64,000 bases of DNA, taken from positions 372,001-436,000 of the forward strand of contig OZ237753.1 of the NCBI GenBank assembly GCA_965178125.1. The letters run 5' to 3'. Positions 1 to 64,000 of this stretch are shown here, in pieces. Under the pieces are notes generated by a model. That model did not search any database and was not told the DNA's origin. It worked only from the letters and a program-made list of their open reading frames with translations. How positions within the stretch are numbered: position 1 is the first letter of the stretch; every line of letters starts with the position of its first letter. Source of the DNA: Bilabrum cf. latius (lineage: Eukaryota). The translations under genes were made by a program, and so were the position numbers.

Positions 1-2413
1 CCCCCACAGCGATCCATGAGTCAAAGGAACCGTCTAAGTGGCCCAAGTGCTCGACGCTGGAGCCAAAGTAATCGAAACCATTCAAATCAAACGAGAAACC
101 ACCGCTTTGTTCTGCGATCAAGGTGAAGTGAGACACACCCACAGTGGTGTCGGATGCAAAGGCGATCACCACACCCCCGTTCCAAATGTCACCATTGCTG
201 CTAGTATACGATGCCCCTGCAGCGAAATCGTCCCTTCCGTTCCCGTCCAGGTCGCCCAGCCCAGCTAGTGCGGTGCCCAGGCGATGCACAGGTTCAGGGA
301 GACCGCTTCCGCCGCTAGTGTTGAAGCTGTGGTGGTCGAGCTCGATGGTCCTGTTGACGGTGTCCGTGTTTGCGTTCATGAGCAGCAAGACAATGTTGCC
401 TTCGAAGCTATCAGCGCCGGGTGTACCACCCGCGATGTCGGTCACGCCGTCCCCGTTGAAGTCGCCGATGGACGCGACCGACCACCCAAATCCGCTCGGC
501 AGCGCGCCCACCCCCGCGTTGTTGCTCCTGAGCACGGTGAAAGAGGAAGCCTCACCCGAGCTCTCGTTCATGCGCACGAGGTACGACCTCGATGCGGAGT
601 TAGCGGATAGGATGACACGAAGGGGCATATTCTAGTCTTCCGCCCAGCCGGGCCGAATCACATCCAGGTCGACCGCGAGATGGTAGCTGCCACCTATCGC
701 TGTATGCATGGGGTTGTCCGTAGGTACCACTGGTGTGGCAGATTTGACCGTACCGTTGCGGTGCAGCAGCACCGTCCAGGCCTGACCTCTGCTGCTGACA
801 GCTCCGACGTCGGCAAAAGGCGCTCCGATCATGACGTCAGGGACCCCATCACCATCAATATCTCCGATGGGTGCCGCACCCGTCGCATAAGAGTCATTGA
901 GCCCGAGCACTACATCATCGGGCCATCCGCCGCGGCCCAATCTACCAATCTCAACGATCTCAGATACGCTGCCAATCGGGGCCGCAGCAGCGGAGGGAGA
1001 AGCAGAGGGCGTTGGGGAAGGACTGGGGCTAGGCAGGGCGGCGGCGCCTCCCACGCTGATGATCGCAGCGCCTCCGTAGTTAGTGCCACCGTAGTCTGCC
1101 TGGGGTAAACCAGCGAGGATCTCCCTCCGCCCGTCTCCGTCAAGATCCGCGACGGTGTCCAGCGGCACCATGCGGGCTCCAGCGGGGAGAGTGGACAGAG
1201 CGGGAATACTTCTGTCCAGTTGGTCCACGCTCTTCACCGGGTCTGTCTCATTCCCAGGGTTCATGTACAGAATGTAGATTGCCCCGCTGCTCGAAGCATA
1301 GCCGTCCGCGCTCGCGAGCAAGTCAGCCACGCCGTCTCCGTCCATGTCTCCGGCTAGGCAAAGGGACTCACCGAACCGATCGCCGAGTGAGTAGTCAGTG
1401 TTCAAGATGCCACCGACCCCTCGATGAGCCACTTGGACGGCAGAGCCAGGCACGACGCCACCGTCGTAGCCCAGTCGGAACACAGCGATAATGCCGTCGT
1501 CTATCTAGACCCTGTAGAAGACAGCGACGTCCACGGGATTGCCTTCCTGCCTCGGGGGCATGGCGGCGATGGCGGCGCCAAGGTCTTCCCTGTCAGCACC
1601 CGGGAGGGAGCTGAGGCCCTCGCCCGCCAGCATGCTCAGCCTGCGAGCGCTCTTGACCGTGTCGTTGCCGTGCATGAACAGGACGAACAGGGCACCATCG
1701 TCCGTGCCGTTCATGTCCGCCTTGGGGGCACCGACGAGCAGATCGACGAAGCCGTCTCCGTCCACGTCTCCAATGCCCGCCTCAACTGCGGAACCGAACT
1801 CGTCACCCGGTGCTATGGTGCCTGCCGGAAGGCCGCTCACATTGTTCTGCAGGATGGTGCGGTTCATCATCGTGCCGTTCGGCCAGAGGCGAAGGACCTG
1901 CACTCGGCCAGACAGTCTGCCGTTTGCGTCAGAGCCATCCTCTCCGACTGCAAGGCGCAGCAGCTCAGGACTCTCGCCGTTTGACTGTCGGAAGGCAGTA
2001 GGGCTAGAGCCGAAATGGCCCTAACTGCCGAATGCCAAGCTGCCACTCTCCGGGATGCGATTAGCAGCTTTCGCCGTGCCATTTGCATTCAGTAATACAA
2101 CGTGCAATGCACCAACATTGGATATTGGATGCGAACCGTAGTTGGGCGCATGCAGTACAATGTCTGTTATCCCATCGCCGTCAAGATCACCAAGCGAGGC
2201 TCCGCTCTCGCCCATTTCGTCGTTCGAATCCACTACGGGGGCTGGCAATCCGCCAACCCCAGCACCAAGAATCTATACTTTCAAAGCAGTCCCAGCTGCC
2301 GCGGGAGACGGTGAGGGACTGGCTGCCGCGGCGTATGCATCTCCTGTTAGGAGCGCAAGCGATACGATAGCGAGCCGGCTAATGCTCTACAGAGTGGGCA
2401 CAGTCTGACTCAT
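1..2413 (-). CDS. Secreted/surface FG-GAP (integrin-alpha-type beta-propeller) repeat protein, 5' part; runs off the window; 5 in-frame TAG
   Basis: ATG at 2413 gives a signal-like N-terminus (MSQTVPTL*SISRLAIVSLALLTGDAYA). ORFs 2021..2248, 1505..1903 and 632..1483 share one frame, broken only by TAG (2387, 2273, 2021, 1505, 632). Repeated GDxDGDGxxD...GAP motifs and SPSPSPTPS linkers. The frame appears open to base 1. Confidence 0.88.
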
Positions 2414-4005
2414 GCCGATGCAATTACCTTCAATCCGCACAGGCATGTATTCACGACTAGCAAGTACGTCCTTGTGAGTTCCACGCGCAGTGTTTGAAGC
2501 AGTTGTCGACGATGCCTGAGGACCGCCTTCGACGCCCGTTGCTATGAACAAACTTTCTGCAAATATATGCTAGGCAAATTAATCAATGGTTGTTGCACAA
2601 AGGCTGTCCGCGACGGCAGAGGAGCGGCGGCAGCTGTAGCAGAATGCAAGTTTCACGCTAAACAACGCCATTTCATGGGCACAATTGCTGGAAATAACAT
2701 GGAGTTGTGTCAATGAGGCACAAAATCAAACTGATACGACCCTTGAACGAATCAAACGAATGCCGAAAGGGTGAGCAGAACCACGGGTCGGAAGCAGATT
2801 GGCGGCGACACACTACAGCAGGGGCAGTAAATTTGGCGCCACACATTATTCTTCCCTCACTTGCTGTTATGGCTAGTGCTAGGCTCCTTTTTACTTGAAC
2901 CTAGAGCCTGGTATGGACCTAACTCGATTGGTAAAAACTGAGGACCTCTTGGTCGCAAGAAGCTCTTGCGATCCAGCAGTGTGACGAGTCACTGGCAACT
3001 CCCCAGGATTTCTGCAGTTTGGAGACTTACAAACTGAATTTGAGCGCGTCCTGCATGATAACTGCTTCTCGTGCATTTTCATGCGGAACCCAAGCTTGCC
3101 ATACAACGCATCCTTTTGTACCTTCATGGTTGGTGCTGCGCGGGCTGCCACAGCGCCAGCCGACGATGCCACGAGCGCACCACTTTCCAGGTTACCAGTC
3201 TGCTGTAGCGCGCTCTCCCACCGAGATCGAATTGCGTCCGTGGCTCGTGGGAGCTGCCCCGAGCTGGGTGCGGTTGCAACTTGTTGCACCAGCACTGCGA
3301 TGTGCTCGATCGGATGAACCAGGAAAATGTAGCGCCTGCCCACCGATGCATGTGCGCCCGCCCGCACACCTGCCCCCGCGGTGATTTTGATTCCCTAGGA
3401 CCACCCGAACGGCACGGCTCGCTCGCACCGCGAGGCTTTCCGTGCCTGTGTCCTGGTCGCGGATGGGGAGCTAGAGCCCCGACCACCCTAAGCACCTTGT
3501 CCGCTTCTTTCCTTTAAAGCAGGCGTTAGATATTAACCAGAGATTAGAAATAGATAGGCTGGTGCGGATGGGGCCGTCCCCATCGCTGCGCCCTCCGCAA
3601 TGCAGTGTGGCTAGGGGTGACTGGCGCGGGGCTTCTGATGCTGCTCACTTGGGCGACTGTACTTAGATTTACTTTCTTGGGAAGTGCCGCAGGTGCACAT
3701 TGACGTGCGCAACCTGCTACGGAATTTGGAGTGCTTGGACATCGATTCGTGGGACAAATGATCGCAAGAGATGAATCTGCTGGCTGCAAAATGCGCCCAG
3801 ATCGGATCCTGCACCAAGGTGACCACGCAAGTGGGGGAATGCTACCATCCCCAGATTGCGAGACACGTCCCCCTGGAGCAATCCGCTGCTCACCACTCTC
3901 CGTATACTTCGTGAACTCTCTGCTGGGCCGTCGCTACCGACTCTGGGTCGACGTCAAACACATTTAACCACAGCACAGGCACGTGAAAGCATTCACGCTC
4001 GGTTC

Positions 4006-7000
4006 TCACGCCTGCTCCGCGTCCTTGCCACCACCGCCCCCAACCTTGGACGCTGTCGCTGCGGTGTGAGGTCCCACCACCTCGGTCCCCACGTCGGTAT
4101 CCTTCTCCTTGGTCGCTCCCATCCACTCCAGCGCCAGCAGCACCAAGTACGCCACGATCCACACGGCCGCTGCTGCGGCCGTCACGCCGACCCACCCACC
4201 GCTCGGAATGCCGGCCTTGTCCGACGCCAGGCCCGCACCCAGGATCACAGCGAGCAGCCCCAGCACGCTGGCGATGTACCCGAAGCCCTTGTGCGCGATC
4301 TCCCACATGGGCCGGCTGGGCTCCCCCTTGTGCGGACGCATAGCCCCGAGGACCCCCTGGATGAGGGCAAGCACTACCACGATGATCCCCACGATGGAGT
4401 GACCGCTAGTGAAGTGCTCGTCGCTGCCCACATGAGTTGCGATAAGCGCGAATGCGATGATGGTCAGCACCACTGCAAGCCCCTGCGCGATCTGATGCGT
4501 GCGGAACCAGCAAGGCACGCTGGCAGGCGCCGCATGGTGCGCATCAGCATCCGTTCCAGCGCCATCACTGGCGGGAACAGGCGCAGCAGCTTTGGGAGCG
4601 GCCGGCGTGACGCCCAGCTGCTTGCAGAACCTCGCTGCGATCACACCAGTGGGCACCAGCACAGCCCACGCCAGGCCCATCATCACACCGTGCGCCACGA
4701 TCAGCCCAGCCAAGGCCACAGCCTCCACCGCACCAGTGCTCAAGTCCACGCTGACCACGGATCGGCCGGCCAGGCTGTGAGCCCCGCTCGACTCGATGCT
4801 GCTGGCTGACCCGTGCTTGGCCATGAGCATGAAGAGGTCCCCTTCGGATCCGCCCGCGGGCAGCACATGGTCGCCCGAGTCGCCCGTATCCAGGGCCCGC
4901 GTGAACTCCATCACCCAGCTGCCGTTCCGCTCGTACAGCCTCGTGTTGGTGAGGCTGGCCTCAGCGTCCCGAGCGATGCCAGACCCGAAGCCCGACCGTC
5001 CACTCAGATCGTACTCTCGCACCGAGTCCGCGGCCGATGCGGCTCCCAGGGTGGCCACCACGGCATGCGTGCCCGGCATGGTGGCATCGTTCGGGTTGAA
5101 GCCGAGGGCGAACCACCCTTGCGTTGCATCGTGCACCACTCTGGCGTGAAGGTACTAGTCAGTCGCGGCATCGCCAGACCCAGACACCACGGCAGCTCCG
5201 GCTCCCGGGTCGGCGTTGTTGGTCAGGCTCCACATGACCTCTAGGCCGCTCACTAGCTCCTGCCGAGACGCGAAGGAGCCATCTGATAACCCTGCAAAAC
5301 CCGTCGAGGCCGGTGGCGGGGCCACGAAGTCCACGACCTCCAAGCTACCTGCGGCTGCATTCGACGTCCACGTGCCCTGGGACCGCAGGGGACTGCTGGC
5401 GTTGTTGACCTGCACACCCAGGCTGTCCACCAGATCGTTGTAGGCCGCGGCAGTGTCTGTGTCTGCCGGTACGATGCTGAACCGCACCACCACGCTGCCG
5501 CGCTCCACAGACTTCACCAGCACGCGAGACGCCTCGATGGCCAGAGCCCCCGCCACGTCGGCGGCGAACTGAGTCTCGAAGGCATCTGGATCCGACTCGT
5601 AGTCCTGATCGAAGTCAACCGCCAGTCGCAGCCCAAGCACCACGCGAGACACGGCGCCCGGTCCCATGGCAGCAGGATCTGTTCCCTGAGGCGGCAGTCG
5701 GCATCGGCTCGAGGTGCTGTCAAACGTGAACCCAGGAGCGCACTCGCTGCAGCTAGGGCCGGTGTGACCCGGGTCGCACACGCACTGCAGACCCCCGCTA
5801 GTAGACTGCACTACGTCGCACCGTCCACGGCCCGAGCAAACCAAGGCGTTGTCGCAAACAGTGGTGGGCCGCAGCACCACACTGCCCGTGCCACGAGACG
5901 AGTGGTACGCGATGCCGTCCAGGCTGCCCTGCCGCATGCTGCCCATCGCCCAGATGAATCCAGTGCTGGCCTGCTCCACGGCCGACCACACCCCGTCCTG
6001 CACGTCGGTGGCCGCCGCACCCTCAGCATCGACCAGCGGCCGACGGAACACCAGCACCGCCCTCGCCTCGTCCGTTGCCGCCTGGGATCCAGTCGGGGCA
6101 CTGCCAGCGAACGAACCTGATTCCAAGAAGAGGTTCCCGGCTGCATCGCTAGACGCGACCGCTGACTTGCTGGGACTAGAGACCATATCGTAGGGAAGCA
6201 CGCGTGGCGGGCTCTGCCCCAAGAGGCCCACCACGGCGCGCCCAGTGGTGCCGGACAGCATCGTGCCGCTGGCCGACTGAGCCAGCCCAATCCACTCCGT
6301 GCTGGCGGGCGCGGCCTGCTGCAGCTCGAGAGACATGCGCACGTGCGTGGGCTGCTCGGTGCTGGTGCCGGCCACGAACTCGCTGCCCTGGGCATCCTCC
6401 AGCCTCCACCTGAGCTTCATGACCGGGTCGCTGGTGTCGCTCCCGATGGGCACCATGTTGTCAGCGGGGAACTGCACGGCTGCGATGACGGCTGCTGCTG
6501 AGGGTGACACGCTGGTGCTGGACGACGGCAGCACTGAGGTGCTAGGGCTTGGCGATGCAGATGGTATGGTGCTGGCGCTCGTACTCGTGCTCGGGCTTGC
6601 GGATGCCGTCGGTGTGCTTGACGGGTCCGCGCCCGGGGATCCACTGACGCTGGGGGTCGGGCTGCTTGAAGGTGTGATGGATGAGGTGGGTGAGCTGCTC
6701 GGGATCACGGAGGGTGTTGATGTCGTCGACGGCGAAGGGGAGGGGGAGGGTGCCGGCAGGCCCACTGTGGGCACGGGGTCCGGTACTGCCACCCAGTCGC
6801 CGTTCGAGTCCTGGACCGAGGCCCGGCTCGCGAGAGAGATTGACACGGTCTCCGCACCGTTTCTTACGCCAGAGATGACTGGTTGGATGACCCACGTGGC
6901 CGCTGTTGCTCCCTGCGTCACAGACGTGATGTCTGACACGGTGGCGGTGCCTCCCGTGGAGGAGATGGTGTATGCGCTCGCACCAAGGGCCCCGCCGTCT

Positions 7001-7866
7001 GCCGCTTGAACAGGTCCGCTGAACTGGGCCGTGATGGCCAGGCTCGTGCTGTTGATCGATAGGCTGTCCAGGGTCACGGATGATACGGTGAAGTTCTCCT
7101 GGATGGTCATCTCGATCGTGCCGTAGTTGAACCCAGAGTACATGATGTGGGCCCGGAATGTGATGGCGCCAGTGCCGGGTGCTGGCGGGTCCCAGACCGC
7201 AGTGACACTCTACTTGGTGTTGGAATTCGTATGCGTGACGCCATTGCATCCGCTAACAGCCTTCCTGCGCACAAAGTAGCCAAAGGCTGCACATGTCTAC
7301 CGAAGTGAACACAACGCATCAGTGTCACACCAATATCGTGTACAATCATCAGTTCGCAATATTCTAATACTATCAATTAGAATAATGGATCTATCTCAAG
7401 CAGATGCGCACCGCGCACCACAGGATTGTCAAGAACGAGGGTCGGGACTCAACTTGGAACCCGACGCGGCTGCACAAACTCACACTCCGCTGCTGCCTGT
7501 GTCCGCAGTGATTGACCCAATGGATCCTGATACTACATTTGTTGCACCTGGTGACGCACCGCTGGGGTACCCGAACAGAAAGACGCCATTGATCGCATTC
7601 GACCCTGATGACGTCTTTGCAATGCAAATGAAGCTATCCCCGGCAGAGGTTGCGTCGTAGCTCTAGAGTTGCGTTGAGCAGGATGAATCAGAATACACTC
7701 CAAACGAGAACGTGGGCGGGCTTCCGCCGAGGGAGTGCGGGCCCTGGGGACTAGTGTGGCAGTTCACGTTCCCACGGTACCCCGAGGAATTCGCCTTTGC
7801 GCCGTGCAATGAGAACAAAGAAGCCACAGCTATGAAGCAAGCGTGGGTGAACGAAATCATTCGCAT
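4006..7866 (-). CDS. Reeler + Ser/Pro linker + DOMON + EGF + DOMON + cytochrome b561 protein (extended SDR2/ferric-chelate-reductase-like), about 1,213 aa; join(4006..7264,7484..7866)
   Basis: Signal peptide MRMISFTHACFIAVASLFSLHG. GT-AG intron 7265..7483 restores the frame. Reeler-like CNGVTHTNSNTK*SVTAVWDPPAPGTGAITFRA. DOMON motifs (WIGLA, FRRPL, IWAMG..YH; WFALGF, FTRALDTGD). EGF CSGRGRC..CVCDPGHTGPSCSEC. b561 His motifs (AHGVMM, WFRTHQ, GHSIVG, AHKGFG). In-frame TAG at 7663, 7210 and 5155; ends TGA. Confidence 0.87.
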
Positions 7867-8062
7867 GATTTGGTATGGTCGATGATCTATTTCGAAGCAG
7901 AATTGTGTGGTTGCACCCCTCCGAAAACGGTCAGTGACGTCCACCTAATCATGAAGATGAAGCATAATACCAGCGGCGGTTGCAACCCTATTTTCAATAT
8001 TTCAAGAAGAAGACACAAATATCGGATGCAGTGGCTTTGTTTTGCACCCTAGACGACTAGGG

Positions 8063-10552
8063 ATGTCTCGATCAACCGTACGCAAGTTTAGCAATGGTAT
8101 TGAGCTAAGTGACGGCTCCATTAATGGGAGCGGGATTGGGTCGAGCCAGGTTTTGCACTCATCAGTGCCGCGACGACGAAAGCCATCGCTTCCCACGACA
8201 ATTGTCATTCCTGTAGATCCCGAAGCACAGGATAAGGAGGTGGTTCAGCTAGGCCCTCCCAAGGAAATGATGCTGCACCTTGGGGACTTGCCTCCAGCAA
8301 AGCGAACGCCGGCAGTTGCGCGCCTAATCGTCTCAGCCTGCACTCTGCTGCTTGTCGCTGCTCTCATGGGCCTGTTTGTGGCAGTAGGAAACACTCGAGT
8401 TGATCCGCTGTTTGTGAATACGTCAAGCGGGCCAATACTGGGCAAAGTCCGCGGGGACGCCGACACTTGGCTTGGGATACCGTACGGGACGGCTCTGGAG
8501 AGATTCGCACAGTCTCAGTCGGTGAGCACGTGGTCCAAGCAGCTCAACGCTCTTCGAATTGGACCCCCGTGCATGCAAGCAGCAGGTGCTTTTGGTGAGT
8601 TGAGTGCCTGTGCTCCGCTTTGGACCGCTGCGATGCGTTCTCGTCACATTTCACTAGCGCGCATTCCGAAAGACTATATTTGCTTCCTTGTTGCAGGTTA
8701 TGATATTCCTGGACTGGAATCGAAGCATTTTCCTGCCCCTACTGAGAAGAACTGCCTGACCCTGTCCGTGTATGCCCCCCGCGGCCTTGCCGAGCAGGCT
8801 CGCAAGGACGGAGCAGGTGCTCGGCGCGTCCCGGTGCTCATCTTCCTGCACGGGGGCGCGTTCGTCGCGGGGTCGGGCTCGTAGCCGCTGTACAACGCCA
8901 GTTTATTGGCGAGTGAGCAGGGAGCTGTCGTGGTGGTGCCCAGCTACCGCCTGGGGCCGTTCGGCTTCTTCTCGCACCCGGAGCTATCCGCGGAACGGGA
9001 AACCGGAACTAGCGGGAACCAGGGGATCGGGGACCAGAGCAGGGCCCTGCGCTGGGTGCGAAGGAACATTTTCGTGTTCGGTGGTGACCCGGAGAGGATC
9101 ACGGTGTGGGGGCAGGGCGCGGGCGCCGTGTCTGCTCTGCTTCACGTAGCGGCGCCGCGCTCCTCGGGGAAGTTCCGCAGCGTGGCGGCCTGGAGCGGAG
9201 CCATTGACACGAGCGCACCGCCCAGTGCAGCACAGGGCGGCGCCGCGAGGAGCGGAACCGGGCAGCTCCCCTCCCTGGCTCAGGCCGAGGCCGACGGGGT
9301 GGCCTTCGCTACGGCTGCCGGTTGCCCAGCGGGCAAGGGCCAGCTGGCGTGCCTGCGCGGCCTGGACGCAAATGTGCTGGCCCAGGCGGCCGTGCAGGGA
9401 CCTTGGGCGGCTTCCTGGGGGCCCATCAGGGATGGCACCGTGCTGCCCGTGGATGTGGGGGCCGTGTACAGGAGCCGGCAGGCCCTGAGGGACTCGCTCC
9501 CCGGGGGCCTCCTGCTGGGGCACAGCATGAACGACAAGAGGACTACCCTCAGGTACAGGATGGCCTACCAGGCCGCGGGGCACAGCGCTTTGGACCAAGG
9601 TGTGACGAGTGGTGGGGCTGGGGTTGTGGACGCGCCGCCGCAGCCGGTGGACAAGGTCTCGCCCGAGGGTGCGCGAGCCTTCCTCCAGGATTCGCTAGGC
9701 CTCTCGTCGCAGGAGGCGGTGGACCGGGCTGTGGCGTTCTACGGCGGATCCGCCGGCCTTTCCGACTCCGAGTCCGCGCGCAATTTCGGCATTGTGGCCG
9801 AGGCGGCCACAGACGCTGAGGACCTGTGCGCGAACCGGCGGCTGCTCGCCCGCGCTGTGGGCGCGGGGATTCCCGCGTGGGGTGCGCGCCTGGACTCCCG
9901 CCTCTCGTTTGTTCCCCCAGGAGAGGGCGCCGCGCATTACCAGGACCTGGCTCTGGGGTTCGGTCGCGCGTGCTTTCGGCAGTGCGGAGGCAGCGGTGTG
10001 GGGCAGGGGCTGGGGATGGGGCGGGGGCAGGGGCAGGGGCAGGGGCAGGGGTTCAGTCTGATGGAGGCTGGTGACAGCAGCAGTGTTGGCAGCAGCAGTG
10101 GTGACAGCAGCAGTGGTGACAGCAGCAATGGGTTCTCCCCGCCTGAATCCGGTCTCGGGTACGCCTTCCGCTGGGCGCTCCTGAATTTCGCCCGGGGTGG
10201 TGACCCGCGCACGTCAGCGTCGTCGGGATACGACGACGACGCTGACGACGGCGCTGCTGGATTGCATGCTGAGCCAGAAGTCGATGCTACCGTTAGTGTC
10301 GGATCGACGCCGCGAGAGGGCTGGGTGACGAGTGCGATGGAGGCACAGAAGGAGCAGATGGGCCGCTGGCCGGTCTTTTCGTGGGCGGGAGGAGAGGACT
10401 TGGGCGGGTCTAGTCGCGACCGCGACGGGCGCCGGCCGGCGGGACCTGGAGCGCAAGCTGCTGACGGGATGCTGTCCATGCGATCCGCAGGCACGCACCC
10501 GGCCGCCTACTCGGATGACCCCGCGGCTTGCGATGCTGTTTGGAATGGGTGA
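8063..10552 (+). CDS. Type-B carboxylesterase/cholinesterase-fold protein with N-terminal TM, nucleophile Ser absent, about 795 aa; join(8063..8594,8697..10552)
   Basis: Motifs WLGIPYG, EKNCLTLSVYAP, PVLIFLHGGAF.AGSGS*PLY, SYRLGPFGF, GNQGIGDQ..ALRWV..NI..FGGDPERITVWGQGAGA. In-frame 102-nt gtgag...ttgcag intron. TAG at 8882-8884 joins two same-frame ORFs. Ends TGA. Confidence 0.87.
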
Positions 10553-10621
10553 TTATAGCATTATTTTGTGTGTGCACATGCGCATTTGAGTAGCACATTC
10601 GTTTGACCTGGCCTTCACTTC

Positions 10622-10671
10622 CACGCTTGCGTGGAGTGGTTTTAATCACGCTTGCGTGGAGTGGTTTTAAT
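10622..10671. repeat. 25-bp perfect tandem duplication (cacgcttgcgtggagtggttttaat x2) with an internal inverted repeat
   Basis: Read directly: units 10622-10646 and 10647-10671. tccacgc-tt-gcgtgga can fold back. Confidence 0.9.
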
Positions 10672-10728
10672 CTTCTTCTTGAAAGTTCAACACGCTACAA
10701 AGGACCTCTTGCAAACCCCCCGCCCTAA

Positions 10729-11560
10729 TCAGTCATTTCGCGCACGTTTCGCAGGCCTGGTGTCAGCACTCTACTGAGAAACCTTAACCACTGCATGCTC
10801 CGCGTTCACGACATTCCTGAAGTTCGCGGGACTAAGTGAAATTGACGGCATCACACCATCCTCATCTCGATCATCATCCTTTAGCTCAGACAGACTGGAC
10901 AGTTCTTCCGAGAACCGTCTTCGCTTACTTGCCTTCGGTCGCTTCCACTCACCAGCTTCGGCACCATCCTCGCTCTGCTGGCTCGTATCGTCGTCCGACA
11001 GATCTGAAGCTTCTGTCTGGCTGTCGCTCTCTCCCTCGGAAGCATCGAGCGAGACCCCATCCACATCCTCGGAATCTACCCCCTTACCATTGCGCGGGTA
11101 CCGCAGCCCCGCAGCCGACGCGCTGACCCTGCGTCTTTTGAAGTCCTGCACATGACTCCAGTCGTCTTCCGAGTCGTCGCTGTCTGCGAATTCCAGATGG
11201 CAGGCCTTGATGTCATGTTCTAATTCAACAAACATACTATGCCGTGCTACAGCATTCTCTCTGGAGATAGCCAGAGAAAGGTCTGAAACCCACGTGGCGA
11301 CCATATTCCGCATCTTTCTTCTGTCATCTCTGGAATCGCCCAGCTTCTTCTTGATCTGCTTGGCCAGCAGTTGCAAGAATCCGATGAGCGATGCACTCAG
11401 TGTGCCGTTGGCTAGGGCCGCGAGAGGGATCAATGTGATCCCACTCTTTGGCACGCACTTCGGCATGACCTTCACGTGGAGTGGTTGCAACCAGTGGAGA
11501 TTGCGTGTCGGCCTGCGGTCGCTGGCTTCCTGCTTTTTGTGGTCAAATCGTGCATTCAAT
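10729..11560 (-). mobile_element. Probable 3' relic of a restriction-like-endonuclease (RLE) non-LTR retrotransposon ORF with an acidic tail
   Basis: KVMPKC..GITLIPLAALANGTLS..LIGFLQLLAK...LSLAISRENA resembles the post-RLE C-terminus (K..KY..F.P....G.....L..LA..LS.A..R.NA). No convincing start. TAG at 10771 read through to TGA at 10729. Confidence 0.5.
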
Positions 11561-11574
11561 CGCGAAAATTTGCG

Positions 11575-14500
11575 GTTTGAACGGCATTATACATAGCAAG
11601 TGTGCCATTTTGCTTTCTTGAGGGGCGGCTTGCAGCAGCTGTGCGAAGATTTCACGGCTATAGACTGCAGAACATTATTTCGATTTCCGATTCGACCGCT
11701 AGGTCGAAAGCATGTCATTCTTGTCCATCTGGCTGGTATGCACAATTGTTCTAGCATTTGCGTCAGACATGAATACTTAGGGACTGCGACGAAGGCTGCA
11801 AACGTCGGCGTCCAGCAGCCCTACGCCCAGCACTTCCCCTTCGGGCTCTCCCGCAGCACCTAGCTTGGTGAGGAGCGCTGTCAAGATTGCGCACGGAGTG
11901 GGTGGCGCTGGAGCTCCATCTCTATAGAATTCGGACATTTTCGGGGAGTCTGCTGCATCCATTTCAGACGTGGACGGTGACGGGGTTCCTGATGTGGCAG
12001 TTGGAGCGTTCTTTGCGGATGACGGGGCGACTGATTCTGGCTCGCTGTGGGTGCTGCTGATGAACAGCGATGGCACGGTCAGGGCCTCGCAGGAGATCTC
12101 GAGTACTTAGGGCGGGGCCAGCTACACGGCGTCAGCATCCGGCTTCTTAGGCTACAGCGTGTCCCACCTGGTGCAGTCCTGGGCCGAGAGCGAGCACCCT
12201 GGGCTGACCAGGCTCGTAGCTGGCGAGCCGGGTCACAGCGGTGGCGGGCGCGTGCTTGTGTTCCAGTTGAATCCAGATGCCACCGTGAACAGCACGCGGG
12301 TGATCGGCAATGGGGTGGGCGGTCTGCCGTCTGGCACCACGTCGAGCGGCGACGAGTTCGGGAGTGGGGTGTCCGGCCTCGTGGGCGACGTTGACAGCGA
12401 CAACTACAACGATGTGCTGGTGGTGGCTCGGTCCGCAGACTCAGGCGAAACCGACCTGGGTTCTCTGTTTGTGCTGTACATGAATGGAGACGACACCGTA
12501 CGAGCCGTATCCAGGATCAGCCAGGCTACTGGGGAGGGGCTGGACGTGCTGTCTCCGTCCCGGCAGCACCCGAGAGCCGTGACCGTGATACCTCCTCGCA
12601 CGGTTGATGCAGTATCTGACGTAGTCATTGGGTTTCCTACTCTTCAGATCGCCGCGCTTTTCTCGCTCGAGCCCAACGGTGGGGTGGACAGCACAGTGCA
12701 CGTAATTGGGGATGGGCTGGGCGGCATGCCCAGCGCCTCGATCGCGAGTGGGTCTGCATTCGGATACTCCATTGGCTCGATCGGCGACGCTGACGGTGAC
12801 GACGTCTTTGATATCGCAATTGGAGCACCGGCGGACACCACCGGTGGCATTGACAGCGGCGCCGTGTACATCCTGTACATGGCTGAGCACAACGCTACCG
12901 ATCCAGTGCGTGACTTCACCAAGCTCACTAGGCTGACAACGGGTCTGACTGGGATAATCCAGGCAGGAGGGCACATGAGGCCTGCCACAAACCATGCAGA
13001 TATTGATGGAGATGGGCGCATAGATCTTGTGCTGGGTATTCCCTTGGATGACACGGGTGGGACTGATCGCGGGGCAGCTGTAGTGGTTTTCATTGGGGGC
13101 TCCGTTGCTAGTTCTAGCCCGACACCGTCCGTGACACCATCCATCTCGCTGACACCATCCGCTACACCAGCTGCTATTGGGGCATTCGTGTCCGGAACGG
13201 CGATCGCGAACGGTGTAGGTGGTCTGTCTAGCGGTGCCGTAGGTACTGGGGGCGAGCTAGGCCGGTCAATGGCACCGCTGGGAGACATCGACGGAAACGG
13301 CTACGATGACGTGGCAGCGAGCGCCAATCTTGACGACAAGGTGTTTGTCTTTCTGCTTAACGAGGCAGGGACCGCTGAGAGCTTCACGCTGATCACGGAG
13401 GGCTAGGGTGGGTTCTCTGGTCAATCCATCGGATCGGATTATGCCACTGGAATCGGAAGCCTGTGGCAAGGACAGCCAGATGGTGATGACCCGAGCGCTA
13501 CTCGCTTGCTTGTGTCGGACCATTTCGGGGACGCTCCGGGTGGAGTGGGCATCGACGTGCTTCGGCTGAATGCGCAGGGGCGAGTGTCTTCTCACATTCG
13601 CTGGCGTAACGGCGTGAATGGTATCCCTTCGGGCTTGTGGGATTCGAATGACGAGGTCGGAAGGTATGTCGATGGTACTGATGACCTAGATGATGACGGA
13701 CTGTTCGATGCAGTCGTGGGCGCAAGGGGGGACGACGACGCTGGCAATAATGAGGGCGCAATCTACGTGCTGCTCTTGAACGGGGACGACACGGTGAAGG
13801 ACTACTTGAAGATTTCGGGCGCCAGTGGGCTCACTGGATTGGCGGCTGGTGTGTCAGACATGGGCTACGGTGGATCCAGCATGCCTTCGCTGGATTACGG
13901 CGGCACTGTGGACCTACTGGTTGGAGCAGCAAGATCAGGTATGGGCGGGAGCGAGCGAGGCGCTCTTGTGATACCTCGCCTCGGTATGCATGCGGATGGC
14001 ACCGTGTACGTGCGGACCCACGCTGTTCTGGCCAACGGACTTGGTGGAATCGGTGTCAGCGAGTTCAGTGACGGCAGCGCGTTCGGGCTCTCGGCAGGAT
14101 ACCTCGGGGAAATCAAGCAGGATGGGTACCCGTACATTGCAGTGGGATGCACTTGCTCAGGAGGCCAGCTGGTACTGATCGGGCTCGACCGTGCGACACT
14201 ATCCGCAGTGTCGCTCACCAGGCTGAGTCGCTCGACAGACTCGGTGCTTAGCGGACTGATGACTACATCGGCTGGTTTTGGGATTGGTATCGGAGTCCTT
14301 GGCAACGATACGTCCGTGCCAGCTGGCAGCTTGCGCATTGCTGTGAGCGCACCTACGGCTCCGATCGAGTCTGCAGGAACCGGCGCGGTGTATATTCTGG
14401 AGCTGCGCGTGGACCATCGGCTGTTTGCCAGCCCGAGTGTGTCGCCTAGTACGTCACCTACCCCAAGCGTGACCTCGAGTGTCACCCCGAGCACGACGCC

Positions 14501-17500
14501 GACACCCAGCATCACGCCAAGCATCACGCCTAGTGCGACGCCATCTGTTACGCCATCATCTTCACCCACCCCCAGCATCACTCCAAGCGTCACACCCACC
14601 GCCACTCCTTCGCCGAGTCCTGCCGCGGCCGGTGAGATAGTGCGTGTGACGGAGGTCGGTAGTGGGCTGAGTGGCTTTCCCTCCGGCCTCGTGGGATCAG
14701 GAGATGATCTGGGCTCTCGTCTGCAGGGCATCGGGGATCTGGACGGGGATAATACGCCTGACCTTGCGGTTGCCGCCCCAAACGATGACGACGGTGCCAC
14801 GAATGCTGGGGCCGTTTACGTGGTGTTCCTGCAGTCGGACAGCAGCGTGAAGCGCGTGCAGAAGATCTCGTCGCTGGCCGGCGGGTTGAACGAGACTTTG
14901 GCCTCAAGTGGGGAATTCGGAGGGTCGGTGGGCACCCTGATATAGCCCAATGGAGATGATCCCCACTTGCTCCGGCTGCTGGTGGGACAGCCGAGAGTTA
15001 CCAGCGGGACTGCATCGGAAGCTGGCCGACTGTGGGTGCTCCGGCTGTGGCCCGATGGCACCGTGGCACATGCGCAGCCTATCGATGGCCTGTAGGGCGG
15101 GCTGGAGCATACGGACTTCCACGACAATGATGATAAGACGTTCGGTCTCTCCTCTGCATGCGATATTGGAGACCTGGATGGGGACTAGCTGAATGACGTC
15201 GCAGTTGGCGCGCCTAACGCCAGAGGAGCTGGTAGTGACGATGGAGCTGTATATATACTCTTTATGCGCGCCAACGACACAACGAAAGGGTACTCTAAGA
15301 TATCAAGAGCTAGCACGGATGGGTTGAGCGCCCTAGGATCGAGCTATGCCGGTATTGGACGAAGCCTGACTGCAATGCCGGTATTTGATCCGAACAGCAC
15401 AGCGATTGTGCAGCTGGCAATTGGAGATATAGTTGCAGAGCGTGTCGTTTTGGTGAGCATTGGCGAAGGTGGGGCCGTGACTCCGGGAAGTGATTTAGTG
15501 AGGATAGGCCGCGGAGCGGGGGGCTTGTCTACAGGCGACGTGTCATCCTCTTCGCAGTTTGGCTCTGACGTGGAATACCTGGGTACAATAGGCGAATCTG
15601 GTCAGCATCTCCTGGCTGTCGGTGCGAGTGAGGACGACTCGGGCGATAACACCAACGGAGGCGCCATCTTCCTGGTTTTCTTGGATCCGGATGCAACTGA
15701 TCCGCTTTAGCCTGCCGTGGGCGTGGTGGAGATCAACATTGCCCATCCGCTTATTGATCCTCTCACTGGTGGTGGTGAGCAGCTGCAGTCGATTGCGCTG
15801 CTGGGCGATGTGGATGGTGACGGGCGCAATGACCTGGCGCTGGGCATGCCTAGAGAAACGGTGGAGTCCTCTGGAGATGGGGCGTTCCTGATCGCGATCA
15901 TGGGAGGGTCGGTGCCTAGCCCAAGCCCGTCTCCTTCACCTACTTCGTCCGTCACCCCAACTTCCTCACCGAGCAGCAGTCCGTCGGTCAGCAACACCCC
16001 GTCAGCCTCGCCGTCGTTTGGCAGCAGCCCGAGCCCCAGCATATCGCCTAGTCCGGGACCAGTGGAGGCGGTTTTTGAGGCGACTATTCAGAGCACTTTT
16101 GGGAATGGCTCAATTGCTGCACGACCAGCTTCCATGCCCACCGAGGGATACGTAGAATCGATGACCGTGGCTCAGTTGGGTGGTGGCCGCAAGATCATGG
16201 TAGTGGCCGCGCAGGGTGACCTCGATGCTCGTCGCATGCTGGCGCGACGCGGCTCCGCTGGCCAAAGCAGCCGTAGAGAGCTGCAGTAGACCTAGAATCA
16301 GGCGGTATTTGCTACGCAGCTCAACCCGATCACGCAAGTGCCTCTTGGACCTACCTCATCGATGCTGCCAGGCTCGGCTGGAGGCCTCAGCGCGGGCGCA
16401 CTCGATGGCATGGACGAGATTTCTCCCCTCCTTAGCCTGTGGGCTTCTCAGTCTTCGAGTGGGAACTGCACCACGATTGCAATTGGTCTGCCGTCTGCTG
16501 AATCGAATGGGACCAGGGTGGGAGCTGTCCAAATGCTTCGGCTGTGTGAGTTGTCCGTTGGAGGGCTTGTGCAGGTCTAGCTCGAATCAAGGCTGCAAGG
16601 CCTAGACCTGCAGCAAGCTGGGGTTCAGCCAGCACCCGACAGTCAATTTGGCGCGAGCCTCGCATTTTTCGAGGAGTCTTCGCTTCTGTACGCCGGAGCC
16701 CCTGCCTCTGGTGCGATCGTGGCGTTCTCGATGGACGAATCCTCGCTGGCCGTCGATTCGTCCAGCGTGGTGGTGCAAGTGGCCCCGACTCAGTTCGGAC
16801 TGCCATCCATTGGTTTCAGGCTGTCTGCTTCGATCGGACGCGTTGGGTCAAGCAACCTGCCGATGCTGGCGCATTCCTATCTGGTGCCAACGGGTGATGG
16901 TGGCTTCGAGACCCGCATCGGGCTTGCAGTGCTGGATGCGAATGGCACGAGGGTGGTGGCTTCCTCCAATTACTCTGTACCAGAAGCAGCACCAACCACA
17001 ACCAACCTTCTCAATGAGCCGGAGCAGTGCGCAGCGGCGATTCTGCTTGCAGATTTGAGCGGTGATGGCGCATCCGAGCTGGTGATGGGATGCCCCGGGG
17101 AGGCCGTCGTGGTCCTTGGCTTGGACCAGAGTGGCACGTCGTTCCAGTCGGAGAACGTTCTTCTCCGACCATCGGGCAACGATACTGAGGCTACAAGCGG
17201 CTTTGGGCGGTCTTTTGCTCTGAGCGGGCCCAATACGCTGGCCATCGGTATCCCGAATGCAGGCGAGGTACTCACGGTGAGTCTACAGACGGAGCTCGTC
17301 CCTGCCACGGAGCCGCCCTAGGTCGATGCCCAGATTGACATCAGCCATCTCGCGATCGACTACTGCAGTGAGAGGTTTGCAGCCACAGCTGCATCGACAG
17401 TCATCATCTCGGGCGCCAGCGGCTTTGGTCTCCTATACGAATGGGCCGTGGTTGTGCCAGCAGACTCTCAAAGTGCTGGCAGTATCACTTTCCGCAGCGC

Positions 17501-20500
17501 GCTTGAAACGCTGAATGAGAGGCTTCGTGCGCTGTCCACAGATCGTGTTTTTGCACGACGCAGTGAGATCGAGTTTGTGATGGTTGATGCAGCCGAATCG
17601 GCTGGTCTGAACTCCCGCACGCTGCCCAATCAGCCGTTGTATCTTCCAAGGGCTGGTCTCGGTGATACCATTAGCGTCAGCTTGCTCGTCAGGGCCAGGG
17701 ACGCCACTGTTCCTCTGTCAAATGCGGAGCTGGCATTAGCTGCACAGTCCAATGACGTAGCGTCTGCTGAAGTGCTCCTGATTGGGTCGCCTCGCGCTCG
17801 GCTTCTTCCGCTGGAGACCTACACTGTCGTTGGCCCTAGGACGACGGCACTTTCCCTTGGGCCGCAGGTGCAGCTCTGTGGCAGCGCCGTGGCGGCTGAT
17901 GCTGCTCGACTGGGCTTTGAATGGCAGGTTGTCGCCTCTGTTGCAGATGCAACTCTCAGTGAGTCACCTGCATTCGCTGTGGATGCGGCGGGAGGTGCAC
18001 TGCTGCCTGCAGATGCGATTGGCACAAACCGGACCGTGCTGGATCGCGTCACCGATGCTTAGACAGTCGGGATCATCGGCTCGCAACCTACCAGATCAGG
18101 CCTTGATGGTGGCCCGTTTGTGGCCTTCGATGTTGAACTCGGACAGCAGGCTGTGATCAATGGGGTCCTTGGCGGCAGTGGCGATGCTATGACTCACTCT
18201 CTTGATGGTGTTGAGTGGTTTGACGCGTTGTCCTACACTTCGACATCGCAGGGCAGGCCCGTGCTCGATGTGCCGGGCGGGGCGCTGCGATCTGGACACG
18301 CTTACGTCCTGGCCGTCCGAGCCGTGGTGCTGATTCAAGGAAACGGAGCTGATGGAGCACTGGTGCCACTGTCAGGTGCTGCCCTGCAGCTCACGTCGAG
18401 CTGGAGCCTGATTGGCGTCGGGATCAGGCGCAATCAGCTGCAGCTGCAGATTGAGGGCGGAGACAGAACTGTGTCGTAGGATCTAGGCTTCACCATCGGT
18501 GTTGGGGCGGGCCGCGGGGCACAGGCAGGCTTTGATCCCGATTTCGACTCGGGCGGGTCTTTCCCGGACCCTGGGTATGAGCCCGGTCGGGACCGTCCAG
18601 CGGCGTTGTTCACGTGGGACTGTACTGCCACGCCATTTGGATCGGATAGCAGCTCGCCATGTCTTGATCTGGTGCCTGGTGCAGGCAGCCTGACTTCCGA
18701 GTCAACTGTGACGATCAGTCCGAAGGACGCCGCTCCGTATGGCGGGAACGTGCTGAGACTGCTGGTGAATGTGACTGCCGGGCTCTCCATGGGCAGCGCG
18801 CGCCTGCTGTCTCGAAGCATGCAGGTGCTGACCACGCCAGACCCAGCCACGAGTCGAGAGGGCACCGTGACTGCACTGGTTCGAGTGGCACCAGCAGGAG
18901 TGCCCGCGCTGGAGATCACCACGGGCCGGACTCGATTCAGCCGCCTGTCGTCCAGTGGCGGGCAGGTCATTTTCTCGTCTTCGCAACGGCTGGTGCTGGA
19001 TGCCGTGATCAATTACGTGACTCCGGAGGAGGCGACCACGTCGTTGGCGGAGGAAGGCCTTGCTGTGTCCTGGGAGCAGGTGGAGGGACCTGCGGTACCC
19101 GGGGTGCCCAGTCAGGGACAGGTGGACCCACAACTGGGCGAATCGGCGGTGGTCACGTCGGTCGATGCTCGCAGTCTGGTCCTTCAGCAAGGCGTGCTGG
19201 AGCCAGGGACAGAGTACCGCTTCCAAGCGGTCGTCTCATTACTGGGCCAGCCTCTTTCTCCGCTGACTACCTCAAGTGCAGAAGTGGCCGTGCTGATAAA
19301 CCGACCCCCTGTGCCTGGCAGTGTCTCGGTGCAGCTGAGTCCTGATGCTGAGCCAGCATTGCCTCCCAGCTCTGGCCGCTGGGCAGGTTTGCCGCGCGCG
19401 CTAGTAGACACGCTGTCCATCGAGACAACTGGCTGGTCTGACGATCCAGACGATCTTCCGCTGCAGTATTCATTCTTTGTAGACCCGTCTGGAGCTGTGT
19501 AGCCATTTGCGAGTGCGCCCACACCGTCTGAGGTCCAGGCGACACTGACTGCACCGAGTGTGTTAGCTCTACGGGGAGACGCACTCAGCTCTTCGTTCGA
19601 CGCCGTATTGCCAGCGGGTAACACTAGCTCCGGTGAAGCGGTCAACATGTCGTTGATTATCGTTGCCACAGATCTGGCTGGTGGTCAGGGTGTCGTGGTG
19701 AAGGACCTGCGTGTCGCTCCGGCGCTGGACAGCAGCCAGGCTCAGAATGCCTCGATCGTGGCGGCAGCAGCAGCCGCCCAACTGGAGGTTGCAGCTGCAG
19801 CGGCAGCATCGTCCGATCCTGCTGCCGCCTTGCTGCTCGCTGGGGCCACAACCAGTCTGTTGGCTGAGTTGCCGGCTGGGAGCATGTCCAACGCTACTGA
19901 TGGTCCAGGGAACGATGTTCGAACACAGGTGCTGGACTTGCTTGCGTTCCTTGCGGCGAATGCAGAACCAACATCAGCAAACATGCAGCTACTGGCAGAG
20001 GGCGCTTCAGCGGCGCTCGCAGATCCAAGCTAGGTCTCATCCGGACAGCTGGACGCTGCCCTCTCTGCAGTAACGAGTGTCCTAGAGAACCGCTTGCGGG
20101 CTGGCAACGACCTCGGTCCGCTGGAAAATGGCCCGTCTTCTTCGATTCTGGAGACGATGCGCGCGACTTCAGATGCTGGACAGGCACTGGTGACACCGAC
20201 GGGAATCCGAGGTGGGAGCACTGTGGCGAGGCAATCTAACCTGCTCGGCCGGACTATGCTCGCAGGGACGATTCCAGGAGAGGGCCAGCGGGAGCTGCAA
20301 GCAGGAGGGGGCTCTGGTGGATTCCAGCTGACCATGGCAGTGGGTCGCTTGAACATTCTGGACGCTGGGGGCGATCCAAGCGGAAGCTCTCGGCGTGTGC
20401 AAGAAGGTGGCGATGCTGTTGTCCTTGGTCTGATTGCAGCTGGCGACTCAGATCCTGAGGAGATGGCAGCAATCGCGAGACGGTACTGCAGCGGCACCGC

Positions 20501-23500
20501 GAGCGATTTTGTGGCGGGAGAGGCCGGTGACTCACTCGGGGCGGAAGGAGGTGCGTTCGGAGTGGCGCTGGTAGACGCCGCCGCCAGGATCCGCCGACGT
20601 GCGCTGCAGACGGGAAACAACGACCTGCTGCAGGGCGTGGATGCGACGGCCATGGAGTGGGGAGGGGGCGCCGACACAGTGGCTTCTCCCTTCTCAACTG
20701 ATTCGGCTGGTCTTGGAGATGCGCTGGGAATCCCAATCGGGGAATTGAATACAACCCAAGGCGCCTTTACAACTCCAGGCCAGAACAGCCTGGTCGAGTC
20801 GAATCGCACAGTCGAGAGCACCACTGAGTCTTTGAGCGCAGAGCAAGGCTCCACTGTGAGCGTGGATCTGACGTCATCTGTGAGCGGCAGCCCGGTAGCA
20901 TTCGAGGCCCAGGACCTGGAGGCATGTGTGTTCGTGCCCAAGCCAGCAAACCCGCCAGTGCCGGAGGAGTACAGGAACTAGTCCGTACCAATTGCCACTC
21001 TCTCAGGCGATGGACCATCCGGTGTGCCGCAGCCCAACAGCACGGCAGATCTCTCGTCTCTGGATGTGCCTCAGACGTGCGACGAGATCCGGGCAGTGAA
21101 CATGTCCGAGCCTCCAAAGAAGCAAGTCTTTGAGTCGGAGTCAGTATCGCAGGTGGCTGCGTGCATTTACTGGAATGAGGTGGAGGAGCGTTGGCAGGGT
21201 GACGGCTGCCAGGCGGTGGCCTTCCTGCCCACAGGGACCGTCTGCAGGTGCAACCACCTGACGGACTTCGCCTCTCGCGTGGAGCTGCTGTTAGCCTCGA
21301 ACCGGGAGGTCTTCTCTGTGGGCACGAGGCCCATCACAACCGCTGACGTGCTGGCCAATCCTGAGACTTTCATTGCTATCGGAGCCATCTCGTTGGCCAT
21401 ACTGATATCCGCGGCTGGCACGCTGTGCATCGAGGAGCGCGACAGGGTGCGGTTTGCCAGGCGGCTGGTCAAGGATCCAGAGATCGCTGTGATGCGCGAC
21501 ATGGCTCGACTGGAGGGTGCAAACGAGCTGCTTGGCACTACACTGAGGGATCACCGGGATGCTCTGAAGGATGATTCGGTTCCTGTGGATGCGAAGGACA
21601 AGTCGCAGGCCTAGCTAGAGACTGCAGTGCAGGCCTCGCTGCAAGCACTGCAGTTCATTGCATACCCACAGCTGGGACCCGTCGCAGGCGATGCCTTGGT
21701 TGCGCCAGTCCCAAAGAAAGGCTCCAAGGCGTCCAAGACGAAAGGTAAGGGGAAGTTAGGCACGATGGCTCCGCTGCCCAAGTTCGAAGAGAAGCTGGCT
21801 ACCACCCGTGCCTTCCTACGCATCGAGATTGAAGCCCGAGCGGCCGAGCTGGCAGAGAGGCGAGTCAGGGATCATCCGTGCCGGTGCTGCTTTGATCTGT
21901 GCTGCAACGCGTCAGATCTATTGAGACAGTCGAAGAAGGGCGGTACATCGAGCGGGGGTGGGAGCATGTGTAGCTACTGCTGCAACATTTCGTCTTCCAG
22001 TGAGATGTTTGCAATCAGCAACGAGCTTAGGCGGGCCTTCCGCGGGATTGGCGGAGATGAAGACACTGCCGAGTCGAACGGAGCGTCCAAGAAGAAGGTT
22101 GCACGGCGCCGCCGAAGTTCCATGGCCTCAGCAGAGGAGCTTCTGTATCGCAGCCGTGCCAATTCTACCAGTTCGATCGGAAGAAACCGAAACAAGGCTC
22201 GTCGGAACTCGCTTGCAGCAGCCAAACCCGATCCTTCGCATTCGCACAACGCTGATGGATCGACTCGAGCAGTAGCATCCAAAATACCAGCATCACACAC
22301 GGTGGAATTGAGCTACATGGACCCCTGCTACCGCGGCTGGGTGCTTCGGATGGACGTGCTGCGGCTGTGGCTCGCCAAGCTCCCCTTCGAGCATGAGCTG
22401 TGCCAGGCATTCTGCCGCTTCAACTACCAGCAGGACCGCATCATGCGGCTAGGCCAGCTCATGGCCGTGCTATTCGCAGGCATGTTTGCAACTGCCTTCT
22501 TCTACAGCGTATCGGGAGCAGATGCGGCTGGAATCGACGAGGACTGCGACGGCGAGGACGATTTTGCGAATGTCCCTCGCTGGCAGCAGCTGGTGTTCTC
22601 GGTTCTTGCATCGATCGTGCAGGCACCGGTCAGCATGACACTCACGATTTTGTTCGACGATGCCGGCGAAGCTTGCTTCTTGGCTCGGTATTTCCCGATT
22701 TGGCGCGAGCTGGAGATCCGCCATGCTGCTGAGGTGCGGCTGGGCAAGAAGGTGGGCGAGCTGCGACGCAAGCTGCAGGTCCTTCAGGCTTCACTGGCCA
22801 ACTGGCTGGAGACCACGGAAGATGATGTGACTAGCGATGACGTGGACTAGCTCCGATTTGTTGGTGAGCTCCTTGGCGACGAGAAATCCGAGGTGCTTGT
22901 ATAGTAGGTGCTTGAAGGCAGGCGAGAGCGAGGGCGGGAGCAGCTGGCCAGTGCGCAGCGAGAGCTATTGTCCATGGGCAGCTCCAATGCTTGGTCTAGG
23001 CAGGACGACTCGCGGATCAGCCGAGATGTAGGTATCACCGGCAAGGCAGGCGCTGCATCGTCGTCAAAGCGCCATCAGCTTGCACGTGCACCGAGCGCTA
23101 GCATCGTGCAGGCTCGCGCGCACGCCACTGCTCTCCGCTTGCAAGTCATCCGAGCGGTCCGCGACCTCGGCGACTTCATGGCGCACCTGAGTCGCTCGGA
23201 GATCAGCTACATGGGGTACACCTGGTCATGGAGGTGCTTCGACCTGTGCTGCTGTTCCGGCATGGAAGATCGACTAGCCGTTGGGCACGACCACCAGCGG
23301 CGCGTTGCTGCTCTCTGCGCGCACTTGCTCTTGGCCTTGGACCACGCGGGCGAAACGGAGCAAGAAATGCAAGAGAAACGCCAGGTCGCAAATCGTGCCC
23401 TCACTGCACTGCAAAACCATCCGAAGGGACCAGCCACCGCAGATATGCTCCAGCCAGTCGTGGAGCTGCCTGCACTGTTCAACCCCGTGGCTCTCGGCTG

Positions 23501-26147
23501 GCGCGCGCCTCCTACCCTGTGCCGCCGGCACTGCAGCTGCCTAGTGCGGTGTTGCAACCGCGACGATGACCAGCAGCCGCTCTTCCTGGTACAGCAGATG
23601 GCAGCCGATGGCCGGCCTTACGGGTGCTGCCACGCCCGGCAAGATTCCCCAGATGATCCCACGGATGACTGGGAGGACGAACTAAACGAGGATGAAAAGG
23701 AGCATGGCAGGATTGAAGTCACCAACGATGGATCTTCCACCATTGCTACCGGTTCAGAGTCAGGAGTCAACCCCGATGGACCCGATGGACCCGATGCGCC
23801 TGCGCCTGTGCCTCCCCCAACTGTCGCTAGTCCTTCCACAGTGCTTGTGGGAGGTGCGCTTCGGCATTCTCTCGAACAGGAGATGTACTGCCAAATGTGC
23901 GACTGTTGCGAGTTTGACCTGCTGGATCCGTTCCGATGCGTGTGTTCCGTTGTCCGGCCGGCGATGCGCGGCACGATGGATCTTCACGACGATCAAGTAG
24001 CCTCCAGAGCGGCCGAGCTAATGTTTGCACTGAAGATTACAGACTCGCCTGAGCACTCCGTGTCAGCTCGAGCAGCCGAGGCTTCTGCAGCTACTGGTGC
24101 CGAGACCAACCTGCCCACGAGCCCGGACAGACGCGAGACTCCAGCTGAGCACGAGCCCATGGATGATGTTGGTGTTCAAGTTGACGAGGTCGACATCGGA
24201 CACGTGACCGAGGCATCCAGGGCATCGACGCAGGGTGTCGATCAAGATGACTCCGCACGTCAGGTATCCGGTGGCACAGTTGATTCATCTCCCGCACTGG
24301 ATGAGAGGCTCAGCGCGATGATCCCAGGCTTCGATGCGGACTCGCCTGAGCACTCCATGTCGGCTCGAGCAGCCGAGGCTTCTGCAGCTACTGGTGCCGA
24401 GACCAACCTGCCCACGAGCCCGGACAGACTCGAGACTCCAGCTGAGCACGAGCCCATGGATGATGTTGGTGTTCAAGTTGACGAGGTCGACATCGGACAC
24501 GTGACCGAGGCATCCAGGGCATCGGTGCAGGGTGTCGATCAAGATGACTCCGCGCGTCAGGTATCCGGTGGCACAGTTGATTCGTCTCCCGCACTGGATG
24601 AGAGGCTCAGCGCGATGATCCCAGGCTTCGATGCGGACTCGCCTGAGCACTCCATGTCGGCTCGAGCAGCCGAGGCTTCTGCAGCTACTGGTGCCGAGAC
24701 CAACCTGCCCACGAGCCCGGACAGACTCGAGACTCCAGCTGAGCACGAGCCCATGGATGATCTTGGCATTCACCTTGACGAGATATACATCGGACACGTG
24801 ACCGAGGCATCCAGGCCATCGATGCAGGGTGTCGATCAAGATGACTCCGCGCGTCAGGTATCCGGTGACACAGTTGATTCGTCTCCCGCACTGGATGAGA
24901 GGCTCAGCGCGATGATCCCAGGCTTCGATGCCATGCCAGTGGCGGAGAAGAATGACTACAGGCAGGCATACTCCTTGCTGTAGCGAGGCACGCAGCGTGC
25001 GCGGTCCGGTTCGCAGGCCAGTCGGCGTGCGAGTCAACCGCTGGGACGTTTAGCCACGTCGCACGGTCCATCGTTGCGAGACTTGCTGAGGGAGACCATA
25101 GCAGACGAGGGGATGCAAGCCGCGGTGCGGGGCACGATTCTGCAGGAAGAGGGATCTTGGAGCGATGCAGTAACGCAGTCCTTAATTTCGTTCGCCTTGC
25201 TTGCTCTCGCGCTTGCCTTCATCCTGTGGTTCATCCTCGCCTTTGGACTAACCAGAGGAAGGGAGGTCATCTCGTCGTTCATGGTGACCTTCTGGGTATC
25301 GCAGGCCATCACATTCTTCGTGAACCAGCCGCTTGTGATGCTCGGCCTGCTGATCTGGGCCGTGACGTTTGCACCTCTGGTGGAGCGGTACTTCGGCTGG
25401 ATCCCTTGGTGCGGCACAGTAGATGAGTCGGCCATCTTGAAAGAGAAGCAGGTGCTGGCTGGCCGCATGCAGCACGTGGCCATGCTGCACGCGATCGGAG
25501 CAACTGCTGGCTTTGGTGCTGGGGACAGTCTCCTGGTGTTCTCCATGTCATCTGCACTCACGGCAGCCCTGGTGAAGCAGTTCGACCGACCGGAGGGTCG
25601 GGTGGATCTAGATGGCGAGCAGCGTGACGGCACGAGCGGGTCGATGAGGCGTGGGTCGAATTCCATGACCGGAGGCAGCAGCACTTCGGTCGCTGCGTCG
25701 AAAACTGTGCTGAATGATGATGTCGAAGGCCTTAAGGCGGTCGATGAAGACGACCCCGAGGCTGTGGAGCAGGCCCGCAAGAAGCGCGAGAAGAAGCAGC
25801 GGGAGGCGTTCAGGACCATGGAGTACCGGCTGCATGACATCTTGCTGCGGGAGTTTGCCAGGCTGCGGTTCAAGCTTGCTGTGGACGGCATCTAGAGCGC
25901 CATTGATGGCATTGTGGAGACTGTGGCTGATGCCGAGCGGGCCCTCGCTGCCCTGGAGGCGGAGCGTGTGGAGAGTACTGCGGGTGACTCCGAGTTGGGA
26001 GGCGCCGGAGACCTGATGGTTCGTGCGAGTCGATTGTCCGCGATGAAGGCTCGGGCGCGCATGGTGAAGCGCGTGCTCGCGGATGTGGTGCGCACCCAAA
26101 GGGGCAGGCTGCGTCCGGAAGTGCAGGGGGCGCTGGACGATATCGCT
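11575..26147 (+). repeat. Left arm of a large inverted segmental duplication (partner 29272..50659)
   Basis: Near-identical ORF pairs on opposite strands (e.g. 21627..22850+ vs 31960..33183-; 25074..25895+ vs 29524..30345-). Similarity extends about 135 bp upstream of both ATGs and stops after GACGATATCGCT. Confidence 0.95.
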
Positions 26148-26255
26148 GCAGAAACTATCCCTAGCGACTACAATACCCCTGTCGACAACAACTAGTATAG
26201 CAAGAGCAGCCCCAAACATCGTCGGGTATCATCTCGGGCTAGGCGGCGACTCTGA
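11712..26255 (+). CDS. Giant intronless FG-GAP propeller / REJ / GPS / multi-TM polycystin-1-like receptor, copy 1, about 4,847 aa, 24 in-frame TAG
   Basis: All main + ORFs from 12159 to 25914 share one frame. I translated every gap and found only TAG, with no TAA/TGA until TGA 26253-26255. Signal peptide plus LRRRLQ; four FG-GAP modules; REJ-like [69 protein letters not shown] (about 21159-21272); about 5 TM segments. Confidence 0.9.
24042..24932 (+). repeat. 297-bp (99-aa) coding tandem repeat x3 in copy 1; single unit in copy 2
   Basis: gactcgcctgagcactcc recurs at 24042, 24339 and 24636. Confidence 0.93.
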
Positions 26256-27020
26256 TTATGTCGACACGTATCTGTTGCAGCTGGATGCAGCTAGCATCCC
26301 CTTCAGTATCAAGAACGTCGATGAGTATGGGGAGCACAAGCAGCTTGCTGCACAGCCGAAGCAGGTATCTGGCGTGAACAACACGATCATCTGGATATCT
26401 ACGAATTGCGACGTGCCCCCATACGGCATGGAGCCGCTTTCCGAAGCAACATCGAATTGAAGCAAGGCCAAGTCGAACATGCCAGCCGATCTTGCGTAGT
26501 TCAAGGGTCACATGTGGCTAGAGGGATCAACGAACCCGATCGAACGAAGTGCGCACGGCTCGCAAATTTCGGCACAAGGGAGACGCGATTGGCAGTGGGA
26601 TGCATGGCCAGCAGCGCGCAAAGGACCAGCAGGCGGGTGGAAGACGGGGCGCACGGCAGGTCGGCCAGGACCTGCACGTGCAAGCTGAGAGGATAGGGCC
26701 ACGTGGAGTCACCACCGCGCGTGTGTAGTCCAGCTCGCTCCGGGAAACCGCGCGTTACTATGCTTGATAGCTTCAAGTTGCGACCAGAAGGGCATCCTCA
26801 CGCCGCTCGTCGCGATCAGGTGAGCACGCAATGGGGATGGACTGGGTGGGACGTGAAGCTGTCGCCTCCTAGTGGAATCGCGGGCATCGGCTTGATCCGC
26901 AGAGGGAAGGTCAGATGGGCATACGAGAACACGCCAGAGGTGATTACTGCCTTGATTTGTTGTTACCTAGGCCCGTGGAGCTGCTCCATTGCGCAGAAGG
27001 CCGACAAGCTCATTCAATCA
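26148..27020 (+). pseudogene. Degenerate fragment of a bacterial-like putative glycoside-hydrolase/TIM-barrel gene
   Basis: Discontinuous peptides IVGYHLGLGG..LDAASIPFSIKNVDEYG..DVPPY, a TGA at 26458, HMWLEG/INEPDRTKCARLANFG across a frameshift, CDQKGILTPLVAI..WGWT, YENTPEV..YLGP..IAQKADKLI. The family resemblance is from memory, not from a search. Confidence 0.5.
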
Positions 27021-27211
27021 GCGGCGAACCAGACACAGTGGAAACTGCACTTCAGACTTGAAAGAAGAATGCTATGGCTTATGCTGCAATTAGTCTGCTG
27101 CGGCGCATCTCACTTCTGGCATGCCACCGAACACTACTGAATTCCCGGGTCGAACATGGCGCGCGTCAATGGCGCTACTGGAGTGGTTCTCGTATAGCCT
27201 CTTGCATGCCA

Positions 27212-27927
27212 TCAATTTCTCTCCATACTCTGGACCACAAGCATGGCGGCGCTGGCCGTGATGCTGAGGGCCAGCATGGCTGCAGAGGCGGCTTGGGCCG
27301 TTCCGTCTGTCTCCGAGTAGTCGACGTTCACGTAGAATCGGCTATTTGGAGCCGTGGCCTATACCACGAGGTAGAATGGCAATGTTGCTTCATTGTCACT
27401 GAGGCCGGCTCCACCTGCTGGCAGTGTGCAGGTTCTGAACGGACCGAAATTCACTGGCTGTCCTGCCGATCGGACCTCGCAGCTTACTGCGCTATAGCTC
27501 GAGACGTCCGCAGAGCCCTGCTCCCACTCATCGAATTCAGATGCATCAGTAACAAAGCTGAAGAAACCTCCAGATCCACTTGTTTGTGTGATATTGTACG
27601 ACAGCACACGGCCTTGCTGCAAGGGCTGAGTGGCACAACGAGGTCACCAAGAATGCGAGCAAAAACCCGAAGTAGCTGCTTTACGGTTCAAATTACAAGG
27701 TAACATACCTCATCCCACGATACGTATGCATAATCTCCAGCGGCTGATAACGTGGGTCTACTCATGCACATGCCATCACTGCACGACAGCTCCTGGCCGT
27801 CGCCGGGCTCGATGAATGACAACCTGCGGCCGATTCCCTCCACATTTGAGGGAACAGCCACTACTTTGAATGAAGTAGATACGTGTGCCAGAGCGCTAGC
27901 CGCGATAAATACGTGTATTTGCAGCAT
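27212..27927 (-). CDS. Small secreted, probably GPI-anchored protein, about 207 aa; join(27212..27616,27709..27927)
   Basis: Signal-like MLQIHVFIAASALAHVSTS, then GRRLS. gtatgt...ttgcag intron 27617..27708 in phase 0. TAG at 27359 read through to a hydrophobic tail AASAAMLALSITASAAMLVV and TGA. Confidence 0.7.
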
Positions 27928-28084
27928 ATCGCTCGATTTGCCACTGTCGATTCGCACCGTCACTGCTCTGACTCAACTGAACCGACGGAACCTTCACGAA
28001 CTAGCGGGTCAACGTGCCAGTGTGTCAACAAAGAATGTGGATTTTGCGAATGTAACCTAACAATTTAAGCCCAGCCGAGCTTTG

Positions 28085-28940
28085 GGGAGGCGCGGTGCGT
28101 CACGCAGATCTGCCCGGGGTGCCGGAAGCAGGGTATGGTAGTCGAACTGACCCAGTCCGTTCGCCACGGTGCCACGTACAAGGACTAGCGTATTTGCGGA
28201 GGCCTTTCAGGCCGCGAGCACTTCCGGGTGCTCAACGTGCTCGAGCAGATGGCCTACGAGGCCACGGGCAGACGCCCGATTCCGGGAGCCAGAGGGCCAA
28301 GTGGCCCAGCTACCAGGGCGGTGCGGTCCGCTCGTGCCACGGGGCGACCTGTTCTTTGAGCACGAGGGGACGGCTTTTCTCATCGACGTCACGGTGCTTG
28401 ATTCCACCGCAGCATCATATTGGTGGGACACTCGTTGTGGAGGATCGGTAGCGACTGGCAGGAGGGGTCTGCTTTGCGGGCCGCGCATGCCACGAAGCTG
28501 GCCAGCCACGGCAAGCCCGTCGACCTCGGAGCGCTCGGCGTCTGGATCGGGAGAGAAGACAAGCGGTGTCCAGGGACTGCGAGGACACAGAAAGGGACGG
28601 TGCGCAGTGGCGTGCGCGTCGTACCCTTTGTGGTGGACGTGTTGTGGGGGGGGGTCAGAAGTCCGTTGAAATCTTGGGGATGCTCGACAAGTATTGGAAA
28701 AAGAGGTAGGAGGACAAGGTGCGACGGGTGTCGACTCGTCCTGCCAATGCGCGCCTCTCGTGGTCTTCTGTAGCTAAGGCTCGCCTTTCGGTCGCCGCCT
28801 AGCACCAGCACGTGCGCGGAGAACAGCGTGTGTGCCACACTATGTACTCAAGGGTCATGCAGGACCACTCAAGGATCCTCGACTTTGTCTCGAAGGGATC
28901 CAGGACGGCTGCAGCGAAGGCAAAACGGGCGCTCATAAGA
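28085..28940 (+). mobile_element. Frameshifted 3' relic of an RLE-type non-LTR retrotransposon (zinc knuckle + restriction-like endonuclease)
   Basis: CPGC..RHGATY (degenerate CCHC), REHFRVLNVLEQM, a frameshift, then REP..RGDLFF..FLIDVTV..AASY, then SALRAAHATKLASH and RVVPFVVDVLWGG. This matches the usual order of RLE motifs. Confidence 0.65.
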
Positions 28941-28944
28941 GCGG

Positions 28945-29160
28945 TCACGCTTGGTGAGCCGCATCGGCCGCAGACTCGCTGTGAGAGCAGGATCTGAGTG
29001 GACGGTCGGGCTTCGGGTCCGGCATCGCTCGGGATGCACAGGCCAGCCTCATCAACACGAGGCTGTACAAGCGTAACGGCAGCTGGGTGATTGAGTTAGC
29101 GCGTGCCCTAGACACGGGCGACCCGGGTGATCACGTGCTGCCTACGGGCGTGTCCGAGTG
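28945..29160 (+). pseudogene. About 215-bp diverged fragment of the second DOMON domain of the 4006..7866 gene (source about 4845..5060), inverted relative to the source
   Basis: gatctgagtggacggtcgggcttcgggtccggcatcgctcggga...aacacgaggctgtac..aacggcagctgggtga..gacacgggcgac matches the reverse complement of about 4850-5010 (DLSGRSGFGSGIARD..NTRLY.RNGSWV.E..RALDTGD). Confidence 0.88.
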
Positions 29161-29259
29161 GCGCGGCTTTAGTACATCTAGTGACATTATGAAACTTGGT
29201 TACGAAATTGATATGCATAATAAGAGGAACCCATGCTATTGCCCAAGCGCATGGAAAGT

Positions 29260-32200
29260 TCAAGTGTCCATAGCGATATCGTCCAGCGCCCCCTGCACTT
29301 CCGGACGCAGCCTGCCCCTTTGGGTGCGCACCACATCCGCGAGCACGCGCTTCACCATGCGCGCCCGAGCCTTCATCGCGGACAATCGACTCGCACGAAC
29401 CATCAGGTCTCCGGCGCCTCCCAACTCGGATTCACCCGCAGAACTCTCCACACGCTCCGCCTCCAGGGCAGCGAGGGCCCGCTCGGCATCAGCCACAGTC
29501 TCCACAATGCCATCAATGGCGCTCTAGATGCCGTCCACAGCAAGCTTGAACCGCAGCCCGGCAAACTCCCGCAGCAAGATGTCATGCAGCCGGTACTCCA
29601 TGGTCCTGAACGCCTCCCGCTGCTTCTTCTCGCGCTTCTTGCGGGCCTGCTCCACAGCCTCGGGGTCGTCTTTATCGACCGCCTTAAGGCCTTCGACATC
29701 ATCATTCAGCACAGTTTTCGACGCAGCGACCGAAGTGCTGCTGCCTCCGGTCATGGAATTCGACCCACGCCTCATCGACCCGCTCGTGCCGTCACGCTGC
29801 TCGCCATCTAGATCCACCCGACCCTCCGGTCGGTCGAACTGCTTCACCAGGGCTGCCGTGAGTGCAGATGACATGGAGAACACCAGGAGACTGTCTCCAG
29901 CACCAAAGCCAGCAGTTGCTCCGATCGCGTGCAGCATGGCCACGTGCTGCATGCGGCCAGCCAGCACCTGCTTCTCTTTCAAGATGGCCGACTCATCTAC
30001 TGTGCCGCACCAAGGGATCCAGCTGAAGTACCGCTCCACCAGAGGTGCAAACGTCACGGCCCAGATCAGCAGGCCAAGCATCACAAGCGGCTGGTTCACG
30101 AAGAATGTGATGGCCTGCGATACCCAGAAGGTCACCATGAACGACGAGATGACCTCCCGTCCTCTGGTTAGTCCAAAGGCGAGGATGAACCACAGGATGA
30201 AGGCAAGCGCGAGAGCAAGCAAGGCGAACGAAATTAAGGACTGCGTTACTGCATCGCTCCAAGATCCCTCTTCCTGCAGAATCGTGCCCCGCACCGCGGC
30301 TTGCATCCCCTCGTCCTCCATGGTCTCTCTCAGCAAGTCTCGCAACGATGGACCGTGCGACGTGGCTAAACGTCCCAGCGGTTGACTCGCACGCCGACTG
30401 CCCTGCGAACCGGACCGCGCACGCTGCGTGCCTCGCTACAGCAAGGAGTATGCCTGCCTGTAGTCATTCTTCTCCGCCACTGGCATGGCATCGAAGCCTG
30501 GGATCATCGCGCTGAGCCTCTCATCCAGTGCGGGAGACGAATCACCTGTGTCACCGGATACCTGACGTGCGGAGTCATCTTGATCGACACCCTGCGTCGA
30601 TGCCCTGGATGCCTCGGTCACGTGTCCGATGTATATCTCGTCAAGGTGAATGCCAAGATCATCCATGGGCTCGTGCTCAGCTGGATTCTCGCGTCTGTCC
30701 GGGCTCGCGGGCAGGTAGGCCTCGGCACCAGTAGCTGCAGAAGCCTCGGCTGCTCGAGCCGACATGGAGTGCTCAGGCGAGTCTGTAATCTTCAGTGCAA
30801 ACATAAGCTCGGCCGCTCTGGAGGCTACTTGATCGTCGTGAAGATCCACCGTGCCGCGCATCGCCGGCCGGACAACGGAACACACACATCGGAACGAATC
30901 CAGCGGCCCGCACTCGCAACAATCGCACATTTGGCAGTACGTCTCCTGTTCGAGAGAATGCCGAAGCGCACCTCCCACAAGCACTGTGGAAGGACTAGCG
31001 ACAGTTGGGGGAGGCACAGGCGCAGGCGCATCGGGTCCATCGGGGTTGACTCCTGACTCTGAACCGGTAGCAATGGTGAAAGATCCCTCATTGACGCCCT
31101 GAATCCTGCCACGCTCCTTTTCGTCCGTGTTGACTTCGTCCACCCAGTCATCCGTGGGATCATCTCGGGGGTCTTGCCGGGCGTGGCAGCACCCGTAAGG
31201 CCGGCCATCGGCTGCCATCTGCTGTACCAGGAAGAGCGGCTGCTGGTCATCGTCGCGGTTGCAACACCGCACCAGGCAGCTGCAGTGCCGGCGGCACAGA
31301 GTAGGAGGCGCGCGCCAGCCGAGAGCTACTGGGTTGAATAGTGCAGGCAGCTCCACGACCGGCTGGAGCATATCTGCGGTGGCTGGTCCCTTCGGATGGT
31401 TTTGCAGTGCAGTGAGGGCACGATTTGCGACCTGGCGTTTCTCTTGCATTTCTTGCTCCGTTTCGCCCGCGTGGTCCAAGGCCAAGAGCAAGTGCGCGCA
31501 GAGAGCAGCAACGCGCCGCTGGTGGTCGTGCTCAACGGCCAGTCGATCTTCCATGCCGGAACAGCAGCACAGGTCCAAGCACCTCCATGACCAGGCGTAT
31601 CCCATGCAGCTGATCTCCGAGCGACTCAGGTGCGCCATGAAGTCGCCGAGGTCGCGGACCGCTCGGATGACTTGCAAGCGGAGAGCAGTGGCGTGCGCGC
31701 GAGCCTGCACGATGCTAGCGCTCGGTGCACGTGCAAGCTGAGGGCGATTTGACGACGATGCAGCGCCTGCCTTGCCGGTGATATCTCGGCTGATCCGCGA
31801 GTCGTCCTGCCTAGACCAAGCATTGGAGCTGCCCAAGGACAATAGCTCTCGCTGCGCACTGGCCAGCTGCTCCCGCCCTCGCTCTCGCCTGCCTTCAAGC
31901 ACCTACTATACAAGCACCTCGGATTTCTCGTCGCCAAGGAGCTCACCAACAAATCGGAGCTAGTCCACGTCATCGCTAGTCACATCATCTTCCGTGGTCT
32001 CCAGCCAGTTGGCCAGTGAAGCCTGAAGGACCTGCAGCTTGCGTCGCAGCTCGCCCACCTTCTTGCCCAGCCGCACCTCAGCAGCATGGCGGATCTCCAG
32101 CTCGCGCCAGATCGGGAAATACCGAGCCAAGAAGCAAGCTTCGCCGGCCTTGTCGAACAAAATCGTGAGTGTCACGCTGACCGGTGCCTGCACGATCGAT

Positions 32201-35200
32201 GCAAGAACCGAGAACACCAGCTGCTGCCAGCGAGGGACATTCGCAAAATCGTCCTCGCCGTCGCAGTCCTCGTCGATTCCAGCCGCATCTGCTCCCGACA
32301 CGCTGTAGAAGAAGGCAGTTGCAAACATACCTGCGAATAGCACGGCCATGAGCTGGCCTAGCCGCATGATGCGGTCCTGCTGGTAGTTGAAGCGGCAGAA
32401 TGCCTGGCACAGCTCATGCTCGAAGGGGAGCTTGGCGAGCCACAGCCGCAGCACGTCCATCCGAAGCACCCAGCCGCGGTAGCAGGGGTTCATGTGGCTC
32501 AGTTCCACCGTGTGTGATGCTGATATTTGAGATGCTGCTGCTCGAGTAGGTCCACTATCGTTTTGCGAATGCGAAGGATCGGGTGTGGCTGCTGCAAGCG
32601 AGTTCCGACGAGCCTTGTTTCGGTTTCTTCCGACCGAACTGGTAGAATTGGCACGGCTGCGATACAGAAGCTCCTCTGCTGAGGCCATGGAACTTCGGCG
32701 GCGCCGTGCAACCTTCTTCTTGGACGCTCCGTTCGACTCGGCAGTGTCTTCATCTCCGCCAATCCCGCGGAAGGCCCGCCCAAGCTCGTTGCTGATTGCA
32801 GACATCTCACTGGAAGACGAAACGTTGCAGCAGTAGCTACACATGCTCCCACCCCCGCTCGATGTACCGCCCTTCTTCGACTGTTTCAATAGATCTGACG
32901 CGTTGCAGCACAGATCAAAGCAGCACCGGCACGGATGATCCCTGACTCGCCTCTCTGCCAGCTCGGCCGCTCGGGCTTCAATCTCGATGCGTAGGAAGGC
33001 ACGGGTGGTAGCTAGCTTCTCTTCGAACTTGGGAAGCGGAGCCATCGTGCCTATTTCCCCCTTACCTTTCGTCTTGGACGCCTTGGAGCCTTTCTTTGGG
33101 ACTGGCGCAACCAAGGCATCGCCTGCGACGGGTCCCAGCTGTGGGTGTGCAATGAACTGCAGTGCTTGCAGCGAGGCCTGCACTGCAGTCTCTAGCTAGG
33201 CCTGCGACTTGTCCTTCGCGTCCGCAGGAACCGAATCATCCTTCAGAGCATCCCGGTGATCCCTCAGTGTAGTGCCAAGCAGCTCGTTTGCACCCTCCAG
33301 TCGAGCCATGTCGCGCACCACAGCGATCTCTGGATCCTTGACCAGCCGCCTGGCAAATCGCACTCTATCGCGCTCCTCGATGCACAGCGTGCCAGCCGCG
33401 GATATCAGTATGGCCAACGAGATGGCTCCGATAGCAATGAAAGTCTCAGGATTGGCCAGCACGTCAGCGGTTGTGATGGGCCTCGTGCCCACAGAGAAGA
33501 CTTCCCGGTTCGAGGCTAACAGCAGCTCCACGCGAGAGGCGAAGTCCGTCAGGTGGTTGCACCTGCAGACGGTCCCTGTGGGCAGGAAGGCCACCGCCTG
33601 GCAGCCGTCACCCTGCCAACGCTCCTCCACCTCATTCCAGTAAATGCACGCAGCCACCTGCGATACTGACTCCGACTCGAAGACTTGCTCCTTTGGAGGC
33701 TCGGACATGTTCACTGCCCGGATCTCGTCGCACGTCTGAGGCACATCCAGAGACGAGAGATCTGCCGTCCTGTTGGGCTGCGGCACACCGGATGGTCCAT
33801 CGCCTGAGAGAGTGGCAATCGGTACGGACTAGTTCCTGTACTCCTCCGGCACAGGCGGGCTTGCTGGCTTGGGCACGAACACACATGCCTCCAGGTCCTG
33901 GGCCTCGAATCCTACCGGGCTGCCGCTCACAGATGACGTCAGATCCACGCTCACAGTGGAGCCTTGCTCTGCGCTCAAAGTCTCAGTGGTACTCTCGACT
34001 GTGCGATTCGACTCGACCAGGCTGTTCTGGCCTGGAGTTGTAAAGGCGCCTTGGGTTGTATTCAATTCCCCGATTGGGATTCCCAGCGCATCTCCAAGAC
34101 CAGCCGAATCAGTTGAAAAGGGAGAAGCCACTGTGTCGGCGCCCCCTCCCCACTCCATGGCTGTCGCATCCACACCCTGCAGCAGGTCATTGTTTCCCGT
34201 CTGCAGCGCACGTCGGCGGATCCTGGCGGCTGCGTCTACCAGCGCCACTCCGAACGCACCTCCTTCCGCCCCGAGCGAACCACCGGCCTCTCCTGCCACA
34301 AAATCGCTCGCGGTGCCGCTGCAGTACCGTCTCGCGATTGCTTCCATCTCCTCAGGGTCTGAGTCGCCAGCTGCAATCAGACCTAGGACAACAGCATCGC
34401 CACCTTGCTGCACACGCCGAGAGCTTCCGCTTGGATCGCCCCTAGCGTCCAGAATGTTCAAGCGACCCACTGCCATGGCCAGCTGGAATCCACCAGAGCC
34501 CCCTCCTGCTTGCAGCTCCCGCTGGCCCTCTCCTGGAATCGTCCCTGCGAGCATAGTCCGGCCCAGCAGGTTAGATTGCCTCGCCACAGTGCTCCCACCT
34601 CGGATTCCCGTCGGTGTCACCAGTGCCTGTCCAGCATCCGAAGCCGCGCGCATCGTCCCCAGAATCGAAGAAGACGGGCCATTTTCCAGCGGACCGAGGT
34701 CATTGCCAGCCCGCAAGCGGTTCTCTAGGACACTCGTTACTGCGGAGAGGGCAGCGTCCAGCTGTCCGGATGAGACCTAGCTTGGATCTGCGAGTGCCGC
34801 TGAAGCGCCCTCTGCCAGTAGCTGCATGTTTGCTGATGTCGGTTCTGCATTCGCCGCAAGGAACGCAAGCAAGTCCAGCACCTGTGTTCGAACATCGTTC
34901 CCTGGACCATCGGTAGCATTGGACATGCTCCCAGCAGGCAACTCAGCCAACAGACTGGTTGTGGCCCCAGCGAGCAGCAAGGCGGCAGCAGGATCGGACG
35001 ATGCTGCCGCTGCAGCTGCAACCTCCAGTTGGGCGGCTGCTGCTGCCGCCACGATCGAGGCGTTCTGAGCCTGGCTGCTGTCCAGCGCTGGAGCCACACG
35101 CAGCTCCTTGACCACGACACCCTGACCACCAGCCAGATCTGTGGCAACGACAATCAACGACATGTTGACCGCTTCACCGGAGCTAGTGTTACCCGCTGGC

Positions 35201-38200
35201 AATACGGCGTCGAACGAAGAGCTGAGTGCATCTCCCCGTAGAGCTAAAATACTCGGTGCAGTCAGTGTCGCCTGGACCTCGGACGGTGTGGGTGCACTCG
35301 CAAATGGCTACACAGCTCCAGATGGGTCTACAAAGAATGAATACTGCAGCGGAAGATCGTCTGGATCGTCAGACCAGCCAGTTGTTTCGATGGACAGCGT
35401 GTCTACTAGCGCGCGCGGCAAACCTGCCCAGCGGCCAGAGCTGGGAGGCAATGCTGGCTCAGCATCAGGACTCAGCTGCACCGAGACACTGCCAGGCACA
35501 GGGGGTCGGTTTATCAGCACGGCCACCTCTGCACTTGAGGTAGTCAGCGGAGAAAGAGGCTGGCCCAGTAATGAGACGACCGCTCGGAAGCGGTACTCTG
35601 TCCCTGGCTCCAGCACGCCTTGCTGAAGGACCAGACTGCGAGCATCGACCGACGTGACCACCGCCGATTCGCCCGGTTGTGGGTCCACCTGTCCCTGTCT
35701 GGGCACCCCGGGTACTGCAGGTCCCTCCACCTGCTCCCAGGACACAGCAAGGCCTTCCTCCGCCAACGACGTGGTCGCCTCCTCCGGGGTCACGTAATTG
35801 ATCACGGCATCCAGCACCAGCCGCTGCGAAGACGAGAAAATGACCTGCCCGCCACTGGACGACAGGCGGCTGAGTCGAGTCCGGCCCGTGGTGATCTCCA
35901 GCGCGGGCACTCCTGCTGGTGCCACTCGAACCAGTGCAGTCACGGTGCCCTCTCGACTCGTGGCTGGGTCTGGCGTGGTCAGCACCTGCATGCTTCGAGA
36001 CAGCAGGCGCGCGCTGCCCATGGAGAGCCCGGCGGTCACATTCACTAGCAGTCTCAGCACGTTCCCGCCATACGGAGCGGCGTCCTCCGGACTGATCGTC
36101 ACAGTTGACTCGGAAGTCAGGCTGCCTGCACCAGGCACCAGATCAAGACATGGCGAGCTGCTATCCGATCCAAATGGCGTGGCAGTACAGTCCCACGTGA
36201 ACAACGCCGCTGGACGGTCCCGACCGGGCTCATACCCAGGGTCCGGGAAAGACCCGCCCGAGTCGAAATCGGGATCAAAGCCTGCCTGTGCCCCGCGGCC
36301 CGCCCCCACACCGATGGTGAAGCCTAGATCCTATGACACAGTTCTGTCTCCGCCCTCAATCTGCAGCTGCAGCTGATTGCGCCTGATCCCGACGCCAATC
36401 AGGCTCCAGCTCGACGTAAGCTGCAGGGCAGCACCAGACAGTGGCACCAGTGCTCCATCAGCTCCGTTTCCTTGAATCAGCACCACGGCTCGGACGGCCA
36501 GGATGTAAGCGTGTCCTGATCGCAGCGCCCCGCCCGGCACATCGAGCACGGGGCTGCCCTGCGATGTCGTAGTGTAGGACAACGCATCAAACCACTCAAC
36601 CCCATCAAGAGAGTGAGTCACAGCATCGCCGCTGCCGCCAAGGACCCCATTGATCACAGCCTGCTGTCCGAGTTCAACATCGAAGGCCACAAACGGGCCA
36701 CCATCAAGGCCTGATCTGGTAGGTTGCGAGCCGATGATCCCGACTGTCTAAGCATCGGTGACGCGATCCAGCACGGTCCGGTTTGTGCCAATCGCATCTG
36801 CAGGCAGCAGTGCACCTCCCGCCGCATCCACAGCGAATGCAGGTGACTCACTGAGAGTTGCATCTGCAACGGAGGCGACAACCTGCCATTCAAAGCCCAG
36901 TCGAGCAGCATCAGCCGCCACGGCGCTGCCACAGAGCTGCACCTGCGGCCCAAGGGAAAGTGCCGTCGTCCTAGGGCCAACGACAGTGTAGGTCTCCAGC
37001 GGAAGAAGCCGAGCGCGAGGCGACCCAATCAGGAGCACTTCAGCAGATGCTACGTCATTGGACTGTGCAGCTAATGCCAGCTCCGCATTTGACAGAGGAA
37101 CAGTGGCATCCCTGGCCCTGACGAGCAAGCTGACGCTGACTGTATCACCGAGACCAGCCCTTGGAAGATACAACGGCTGATTGGGCAGCGCGCGGGAGTT
37201 CAGACCAGACGATTCGGCTGCATCGACCAGCACAAACTCAATCTCACTGCGTCGGGCAAAGACACGATCTGTGGACAGCGCGCGAAGCCTCTCATTCAGC
37301 GTTTCAAGCGCGCTGCGGAAAGTGATACTGCCAGCACTATGAGAGTCTGCTGGCACAACCACGGCCCATTCGTATAGGAGACCAAAGCCGCTGGCGCCCG
37401 AGATGATGACTGTCGATGCAGCTGTGGCTGCAAGCCTCTCACTGCAGTAGTCGATCGCAAGATGACTGACGTCAATCTAGGCATCGACCTAGGGCGGCTC
37501 CGTGGCAGGGACGAGCTCTGTCTGCAGACTCACCGTGAGTACCTCGCCTGCATTCGGGATACCGATGGCCAGCGTATTGGGCCCGCTCAGAGCAAAAGAC
37601 CGCCCAAAGCCGCTTGCAGCCTCAGTATCGTTGCCCGTTGGTCGGAGAAGAACGTTCTCCGACTGGAACGACGTGCCGCTCTGGTCCAAGCCAAGGACCA
37701 CGATGGCCTCCCCGGGGCATCCCATCACCAGCTCGGATGCACCATCACCGCTCAAATCTGCAAGCAGGATCGCCGCTGCGCACTGCTCCGGCTCATTGAG
37801 AAGGTTGGTTGTGGTTGGTGCTGCTGCTGGTACTGAGTAATTAGAGGAAGCCACCACCCTCGTGCCATTCGCATCCAGCACTGCAAGCCCGATGCGTGTC
37901 TCGAATCCACCATCACCGGTTGGCACTAGATAGGAATGCGCCAGCATCGGTAGGTTGCTTGACCCAACGCGTCCGATCGAAGCAGACAGCCTGAAACCAA
38001 TGGATGGCAGTCCGAACTAAGTCGGGGCCACTTGCACCACCACGCTGGACGAATCGACGGCCAGCGAGGATTCGTCCATCGAGAACGCCACGATCGCACC
38101 AGAGGCAGGGGCTCCGGCGTACAGAAGCGAAGACTCCTCGAAAAATGCGAGGCTCGCGCCAAATTGACTGTTGGGTGCTGGCTGAACCCCAGCTTGCTGC

Positions 38201-41200
38201 AGGTCTGGGCCTTGCAGCCTTGATTCGAGCTAGACCTGCACAAGCCCTCCAACGGACAACTCACACAGCCGAAGCATTTGGACAGCTCCCACCCTGGTCC
38301 CATTCGATTCAGCAGACGGCAGACCAATTGCAATCGTGGTGCAGTTCCCACTCGAAGACTGAGAAGCCCACAGGCTGAGGAGGGGAGAAATCTCGTCCAT
38401 GCCATCGAGTGCGCCCGCGCTGAGGCCTCCAGCCGAGCCTGGCAGCATCGATGAGGTAGGTCCAAGAGGCACTTGCGTGATTGGGTTGAGCTGCGTAGCA
38501 AATACCGCCTGATTCTAGGCCTACTGCAGCTCTCTACGGCTGCTTTGGCCAGTGGAGCCGCGTCGCGCCAGCATGCGACGAGCGTCGCGGTCACCCTGCG
38601 CGGCCACTACCATGATCTTGCGGCCACCACCCAACTGAGCCACGGTCATCGATTCTACGTATCCTTCGGTGGGCATGGAAGCTGGTCGTGCAGCGATTGA
38701 GCCATTCCCAAAAGTGCTCTGAATGGTCGCCTCAAAAACCGCCTCCACTGGTCCCGGACTAGGCGATATGCTGGGTGTTGACGATACTGATGGCGTGGGG
38801 CTGGAGCTCGGGCTGCTGCCAAGTGACGGCGAGGATGACGGGGTGTTGCTGACCGACGGACTCACACTCGAGCTCGGACTGCTGCTGACGCTGGGGCTTG
38901 AGCTGCTTGTCGGGCTTGAGCTGCTCGTAGGACTGGAGCTGCTCGATGAGGTAGGGCTGGAGCTCGGGCTGCTGCCAAGCGACGGCGAGGCTGACGGGGT
39001 GTTGCTGACCGACGGACTCACACTCGAGCTCGGACTGCTGCTGACGCTGGGGCTTGAGCTGCTTGTCGGGCTTGAGCTGCTCGTAGGACTGGAGCTGCTC
39101 GATGAGGTAGGGCTGGAGCTCGGGCTGCTGCCAAGCGACGGCGAGGCTGACGGGGTGTTGCTGACCGACGGACTGCTGCTCGGTGAGGAAGTTGGGGTGA
39201 CGGACGAAGTAGGTGAAGGAGACGAGCTTGGGCTAGGCACCGACCCGCCCATGATCGCGATCAGGAATGCGCCGTCTCCAGATGATTCTACCGTCTCCCC
39301 AGGCATGCCTATCGCCAGATCGTTGCGACCGTCCCCGTCCACATCGCCCAGCAGCGCAATCGACTGCAGCTGCTCACCACCACCAGTGATAGGGTCAATG
39401 AGCGGATGGGCAATGTTGATCTCCACCACGCCCACGGCAGGCTCAAGCGGATCAGCGGCATCCGGATCCAGGAAAACCAGGAAGATGGCGCCTCCGTTGG
39501 TGTTATCGCCCGAGTCGTCCTCACTCGCACCGACAGCCAAGAGATGCTGACCAGATTCGCCTATTGTACCCAGGTATTCCACGTCAGAGCCAAACTGCGA
39601 AGAGGATGACACGTCGCCTGTAGATAAGCCCCCCGCTCCGCGGCCAATCCTCACTAAATCACTCTCTGGAGTCACGGTCCCACCTTCGCCAATGCTGACC
39701 AAAATTACTCGCTCTGCAGCTACGTCTCCGATTGCCAGCTGCACAATCGCTGTGCTGTTCGGATCAAATACCGGCATTGCAGTCAGGCTTCGTCCAATAC
39801 CGACATAGCTCGATCCTAGGGCGCTCAACCCATCCGTGCTAGCTCTTGATATCTTAGAGTACCCTTTCGCTGTGTCGTTGGCGCGCATAAAGAGTATATA
39901 TACAGCTCCATCGTCACTACCAGCTCCTCTGGCGTTAGGCGCTCCCACCGCCACGTCATTTAGCTAGTCCCCATCGAGGTCTCCGATATCGCCCGCAAAG
40001 GAGAGACCAAACAGCTTATCAACATTATCGTGGAAGTTAGTGCTTTCCAGCCCGCCCTGCAGGCCATCGATAGGCTGCGCATGTGCCACGGTGCCATCGG
40101 GCCACAGCCGTAGCACCCACAGTCGGCCTGCATCCGATGCAGTCCCGATGGTAACTCTCGGCTGTCCCACCAGCAGCCGGAGCAAGTGGGGATCATCTCC
40201 ATTGGGCTATATCAGGGTACCCACCGATCTTCCGAATTCCCCGCTTGAGGCCAAAGTCTCATTCAACCCACCAGAGAGCGACGAGATCTTCTGCACGCGC
40301 TTAACCATGCTGTCTGACTGCAGGAACACCACATACACGGCCCCAGCATTCGAGTTTCCATCGTCATTGTACCTCGCTCCAACAGCCAGATCAGGCACTC
40401 CATCCCCGTCTAGATCGCCGATGCCATGCAAACGACAGCCCAGGTCATCTCCCGACCCCACAAAGCCAGTGGGAAACCCAGCCAAGCCACTACCGACCTC
40501 AGTCACACGCACTATCTCACCAGCCGCGGCAGGACTGGGCGATGGGGTAGCAGTGGGCGTGACGCTTGGAGTAATGCTGGGGGTGGGACTCGTCGAGGGC
40601 GTGATACTAGGTGTTGGGCTATTGGAAGGAGTTGAAGATGGACTGGGGCTTGGGCTAGGCACCGATCCGCCCATGATTGCGATCAGGAACGCCCCGTCTC
40701 CAGAGGACTCCACTGTCTCTCCCGGCATGCCCAGCGCCAGGTCATTGCGCCCATCCCCATCCACATCGCCAAGCAGTGCTACTGAGTGCATCAACTCACC
40801 GCCTCCTGTAAGCGGGTCAATGAGCGGATGGGCAATGTTGATCTCCACCACACCCACGGCAGGCTAAAGCGGGTCAGCTGCTTTCGGATCTAAGAAGATG
40901 AGGTAGGTGGCACCTCCGTTGGTTCCAGCGCCGGAGTCGTCCAACGGAGCTCCCACAGCCAAGACTACCTGTCCCGATTCGTCCATTTGGCCCAAATATT
41001 GAACCAGATGACCAAATCGCGTGTTACCTGCTACATCGCCTGATACGATGCCGCCTACTCCACGGCCCAGCTGCACAATCGAGCTGCCAGAAAAAACTGA
41101 CCCGTTGGAGTCTATTTCTACGAGAAGTATCCTCTCCGTCACAACTTCACCAATGATGAGTGTGAACACCGCCGTACTGTTGGCGTCAAACACAGGCATG

Positions 41201-44200
41201 GCTGAGATCGTCCGGCCAATCCCGTCATAGCTCGATCCAAGCAAAGACAAACCGCCCGTTGCTGCCCTAGAGATCTTACTGTACGAGCGGGCGGTGTCGT
41301 TGGCGCGCATGAACAGAATGTACACAGCACCATCATCACTTTCAGCGCCACTCGCCTATCTGCCCCCTACGGCAATATCATTAATTGAATCACCATCCAA
41401 ATCACCGATATCACCTACAACGTCTGATCCAAACGTCTTATCATCGGTGTCGTGGAAGTCCGTATGCTCCAGCCCGCCCTGCAGGCCATCGATAGGCTGC
41501 GCATGTGCCACGGTACCATCGGGCCACAGCCGGAGCACCCAGAGTCGGCCTGCATCCGTCACTCCTCCGATACTGACTAGCTCTTGCCCAACCAGCAGTC
41601 GCATTATGCCGGGATCATCTCCGTACGGCTGATGTAGAGTGCCAAGAGAGAATCCAAACTGCCCTTCAGCTTGAAGCGTCTCGTTTAACCCACCAGAGAG
41701 CGACGAGATCTTCTGCACGCGCTTAACCATGCTGTCCGACTGCAGGAACACCACGTACACGGCCCCAGCATTCGTGGCCCCGTCGTCATCGTTCATTGCA
41801 CCCACAGCCAGATCAGGCACTCCATCCCCGTCCAAATCGCCGATTCCCTACATTCGCTCGCCGAACATATCTCCAGATCCTGTCAGACCGGAAGGGAAGC
41901 CTGCCAGCCCACTCCCGACCTCCGTCACACGCACTATCTCACCGGCCGCGGCAGGACTCGGCGAAGGAGTGGCGGTGGGCGTGATGCTTGGAGTGATGCT
42001 GGGTGTTGGGCTTGTCGAGGGCGTAATACTAGAAGTGGGACTACTGGTGGGCGTGGGGGAAGGAGACGGGCTCGGGCTAGGCACCGACCCGCCCATGATC
42101 GCGATCAGGAACGCCCCGTCTCCAGATGATTCTACCGTCTCCACAGGCATGCCCAAAGCCAGATCATTGCGACCGTCACCATCCACATCGCCCAGCAGCG
42201 CAATCGACTGCAGCTGCTCACCACCACCTGTCAGGGGGTCAATGAGCGGATGGGCGGTGTTGATCGCCACCACCCGCTGCACAGGCTGCATTGGATCAGC
42301 GGCAAGCGGATCCAGAAACAGCAGGAATACAGCGCCCCCGTTGTTGCCATCACCAGAATCATCACCATTGGCTCCGACCGCCAGCACCACTTGCCCCGAC
42401 TGGTCCATAGCTCCCAGGTACTCTACATCAGCACCGAAGCCGCTAGAGGACTGCACATCCCCAGTCGAGATCCCGCCAATACCACGGCCCAGCTACACGA
42501 CAGAACTTCCTGCCAACACAGATCCGTTCAAGTCGATCTGCGCGATTGCCACCCGCGATACGGTACCGTCAGTGACACAAAGCTGCAGAACTGCAGTGCT
42601 GTTCGGATCAAACACAGGCATTGCCGCGAGACTGCGACCAATCCCGTCATAACCCGACAAGGCACTCAGCCCGTCTGTTGCTGCCCTTGAAAGTTTGCTG
42701 TACGCGCGGGCCGTGTCGTTTGGGCGCATGAACAGAATGTACACAGCACCATCGCTGGAAGATACACCTTGCGCGTCAGGAGCGCCTGCGGCGATGTCAT
42801 TGATCGAGTCACCATCCAAATCACCGATGTCGCCAATCACGTCAAACCCAAAATTCTTATCATCATTGTCGTGGAAGTCTGTATGCTCCAGCCCGCCCTG
42901 CAGGCCATCGATAGGCTGCGCATGTGCCACGGTGCCATCGGGCCAAAGACGGAGCACCCATACGCGACCGGCTCGTGACGCCGCCCCGATGGTCGCATCC
43001 CATTGCCCCACCAGCAGCCTAGTCAGCTCTGGGTCGTCCCCATACGGCTGTTTCAGAGTGCCAAGAGAGAATCCAAAATCTGCTGCAGCTTGAAGCGTCT
43101 CATTCAACCCACCAGAGAGCGACGAGATCTTCTGCACGCGTTTCACGCTGCTGTCCGACTGCAGGAACACCACGTACACGGCCCCGGCATTCGAGTTTCC
43201 ATCATCGTCGTACGTCGCTCCAACAGCCAGATCGGGCACTCCATCCCCGTCTAGATCCCCGATGCCCTCTAGGCGATTCCCGAGGTAGTCGCTTGGTCCC
43301 ACAAGGCCACTGGGAAACCCAGCCAAGCCACTCCCGACCTCAGTCACACGCACTATCTCACCGGCCGCGGCGGGACTTGGTGTTATACTCGGGGTCGGAC
43401 TGATACTCGGCGTGATACTTGGGGTGGGCGTTGGGGTAATGCTGGGTGTTGGGCTGCTCGTTGGGGTAATGCTGGGTGTTGGGCTATTTGACGGCGTCAC
43501 GCTGGGTGTCGGGCTATTTGATGGCGTTATGCTAGGCGTAGGACTGTTTGACGGCGTGATACTAGGTGTTGGAGAGTTGGACGGCGTCTGGCTTGGTGTT
43601 GGGCTTGGGCTAGGCACCGACCCGCCCATGATCGCGATCAGAAACGCGCCGTCCCCAGAGGACTCCACCGTCTCCACAGGCATGCCCAAAGCCAGATCGT
43701 TGCGACCGTCCCCATCCACATCGCCCAGCAGCGCAATCGACTGCAGCTGCTCACCACCACCTGTCAGGGGGTCAATGAGCGGATGGGCAATGTTGATCGC
43801 CACCACCCGCTGCACAGGCTGCAGTGGATCAGTGGCAAGCGGATCCAGGAACAGCAGGAATACAGCGCCCCCGTTGGTGCCATCACCAGAATCATCACCA
43901 TTGGCTCCAACCGCCAGCACCACTTGCCCCGACTGGTCCATAGCTCCCAAATACTCTACATCTGCGCCAAAGTCGGTAGATGGGTCAATAGCTCCGATCG
44001 AAATGCCTCCAACACCACGACCTAATTGCACAATGGAACTGCTGCCTACGACTCTACCGAACGAATTGATCTGACATAGAACGGCTTGCTCCGCCTGCCT
44101 GTCGCCTAAGATCAGCGTAAACACAGTCGTGCTGTTCGGGTCAAACACAGGCATCGCTGCCATGCTGAAACCAATGTCCTAGAATCCAGATGCCAAGGAG

Positions 44201-47200
44201 CTAAGCCCATCGGATGCAGCCCTCGAAATTTTGCGGTAGTACCACACGGTATCATCGGTACGCATGAACAGAATGTACACGGCGCCATCGTTTAATGAAT
44301 CACCCTCTGCATCAGGCGCTCCCACTGCCACATCATTCAAGCTGTCGCCGTTAACGTCTCCGATCGTGCCGATAACATCTGAGCCAAAGCGCTTGTCGTC
44401 ATTATCATGGAACGATGTCCACTGCAGCCCGCCTTGTAGGCCATCGATTGGCTAGACGTGTGCAATTTTGCCATCGGGCCACAGCCGGAGCACCCATAAA
44501 CGCCCTGATTGCACTGCACTCCCAACGGTAGCTCCTGGCTGCCCTACTAGCAGCCGAGGCATCTCAGGATCCTAACCGTAAGGCTAATGCAGCCATCCAA
44601 CAGAAGCACCGAACTCACCGCTACCCTCAAGCGTCTCATTCAGTCCACCCGCTAGAGCCGAGATCTTCTGCACGCGCTTAACCGTGCTGTTCGAACGAAG
44701 GAACATCACGTACACCGCCCCAGCATTCGAATTTCCATCGTCATCGTACCTGGCTCCAGCAGCCAGGTCGGGCACACCATCCCCATCCAGATCCCCGATG
44801 CCCTGCAGGCGCTCACCCAGCGAATCGCCAGCATCCACGAGTCCGCTGGGGAAGCCTGCCAGGCCGCTGCCGACCTCATTTACACGGACAATGTCTGCAG
44901 CAGAGGCTGGGCTAACACTTGGAGTGGTACTGGGAGATGGAGAGACGCTCGGTGTAGGTGAAGACGATGGAGTGACGGAGGGGGTCACACTCGGGGTCGG
45001 GCTAGCCACAGCACCACCCATGAATGCCACTACCATCGCACCCCTCCCGACCCCACCGGTTGCATCTCCTGACATGCCGAAAAGAATATCGACACGACCG
45101 TCTCCATCAATGTCTGCATGAGCATTGCCAACACGAACCTCGCCGCTAACTTGTAGGATGCTGCTCAATCCAGCTGTTGTAGCCGTCAGCTTGGTGAAGT
45201 CACGCACAGGGTTCGTTGCGTTGTGTTCTGCCATGTACAGGATGTACAAGGCACCCTTGTCGGTGCCACCTGTATCATCGAGAGGCGCATCCACCACCAA
45301 GTCGAATATGCCGTCCCCATCCGCATCGCCGAGCGATCCAGCCGAAAAGCCGAAGAATGAGCCGCTAGCAATGGATCCGCTCGGCATGCCACCCAGCCCA
45401 TCACCGATCACGTGCACTGTGCTATTGATATTGCCAGTTGTGCCTTCAGCCAGCGAGAATAGAACCAGCACCTGGTCGCTGTCGGATCCAAGCGCCACGT
45501 CAGCAACACTGTGCTCGCTGCGTGGCGGCAGGACGCACATGGAAGACCCCAGGCGGGGCCGAGACGGTGACAAGCTGTTGAGTCCTTCTCCAACGACCTG
45601 GCTGATTCTTGCGTGAACACGCACCGTATCATCTCCGTTCATGTACAGGACGTACAGTGCGCCCATGTCCGCGCCGCCGGCATCCGCATCTCTAGCAGAC
45701 ACCAAGAGATCCCGATACCCATCGCTGTCTACGTCGCCCACGGATCCATCCACGCGTAATCCGAAGAGGTCTCCTGCAGCATTTCTGCCCGATGGTAGAC
45801 CGCCCAAACCATTGCTGATTGCCTGCGTGTAATTGACAGTGGCGTCCGCGTTTACTCTGAACACGAGTACGCGGCCACCGATGCTGTGCTGCGGCTCTCC
45901 AACCACTACCCTTGGCAGGCCAGGGTTGACACCACCAGGCTAGTCCAAGCGAGATACACTGTATCCCATCAGTCCGTTTTCACTTGCGATGTAGCTGGCT
46001 CCGCCCTACGTGCTCGAGATCTCCTGCGAGGCCCTGACCGTGCCGTCGCTGTTCATCAGCAGCACCCACAGCGAGCCAGAGTTGGAGGCCCCGTCATCGC
46101 CAAAAATGGCTCCAACAGCAACATCTTGCACACCATCTCGGTCGATGTCACCAACGGCTGAAAGCGCAAACCCGAAACCGTCAGAATTCTGCAACGACGG
46201 TGCACCGGGACCGCCCACTCCGTGCCCGATCTTGACCGCGGTTCTGACCACCCCGGGTGCGGCCGGGGTGGCTGTGGCTGAGCTAGTGGCGCTGGGTGTC
46301 GTGCTTGCCGTGATGCTTGGTGTGATGCTCGGCGTCGTGCTCGGGGTGACACTCGAGGTCACGCTCGGGGTAGGTGATGTACTAGGCGACACACTCGGGC
46401 TGGCAAACAGTCTATGGTCCACGCGCAGCTCCAAGATGTACACCGCGCCGGTTCCGGCAGACTCGAACTGAGCCGTATGTGCGCTCACAGCAATGCGCAA
46501 GCTGCCAGCTGGCACGGATGTATCGTTGCCAAGGACTGCAACACCGACACCAAAGCCAGCCGATGTAGTCATCAGTCCGCTAAGCACCGAGTCTGTGGAG
46601 CGACTCAGCCTCGTGAGCGACACTGCGGATAGCGTCGCACGGTCAAGCCCGATCAGTACCAGCTGGCCCCCTGAGCAAGCGCATCCCACTGCAATGTACG
46701 GGTATCCATCTTGCTTGATTTCCCCAAGGTATCCCGCCGAGAGCCCGAACGCGCTGCCGTCACTGAACTCGCTGACACCGATTCCACCGAGTCCGTTGGC
46801 CAGAACAGCGTGGGTCCGCACGTACACGGTGCCATTCACATGCATACTAAGGCGAGGTATCACAAGAGCGCCTCGCTCGGTCCCGCCCATACCCGATCTT
46901 GCTGCTCCAACCAGCAGGTCCACAGTGCCGCCGTAATCCAGCGAAGGCATGCTGGATCCACCGTAGCCCATGTCTGACACCCCAGCCGCCAATCCAGTGA
47001 GCCCACTGGCGCCCGAAATCTTCAAGTAGTCCTTCACCGTGTCGTCCCCGTTCAAGAGCAGCACGTAGATTGCGCCCTCGTTATTGCCAGCATCATCATC
47101 CCCCTTTGCGCCCACGACTGCATCGAACAGCCCGTCACCATCCAGGTCATCAGTGCCATCGACGTACCTGCCAACCTCGTCATTCGAATCCCACAAGCCC

Positions 47201-50200
47201 GAGGGGATGCCATTCGCGCCGTTACGCCAGCGAATGTGAGAGAACACTTGCCCTTGCGCATTCAGCCGAAGCACGTCGATGCCCACTCCACCCGGAGCGT
47301 CCCCGAAATGGTCCGACACAAGCAGGCGAGTCGCGTTCGGGTCATCACCATCTGGCTGTCCGTGCCTCAGGCTTCCGATTCCGGTGGCATAATGCGTCCC
47401 GATGGATTGACCAGAGAACCCACCCTACCCCTCCGTGATCAGCGTGAAGCTCTCAGCGGTCCCTGCCTCGTTCAGCAGAAGGACAAACACCTTGTCGTCA
47501 AGATTGGCGCTCGCTGCCACGTCCTCGTAGCCGTTTCCGTCGATGTCTCCCAGCGGTGCCATTGACCGGCCTAGCTCGCCCCCAGTACCTACGGCACCGC
47601 TAGACAGACCACCTACACCGTTCGCGATCGCCGTTCCGGACACGAATGCCCCAACAGCAGCTGGTGTAGCGGAGACGCTGGATGTCGGCGAGATGGATGG
47701 TGTCGCGGACGGTGTCGGGCTAGAACTAGCAACGGAGCCCCCCATGAACACCACTACAGCTGCCCCGCGATCAGTCCCACCCGTGCCATCCAAGGGAATA
47801 CCCAGCACAAGATCTATGCGCCCATCTCCATCAATGTCTGCATGGTTTGTGGCAGGCCTCATGTGCCCTCCTGCCTGGACTATCCCATCCAGACCCGTCG
47901 TAAGCCTAGTGAGCTTGACGTAGTCACGAACTGGATCGGTAGCGTTGTGCTCAGCCATGTACAGGATGTACACGGCGCCGCTGTCAGTACCACCAGCATC
48001 GTCACCATGTGCATCTACTACCAAATCAAAGACAGCATCTCCATCTACGTCCCCAATTGCTCCCGAGGCCGCCCCAAAAAACGACCCGCTCTAGATGGCC
48101 CCGCTGGGCATGCCGCCCAGCCCATTCCCGATCACACGCACCGTGCTATTGACCTTGCCATCAGAGCCGAGCGAGAAGAGTGCAAGAACTTGATCAGGTG
48201 CGGCCCCCAGCACCACGTCAGCCACAGCGCCTGTGGTTCGTGGCGGCAGCACGCACATTGATTCGCCGAGGTACAACCGCGAAGGAGATAGGGCGCTCAG
48301 CCCTTCCCCTGTTGCCTGGCTGATTCTGGACACACTCCGCACCGTATCATCTCCGTTCATGTACAGCACGTACAAGGCGCCCAGGTCGGTTCCACCTGCG
48401 TCAGCAAAGGTTGCAGACACCAATATGTCGCTGTAACCGTCACCATCCACGTCACCGACCAGCCCGCTGACCTTTGCACCGAACTAGTCGCCAGCCGCGT
48501 GAGTACCAGAGGGCAGCCCACCCACCCCGTTGCTGATTGCCTGCGTGCTATTCACGGTGGCATCTGGATTCATCCGGAACACAAGCACGCGGCCACCCTC
48601 ACTATTTGTTGGCTCGCCCACGACCAGTCTCGGGACGCATGGCTGCGTTGCTCCACAAAGGATCTGAGACACTGAAATACCGAAGTTGCCATCGACTGCT
48701 GGTGTGTAGCTGGCCCCGCCCTACGTGCTCGAGATCTCCTGCGAGGCCCTGACCGTGCCGTCGCTGTTCATCAGCAGCACCCACAGCGAGCCAGAGTTGG
48801 AGGCCCCGTCATCTGAAAGACGCGCCGCAACGGCAATATCCGGAGTACCATCCCCATCAATATCACCGACAGTAGCTGTGGTGTGCCCCAAAACATCCGA
48901 GTTCTCAAGCGACGGTGCACCGGGACCGCCCACTCCGTGCGCGATCTTGACCGCGCTCCGGACCACCCCGGGTGCGGCCGGGGTGGCCGTTGCAGTGCTG
49001 GACGGGGACGACGACACGCTCGGAGTGGTGCTTGCCGTAATGCTTGGTGTGACCGAGGCAGAAGCAGTGCTACTTGGGGATGATGAAACGCTGGGTGTGA
49101 CGCTGGGTGTGGGACTGGTGCTGGCTACCGAGCCTCCCATGAGTGCCACCATGATGGCACCGCGGTTGGTCCCACCCGTGTCATCCAGAGCCATCCCAAC
49201 TATTAAATCCACGCGCCCGTCCCCGTCGATGCCGCTATTGAAGCCACCCACGCGCAGGTGCCCTCCTGCCTGAACTATCCCACTCAGGCCCGATGTCAGC
49301 CTAGTCAGCTTGGTGTATTCACGAACTGGATCGGTTGCGTTGTGCTCAGCCATGTACAGGATGTACACTGCGCCGCTGTCAATGCCACCGGTGGTGTCCG
49401 CTGGTGCTCCAATCGCGATGTCAAAGACTTCGTCACCGTCAGCGTCGCCGATCGAGCCAATGGAGTATCCGAATGCAGACCCACTCGCGATCGAGGCGCT
49501 GGGCATGCCGCCCAGCCCATCCCCAATCACATGCACTGTGCTGTCCACCCCACCGTTGGGCTCGAGCGAGAAAAGCACGGCGATCTGAAGAGTAGGAAAC
49601 CCAATGACTACGTCAGATGCTGCATCAACCGTGCGAGGAGGTATCACGGTCACGGCTCTCGGGTGCTGTCGGGATGGAGACAGCACGTCCAGCCCCTCCC
49701 CAGTAGCCTGGCTGATCCTGGATACGGCTCGTACGGTGTCGTCTCCATTCATGTACAGCACAAACAGAGAGCCTAGGTCGGCTCCACCTGAGTCTGCGGA
49801 CCGAGCCACCACCAGCACATCGTTGTAGTTGTCGCTGTCAACGTCGCCCACGAGGCCGGACACCCCACTCCCGAACTCGTCGCCGCTCGACGTGGTGCCA
49901 GACGGCAGACCGCCCACGCCGCTGCCGATCACCTGCGTGCTGTTCACGGTGGCATCTGGATTCAACTGGAACACAAGCACGCGCCCGCCACCGCTGTGAC
50001 CCGGCTCGCCAGCTACGAGCCTGGTCAGCCCAGGGTGCTCGCTCTCGGCCCAGGACTGCACCAGGTGGGACACGCTGTAGCCTAAGAAGCCGAATGCTGA
50101 CGCCGTGTAGCTGGCTCCGCCCTGCGTGCTCGAGATCTCCTGCGAGGCCCTGACCGTGCCGTCGCTGTTCATCAGCAGCACCCACAGCGAGCCAGAATCA

Positions 50201-50520
50201 GTCGCCCCGTCATCCGCAAAGAACGCTCCAACTGCCACATCAGGAACCCCGTCACCGTCCACGTCAGAAATAAACGCAGCCGACTCCCCGAAAATGTCAG
50301 AATTCTATAGAGATGGGGCTCCGGCGCCACCCACTCCGTGCGCAATCTTGACAGCGGTTCTCACCACGCCAGGTGCTGCTGGAGAGCCCGAAGGGGAAGT
50401 GCTGGGCGTGGGGCTGCTGGACGCCGACGTTTGCAGCCTTCGTCGCAGTCCCTAAGTATCCATGTCTGACGCAAATGTTAGGGCAATTGTGCATGCCAGC
50501 CAGATGGACATGGATGACAT
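29260..50520 (-). CDS. Giant intronless FG-GAP propeller / REJ / GPS / multi-TM polycystin-1-like receptor, copy 2, about 7,086 aa
   Basis: ATG at 50520 ([23 protein letters not shown]). 25 listed minus-strand ORFs share one frame. The internal ORF ends and gaps I checked contain only TAG (not every gap was re-read). TGA at 29260-29262. Nine FG-GAP modules, then a body nearly identical to copy 1. Confidence 0.88.
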
Positions 50521-50659
50521 GCTTTCGACCTCGCAGTCAAATCGGAAATCGAAATACTGTTCTGCAGTCTATAGCCGTGAAATTTTCGTACAGCTCCTGC
50601 AAGCCGGCCCTTAAGGAAGCAAAATGGTACACTTGCTATGTACACTGTCGTTCAAACCA
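29272..50659 (-). repeat. Right arm of the inverted segmental duplication, longer because of five extra propeller modules
   Basis: Reverse-complement match to 11575..26147, with extra blocks at about 40.6-46.3 kb and about 47.9-49.3 kb. Confidence 0.93.
38800..39180 (-). repeat. 156-bp (52-aa) Ser/Pro linker tandem expansion specific to copy 2
   Basis: gacggggtgttgctgaccgacggact at 38837, 38993 and 39149. Confidence 0.88.
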
Positions 50660-50842
50660 ATGCAAGATTTGGCCGTAAATAAAATTTATGCAAAGCCAGC
50701 GAACTTCTGTATGCGGTTCTAACCCACTAGCACCTGTTTTGGTCGCAAACTGTCGCAACGCGCACTTCTCAGTGTAGTTCACAAACATAGTTGTAATACA
50801 ATCAAACAATATTGGTACAGCCCAGTACAATCGCAGTGAAAG

Positions 50843-51889
50843 TTACTTTGCATCTTGATGCGGTGACTTGGGGGCTTCGCGTGGCTCGTCCCCGCCATGG
50901 ATCAACGACGGCTGGTCTAGGTCCATCCCATCAGACCGCCGCGCTGCTCCTCCTGATGTCGGCGAGGAATATTCCTTAGCAGGTCCAGCTCTTTCGGTGG
51001 GTAGGTCCTCTGCCTGACGAACGCCTGACCGACTGCTACCGCGCATCCTCCAACGGTCTCTGCTCATACTGTCGGAGCCGCCACCACCGCGAGAACTCGA
51101 GGCGGTCTTGCTATCACTTGAAGCAGCAGCAACGCTAGGACCAGGTCCAGCTCCCCTGCCTGCGCTTTGGAGACCCTCCAACAGCGGTGAAGGCGAACCA
51201 AACCCAGCACGAAACTCACCAGGGAGAATGCGCTCCGCTCGCAAGTAGACCTCGACGTCCAGAAAATCACCAGGCTCCCAACCGTGCTCGCTCAATGTGC
51301 TCGTCCAACCTCCCTTGCTCAAGCCTGCCCTAGCATTTCCGTAGGTTGCCGCGGAGCCGTGCACGGACGGCTTGATGGCCGATGCCACCTCTAATCCCTT
51401 GCTGGTCGCAGTCGTCGAAGCACCGGAGTCTGCTGTCTTTCTTGGCACCGCCGTGGAGACATCAGTGTTGGAAAGTGCCAACGTCGCAACCTCCATTGCA
51501 GGCAGCTGTGGTGCAATCGCCTTCAACTTGTACCGACCATCCTTTCCCGGATACACCAATCCGACCGCTACAAATGCGTCTGGCCGTCGTGCCTAGAAAC
51601 ATTGTGTTTGAATCTCGGTGACTATGTCACAGATACGGCTGTGCGGCGACGCAAAGACGTGCGCTTCTGGACCGATTCCAGGCGAGCCCAAATCGGACCG
51701 CTTGCCGAATTCGTAGTCCCGCGAAACATCACGAAGACGCGATGACCGAACCATACATCGCATAAGCGATGGAATCTGCGATGCATGCAAGCCGCAAAGA
51801 TTGTACTCATGGTAAGGTGCATACACGGATCCAAAATACTGGCCCGAAACGTTGCTTACGGCGTAACTCACTTCAACTTGCGACTCCAT
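50843..51889 (-). CDS. SAP18: SAP18-like (Sin3-associated/ASAP complex) protein, about 316 aa; probable join(50843..51775,51872..51889)
   Basis: PSLMRCMV..EAHVFA..RICDIVTEI..F*ARRPDAFVAVGLVYPGKDGRY..TLSEHGWEPGDFLDVEV resembles the SAP18 ubiquitin-like domain. In-frame gtgag...gcag intron. TAG at 51593. Ends TAA. Confidence 0.7.
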
Positions 51890-52110
51890 GGAGGCACGTC
51901 GGATAACTCAGCCTGAAGAGATACCAGAATATTCGGGCCCGATATGACGGCCAAAATATCTGTACATATAGCACAATATCGTTGAAATTGGTTACAACCG
52001 GTCGCGCATTGGGCCATGGCGCTTCCTTCCTTCCTAGATCGCACGATTAAATTAGGTCACGACCAGATCGGTTCCTGAGAACAGCTTCTGCCGCATATCC
52101 AACAACAGGT

Positions 52111-53688
52111 ATGGATGAAGCAGTATTGGCTGGGAGCCACGATGCTCACGTGCAGTGGGGAAGCTCCAGCAGTCACGAATCCAGCGCAATCTATGAGGCG
52201 GTCAAGAGCAGGAAGTATGACATAGCGCTAGGACTTCTGAGCATTGATACCCCGGTTCGAGACTTGAGAGCCGCTACGCTCGCGGAGCAACAAGGTCAGC
52301 TGGACCTCGCGGCAAAGATCCGCGCCGCATTCGTCCGGTAGACGCCGCCGTTTATTCCACGGACCCGGGATGAGCGCGCTGATGAAATCAGCGGTATGAG
52401 TCTTGATTATAGCAGGCCAACATCGACCGGGTAGCCCAGGCAGTCGTCTGGGGAGGCCACTCCAGCTGCCTACGAGGAGATGACGCGTGGCGGAGGCCCT
52501 GCTATCTACGGTCTTGGTGAGGATCATCAAGAAGAAGCTTCAGAACAGCGACCATCGTCCATTGGACCTGCTGGCTCTGGCATCCCGCGCTCAAATGCGG
52601 GCGCAAGCCCGGCCACGGGCCCCGTTCTCGCGTTCTCCATGGCTGCCGGCCACTAGGGTGGAGGTGGTGAATCCACGCCGCTGGCCGAAGAAGTCGAGCA
52701 GCAGCAGAGGGAGATCGACATGATGATTGCAGAGGCACAAAGCAGCGGCCACCTTATTTCATCCGGGGATCAGGGCAGGGATGGCGTGCAGTTCGCTGCG
52801 CTGTTCCCCGCTCGGGAGGTGAGCGGGGCCAACTCTAGCCTCAGCGCGGATGATCTCGAGAGGATGGAGGAGGCCGCGAGAACGTTCGCTGACGACCTCG
52901 AGAAGGACGAGGAGCGAGAGCAGTATGAGCGTGATGTTGGTCGTCGTCGCCTCCGCAGGGCTGCACCCGGAGGTGCGGAAGGCGAGGACGAGGGCGAAGC
53001 GCATGAGGCAGACCTTAGAGAGCTGGAGGCTCTGATGGAGGACGAGAGACACAGCATCGGGTCCAGGAGCATGATGGGTGGTGTGACGAGTGACCGCAGG
53101 CTGGGATCCGAGGCGATGCGACGAGGGTTCTCGGACGGGGGCGTGAGCGTGGGGAGTGAGCTGTTCGACGTGGTGTCTCGGGAGCAGGGCCGGTACATCG
53201 TGGGGGGCGGTGATGCAGGTGGTGGTGCGGGCGGGGAGGATGAGCTGTTTGAGGTCACGCGCCGCGGGCACGGGACTGGTGTGGAAGTGGGGTATGAAGA
53301 TGAGGAGGAGGAGGACTAGGAGGAGGAGTGTGTCTATGAAGAGGAAGAAGAGGAGGACCGTGATGGGGAGGAGCAGGAGCAGGAGGAAGCAGAGCAGGAG
53401 CAAGAGGAAGAGTATGAGGATGAGGACTTGCGGCGCATGGAGGAAGCGGCCAATTACTTTGCTGCTGAGCTGGAGGGAGATGATGGAGCCAGGCAGACAG
53501 GTGGTGGTGTACGTCGTGAGATGTCGGACGGGGGCGTGAGCGTGGGGAGCGAGCTGTTCGACGTGGTGTCTCGGGAGCAGGGCCGGTACATCGTGGGGGG
53601 CGGTGATGCAGGTGGTGGTGCGGGCGGGGAGGATGAGCTGTTTGAGGTCACGCGCCGCGGGCACGGGACTGGTGTGGAAGTGGGGTAT

Positions 53689-53720
<32 letters not shown>

Positions 53721-54105
53721 GGAGGAGGAGGAGGAGGAGGAGGAGGGTGTCTACGAAGAGGAAGAAGAGGAGGACCGTGATGGGGAGGAGCAGGAGCAGG
53801 AGGAAGCAGAGCAGGAGCAAGAGGAAGAGTATGAGGATGAGGACTTGCGGCGCATGGAGGAAGCGGCCAATTACTTTGCTGCTGAGCTGGAGGGAGATGA
53901 TGGAGCCAGGCAGACAGGTGGCAGAATGCGTCGAGGGTTCTCGGACGGGGGCGTGAGCGTGGGGAGTGAGCTGTTCGACGTGGTGTCTCGGGAGCAGGGC
54001 CGGTACATCGTGGGGGGCGGTGATGCAGGTGGTGGTGCGGGCGGGGAGGATGAGCTGTTTGAGGTCACGCGCCGCGGGCACGGGACTGGTGTGGAAGTGG
54101 GGTAT

Positions 54106-54137
<32 letters not shown>

Positions 54138-55413
54138 GGAGGAGGAGGGTGTCTACGAAGAGGAAGAAGAGGAGGACCGTGATGGGGAGGAGCAGGAGCA
54201 GGAGGAAGCAGAGCAGGAGCAAGAGGAAGAGTATGAGGATGAGGACTTGCGGCGCATGGAGGAAGCGGCCAATTACTTTGCTGCTGAGCTGGAGGGAGAT
54301 GATGGAGCCAGGCAGACAGGTGGTGGTGTACGTCGTGAGATGTCGGACGGGGGCGTGAGCGTGGGGAGCGAGCTGTTCGACGTGGTGTCTCGGGAGCAGG
54401 GCCGGTACATCGTGGGGGGCGGTGATGCAGGTGGGTCCAGTGGCGCTATGCCTGGCGATCGCAGCTACGAGCACACGGAGGTGTACGTGCCTGGAGTTGG
54501 CACCTACGTCCGTGAAGGGTCCGTCGGGGCCGAGGGAATGGACCTGCAGCCGAAAGGACAAGGAGGGTATGATGATGACGACGGCCAGTTCGATCCATCC
54601 TTCGATCCGCTCGGTCACGTGCTGGACGACGCCGACGAAAACGGTGCGGCCCCGTCGATGACCGGATCGTAGGCACGCTTGGCTCCCCGAACGCGCGGCA
54701 ACGGTAGGCTGCCAACCCTTCCCACTCGGGGGGCGGCTCGGAGCTCGAGGCCCACTCGGGGACGCCCCGTGCCGCAATCCAGGGGTTCTCAGAGGGTGCT
54801 TCGTGCCGCGCGGAGAGCCAGGGAACAACGCTTGGCGGGGAGGCGGGATCCACGCAGCACAGCTCTAGTGGCGCAGCTGCGCGAGCTGGCAGAGCGAGCC
54901 AGCAGGGGATCTGCTGGGCACGCTGGGAGGCAACCCAGTTCTGGTAGCTCTGGCCATTCTGCCGTGCGGGGACCCGCGTTCCGTGCCTCGGGCACGCGCT
55001 CCAGCCGGCCCGCTCGAGTTCGATTCTCGGGCGGTCGCCCAGGCGGTGATTCATCCGCCAGGCGTGGGCCACTTCGCCGCACCTCACCCGAGTTGGCTGG
55101 GCACCGAGAGGACCACGACCAGCTCGAGAGGTACATCCACCAGGACCTGCTACACAGCACGCACGGCCAGGAGGCGGGCTGGGCCGATCACCGGGAGGGT
55201 CCCCCTCAGGGCACCAATCACGCAGATGACGTACTGCTGGAGGAGGACATCTGGTACGAGAGGGGCCAGTCTGGCATGCTTCGCGGTGTGTCAGGTGCGG
55301 TGCGCATTGGGCGCTCTGCGGAGGCCCGCCCACTCAGTGCCGAAGAAGGAGGAGACGACCTTGGTCAGGGCATGGCAGCCTGGGCATCGGACGAGCTGGG
55401 CCAGTTGGAGTAA
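52111..55413 (+). CDS. Low-complexity Glu/Gly-rich protein with internal tandem repeats and a basic C-terminal region, about 1,100 aa, function unknown
   Basis: ORFs starting at 52111, 52720, 53428 and 54679 share one frame, separated only by TAG. Ends TAA at 55411-55413. Confidence 0.72.
53131..54434 (+). repeat. About 400-bp coding tandem repeat (about 3.2 units) with variable (GAG)n tracts
   Basis: tcggacgggggcgtgagc at 53131, 53524, 53941 and 54343 (periods 393, 417 and 402). Confidence 0.93.
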
Positions 55414-55601
55414 GTGAATGAATGGGCCGCCAAGCTATGGCTGGTAAATGCGCAGCTTGTGTTCGAACTAGCGCGGAACTGATCTGTACTTGTAAGCAGG
55501 AGCAGGCGCGCGCGCGTTGCCGCGTCGGCAGCTACCACGACCCCCACAAAGCATCAATGCAGCCAATACGATCCGGAGATCACGCACTCCTCTCAACGCT
55601 C

Positions 55602-57560
55602 TCACTTGCCACCGCCGCCTGCCTTCTTACCCTTAAGGAGCTTGGCAGCCCCCGTTGTGCGCTTGGCACCACCTGCCCCCGGGCCCGAGGACACCATGGC
55701 ACCATCCTCCCCTCGCTTGTACGTGTAGCCCACCACGCGGGTTGGGCGCTTGGCCCCGTCGGACCTCGCCGCGACGATCGCTGCTGCATCGGCAGCGGCC
55801 TGCTGATGGGCCGTGAGGCCGCCCTTGGCATCCCTCTTGATGATCCCACCATGGTCCTCGAAGTTGGCCGCCAGCTGCTTGACCAGCTCGTCGTACGTGG
55901 GATCGGATCGATCCATCTCCGCAAGGCGCTCCATCAGCTCACCGGCCCGTTTGCCCACCTCTGACACGTACGGCCCGTCCTTGTCCCCTAGCCCCTCCCA
56001 GTCCATCCCCTTGAACCACGGGTGCGCCTTGAGCTCTTTGGCCCCAGCCACAGTCCCCAGACGATCCTCCGGCTCGCAGAGCAGCCTCTGCACGAAATCG
56101 AGGCATTCGGGCGAGAGGTGCTTGGTCCGCTTGGAGGGCCAGCCGAGCGTCTTCTGCCAGTTCAGGATCTTGCGGCAGGTGCCGACCGGGTCGTCGGCAT
56201 AGAACGGCGGGTACCCTAGCAAGCACTCGTACAGGATAGCACCCAGGGACCACCTGCAGGGATGGACAGATGCATGGGCGGGAAATATGGCAAGCTTCTG
56301 GGTTCGCACTTACGTGTGTAGGCAGGCAATCGGGAAGATACACGAGGCGCGCTGTAGCACATGCCTGCTCGCGACACGGATGCGCAGTCCCTTGTCTCAC
56401 CAGTCGACTTCCTTTCCATACCTGCGCCGTGCATGGGTTCAATCATACAGGTGACAACATGCATCAATCGCCTAGGTTCGAAGGACAGGGAGGAATATTG
56501 TGCAACACCTCTCACCCTTTGCGGCGCAGCACGTCAGGCGCGATGTAGTCCGGTGTGCCCACCGTGGACTTGGCCAGGGCGCGGGGCCGATGGAGCGTGC
56601 CAGCACGGGCAGCTGCGCCCGCATCGATGGGCACGCCGGGAGGCGCCTCGGACCCGGGAGCATCGCCGCCGGAGCCAGCCCCGCCCCCCGCAACCTCGCT
56701 CGCAGCAGCAGCGTCCGCTGCGTCATCCAGCCCGCCGTCGATCTTCTTGGCGAGGCCCATGTCCGTCAGTTTTACGTGTCCGTGCCCATCGATGAGAAAA
56801 TTATCGGGCTTGAGGTCGCGGTGGATGAAGCCTGCGGCGTGGACTGCCTCGATCGCTAGGATCATTTCAGCGGCGTACACCTTGGTGGCTTCCTCGGTGA
56901 AAATGTCCTTGGCGATGAGCATCCCCATGAGATCTCCCCCACTCATGAATTCCATGACAAGGTACAGGTTCTCGTGATCCTGGAAGCTGTAGTGGAGTCC
57001 TACAACCCATCGATTCAACACATCGACAAGGGCTTCGCGCTCAGCGATAACGTGGGCCGTCTGCGGCATCATTCGGAGAGTGCACGCAATTAACACACAC
57101 ATTGCTTTCATATCCGGTTCAAGAAGGGCAAATGGAGCCAAACTGTATTGGGGCGGTCCTTGAGACGAAGCATTCTTTCTAAACGCCTCCTGATTCGTTT
57201 CTATTTCTAGCTCACCTGATTCTTTGCCAAAGAAACCTCTTTCTTCATCGTTTTCATGGCATAAATTTTGCCATCTTCTCTAGCTCGCACGATTTGCACC
57301 TCGCCAAAGGCGCCTCTACCTACAACAATAAGCCCCTCAAAGTCTGCCTGGGTGTAACGCTTCCTAGACTTTCGCGCTTGCGCTTCCAGCTCAGCAGCTT
57401 CTGCCTCTACAGTTGCACGTTCTTGCTCCGACAGAGTTTCATCAGCTAACTTTGTGTGGATTCTCTCCCTCCAAGCCCTCCTTTCTGCCATGAGCGCCTA
57501 GCTCTTCAGCAGTCGTTTCTGTAGCTCAGCTTTCGCTGCTGCAGCTTTTGCGGCAGCCAT
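55602..57560 (-). CDS. NDR/LATS-family AGC Ser/Thr kinase, about 520 aa; join(55602..56253,56401..56421,56516..57060,57216..57560)
   Basis: VGRGAFGEV, YAMK, LYLVMEFMSGGDLM, IHRDLKPDN, an insert before STVGTPDYIAP, and a C-terminal VVGYTYKR. Three gtgag...cag introns; exon lengths sum to 1,563 nt. TAG at 57498 in the N-terminal region. Ends TGA. Confidence 0.9.
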
Positions 57561-58212
57561 TGTAACTGATACAATAAATAAGTAAGAACCTTAACACCTG
57601 TGGGTCCTATTTGCCCGGAAGTTCTGTACTTTTCCCGTCTGCATCCCGATCGACAATTCTGCATTAATGGATAACTGCTCGCAACCCTTGCGACGTCGAA
57701 AACGATCCGAAATTGGCCGCGGTGCAGGCAACAATCAATGTCTCACGCCTCAAGAATGGATCTAGAAGTAATTTACAGCGAGATATACCCAGCAAGAGCG
57801 AGTAGATGTGGACATTAAGCTGGAAACGAGGCCATACAAAGGTACCCAGTTCGGTCACAGTGAGCCACAGGCTGGTCGCCTGTGCAGTGGTCGCTGCCAA
57901 GTAGCCGGTGGCTATCGATGTTGTTTTGACGAGGGTTCGATCACTACGCCCATCCACAAGGCAGGCTGAAGAGTTATTGGTGCGGCGTGCTTGATCCTAC
58001 AGACGGCTGCGTGCGCGCCCCAACCCCCCTCCGGATTCCGGAAGCCGGGAAAGCGCGATCGTGTGACGAGCGATGCATCCGGACGCGAACTGCAACTGCG
58101 AGAATTCAGTCGCCCTCACAACAAAGCACTGAAAAGAAACAACATTCTGTTTCAATCTCTAAGAAAGGCTTTACACAAAACACACACAGCATCCTTTAAC
58201 TTTTCTCGAAGT

Positions 58213-59214
58213 ATGGCAGCAGCAACAGCAAAAGCAGCGAGCAGCACCGGGACAGGTGATGGGGCCACGTCGACCGGGGCAAAGGGTATCTCAGTGACGG
58301 CCCGACCATCGAAAGAACGCGGACACGCCAACCATGGCTGGTTAGATTCATACCACAGCTTCTCGTTTGCTGGATATTATGATCCGCGGCACGACGGGTG
58401 AGTTTAGTGCTACGTTTTGCTATAGCAGTATCGTACAATTTCCACGACTACCTGTCACCGTGTTCGCTAAATTTCTGCGAATTTCTTGTGGATTCTAAAT
58501 TATGCTGTCTTCACTCGCAGGTGGGGTCCGCTCCGCGTTATCAACGAAGACATTGTGTCGCCCTCCCAGGGCTTCGGGAGGCATCCGCACAGAACCTTCG
58601 AGATATTCAGCTACCCGCTGGCAGGTGCGCTGCGCCACGATGACAGCATGGGACACTCTGAGGTCATCCGAAGGGGTGATGTGCAGTTCACCTCCGCCGG
58701 CACGGGCATTGCCCACTCGGAGTACAACGCGAGCAAGACCGAGCAAGTCAAGTTCCTCTAGATCTGGCTGACTCCCAGCAGGGGCGGGCTCAAGCCGAGA
58801 TACGAGACGAAGAGGTTCGAAGATGAAGCCAAGAAGGACACGCTACTGCCCATTGTGGCCCAGGGAGGCCGGGGCGGTGCCATTGCCTGTGATGATGCGG
58901 CAGCTGTGTACGCCTCCATACTCTCAGAGGGCGCCGAGGTGCAGCACGAGTTCGACGGGGGCGCCGCGCGAAGCAGTTCCGCAGACGCCGCCGATGAAGC
59001 GCCCGCCAAGTCCCGCGTGGGCTACATCCACGTGCCCCTCGTGCCTGGCAGCCGCAGCAAGGGCCTCAAGCTGAGCTCGGGCCAGGTGCTGGCACCAGGG
59101 GACGGGGCCTACCTACGGGTCGCTGATGGGGCCAAGGGCGAGGATGCGAGTCTGGGATTCACCGCCGTGGGGGGCGCGACAGAGTTCCTGCTCTTTGACA
59201 TGACCCAGTCGTGA
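58213..59214 (+). CDS. Pirin-family (YhhW-like) cupin, about 292 aa; join(58213..58397,58521..59214)
   Basis: [60 protein letters not shown] (TAG 58759-58761). One gtgag...gcag intron. Ends TGA. Confidence 0.93.
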
Positions 59215-59413
59215 GAGACGGAGTGGTACCTCTATCGCTACTGTGACCGCGACTGCAACTGCGACTGTTGGTGGGCGTAGGTGCCGTGGCCTGGAGGTGT
59301 ATCGGCCAGCACGGTGCCAGTCAGCCATGGGTTGCCGCTGCTGGCCAGAAACGTTGCCATTGTGTGTTGATTTAAAATGAATAGAACGTTGCTCAAACAA
59401 CAGAATCAGATAA

Positions 59414-60450
59414 TCACGATTCAGCAGGTGCAATTCCTGAGGGTCCATCCGACGAAGCCATGCCACGGCCTCTGCCGCTGCCAGGCTTTCGTAAGGCAGC
59501 GTCGCGCAAATACTGCGAAGAAGCTGCACCGGTGGCCTCCACAAGTCGTCCGAATGCACTGTCCTCGCGGGACAGCAGCTCCGATGGAGAGCCTTGCTCC
59601 AGCACTCTGCCGTCGCCCATCACAACCACCACATCATAGTCGATGATCGTTGCCAGCCTGTGCGCGATGGTGAGGACAGTCCTGCCCTTGCAGTGCTCCC
59701 GCAGCGCTTTCTGCACGGCCTAATCTGCCTCCACTGACACCGAGGCCGTGGCTTCGTCCAGTGCCAGTATGGGCGAGTCTCGCAGGAGTGCTCTGGCCAG
59801 GCACAGCAGCTGCCTCTCGCCCTGGCTCAGCCCGCTGCCACCCTCCCCCACCCGGGCATCCAGTCCGCCGTCCATGGCACGGACGCGAACAGCCATGCCT
59901 GCTCGCTCCAGAGCCGCCCATACATGCTAGTCGCTGGGGCACTCGGCGCACGGCCTGCCAAGGTCAGGGTCCCAGTCGAGGCCCTGCTCCAGCCTCTTCG
60001 CACCTGGACCCGCCACAGCATCCATGATTCTCCCGCCGCTGTGGCCGGCTGCTGCAAGCCCGGTGCTGCGAGAGTGCGGGGACAGCACGCTCCGAGGACC
60101 CAGCAGTGGATCCGGACCCTGGGGCGATACCACCGATCGGATGGTGCCGGAGATGACAGCCCCGTCCTGCGGCACGATGGCGAGGTTCTCCCGCAGGTCT
60201 CGGAGGCCCATGGTTGCTGTATCGATACCGTCGATGGTAACGCTTCCCCTGGTGATGGTTGCCGATCTGTAGAGTGCTGCCAGAGTGCTGCTCTTGCCGC
60301 TCCCGGTGCGACCAACCAGCACAACCTTGCAGCCGGCGGCAACGGTGGCAAGCATCAAGCAAAAGGGGAACTGGCAACTGCTATCCGGGCTTCGGAGCGC
60401 GCCTAGTCTGCGTAGCTTTCATACGGCATGATGAAACTCGACGATGACAT
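59414..60450 (-). pseudogene. Isolated C-terminal nucleotide-binding domain of an ABCC/MRP transporter; 5' end disrupted, no TM domains
   Basis: [57 protein letters not shown]. In-frame TAG at 59927 and 59720. Sequence upstream of the Walker A needs frameshifts and abuts the stop of the CLU-TPR gene. Confidence 0.7.
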
Positions 60451-60464
60451 CCGTACGCATTTAG

Positions 60465-63400
60465 TCAGTCTATGGGCTGGTCAGCGTTCATGTCGATTGA
60501 TTTCACCTAGTCAACCGCCTCACTGCACTTTCTCTACGACTCTGCACTATTCGCTATGCATTGAAGCGTCCAGGCATAGTCAGGATGGTCTGTGCCTAGC
60601 ACGTCCTCCTGGATGGACCTGCATTCCTCCAACACTCTACTAGACTCTTCGAAATCCTCCATAGAGTACAAGCAACTTGCAGTCATACAGAGCGACTCGG
60701 CATACTCGGGGTGTTGTTTACCGTGCGCATGCTCCAAGATCGTCTGGCACTGTTCGAGCAACTTTAGGGCCTTCCTGTACTCGCCCAATGACTGCAAGCA
60801 TCTGGCCATTTTTTGGAGCGCACTCGCGTACTTAGGGTGGTCTTCGCCAAAGACTCTTCCACGCCCAAGCAGACACTGCTGCAGCACCTTGATGGCATCG
60901 TCAAACTTCTCCAGTGCAGCCAAGCATATCGAAATGTTGCTCAAAACGGTCAGGCTGAACGGATGGTCCTTGCCAAGAACACGATTAGCGATATCTGCGC
61001 ACTGCTTAAAGTGCCCCAGAGCGTCGCCGTCCCTCCCCTGCTCATGCATGCACCACGCCATATTGTTGAGCGATATGGCATAGTCAGGATGATCCTTTCC
61101 GATAGTCTGCTGACGTATCATCAAGCACTTCTAGTACATGTCTGTAGACTCTGAAAACTTGCCCAAGGCCTGAAGACACCGAGCAATATTGCCTACCGTG
61201 TTCGCAAAGTCGGGATGCTCTGGACCAATGCCAGGCAGCTCTATCTGTATTTTGCTACACCTCTCATACAGCTCAATGGCTTCAGCATACTTGCCTTGAT
61301 GATCCAAGCACGTGGCCATGTTGCTCAGCGTACCAGCATAGTATCTGTGGCGCTCACCGTAGGCCGCTTTCAGTATCTTTGCGCAACGCTGGAACAGCCC
61401 AAGTGCTCTTGCATAGAGGCCCTACGAGTGCAAGCAGTTGCCAAAGTTATTCAGCGTCGTGGCGTGCTCAGGGTGATCCTTGCCGAGCTCATTCTCTTCA
61501 ATGCTGACGCAGGCTTCAAATATGCTCGTTGCCTCTGAGTGCATCCCCTGAGCCTACAAGCAGTCGGCCATGTTGGAGAGAGTTGTCGCGTCAGCACTCC
61601 GTGGGAACTCTGCGGTCGACTCGTCCCGCCCGAAGCAAGCCAACGCAAGCCGCACAGCATTTAGACCACTTGAATTCTGGCACAGCTCCCCAAGTGTTTG
61701 TTGCGCAGTGTATGCAGCAGATCCACCGACCCGCTGCAAGTGCGCCAATTCAGCCACGAGAGACCTAGTAGCAGTATCACGACCATGAGTGAAGAAACCC
61801 TATTCTGAAGCAATACGAGTTCCAACACAGTTTTGCGGCTTGCTCTCACGCCCAGGGATACTTGAAGTCGGCAACTTAGCTAACAGGTCTGCATCAGCAG
61901 GTACAAGGACAATTCCTTTACTCGAATGTAGCGTTGCCATTGTCCACGCTGCCCTTGATGCAGTACCATGCACTGTATCGTGACCGTGGAAAACATTTGA
62001 AGACCCAAGAGCAGCGATGATGGCGGTACGAGCTACGACATTGATACCAGGCTACTCAAGCAACACACGCAGATGCCTCAATCCGACACCTAGCGAGTGC
62101 ATGCATCCTTTGAGCAGTCGCCGACATGCTGCCGGATTTGCAATCATTTCAGCTTCAGACGAACCAACCTCACCTAGAGCAGCCTTGATCGTTTTCTCGC
62201 CTACTAGCCTCACGCAATCGTACAGCTTCTCAATACAACGCCTGGCGCTCTCCCATTCTACATGGCGATCACGTCGTTGCTGCATGACAAGGTCAGGGCT
62301 CAGGCCTGCCCACTCCGACCCTTCGAGCTTGCTGATGCATGCAGCTGCCTCTGGTGGTAGCAAACAAGTTAATGCTGAGTTCCCGCAGTAGTACCACTGG
62401 GGACATGATACGATGGCCGATAGTCCGCGTGTACCATCGGCTTTCGTCCCAATTACAGCAACACAACCGCGGTTCGCGTATACACGCATCATCTTGACCT
62501 GGAACGACAGCGGACAAGTGTGACAGAGGCGCGCCCAGTCCTCTAGTAATTTGCCCAACTTGCGCAAGTCGGGCTTTCCGTCTGCCTCATGTGCAAATTC
62601 AGACAAGGTGATCTGATGGACAGACGAGGAGGCGCCTGTACCAGCGCCTTCATGCAACCAAAGACGCGGTCTAGCGCCATCGGAGCCCATCCACTCCATC
62701 CAGACTACATCCGGGATCAGAAGTCGGTGTGTGTCTAGAACCACCCTCGAGCCGTTGGTCAGTTGGTGCACCTCCACGTCAAATGGCAGGCGTAGCAAGG
62801 TCTTTTGTGTCCCAGCAGGGTGATCTATTCGGTGACGTACCGAAATTTGTGGCCTGCGGTAGTCCAAGTTTACTCCTGATGACTTGATGGCGGACAACAC
62901 TGTCACGGCCAGCTCCACTTCTTCTTCGGGCAATCGTTCCTTCGCCAGTTCAGTCAGATTGATTGAATCTGGATCGCATACCCTTACAATCTTCTCAAGC
63001 TCATCTGCTGCCAAGCTCGTGCCTTTCAGAATCTCGAAGATGGTCTTGGGTCTGGAGGTGCTATCACTTTCAGGTTCATCATCAGCGACATACTAGTGCC
63101 TAATGACAGATCTAACGTGCCTTTCGTATGCATGCATGCCAAACCATCCAGCTATTGGATCCACAACATCATGAAGCTGCTCATCATCAACATGCATAGT
63201 CTTGCAGCCATCCGAAGACCCTACCCGAAGGGTTGCAGACTCCACGTCAACACAGGCGAATGCCTAGGCACGAATAAAGCAAATCCCACGGCTTTTTGTC
63301 TTCACTGGAATATCTACGCACTCCAATAGCGGGGTCGAGACGTGGACGCTGTCCATCGCGTGCACCCACCGACTCGCCGCTGCCTCCCGCTTGGCCGCTT

Positions 63401-64000
63401 TGGCCGCCATACGCGTACTTTTGTAATAGCCATTTTGATCGAATGCGAACTTTATGAAGAGTCCCACGCCTTCGTGCTTAAACTTGATACCACCTGCTCG
63501 GCCACCCACCGCAGCGGGCTGCAGTCCGGTACTGCGTTGGATGCCTGCAAGGTCCATGGAGGTGAACCCAACTGGATCGTCCCCTCTCCACACCATCTCT
63601 ACTACAGGGAAGTCATTGAAAACCTTGCTGACGTCAGCATGAAAGTGCTGCCCAACCTAGTCCAGCTTTGCACGACGCTCCATCTGCTCATGCGGGTTCA
63701 GCGCGACGGTGCGCTTGGCATCTTCAAACGCTGGCTAACGACCCTTCGGGGTTTGGGCTGCCTCGTCAGCCTCTTCTGTACCACTGCAGATACCACGTCG
63801 CTCCTATGAGCGGTGGTCGCTTATACTGCTGTCATCTACACCCACTGCAGTTGCCTAACTCATAGAAAGGTCCGCACCAGCACCTGAAGCGGCCGATGAC
63901 TACGGTACATCTGACCGTTCGTCAACCTGAACGGGCGAGTAATCGATGGCAGGGCAACCTGTGCTGCCAGCACCTAAATCTGCGCCTGTATTGATTAGAG
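60465..64000 (-). CDS. CLU-domain + kinesin-light-chain-type TPR protein, 3' part (start lies beyond the window), about 14 in-frame TAG
   Basis: GGIKF..GLFIKFAFDQNGYY..AAKAAKRE, PLLECVD, LRVGSSDGCKT (CLU-like). Multiple 42-aa TPRs (GKDHPDYAISLNNMA). Five ORFs in one frame with only TAG in the gaps. TGA at 60465-60467. Confidence 0.83.

Follow-up and report, generated by a model that had tools for sequence, protein, structure and literature searches.

Nuclear genetic codes that assign UAG, and not UAA, to glutamine have been described from a small number of eukaryotes. The fornicate Iotanema spirale is reported to read UAG alone as glutamine while retaining UAA and UGA as stops (PMC5304391, PMC9161772). 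According to the same reports, UAA is its predominant terminator (PMC5304391) and its eRF1 carries a GTS>GGS change (PMC9161772). Among the ciliates, Protocruzia tuzeti and two phyllopharyngean lineages are listed as having UAG alone as glutamine with UAA still a stop; for these taxa the source gives 27 to 54% GC and UAA at 87 to 98% of gene ends (PMC11687900). Reassignment of both UAA and UAG (UAR) to glutamine is reported from many ciliates, ulvophycean green algae, hexamitid diplomonads, oxymonads, and Amoeboaphelidium protococcarum, presumably by way of mutated tRNA-Gln genes (PMC11687900, PMC6299283, PMC5304391). Outside eukaryotes, crAss-like phages and some others are described as reading TAG as glutamine under genetic code 15 (PMC9523058). 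Codes that otherwise split UAG from UAA are reported from a rhizarian and a ciliate lineage (UAG as leucine) and from Scotinosphaera (serine).

We analyzed a 64-kb stretch of DNA, referred to here as the window, in which genes are interrupted by in-frame TAG. The codon table that fits it is identical to the one reported for Iotanema, with UAG alone as glutamine. However, nine of 11 gene ends in the window were TGA, in contrast to the UAA-dominated ends described for Iotanema, and the nearest named homologues of the window's protein kinase were stramenopile rather than metamonad. Retention of UAA as a stop beside UAG as glutamine is likewise shared with the accounts of Protocruzia tuzeti and the phyllopharyngeans, from which the window differs in its 60% GC, its mostly TGA ends, and genes of 14 to 21 kb within a 64-kb contig. 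As in the UAR codes, a nuclear stop codon has been turned over to glutamine, but TAA, which is sense in those codes, was absent from within 18,382 codons and ended two genes. On paper, the codon table is also that described for phage code 15; unlike phages of bacteria, the window has spliceosomal GT..AG introns, an NDR kinase, a cytochrome b561-DOMON protein, and a CLU domain. Membership in a phage or prokaryotic code 15 group is ruled out by four spliceosomal introns together with these eukaryotic gene families. The codon table itself is already known, and the window is a further case of it.

Gene content of the window

The definable gene models begin with an FG-GAP repeat gene (positions 2 to 2551, minus strand; Pfam FG-GAP, E = 7.4e-40) that runs off the window start and holds five in-frame TAGs. 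It is followed by a gene for a Reeler/EGF/DOMON/cytochrome b561 membrane protein (4006 to 7359, minus strand; identified with Pfam), with three in-frame TAGs and a TGA end, and by a carboxylesterase-family gene (8042 to 10552, plus strand; Pfam COesterase, E = 3.1e-61, and a PDB alignment), with one in-frame TAG and a TGA end. Two giant intronless FG-GAP genes come next, both ending in TGA: gene A (11712 to 26255, plus strand) has 4,847 codons with 24 in-frame TAGs, and gene B (29260 to 50520, minus strand) has 7,086 codons with 35. The two models that end in TAA are a weak SAP18-like gene with one TAG (50843 to 51889, minus strand; Pfam SAP18, E = 2.4e-5, which does not reach the curated cutoff) and a gene for an acidic protein with five in-frame TAGs, in which a 417-nt unit is repeated in tandem 3.2 times (52111 to 55413, plus strand).

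The remaining four models all end in TGA. An NDR/STK38-type protein kinase gene (55602 to 57560, minus strand), represented in spliced contigs of runs X6, X7, and X8, has 520 codons in four exons (57560 to 57216, 57060 to 56516, a 21-nt micro-exon at 56421 to 56401, and 56253 to 55602), with a single TAG at codon 21 (57498 to 57500). A YhhW-type pirin gene (58215 to 59214, plus strand) was recovered in a spliced contig (X6 record 10) and consists of two exons around an intron at 58398 to 58520; its start is approximate, having been counted by hand on the translation of the spliced contig, which begins at 58119. The pirin TAG (58759 to 58761) lies in the QxW motif, at its conserved Q. A fragment of an ABC-transporter nucleotide-binding domain (59414 to 60358, minus strand; Pfam ABC_tran and a PDB alignment) holds two in-frame TAGs. 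No transmembrane part lies upstream of this fragment, and the contigs have loose ends at 60339. The last model is a CLU-domain and TPR_12 (kinesin-light-chain-like) gene identified with Pfam (60465 to 63863, minus strand), with 13 in-frame TAGs counted from its first ATG and 14 in the frame that stays open to the window end. A whole-protein homologue search returned no orthologue of at least 622 residues for it, only bacterial-type TPR proteins at ~30% coverage.

Stop codons and reading frames

Across the 11 models (18,382 codons), TAG occurred in frame 91 times, whereas neither TAA nor TGA occurred internally. Eight models terminated in TGA, two in TAA, and none in TAG, the model at 2 to 2551 running off the window. 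Gene ends listed for the window were TGA at 4006, 10552, 26255, 27212, 29260, 55602, 59214, 59414, and 60465 and TAA at 50843 and 55413; TAG served as terminator at none of these 11, a small sample. A sequence-only reading of the window had described the same variant code, and its coordinates and counts were all recovered, including the frame at 11712 to 26255 with 4,847 codons, 24 TAGs, and no TAA, as was its list of nine TGA and two TAA ends. Its statement that every gene is interrupted by TAG and none by TAA or TGA stands for the 11 definable models, a set that does not extend to the small unannotated ORFs between them. In-frame TAA as common as TAG, which it had named as a finding that would speak against the code, was not seen (0 versus 91).

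The effect of TAG on frame length was specific to that codon. The longest stop-to-stop frame was 701 codons under the standard code, 7,116 codons with TAG as sense, 701 with TAA as sense, and 878 with TGA as sense. With TAG as sense, the longest open frames thus went from 701 to 7,116 and 4,877 codons; under the standard code, both giant genes are broken up, and no piece is longer than 691 codons. The six raw frames contain 221 to 370 TGAs per ~21,300 codons, whereas the frames of 4,847 and 7,086 codons contain none, which excludes chance. The giant frames are opened by reading TAG as sense and by nothing else.

TAG was used at 5 per 1,000 codons and made up 13% of glutamine codons. Mean GC at the three codon positions was 0.66/0.49/0.63 over the 60 codons before 71 internal TAGs and 0.65/0.51/0.61 after them; in the per-gene rows, codon-position GC shifted after terminal TGA or TAA, unlike after internal TAG. 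Third-position GC by itself (~0.62) is only weakly indicative of coding in this DNA. TAG was followed by each of the four bases and thus lacks a fixed context for read-through.

Homologues and paralogues at TAG positions

Four independent kinds of alignment support the assignment of UAG to glutamine, UAA and UGA retaining their role as stops. The central claim of the sequence-only reading is thereby borne out at an invariant pirin site, in the orthologues of relatives, in TPR columns, and among paralogue partners. In pirin, the TAG column held Q in 149 of the 150 best library representatives and in four of 14 PDB matches, the four being those whose alignments were inspected (E. coli YhhW, human pirin); P0248, a pirin 97% identical to that of the window, also has Q at this site. 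At codon 21 of the kinase, Q was found in an 85%-identical protein (P0121). A syntenic metagenome contig (L001) carries CAA at the kinase TAG site and CAG at the pirin TAG site. Among 972 TPR units from 120 external proteins, Q was the most common residue in each of three TAG-bearing columns, at 15.9%, 51.7%, and 26.5% versus a background of 4.5%. In the PDB alignment at the ABC TAG sites, Arabidopsis ABCB1 had K, R, or A; like the carboxylesterase TAG site, these are variable positions with few homologues, and they weigh neither for nor against glutamine. All of the motifs quoted in the sequence-only reading were found, namely FLxIW in pirin; ADCLxAQG and CLHSxG beside CLQALG, CLDHQG, and CMHEQG in the TPR gene; and GERMx[13 protein letters not shown], SSVVx[13 protein letters not shown], and AHVx[12 protein letters not shown] in the FG-GAP genes.

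Genes A and B are convergent paralogues with 97% identity over 8.3 kb of DNA. TAG was kept in both at 22 position families common to the two genes, 17 of them in the part that is 95 to 96% identical. Homologous TAG positions across the FG-GAP repeats formed 40 families, 16 of which had non-TAG members; the top partner residue was Q in nine of these 16 and another residue in seven. The 53 well-matched partner codons included 18 CAG and two CAA. In a partner-likelihood test, Q gave the best fit (-319.6), followed by E (-326.1). When compared with shorter proteins only, an 801-residue piece of gene A gave one match (86 residues, 97% identical).

TAG in transcripts

Spliced contigs confirmed four GT..AG introns of 94 to 155 nt. 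The kinase TAG was unchanged in X7 record 14 and X8 record 20 and the pirin TAG in X6 record 10, with no other letters at either site. Further X7 and X8 contigs spanned six TPR TAGs and one ABC TAG. In total, the contigs differed from the window at three positions (59657, 59780, and 60272), none within a TAG codon, and the DNA-like run X1 showed no differences from the window. Since spliced contigs keep TAG, it is not lost through editing or splicing, and the expectation that TAG is neither edited nor spliced out of mRNA holds at contig level in the spliced contigs of two to three runs. The RNA nature of runs X6 to X8 is taken from these spliced contigs alone, one run being labeled "probably DNA," and contigs drop rare variants, so that partial editing would be invisible. 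Uncovered bins in these runs were given no weight.

Host lineage and relatives

The window, which has GT..AG introns, is nuclear DNA from a eukaryote. Of the 15 organism-named rows among the best 120 kinase matches, stramenopiles accounted for 13 and ciliates for one. A single-gene FastTree phylogeny of the kinase placed the window on a long branch amid unnamed sequences, with long-branch and composition warnings. Judged from this one gene, the window is probably stramenopile-like. The earlier description of the genome as nonciliate agrees with its 60% GC, TGA as the main terminator, introns of 94 to 155 nt with GT..AG borders, and stramenopiles as the nearest named kinase homologues; the accompanying suggestion of an independent origin is plausible, its footing being the single-gene placement. 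An Rfam scan of the 64-kb window gave no matches, rRNA included, and a scan of genome contigs gave no relatives of the kinase exon. Our literature search found no earlier report of a nuclear code with UAG as glutamine in stramenopiles.

The metagenome relative L001 has ~75% exon DNA identity to the window and no TAG in 768 orthologous codons. Relatives may therefore not share the code, and the reassignment is possibly young. One L001 ORF (3 to 1040, minus strand) has four TAGs and no TAA or TGA, with no Pfam match and flat codon-position GC; for the last two reasons it was not counted as a sign of a shared code.

Alternative readings of in-frame TAG

UAR reassignment is by far the most common stop reassignment in the survey literature (PMC11687900), and a code of that kind (NCBI table 6), with TAA merely made rare by GC richness, would be in keeping with a 60% GC genome that disfavors A-ending codons (137 CAA versus 449 CAG among coding codons). 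If TAA:TAG had followed CAA:CAG, however, ~27.8 internal TAAs would be expected, whereas none was seen (Poisson P of ~9e-13, somewhat inflated because genes A and B are paralogues), and two genes end in TAA. Reading TAA as sense also left the six longest frames unchanged, and the sequence after both TAA-terminated genes looks noncoding: GC is 0.42 to 0.43 at all three codon positions over 60 codons past the TAA of the SAP18-like gene, and a TGA lies 22 codons beyond the TAA of the acidic gene. We regard a UAR code as very improbable. An ambiguous UAG of the kind known from Condylostoma or karyorelict ciliates, sense within genes and terminator near some ends, is unlikely. Only 11 gene ends were sampled, a minority of TAG terminators genome-wide is possible, and gene A has its last TAG 19 codons short of the TGA, within a tail absent from gene B, so that this TAG could be a real stop. 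Against a dual role, none of the 11 ends is TAG, the expected end itself carries TGA or TAA in 10 of them, and the TGA end of the kinase fits its orthologue (520 residues versus 518 in P0121); with dedicated UAA and UGA stops remaining, a dual role for UAG is unneeded.

That UAG is sense but encodes another residue, whether glutamate (as in peritrich ciliates), leucine, serine, tyrosine, lysine, or tryptophan, appears extremely improbable. Glutamate came second in the paralogue likelihood test, six of the 53 well-matched FG-GAP partners were GAG or GAA, and E occupies the carboxylesterase TAG site in one PDB homologue, para-nitrobenzyl esterase, at a variable position with few homologues aligned. 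In contrast, the pirin column is almost uniformly Q, relatives have CAA or CAG at both testable orthologous sites, and multiplying the frequencies in the three TPR columns by hand gave ~0.022 for Q versus ~0.00013 for E; TAT/TAC, TGG, AAG, and TTG were absent from the 53 partners. It is scarcely credible that there is no code change at all and that each TAG is a lesion in a pseudogene, an error of the assembly, or a codon edited (U to C) or removed before translation. Nothing specific favors this, beyond the RNA status of the runs being a guess and minor variants being hidden in contigs, while decay or error would not be confined to a single type of stop, both giant genes keep TAG in 22 position families, the DNA-like run X1 did not differ from the window, and TAG is preserved in the spliced contigs of X6, X7, and X8.

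Proposed code and its significance

The window is very probably nuclear DNA of a GC-rich, probably stramenopile-affiliated protist in which UAG encodes glutamine and UAA and UGA are the sole terminators, UGA being the more common. By analogy with known codes, a tRNA-Gln with anticodon CUA would read UAG and, without wobble, would not read UAA, and a change in the N domain of eRF1, comparable to the one described in Iotanema (GTS>GGS), may weaken recognition of UAG. ARAGORN detected no tRNA genes in the 64-kb window or in L001. We put forward more tentatively, as a possibility that we hold with a little less than even confidence, that the window represents an unreported independent origin of a nuclear code with UAG alone as glutamine, in a GC-rich and probably stramenopile lineage. 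Such a code would be without precedent outside ciliates and metamonads and the first with UGA as the main terminator, and it may be young, with sister lineages still using the standard code.

Codes that separate UAG from UAA are rare and are relevant to the question of why these codons are mostly coupled. An additional case would be of value for its high GC, its preference for UGA as a stop, and its probable position on a different supergroup branch; it would test whether the change requires low GC or a bias toward UAA in termination and would add another pair of eRF1 and tRNA-Gln for comparison. Annotation of this genome under the standard code would break its genes. If sister lineages keep the standard code, they and the organism studied here would form a natural before-and-after pair for the separation of UAG from UAA.

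Gene content and nuclear origin of the window

The window has a GC content of ~60% overall (54 to 63% per 4-kb bin). No tRNA genes were found in its 64 kb, nor any Rfam families in an Rfam scan. Pfam scans run on frames with TAG translated as sense identified proteins of eukaryote type: FG-GAP repeat proteins, a membrane protein with Reeler, EGF, DOMON, and cytochrome-b561 domains, a carboxylesterase, a weakly matching SAP18-like protein, an NDR-type kinase (55602 to 57560, minus strand), a pirin (~58215 to 59214, plus strand), an ABC nucleotide-binding domain, and a CLU and TPR_12 protein (60465 to 63863, minus strand). Contigs from four public sequencing runs were mapped onto positions 55400 to 64000. 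Spliced forms were present in three of these (X6, X7, and X8), while the DNA-like run X1 was colinear with the window; the RNA nature of the runs is a guess for which the spliced contigs are the evidence. Spliced contigs placed three introns in the kinase gene (56254 to 56400, 56422 to 56515, and 57061 to 57215; minus strand) and one in the pirin gene (58398 to 58520; plus strand), all 4/4 with GT..AG ends. The window is nuclear DNA from a eukaryotic source.

Several structural features were also observed. The kinase gene contains a 21-nt micro-exon (56401 to 56421), backed by spliced contigs from three runs and read identically in P0121, the orthologous kinase protein. Genes A (11712 to 26255, plus strand) and B (29260 to 50520, minus strand) are intronless, tail-to-tail giants with older internal modules that are 50 to 70% identical; their duplication boundary lies a few codons upstream of the stop, and therefore the C-terminal tails of the two proteins differ. 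Between them, a 136-codon frame (27212 to 27622, minus strand) with one TAG and a TGA end had a Pfam Fimbrial match below threshold (E = 9e-4) and is a candidate gene at most. The acidic protein gene carries, at 53131 to 54434, a 417-nt unit in 3.2 tandem copies (93% matching), each unit encoding one Glu-rich block. The ABC nucleotide-binding domain (59414 to 60358) has no membrane part and begins ~100 bp past the CLU-TPR stop on the same strand, and at position 60339 contigs of three runs, DNA-like X1 among them, diverge from the window, which points to either a partial gene duplicate or a second genomic arrangement.

TAG is a sense codon, and TAA and TGA are stops

Under the standard code, the longest open frame in the window is 701 codons. 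Reading TAG as sense opens frames of 7,116 and 4,877 codons; with TAA as sense the six longest frames stay the same, and with TGA as sense the longest frame is at most 878 codons, so the effect is specific to TAG. Since TGA occurs 221 to 370 times per ~21,300 codons in each of the six raw frames, the TGA-free frames of genes A (4,847 codons) and B (7,086 codons) cannot be explained by chance. The sequence-only reading, which had reported genes interrupted by in-frame TAG and never by TAA or TGA, holds for the 11 definable gene models: 91 in-frame TAG were counted across 18,382 codons, with no TAA or TGA inside any model. They are distributed among gene A (24), gene B (35), the FG-GAP gene at the window start (5), and the genes for the DOMON protein (3), carboxylesterase (1), SAP18-like protein (1), acidic protein (5), kinase (1), pirin (1), ABC fragment (2), and CLU-TPR protein (13). 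The gene-end positions in that reading were correct on re-check, and all of its quoted motifs are present in the translations. TAG accounts for 13% of Gln codons and may be followed by any base, with no fixed context. Mean codon-position GC is equal over 60 codons on either side of 71 internal TAG and, gene by gene, shifts beyond terminal stops.

The further claim that UAA and UGA were kept as stops is supported: 8 TGA and 2 TAA occur in the 11 models, every one terminal, and one model leaves the window. If the CAA:CAG ratio (137:449) applied, ~27.8 sense TAA would be expected beside the 91 TAG, and none was observed; the effective number behind this expectation is smaller because A and B are paralogous, though still large. 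Both TAA gene ends look real. Downstream of the SAP18-like TAA, GC falls to 0.42 to 0.43 at each codon position for 60 codons, and a TGA follows 22 codons past the TAA of the acidic gene. The kinase is 520 residues long to its TGA versus 518 in P0121, and TGA ends both the pirin and kinase genes in L001, a metagenome contig from a relative. TAG was found at 0/11 gene ends, a sample of a size at which occasional termination at TAG may still occur; in gene A, the final TAG lies 19 codons upstream of TGA, in a tail diverging from B.

Editing of TAG, or its removal by splicing, was not seen at covered sites, where contigs span TAG without differences; this check is at the contig level, which hides minor variants. 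Two spliced contigs, record 14 of X7 and record 20 of X8, span the kinase TAG. The pirin TAG lies in spliced X6 record 10 as well as in unspliced X7 record 16 and X8 record 22, and coverage by X7/X8 contigs extends to six TAG of the TPR gene and one of the ABC fragment. The spliced contigs of X6, X7, and X8 agree with the reading of TAG as unedited and unspliced. The only listed differences from the window, C>T at 59657, T>C at 59780 (common to X6 and X7), and G>C at 60272, leave TAG codons unaffected and look like strain or allele variants.

TAG at glutamine positions

Four independent tests (near-invariant site, orthologues, repeat columns, and paralogues) point to glutamine as the residue at TAG. 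The pirin TAG (58759 to 58761) aligns to the Q of a "QxW" motif, a position that is Q in E. coli YhhW and human pirin (4 of 14 PDB matches, those with alignments viewed) and in P0248, a 97% identical pirin orthologue. In a MAFFT alignment of the best 150 of 7,474 library representatives, this column was Q in 149/150 and S in 1/150. The kinase TAG (codon 21, 57498 to 57500) corresponds to Q in P0121 (85% identical). The syntenic, 5.2-kb L001, with 74 to 83% DNA identity to the window over five matched exon segments and its pirin and kinase genes head to head, has CAA at the kinase TAG site and CAG at the pirin TAG site.

For the TPR units, a profile built from the gene's own eight units gathered 972 external units from 120 proteins (mostly bacterial, judged by source names). 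Q was the commonest residue in the three TAG-bearing columns (15.9%, 51.7%, and 26.5%) against a background of 4.5%. Genes A and B are convergent paralogues that share 8.3 kb of DNA at 97% identity in addition to the older modules. Grouping homologous FG-GAP positions at ≥12/20 identical flanking residues gave 40 TAG families, 16 with non-TAG members; the top residue was Q in nine, E in two, and G, A, D, N, or V in one each. Partner codons (n = 53) included CAG (18), CAA (2), and GAG/GAA (6). The partner-spectrum likelihood placed Q first (−319.6) and E second (−326.1), figures that only rank residues because the pairs are not independent. One carboxylesterase site, two ABC sites, and TPR sites in three kinesin-light-chain alignments are uninformative because the positions are variable (E, K, R, A, or N in homologues viewed). 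The proposal that TAG occupies Gln positions is supported by the pirin column, relatives' codons, TPR columns, and FG-GAP partners, and UAG is shown to be decoded as a sense codon at these positions, whatever base follows.

Lineage and relation to known codes

Among the 120 best matches to the second kinase exon, 15 carried an organism name or taxid: 13 stramenopiles, one Symbiodinium record, and one ciliate. Stramenopile matches comprised Hondaea (best, 52%), oomycetes, and several ochrophytes. A FastTree tree (111 rows), with program warnings of long branches and odd composition, paired the window with P0121 and placed both in the half with oomycetes and Hondaea, not ochrophytes, among unnamed neighbors. 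Given these matches and a long-branch tree, the organism is only probably stramenopile-affiliated; the earlier description of the genome as non-ciliate-looking agrees with the named matches, on a single-gene basis. L001 keeps the pirin-kinase pair, but its 768 orthologous codons include no TAG. Past its pirin gene, in the place taken by the ABC fragment in the window, lies an unrelated 346-codon frame with four TAG and no Pfam match.

Codes in which UAG alone is reassigned to glutamine are described in Iotanema spirale, Protocruzia tuzeti, and two phyllopharyngean lineages, and Amoeboaphelidium reads both TAG and TAA as Gln (PMC5304391, PMC11687900, PMC6299283, and PMC9161772). Iotanema terminates mainly with UAA (PMC5304391), as do the UAG=Gln ciliates, at 27 to 54% GC (PMC11687900), whereas the window uses mostly TGA at ~60% GC. 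The organism does not fit these lineages because of their UAA terminators and, in ciliates, their GC range. A tRNA-Gln(CUA) would read UAG and not UAA, following the logic in the introduction of PMC11687900, and a change in eRF1 would lower UAG recognition; the change described in Iotanema eRF1 is GTS>GGS (PMC9161772). No report of nuclear UAG reassignment in stramenopiles was found in the full-text literature searched, with most subscription journals and supplements outside its scope; an earlier publication may exist, particularly since this sequence is present in four studies. The variant code is real and of the known UAG=Gln-only kind, in a lineage for which the literature searched gave no earlier report of it.

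Follow-up and report, generated by a model that had tools for sequence, protein, structure and literature searches.

TAG behaves as a glutamine codon in two inverted giant FG-GAP genes and their relatives

Gene content of the window

The window, by which we mean the whole 64-kb stretch of DNA that was analysed, is about 60% GC, contains GT..AG introns, and carries two giant genes that lie tail-to-tail as inverted copies, with DNA identity of 85-98.5% per block. Copy 1 (gene 1; 11712-26255, + strand) has 4847 codons and 24 in-frame TAGs, copy 2 (29260-50520, - strand) has 7086 codons and 35 in-frame TAGs, and each is terminated by TGA. From its N-terminus, copy 1 encodes a signal-peptide-like start, three FG-GAP propeller modules with Ser/Pro/Thr-rich linkers between them, a REJ domain (residues 2357-2680; Pfam, E = 1.3e-10), a GPS motif (residues 3150-3187; Pfam, E = 4.4e-9), and transmembrane and tail regions, of which a hydrophobic stretch following GPS was seen by inspecting the translation by eye. 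Copy 2 is organised likewise, with eight FG-GAP modules. The order of REJ followed by a GPS cleavage motif beside a membrane span is shared with Polycystin-1 and REJ-type receptors. The defining features of the Polycystin-1 family are a PLAT domain and a polycystin channel-like membrane region, for which copy 1 gave no Pfam match at E <= 0.001.

Both giant frames are open when TAG is read through. Across the 11933 sense codons of the two copies there is no frameshift and no TAA or TGA in frame, TGA being found only as the terminator, so that the claim of otherwise intact frames, made earlier in a sequence-only reading of this DNA, stands. On the same strand, each of the remaining two frames is interrupted by 110-217 TGAs and 9-24 TAAs; the openness of the coding frames is therefore far beyond chance.

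Seven further gene models also contain in-frame TAGs. A third FG-GAP gene (2-2446, -), which runs off the window, has five. The Reeler/EGF/DOMON/cytochrome b561 gene (4006-7359, -) has one TAG downstream of an ATG at 7143, and two more in an upstream open frame bearing the Reeler match. A carboxylesterase gene (8063-10552, +) has a single TAG at 8882-8884, facing E or I in solved homologues and E in the closest one; its 102-nt GT..AG intron (8595-8696) is skipped in contigs from two other public studies, X5 and X6. A SAP18-like model (50843-51889, -; Pfam score 24.1, below the curated cut-off of 27) has one TAG and ends with TAA, as does a Glu-rich repeat ORF (52111-55413, +) with five TAGs, a weak gene model matching no Pfam family. 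A C-terminal ABC-transporter ATP-binding domain (59414-60355, -) has two TAGs and ends with TGA. Finally, a gene with CLU-like and TPR_12 repeats (60465-63863, -) has 13 TAGs and ends with TGA; by eye, its TAGs sit at Q/H/D, Q/L/M and E/Q/K columns of the sibling repeats. In total the nine models hold 87 in-frame TAGs in 17523 codons, and no in-frame TAA or TGA.

TAG and CAG interchange between the copies

The sequence-only reading had pointed to four sites at which TAG and CAG are exchanged reciprocally between the copies, and a codon alignment of 4710 aligned codons recovers all of them. Copy 1 has TAG at 12108-12110 (+) and at 15093-15095 (+), where copy 2 has CAG at 50122-50124 and 40057-40059, respectively; copy 2 has TAG at 38017-38019 (-) and 37477-37479 (-), where copy 1 has CAG at 16791-16793 and 17331-17333. 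A fifth difference had been missed: TAG at 15708-15710 (+) in copy 1 corresponds to a GAG of copy 2 (39442-39444). It is the sole non-Gln difference at TAG sites between the copies, CAG being the partner in the other four of five, and the same column reads TAG, CAG and CAG in other modules. Most other TAGs had been described as shared, and we count 20 TAG/TAG pairs, among them the tandem TAGTAG at 22902-22907 (+) of copy 1 and 31903-31908 of copy 2. Three metagenome relatives have GAT in place of the first tandem codon, and CAG, CAG and CAA in place of the second. A fragment from a close relative, P0165 of the Logan collection, stops just short of codon 38017-38019.

The direction of two of the exchanges can be proposed from paralogous modules. 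The column of TAG 12108 is also TAG in modules 2 and 4 of copy 2, so the likeliest event there would be a change of TAG to CAG in copy 2. At 15093, modules 5 to 7 of copy 2 have CAA, CAG and CAG, and thus a TAG was most likely gained from CAG in copy 1 after the duplication. CAG/TAG interchange is found at 4 of 142 sites (0.028), close to the synonymous interchange of CTG and TTG (7/259; 0.027). For amino-acid-changing C/T differences at first codon positions the figure is 11 of 1114 sites (0.010), a weak contrast with CAG/TAG, given four events (Fisher p = 0.08).

The copies are diverging under purifying selection: between them dS is 0.087, dN is 0.023 and dN/dS is 0.26, and the differences at codon positions 1, 2 and 3 number 134, 87 and 316 (chi-square p = 3e-36). 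A C-terminal block of 507 codons has a dN/dS of 0.98, a value resting on 26 changes. The earlier suggestion of synonymous drift rather than nonsense decay is borne out by these figures. When dN/dS is recalculated with alternative meanings of TAG, as had been recommended, it stays at 0.26-0.27, far from 1, whichever meaning is assigned; selection is shown, and since the ratio is nearly indifferent to the meaning, it does not name the amino acid.

Are the T calls real? They are reproduced in contigs of independent public runs. X2 contigs cover 11 of the TAG codons with no other letter at any of them, and the X5 and X6 contigs match copy 2 exactly over eight TAGs each. One could still suppose that the genes are decaying pseudogenes, or that errors of sequencing or assembly produced the TAGs, as the standard code splits both genes into many pieces and the public gene calls consist of such pieces alone, P0126, for example, being the window ORF 44584-45906. 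This reading is refuted by the uninterrupted frames, the dN/dS with its third-position excess, the recurrence of the T calls in other runs, and the relatives at 36-47% amino-acid identity described below, which keep frames open for up to 2280 codons with their TAGs at different positions; we leave it a vanishingly small probability. The evidence supports two functional paralogues, not decaying copies.

The amino acid specified by TAG

Which amino acid does TAG specify? Closest to hand are three Logan fragments, P0161, P0162 and P0165, that are 87-98% identical to the window genes and have Q at all three of the sites compared at which both copies have TAG (gene-1 codons 1623, 2597 and 3090). 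Of the 14 TAG columns in module families A and B, 8 contain CAG or CAA in another module of the family; TAG also faces D in 5 cases, E and S in 4 each and A in 3, and many TAGs occupy variable positions.

For distant comparisons, in which closeness by mutation counts for little, the four metagenome relatives were aligned to gene 1. One of them, L002, has 35 TAGs, 32 CAAs and 26 CAGs, making TAG its commonest Gln codon. Among 134 ordered pair observations involving TAG, 50 have Q as the partner (30 of 71 columns), in 12 of them as CAA. The fraction with a Q partner is 0.37 for TAG, which compares with 0.43 (CAG) and 0.35 (CAA); the remaining codons that were checked lie at 0.01-0.07, with Ser codons at 0.03-0.04. 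Where the flanks are at least 67% identical, Q is the partner in 12 of 17 cases. Across lineages the log-likelihood of TAG is -305.5 as Q and -363.4 as K, the next-best meaning, 58 ln units apart; S and E trail Q by 110 and 118 ln units, and Leu is absent from the eight best meanings in this test. Applied to the 61 sense codons as a control, this rule assigns every one correctly. A further view comes from an FG-GAP profile built from 2091 domain hits in 149 unrelated proteins. Calibrated ln odds over 17 TAG columns are 8.5 for Q, 3.4 for E and 1.1 for S, Leu is absent from the six best meanings, and the calibrated profile decodes 55 of 58 control codons. With the long hits alone (n = 146, at least 150 columns), S (1.7) comes ahead of Q (0.9), but this filter fails for CAG too, which is read as Q in 73 of 300 subsamples.

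UAG is reported to have other meanings in other lineages, and Glu, Lys, Ser or Leu might be specified here. The single TAG/GAG difference, the E at the esterase site, the S, D, E and A residues in some module columns, and the first rank of S in raw emission scoring of the distant profile could all be cited in favor. Raw emission scoring is a poor guide, however, as it gets 31 of 58 control codons right and calls CAG 'A'. The calibrated profile and the cross-lineage test, with its faultless control, both put Q well ahead of these residues, and Q partners Ser codons at about a tenth of the rate at which it partners TAG. A sense codon with another meaning is, we think, very unlikely. Over the copies, modules, fragments and relatives taken together, Gln codons are the main partners of TAG, which is not mostly opposite non-Gln codons; TAG is a sense codon that behaves as Gln.

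Stop codons and RNA editing

Neither TAA nor TGA is a sense codon. Eight of the models have their ends within the window, six at TGA and two at TAA. The four relatives have 66 in-frame TAGs and no TAA in 5518 codons, against some 37 TAAs predicted for a TAA usage that tracks the CAA:CAG ratio, and relative L001 has a gene end at TGA. The related environmental organisms thus use the same code.

Because gene ends were set by reading through TAG, some genes might use TAG as a stop at their 3' ends, and the code could be ambiguous, UAG being Gln within genes and a context-dependent stop at some true ends. Such a code would be modelled on Condylostoma and karyorelict ciliates, in which other stop codons have a context-dependent meaning. 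Gene 1 does have a TAG 20 codons ahead of its TGA, at a point where copy 2 has already ended. Against this, every gene end in the window, and that of L001, can be assigned to TGA or TAA, and the last two TAGs of the TPR gene lie, by eye, within a continuing repeat pattern. The base 3' of TAG is G 35, C 25, A 18 and T 9 times, similar to the base 3' of CAG, which gives no sign of a readthrough-type context. We regard an ambiguous code as unlikely.

A different route to the same protein would be U-to-C RNA editing, which would convert TAG to CAG in the mRNA under the standard code. Editing would yield Gln at exactly the TAG sites, and so the amino-acid comparisons cannot separate it from a reassigned codon. 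The X5 and X6 contigs bear on the issue: they have the cDNA-like 102-nt skip in the carboxylesterase gene and keep the T at 8882, and they equal genomic copy 2 at all the TAGs they cover. Their RNA origin is a guess, and X5 is tagged 'probably DNA'. In addition, TGA and TAA are never in frame, though general U-to-C editing would repair them too. Editing seems to us extremely improbable.

Discussion

We consider it highly probable that the window is decoded by a nuclear code in which UAG is Gln and UAA and UGA are stops, as in NCBI table 15. The window would be nuclear DNA of a GC-rich eukaryote with spliceosomal introns. If UAG is a Gln codon, TAG and CAG would be synonymous and would drift into each other by C/T transitions; some 20 TAGs would have been inherited from the common ancestor of the two copies, with a few lost or gained since in each. 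By analogy with other UAG-to-Gln lineages, a tRNA-Gln descended from tRNA-Gln(CUG) and carrying a CUA anticodon may read UAG, and eRF1 would no longer recognise UAG. Within the 64-kb window there is no tRNA gene, and eRF1 is not among its genes.

Reassignment of UAG alone to Gln is of an already known kind, though a rare one. Published accounts give UAG as Gln, with UAA and UGA as stops, in one fornicate, Iotanema spirale, and in three ciliates, Protocruzia tuzeti and the phyllopharyngeans Hartmannula sinica and Trochilia petrani (PMC5304391, PMC11687900, PMC9161772). As far as these accounts go, the known lineages resemble the window in that UAG alone is reassigned, to Gln, that UAA is a stop, and that TAGs are scattered in ordinary coding sequence. 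UAA is described as the preferred or dominant stop in Iotanema and the phyllopharyngean ciliates, whereas UGA is the commoner in the window. The window also differs in its GC content, multi-gene contigs and GT..AG introns, and in giant genes that are open and collinear wherever checked.

Other codes are less similar. In table 6, reported from many ciliates, Dasycladales, Cladophorales and Trentepohliales green algae, hexamitid diplomonads and others, UAA and UAG are both Gln (PMC2984419, PMC5304391). Table 6 shares with the window the reassignment of a stop to Gln and the interchange of TAG and CAG, but its UAA is a sense codon, and we reject it here: TAA is absent from all the codons counted in the window and in the relatives, and it ends two models. 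According to the sources, the rhizarian exLh and one clade among the phyllopharyngean ciliates read UAG as Leu, and the green alga Scotinosphaera reads it as Ser (PMC11687900, PMC5304391); these share the uncoupling of UAG from UAA with the window and differ in the amino acid. Code 15 is also described for late-gene recoding in crAss-like and other gut phages, with TAG as Gln (PMC9523058). Those are viruses of bacteria, whereas the window is a cellular eukaryotic genome with introns.

What organism does the window represent? Relatives of the giant genes occur in environmental metagenomes, and together with the cytochrome b561, FG-GAP, REJ and GPS content this does not, in our judgement, point to an anaerobe living in a gut or to a ciliate whose chromosomes are gene-sized. 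We tentatively put forward, as a possibility that falls a little short of our favor, that the window and its four relatives belong to an undescribed, environmentally spread, GC-rich clade, neither ciliate nor fornicate, that independently uncoupled UAG from UAA and made UAG a full Gln codon. The organism may coincide with a described lineage. If the proposal is true, the rare UAG-only nuclear code would have arisen independently once more, in this clade.

In the public gene predictions these genes are present only as fragments bounded by TAGs (P0126, P0161-P0165), and standard-code proteomes and annotations of the clade are therefore badly fragmented; redoing them with table 15 is advisable. 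Nuclear codes that separate UAG from UAA were, by the cited accounts, first reported in 2017, and a handful of lineages is still all that is listed (PMC5304391, PMC11687900). Every further case lets one observe, as a natural experiment, how release factor and suppressor tRNA can split two codons that nearly always travel together. Here two recent paralogues display both gain and loss of TAG, and relatives at several depths allow the TAG share of Gln codons to be traced, from about 13% in the giant genes of the window to 38% in L002.

The giant gene pair and its TAG codons

Read with the standard code, the region breaks up into a field of ORFs 300-700 codons long, and two giant frames emerge once TAG is read through. 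Gene 1 (11712-26255, plus strand) then has 4847 codons with 24 in-frame TAGs, and gene 2 (29260-50520, minus strand) has 7086 codons with 35; the terminator of each is TGA. The two genes form a tail-to-tail inverted duplication, with a DNA identity of 85-98.5% by block and a similarity that begins 138 bases upstream of both ATGs. The common protein plan has a signal-peptide-like start at the N-terminus and FG-GAP propeller modules of about 420 residues (three in gene 1, eight in gene 2) with Ser/Pro/Thr-rich linkers between them, the remainder being a REJ domain, a GPS motif and membrane spans. The cytoplasmic tail of gene 1 contains three tandem 297-base (99-residue) repeats with 96% matches (24042-24931); gene 2 has a single copy (30488-30783), and a contig of public run X6 shows a 594-base skip matching this copy difference. 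The dS values of the blocks range from 0.017 to 0.255, and this unevenness, together with the five additional FG-GAP modules of gene 2, suggests gene conversion and the gain or loss of modules rather than a single clean duplication. A homologue search with residues 1450-3350 of gene 1 gave no matches at near lengths.

A sequence-only reading had proposed that TAG and CAG interchange between the copies in both directions, like synonymous codons. Our codon alignment of the genes, with 4710 codon pairs, places the four swaps exactly where that reading did: gene 1 has TAG and gene 2 CAG at 12108 (near 50122 in gene 2) and 15093 (near 40058), and gene 1 has CAG and gene 2 TAG at 16791 (38017) and 17331 (37477). 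Most other TAGs are indeed common to both copies (20 TAG/TAG pairs), among them the tandem TAGTAG at 22902-22907, as direct reading also shows. One TAG/GAG pair, at 15708 versus 39442-39444, had been missed. With other FG-GAP modules as outgroups, the 12108 site appears to be ancestrally TAG, with a change to CAG in copy 2, and the 15093 site ancestrally CAG, with a change to TAG in copy 1, so that both loss and gain of TAG would postdate the duplication, although gene conversion between modules could obscure these directions. At 15708 the ancestor was likely TAG or CAG, and GAG derived in copy 2.

Do the swaps occur at a synonymous rate? First-position C/T differences are found at 4 of 142 CAG/TAG sites (0.028) and at 7 of 259 sites of the synonymous leucine pair CTG/TTG (0.027), versus 11 of 1114 sites (0.010) where the amino acid is altered. 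The excess of CAG/TAG over the amino-acid-altering class, with four events, is only suggestive (Fisher p = 0.08). Thus the description "like synonymous codons" is quantitatively apt, but the proof comes from more distant relatives, not from the four swaps.

The meaning of TAG

Close comparisons point to glutamine. Of the five TAG-site changes between the copies, four involve CAG. Five Logan-assembly fragments, which match the genes at 87-98% identity and fall slightly outside the gene 1/gene 2 pair, read Q at all three TAG sites they cover (gene 1 codons 1623, 2597 and 3090, TAG in both copies), and fragments end just before codons 1694 and 2774, which are TAG in one or both copies. The 13 repeat modules have 18 columns with TAG; 8 of the 14 TAG columns within families A and B, whose members are 65-76% identical, have CAG or CAA in a module of the same family, and the 35 distinct alternatives opposite TAG in modules are Q 10, D 5, E 4, S 4, A 3 and others 9. 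Because CAG is one transition from TAG, mutational nearness could mimic synonymy in the copies, Logan fragments and modules alike.

The layer that argues most strongly for a glutamine meaning is the comparison with relatives encoded by four metagenome loci, at 36-47% amino-acid identity. Their open frames of 2280, 2133, 750 and 355 codons contain 19, 35, 7 and 5 in-frame TAGs, respectively, mostly at positions that differ from those in the window. Ordered lineage pairs were counted, and gene 2 was omitted as a near-duplicate of gene 1. TAG lies opposite Q in 50 of 134 observations (CAG 38, CAA 12) and in 30 of 71 columns. The Q fraction of TAG, 0.37, matches CAG (0.43) and CAA (0.35), versus 0.01-0.07 for GAG, TCG, AGC, TTG, AAG, TGG and TAC. 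Scoring with a substitution table derived empirically from that alignment, with each codon's own counts left out, gives log-likelihoods for TAG of -305.5 for Gln and -363.4 for the runner-up, Lys; the same procedure is correct for all 61 sense codons that had 40 or more observations. The Q share grows with local conservation, being 42/81, 29/56 and 12/17 at flank identities of at least 0.34, 0.50 and 0.67, and Gln and TAG alternate in fully conserved contexts such as CRFNYQ[Q/TAG]DRIMRL and VTFW.S[Q/TAG]AIT.

A distant FG-GAP profile was built from the best 150 of 59281 matches in a full HMMER search with the modules; removal of the window's own P0126, a public predicted protein, left 149 proteins and 2091 domain hits. 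Across 17 TAG columns the log-odds versus background are Q 8.5, E 3.4 and S 1.1, and the control, limited to codons with at least 8 usable columns, decodes 55-56 of 58 sense codons correctly. Random 17-column sets were decoded correctly in 256 (CAG), 294 (TCG) and 285 (GAG) of 300 draws, and, averaged over columns, the Q log-odds are 0.50 for TAG, 0.44 for CAG and -0.75 for TCG. A long-hit filter (at least 150 columns) gives an ambiguous S 1.7 and Q 0.9, with power lost for CAG itself. Raw emission scoring, which puts Ser first at TAG, was rejected, as its controls recover 31 of 58 sense codons and call CAG "A". Two other candidates were uninformative: the TAG of the carboxylesterase gene lies at a variable site that is E or I in solved homologues, and a homologue search with the TPR gene returned only five distant TPR proteins, without information on TAG.

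Does TAA share the meaning of TAG? There are no in-frame TAAs in the window, which is weak evidence at 60% GC. The relatives, at 52-57% GC and with 71 CAA to 127 CAG, have 66 TAGs but not one TAA among 5518 codons. A TAA with the same meaning as TAG should have appeared about 37 times; by this comparison, only TAG is reassigned. The frame of one metagenome locus, L001, ends in TGA. In a second, L002 (1-6399), TAG is the commonest Gln codon (35 TAG, 32 CAA, 26 CAG), with a 38% share of Gln codons, versus about 13% in the window's giant genes.

Selection on the frames and support for the T calls

The interpretation of the swaps as drift rather than nonsense decay holds up well. Between gene 1 and gene 2, dS is 0.087 and dN 0.023, and the overall dN/dS of 0.26 is well away from the value near 1 that decay would leave. 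The 537 base differences fall 134/87/316 on codon positions 1, 2 and 3 (p = 3e-36), and TGA occurs 110-217 times in each of the other two same-strand frames versus none in the reading frame. The first TAGs of the genes are at codons 23 and 72, which places almost all of the constrained sequence after a TAG. Two observations run counter to this reading. In the 507 codons of the last block dN/dS is 0.98, with 6.7 synonymous and 19.3 non-synonymous changes, and dS varies from block to block, which suggests gene conversion or uneven age. As a test of TAG meaning dN/dS was set aside, since Q, E, L, Y, K, W or stop all give 0.261-0.270, without discrimination.

Are the T calls reliable? The stretch is present in nine public runs from four studies, none of them catalogued as RNA, and contigs of four runs were compared with window positions 8000-27999. 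With 40 of 430 differences listed, TAG sites were judged only from contigs that match exactly or differ exactly as copy 1 and copy 2 do. Contigs of run X2, which may be the source sample, span 11 TAG codons with no base differing from the window (8882; 16287, 16293, 16578; 20979, 21612; 22848, 22902, 22905; 24981, 25893), and likewise the CAG at 16791. In X5 and X6, which belong to two other studies, the contigs depart from copy 1 by 119 mismatches and a 6-base gap, and by 119 plus 15 and 22, respectively; these are exactly the copy-1/copy-2 differences, so the contigs are copy 2, letter for letter, with 8 TAG sites each. The T calls are thus reproduced in the contigs of all three runs. In the esterase gene, X5 and X6 contigs have a 102-base skip bounded by GT..AG, where the X2 contig is unspliced; the X5 contig lacking the intron has no differing base and keeps TAG 8882. 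The two GT..AG-type skips seen in X5 and X6 suggest that these runs are cDNA, although the kind of run is only guessed and X5 is marked "probably DNA". U-to-C editing, by which the message would lose its UAGs, is argued against by the intron-skipping contig with TAG kept.

Other genes and features

The window has the look of eukaryotic nuclear DNA, at about 60% GC. All of its gene models are ORF-based, and in-frame TAGs are present in seven of the eight models other than the giant pair: a third FG-GAP gene, a Reeler/EGF/DOMON/cytochrome b561 gene (4006-7359, minus strand), the carboxylesterase gene (TAG 8882), a SAP18-like protein, an ABC-transporter ATP-binding domain, a CLU-like/TPR_12 protein and a Glu-rich repeat ORF without known domain (52111-55413, five TAGs). 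The sole exception is a protein-kinase exon. In the nine TAG-bearing models, gene 1 and gene 2 included, 87 of 17523 codons are TAG, and neither TAA nor TGA occurs in frame; where a model ends within the window (eight models), the stop is TGA (6) or TAA (2). TAG might also be an occasional terminator. The combination of Reeler-DOMON-cytochrome b561 and FG-GAP/GPS/REJ content may resemble that of holozoan or amorphean protists.

The one documented intron, that of the esterase gene, is at 8595-8696 (GTGAGT...CAG). In the Reeler gene, the domain match precedes the first ATG (7143) and spans only the last third of the Pfam profile, so there must be one or more additional exons upstream; the stretch ahead of the ATG has two further in-frame TAGs. 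Within the Glu-rich ORF, a 417-base unit is present in 3.2 tandem copies (53131-54434). A 92-base segment at 27617-27708 with CT..AC ends, or GT..AG as read on the minus strand, is skipped in X5 and X6 contigs, which suggests that the 3-kb spacer between the giant genes holds an unannotated minus-strand gene with an intron. Over 10668-11334 the summed contig depth is 1193 in the DNA run X2, versus about 47 on neighbouring single-copy sequence, and 151 versus 17 in X5, suggesting a repeat dispersed in roughly 25 copies; an acidic minus-strand ORF without a Pfam family (10729-11466) overlaps it. ARAGORN found no tRNA genes in the window, and an Rfam scan at gathering thresholds gave no matches and no rRNA.

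Mechanism and relation to known codes

A protein with 35 UAGs would otherwise be neither made nor kept under selection, and UAG is therefore probably read through efficiently, its positions being, to judge from the alignments, glutamine positions. The putative decoder would be a tRNA-Gln whose CUA anticodon pairs with UAG and not UAA, one base change away from tRNA-Gln(CUG); an altered eRF1 would no longer recognise UAG, while still recognising UAA and UGA (all as in the mechanisms outlined in PMC5304391). For Iotanema, a substitution in the GTS motif of eRF1 is reported.

Among published codes, UAG alone is reported to be read as Gln in Iotanema spirale, Protocruzia tuzeti, Hartmannula sinica and Trochilia petrani (PMC11687900, PMC5304391, PMC9161772), as Leu in a rhizarian and a ciliate clade and as Ser in Scotinosphaera (PMC11687900, PMC5304391); UAA and UAG together are read as Gln in many lineages (PMC2984419, PMC5304391). 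The window agrees with the UAG-only Gln carriers, as described there, on every testable feature, but does not resemble them in the GC content and layout of the genome, the genes present or the preference for TGA as stop. In the text of open-access articles we found no GC-rich non-ciliate lineage with UAG as Gln beyond Iotanema, and the open-access literature yielded no report of UAG stop codon reassignment in Holozoa. We put the chance that the lineage itself is undescribed at about even.

The ENA-derived protein P0126, of 440 residues, is exactly a TAG-bounded piece of gene 2 (44584-45906, minus strand). In public protein collections, standard-code gene calling has fragmented these genes.
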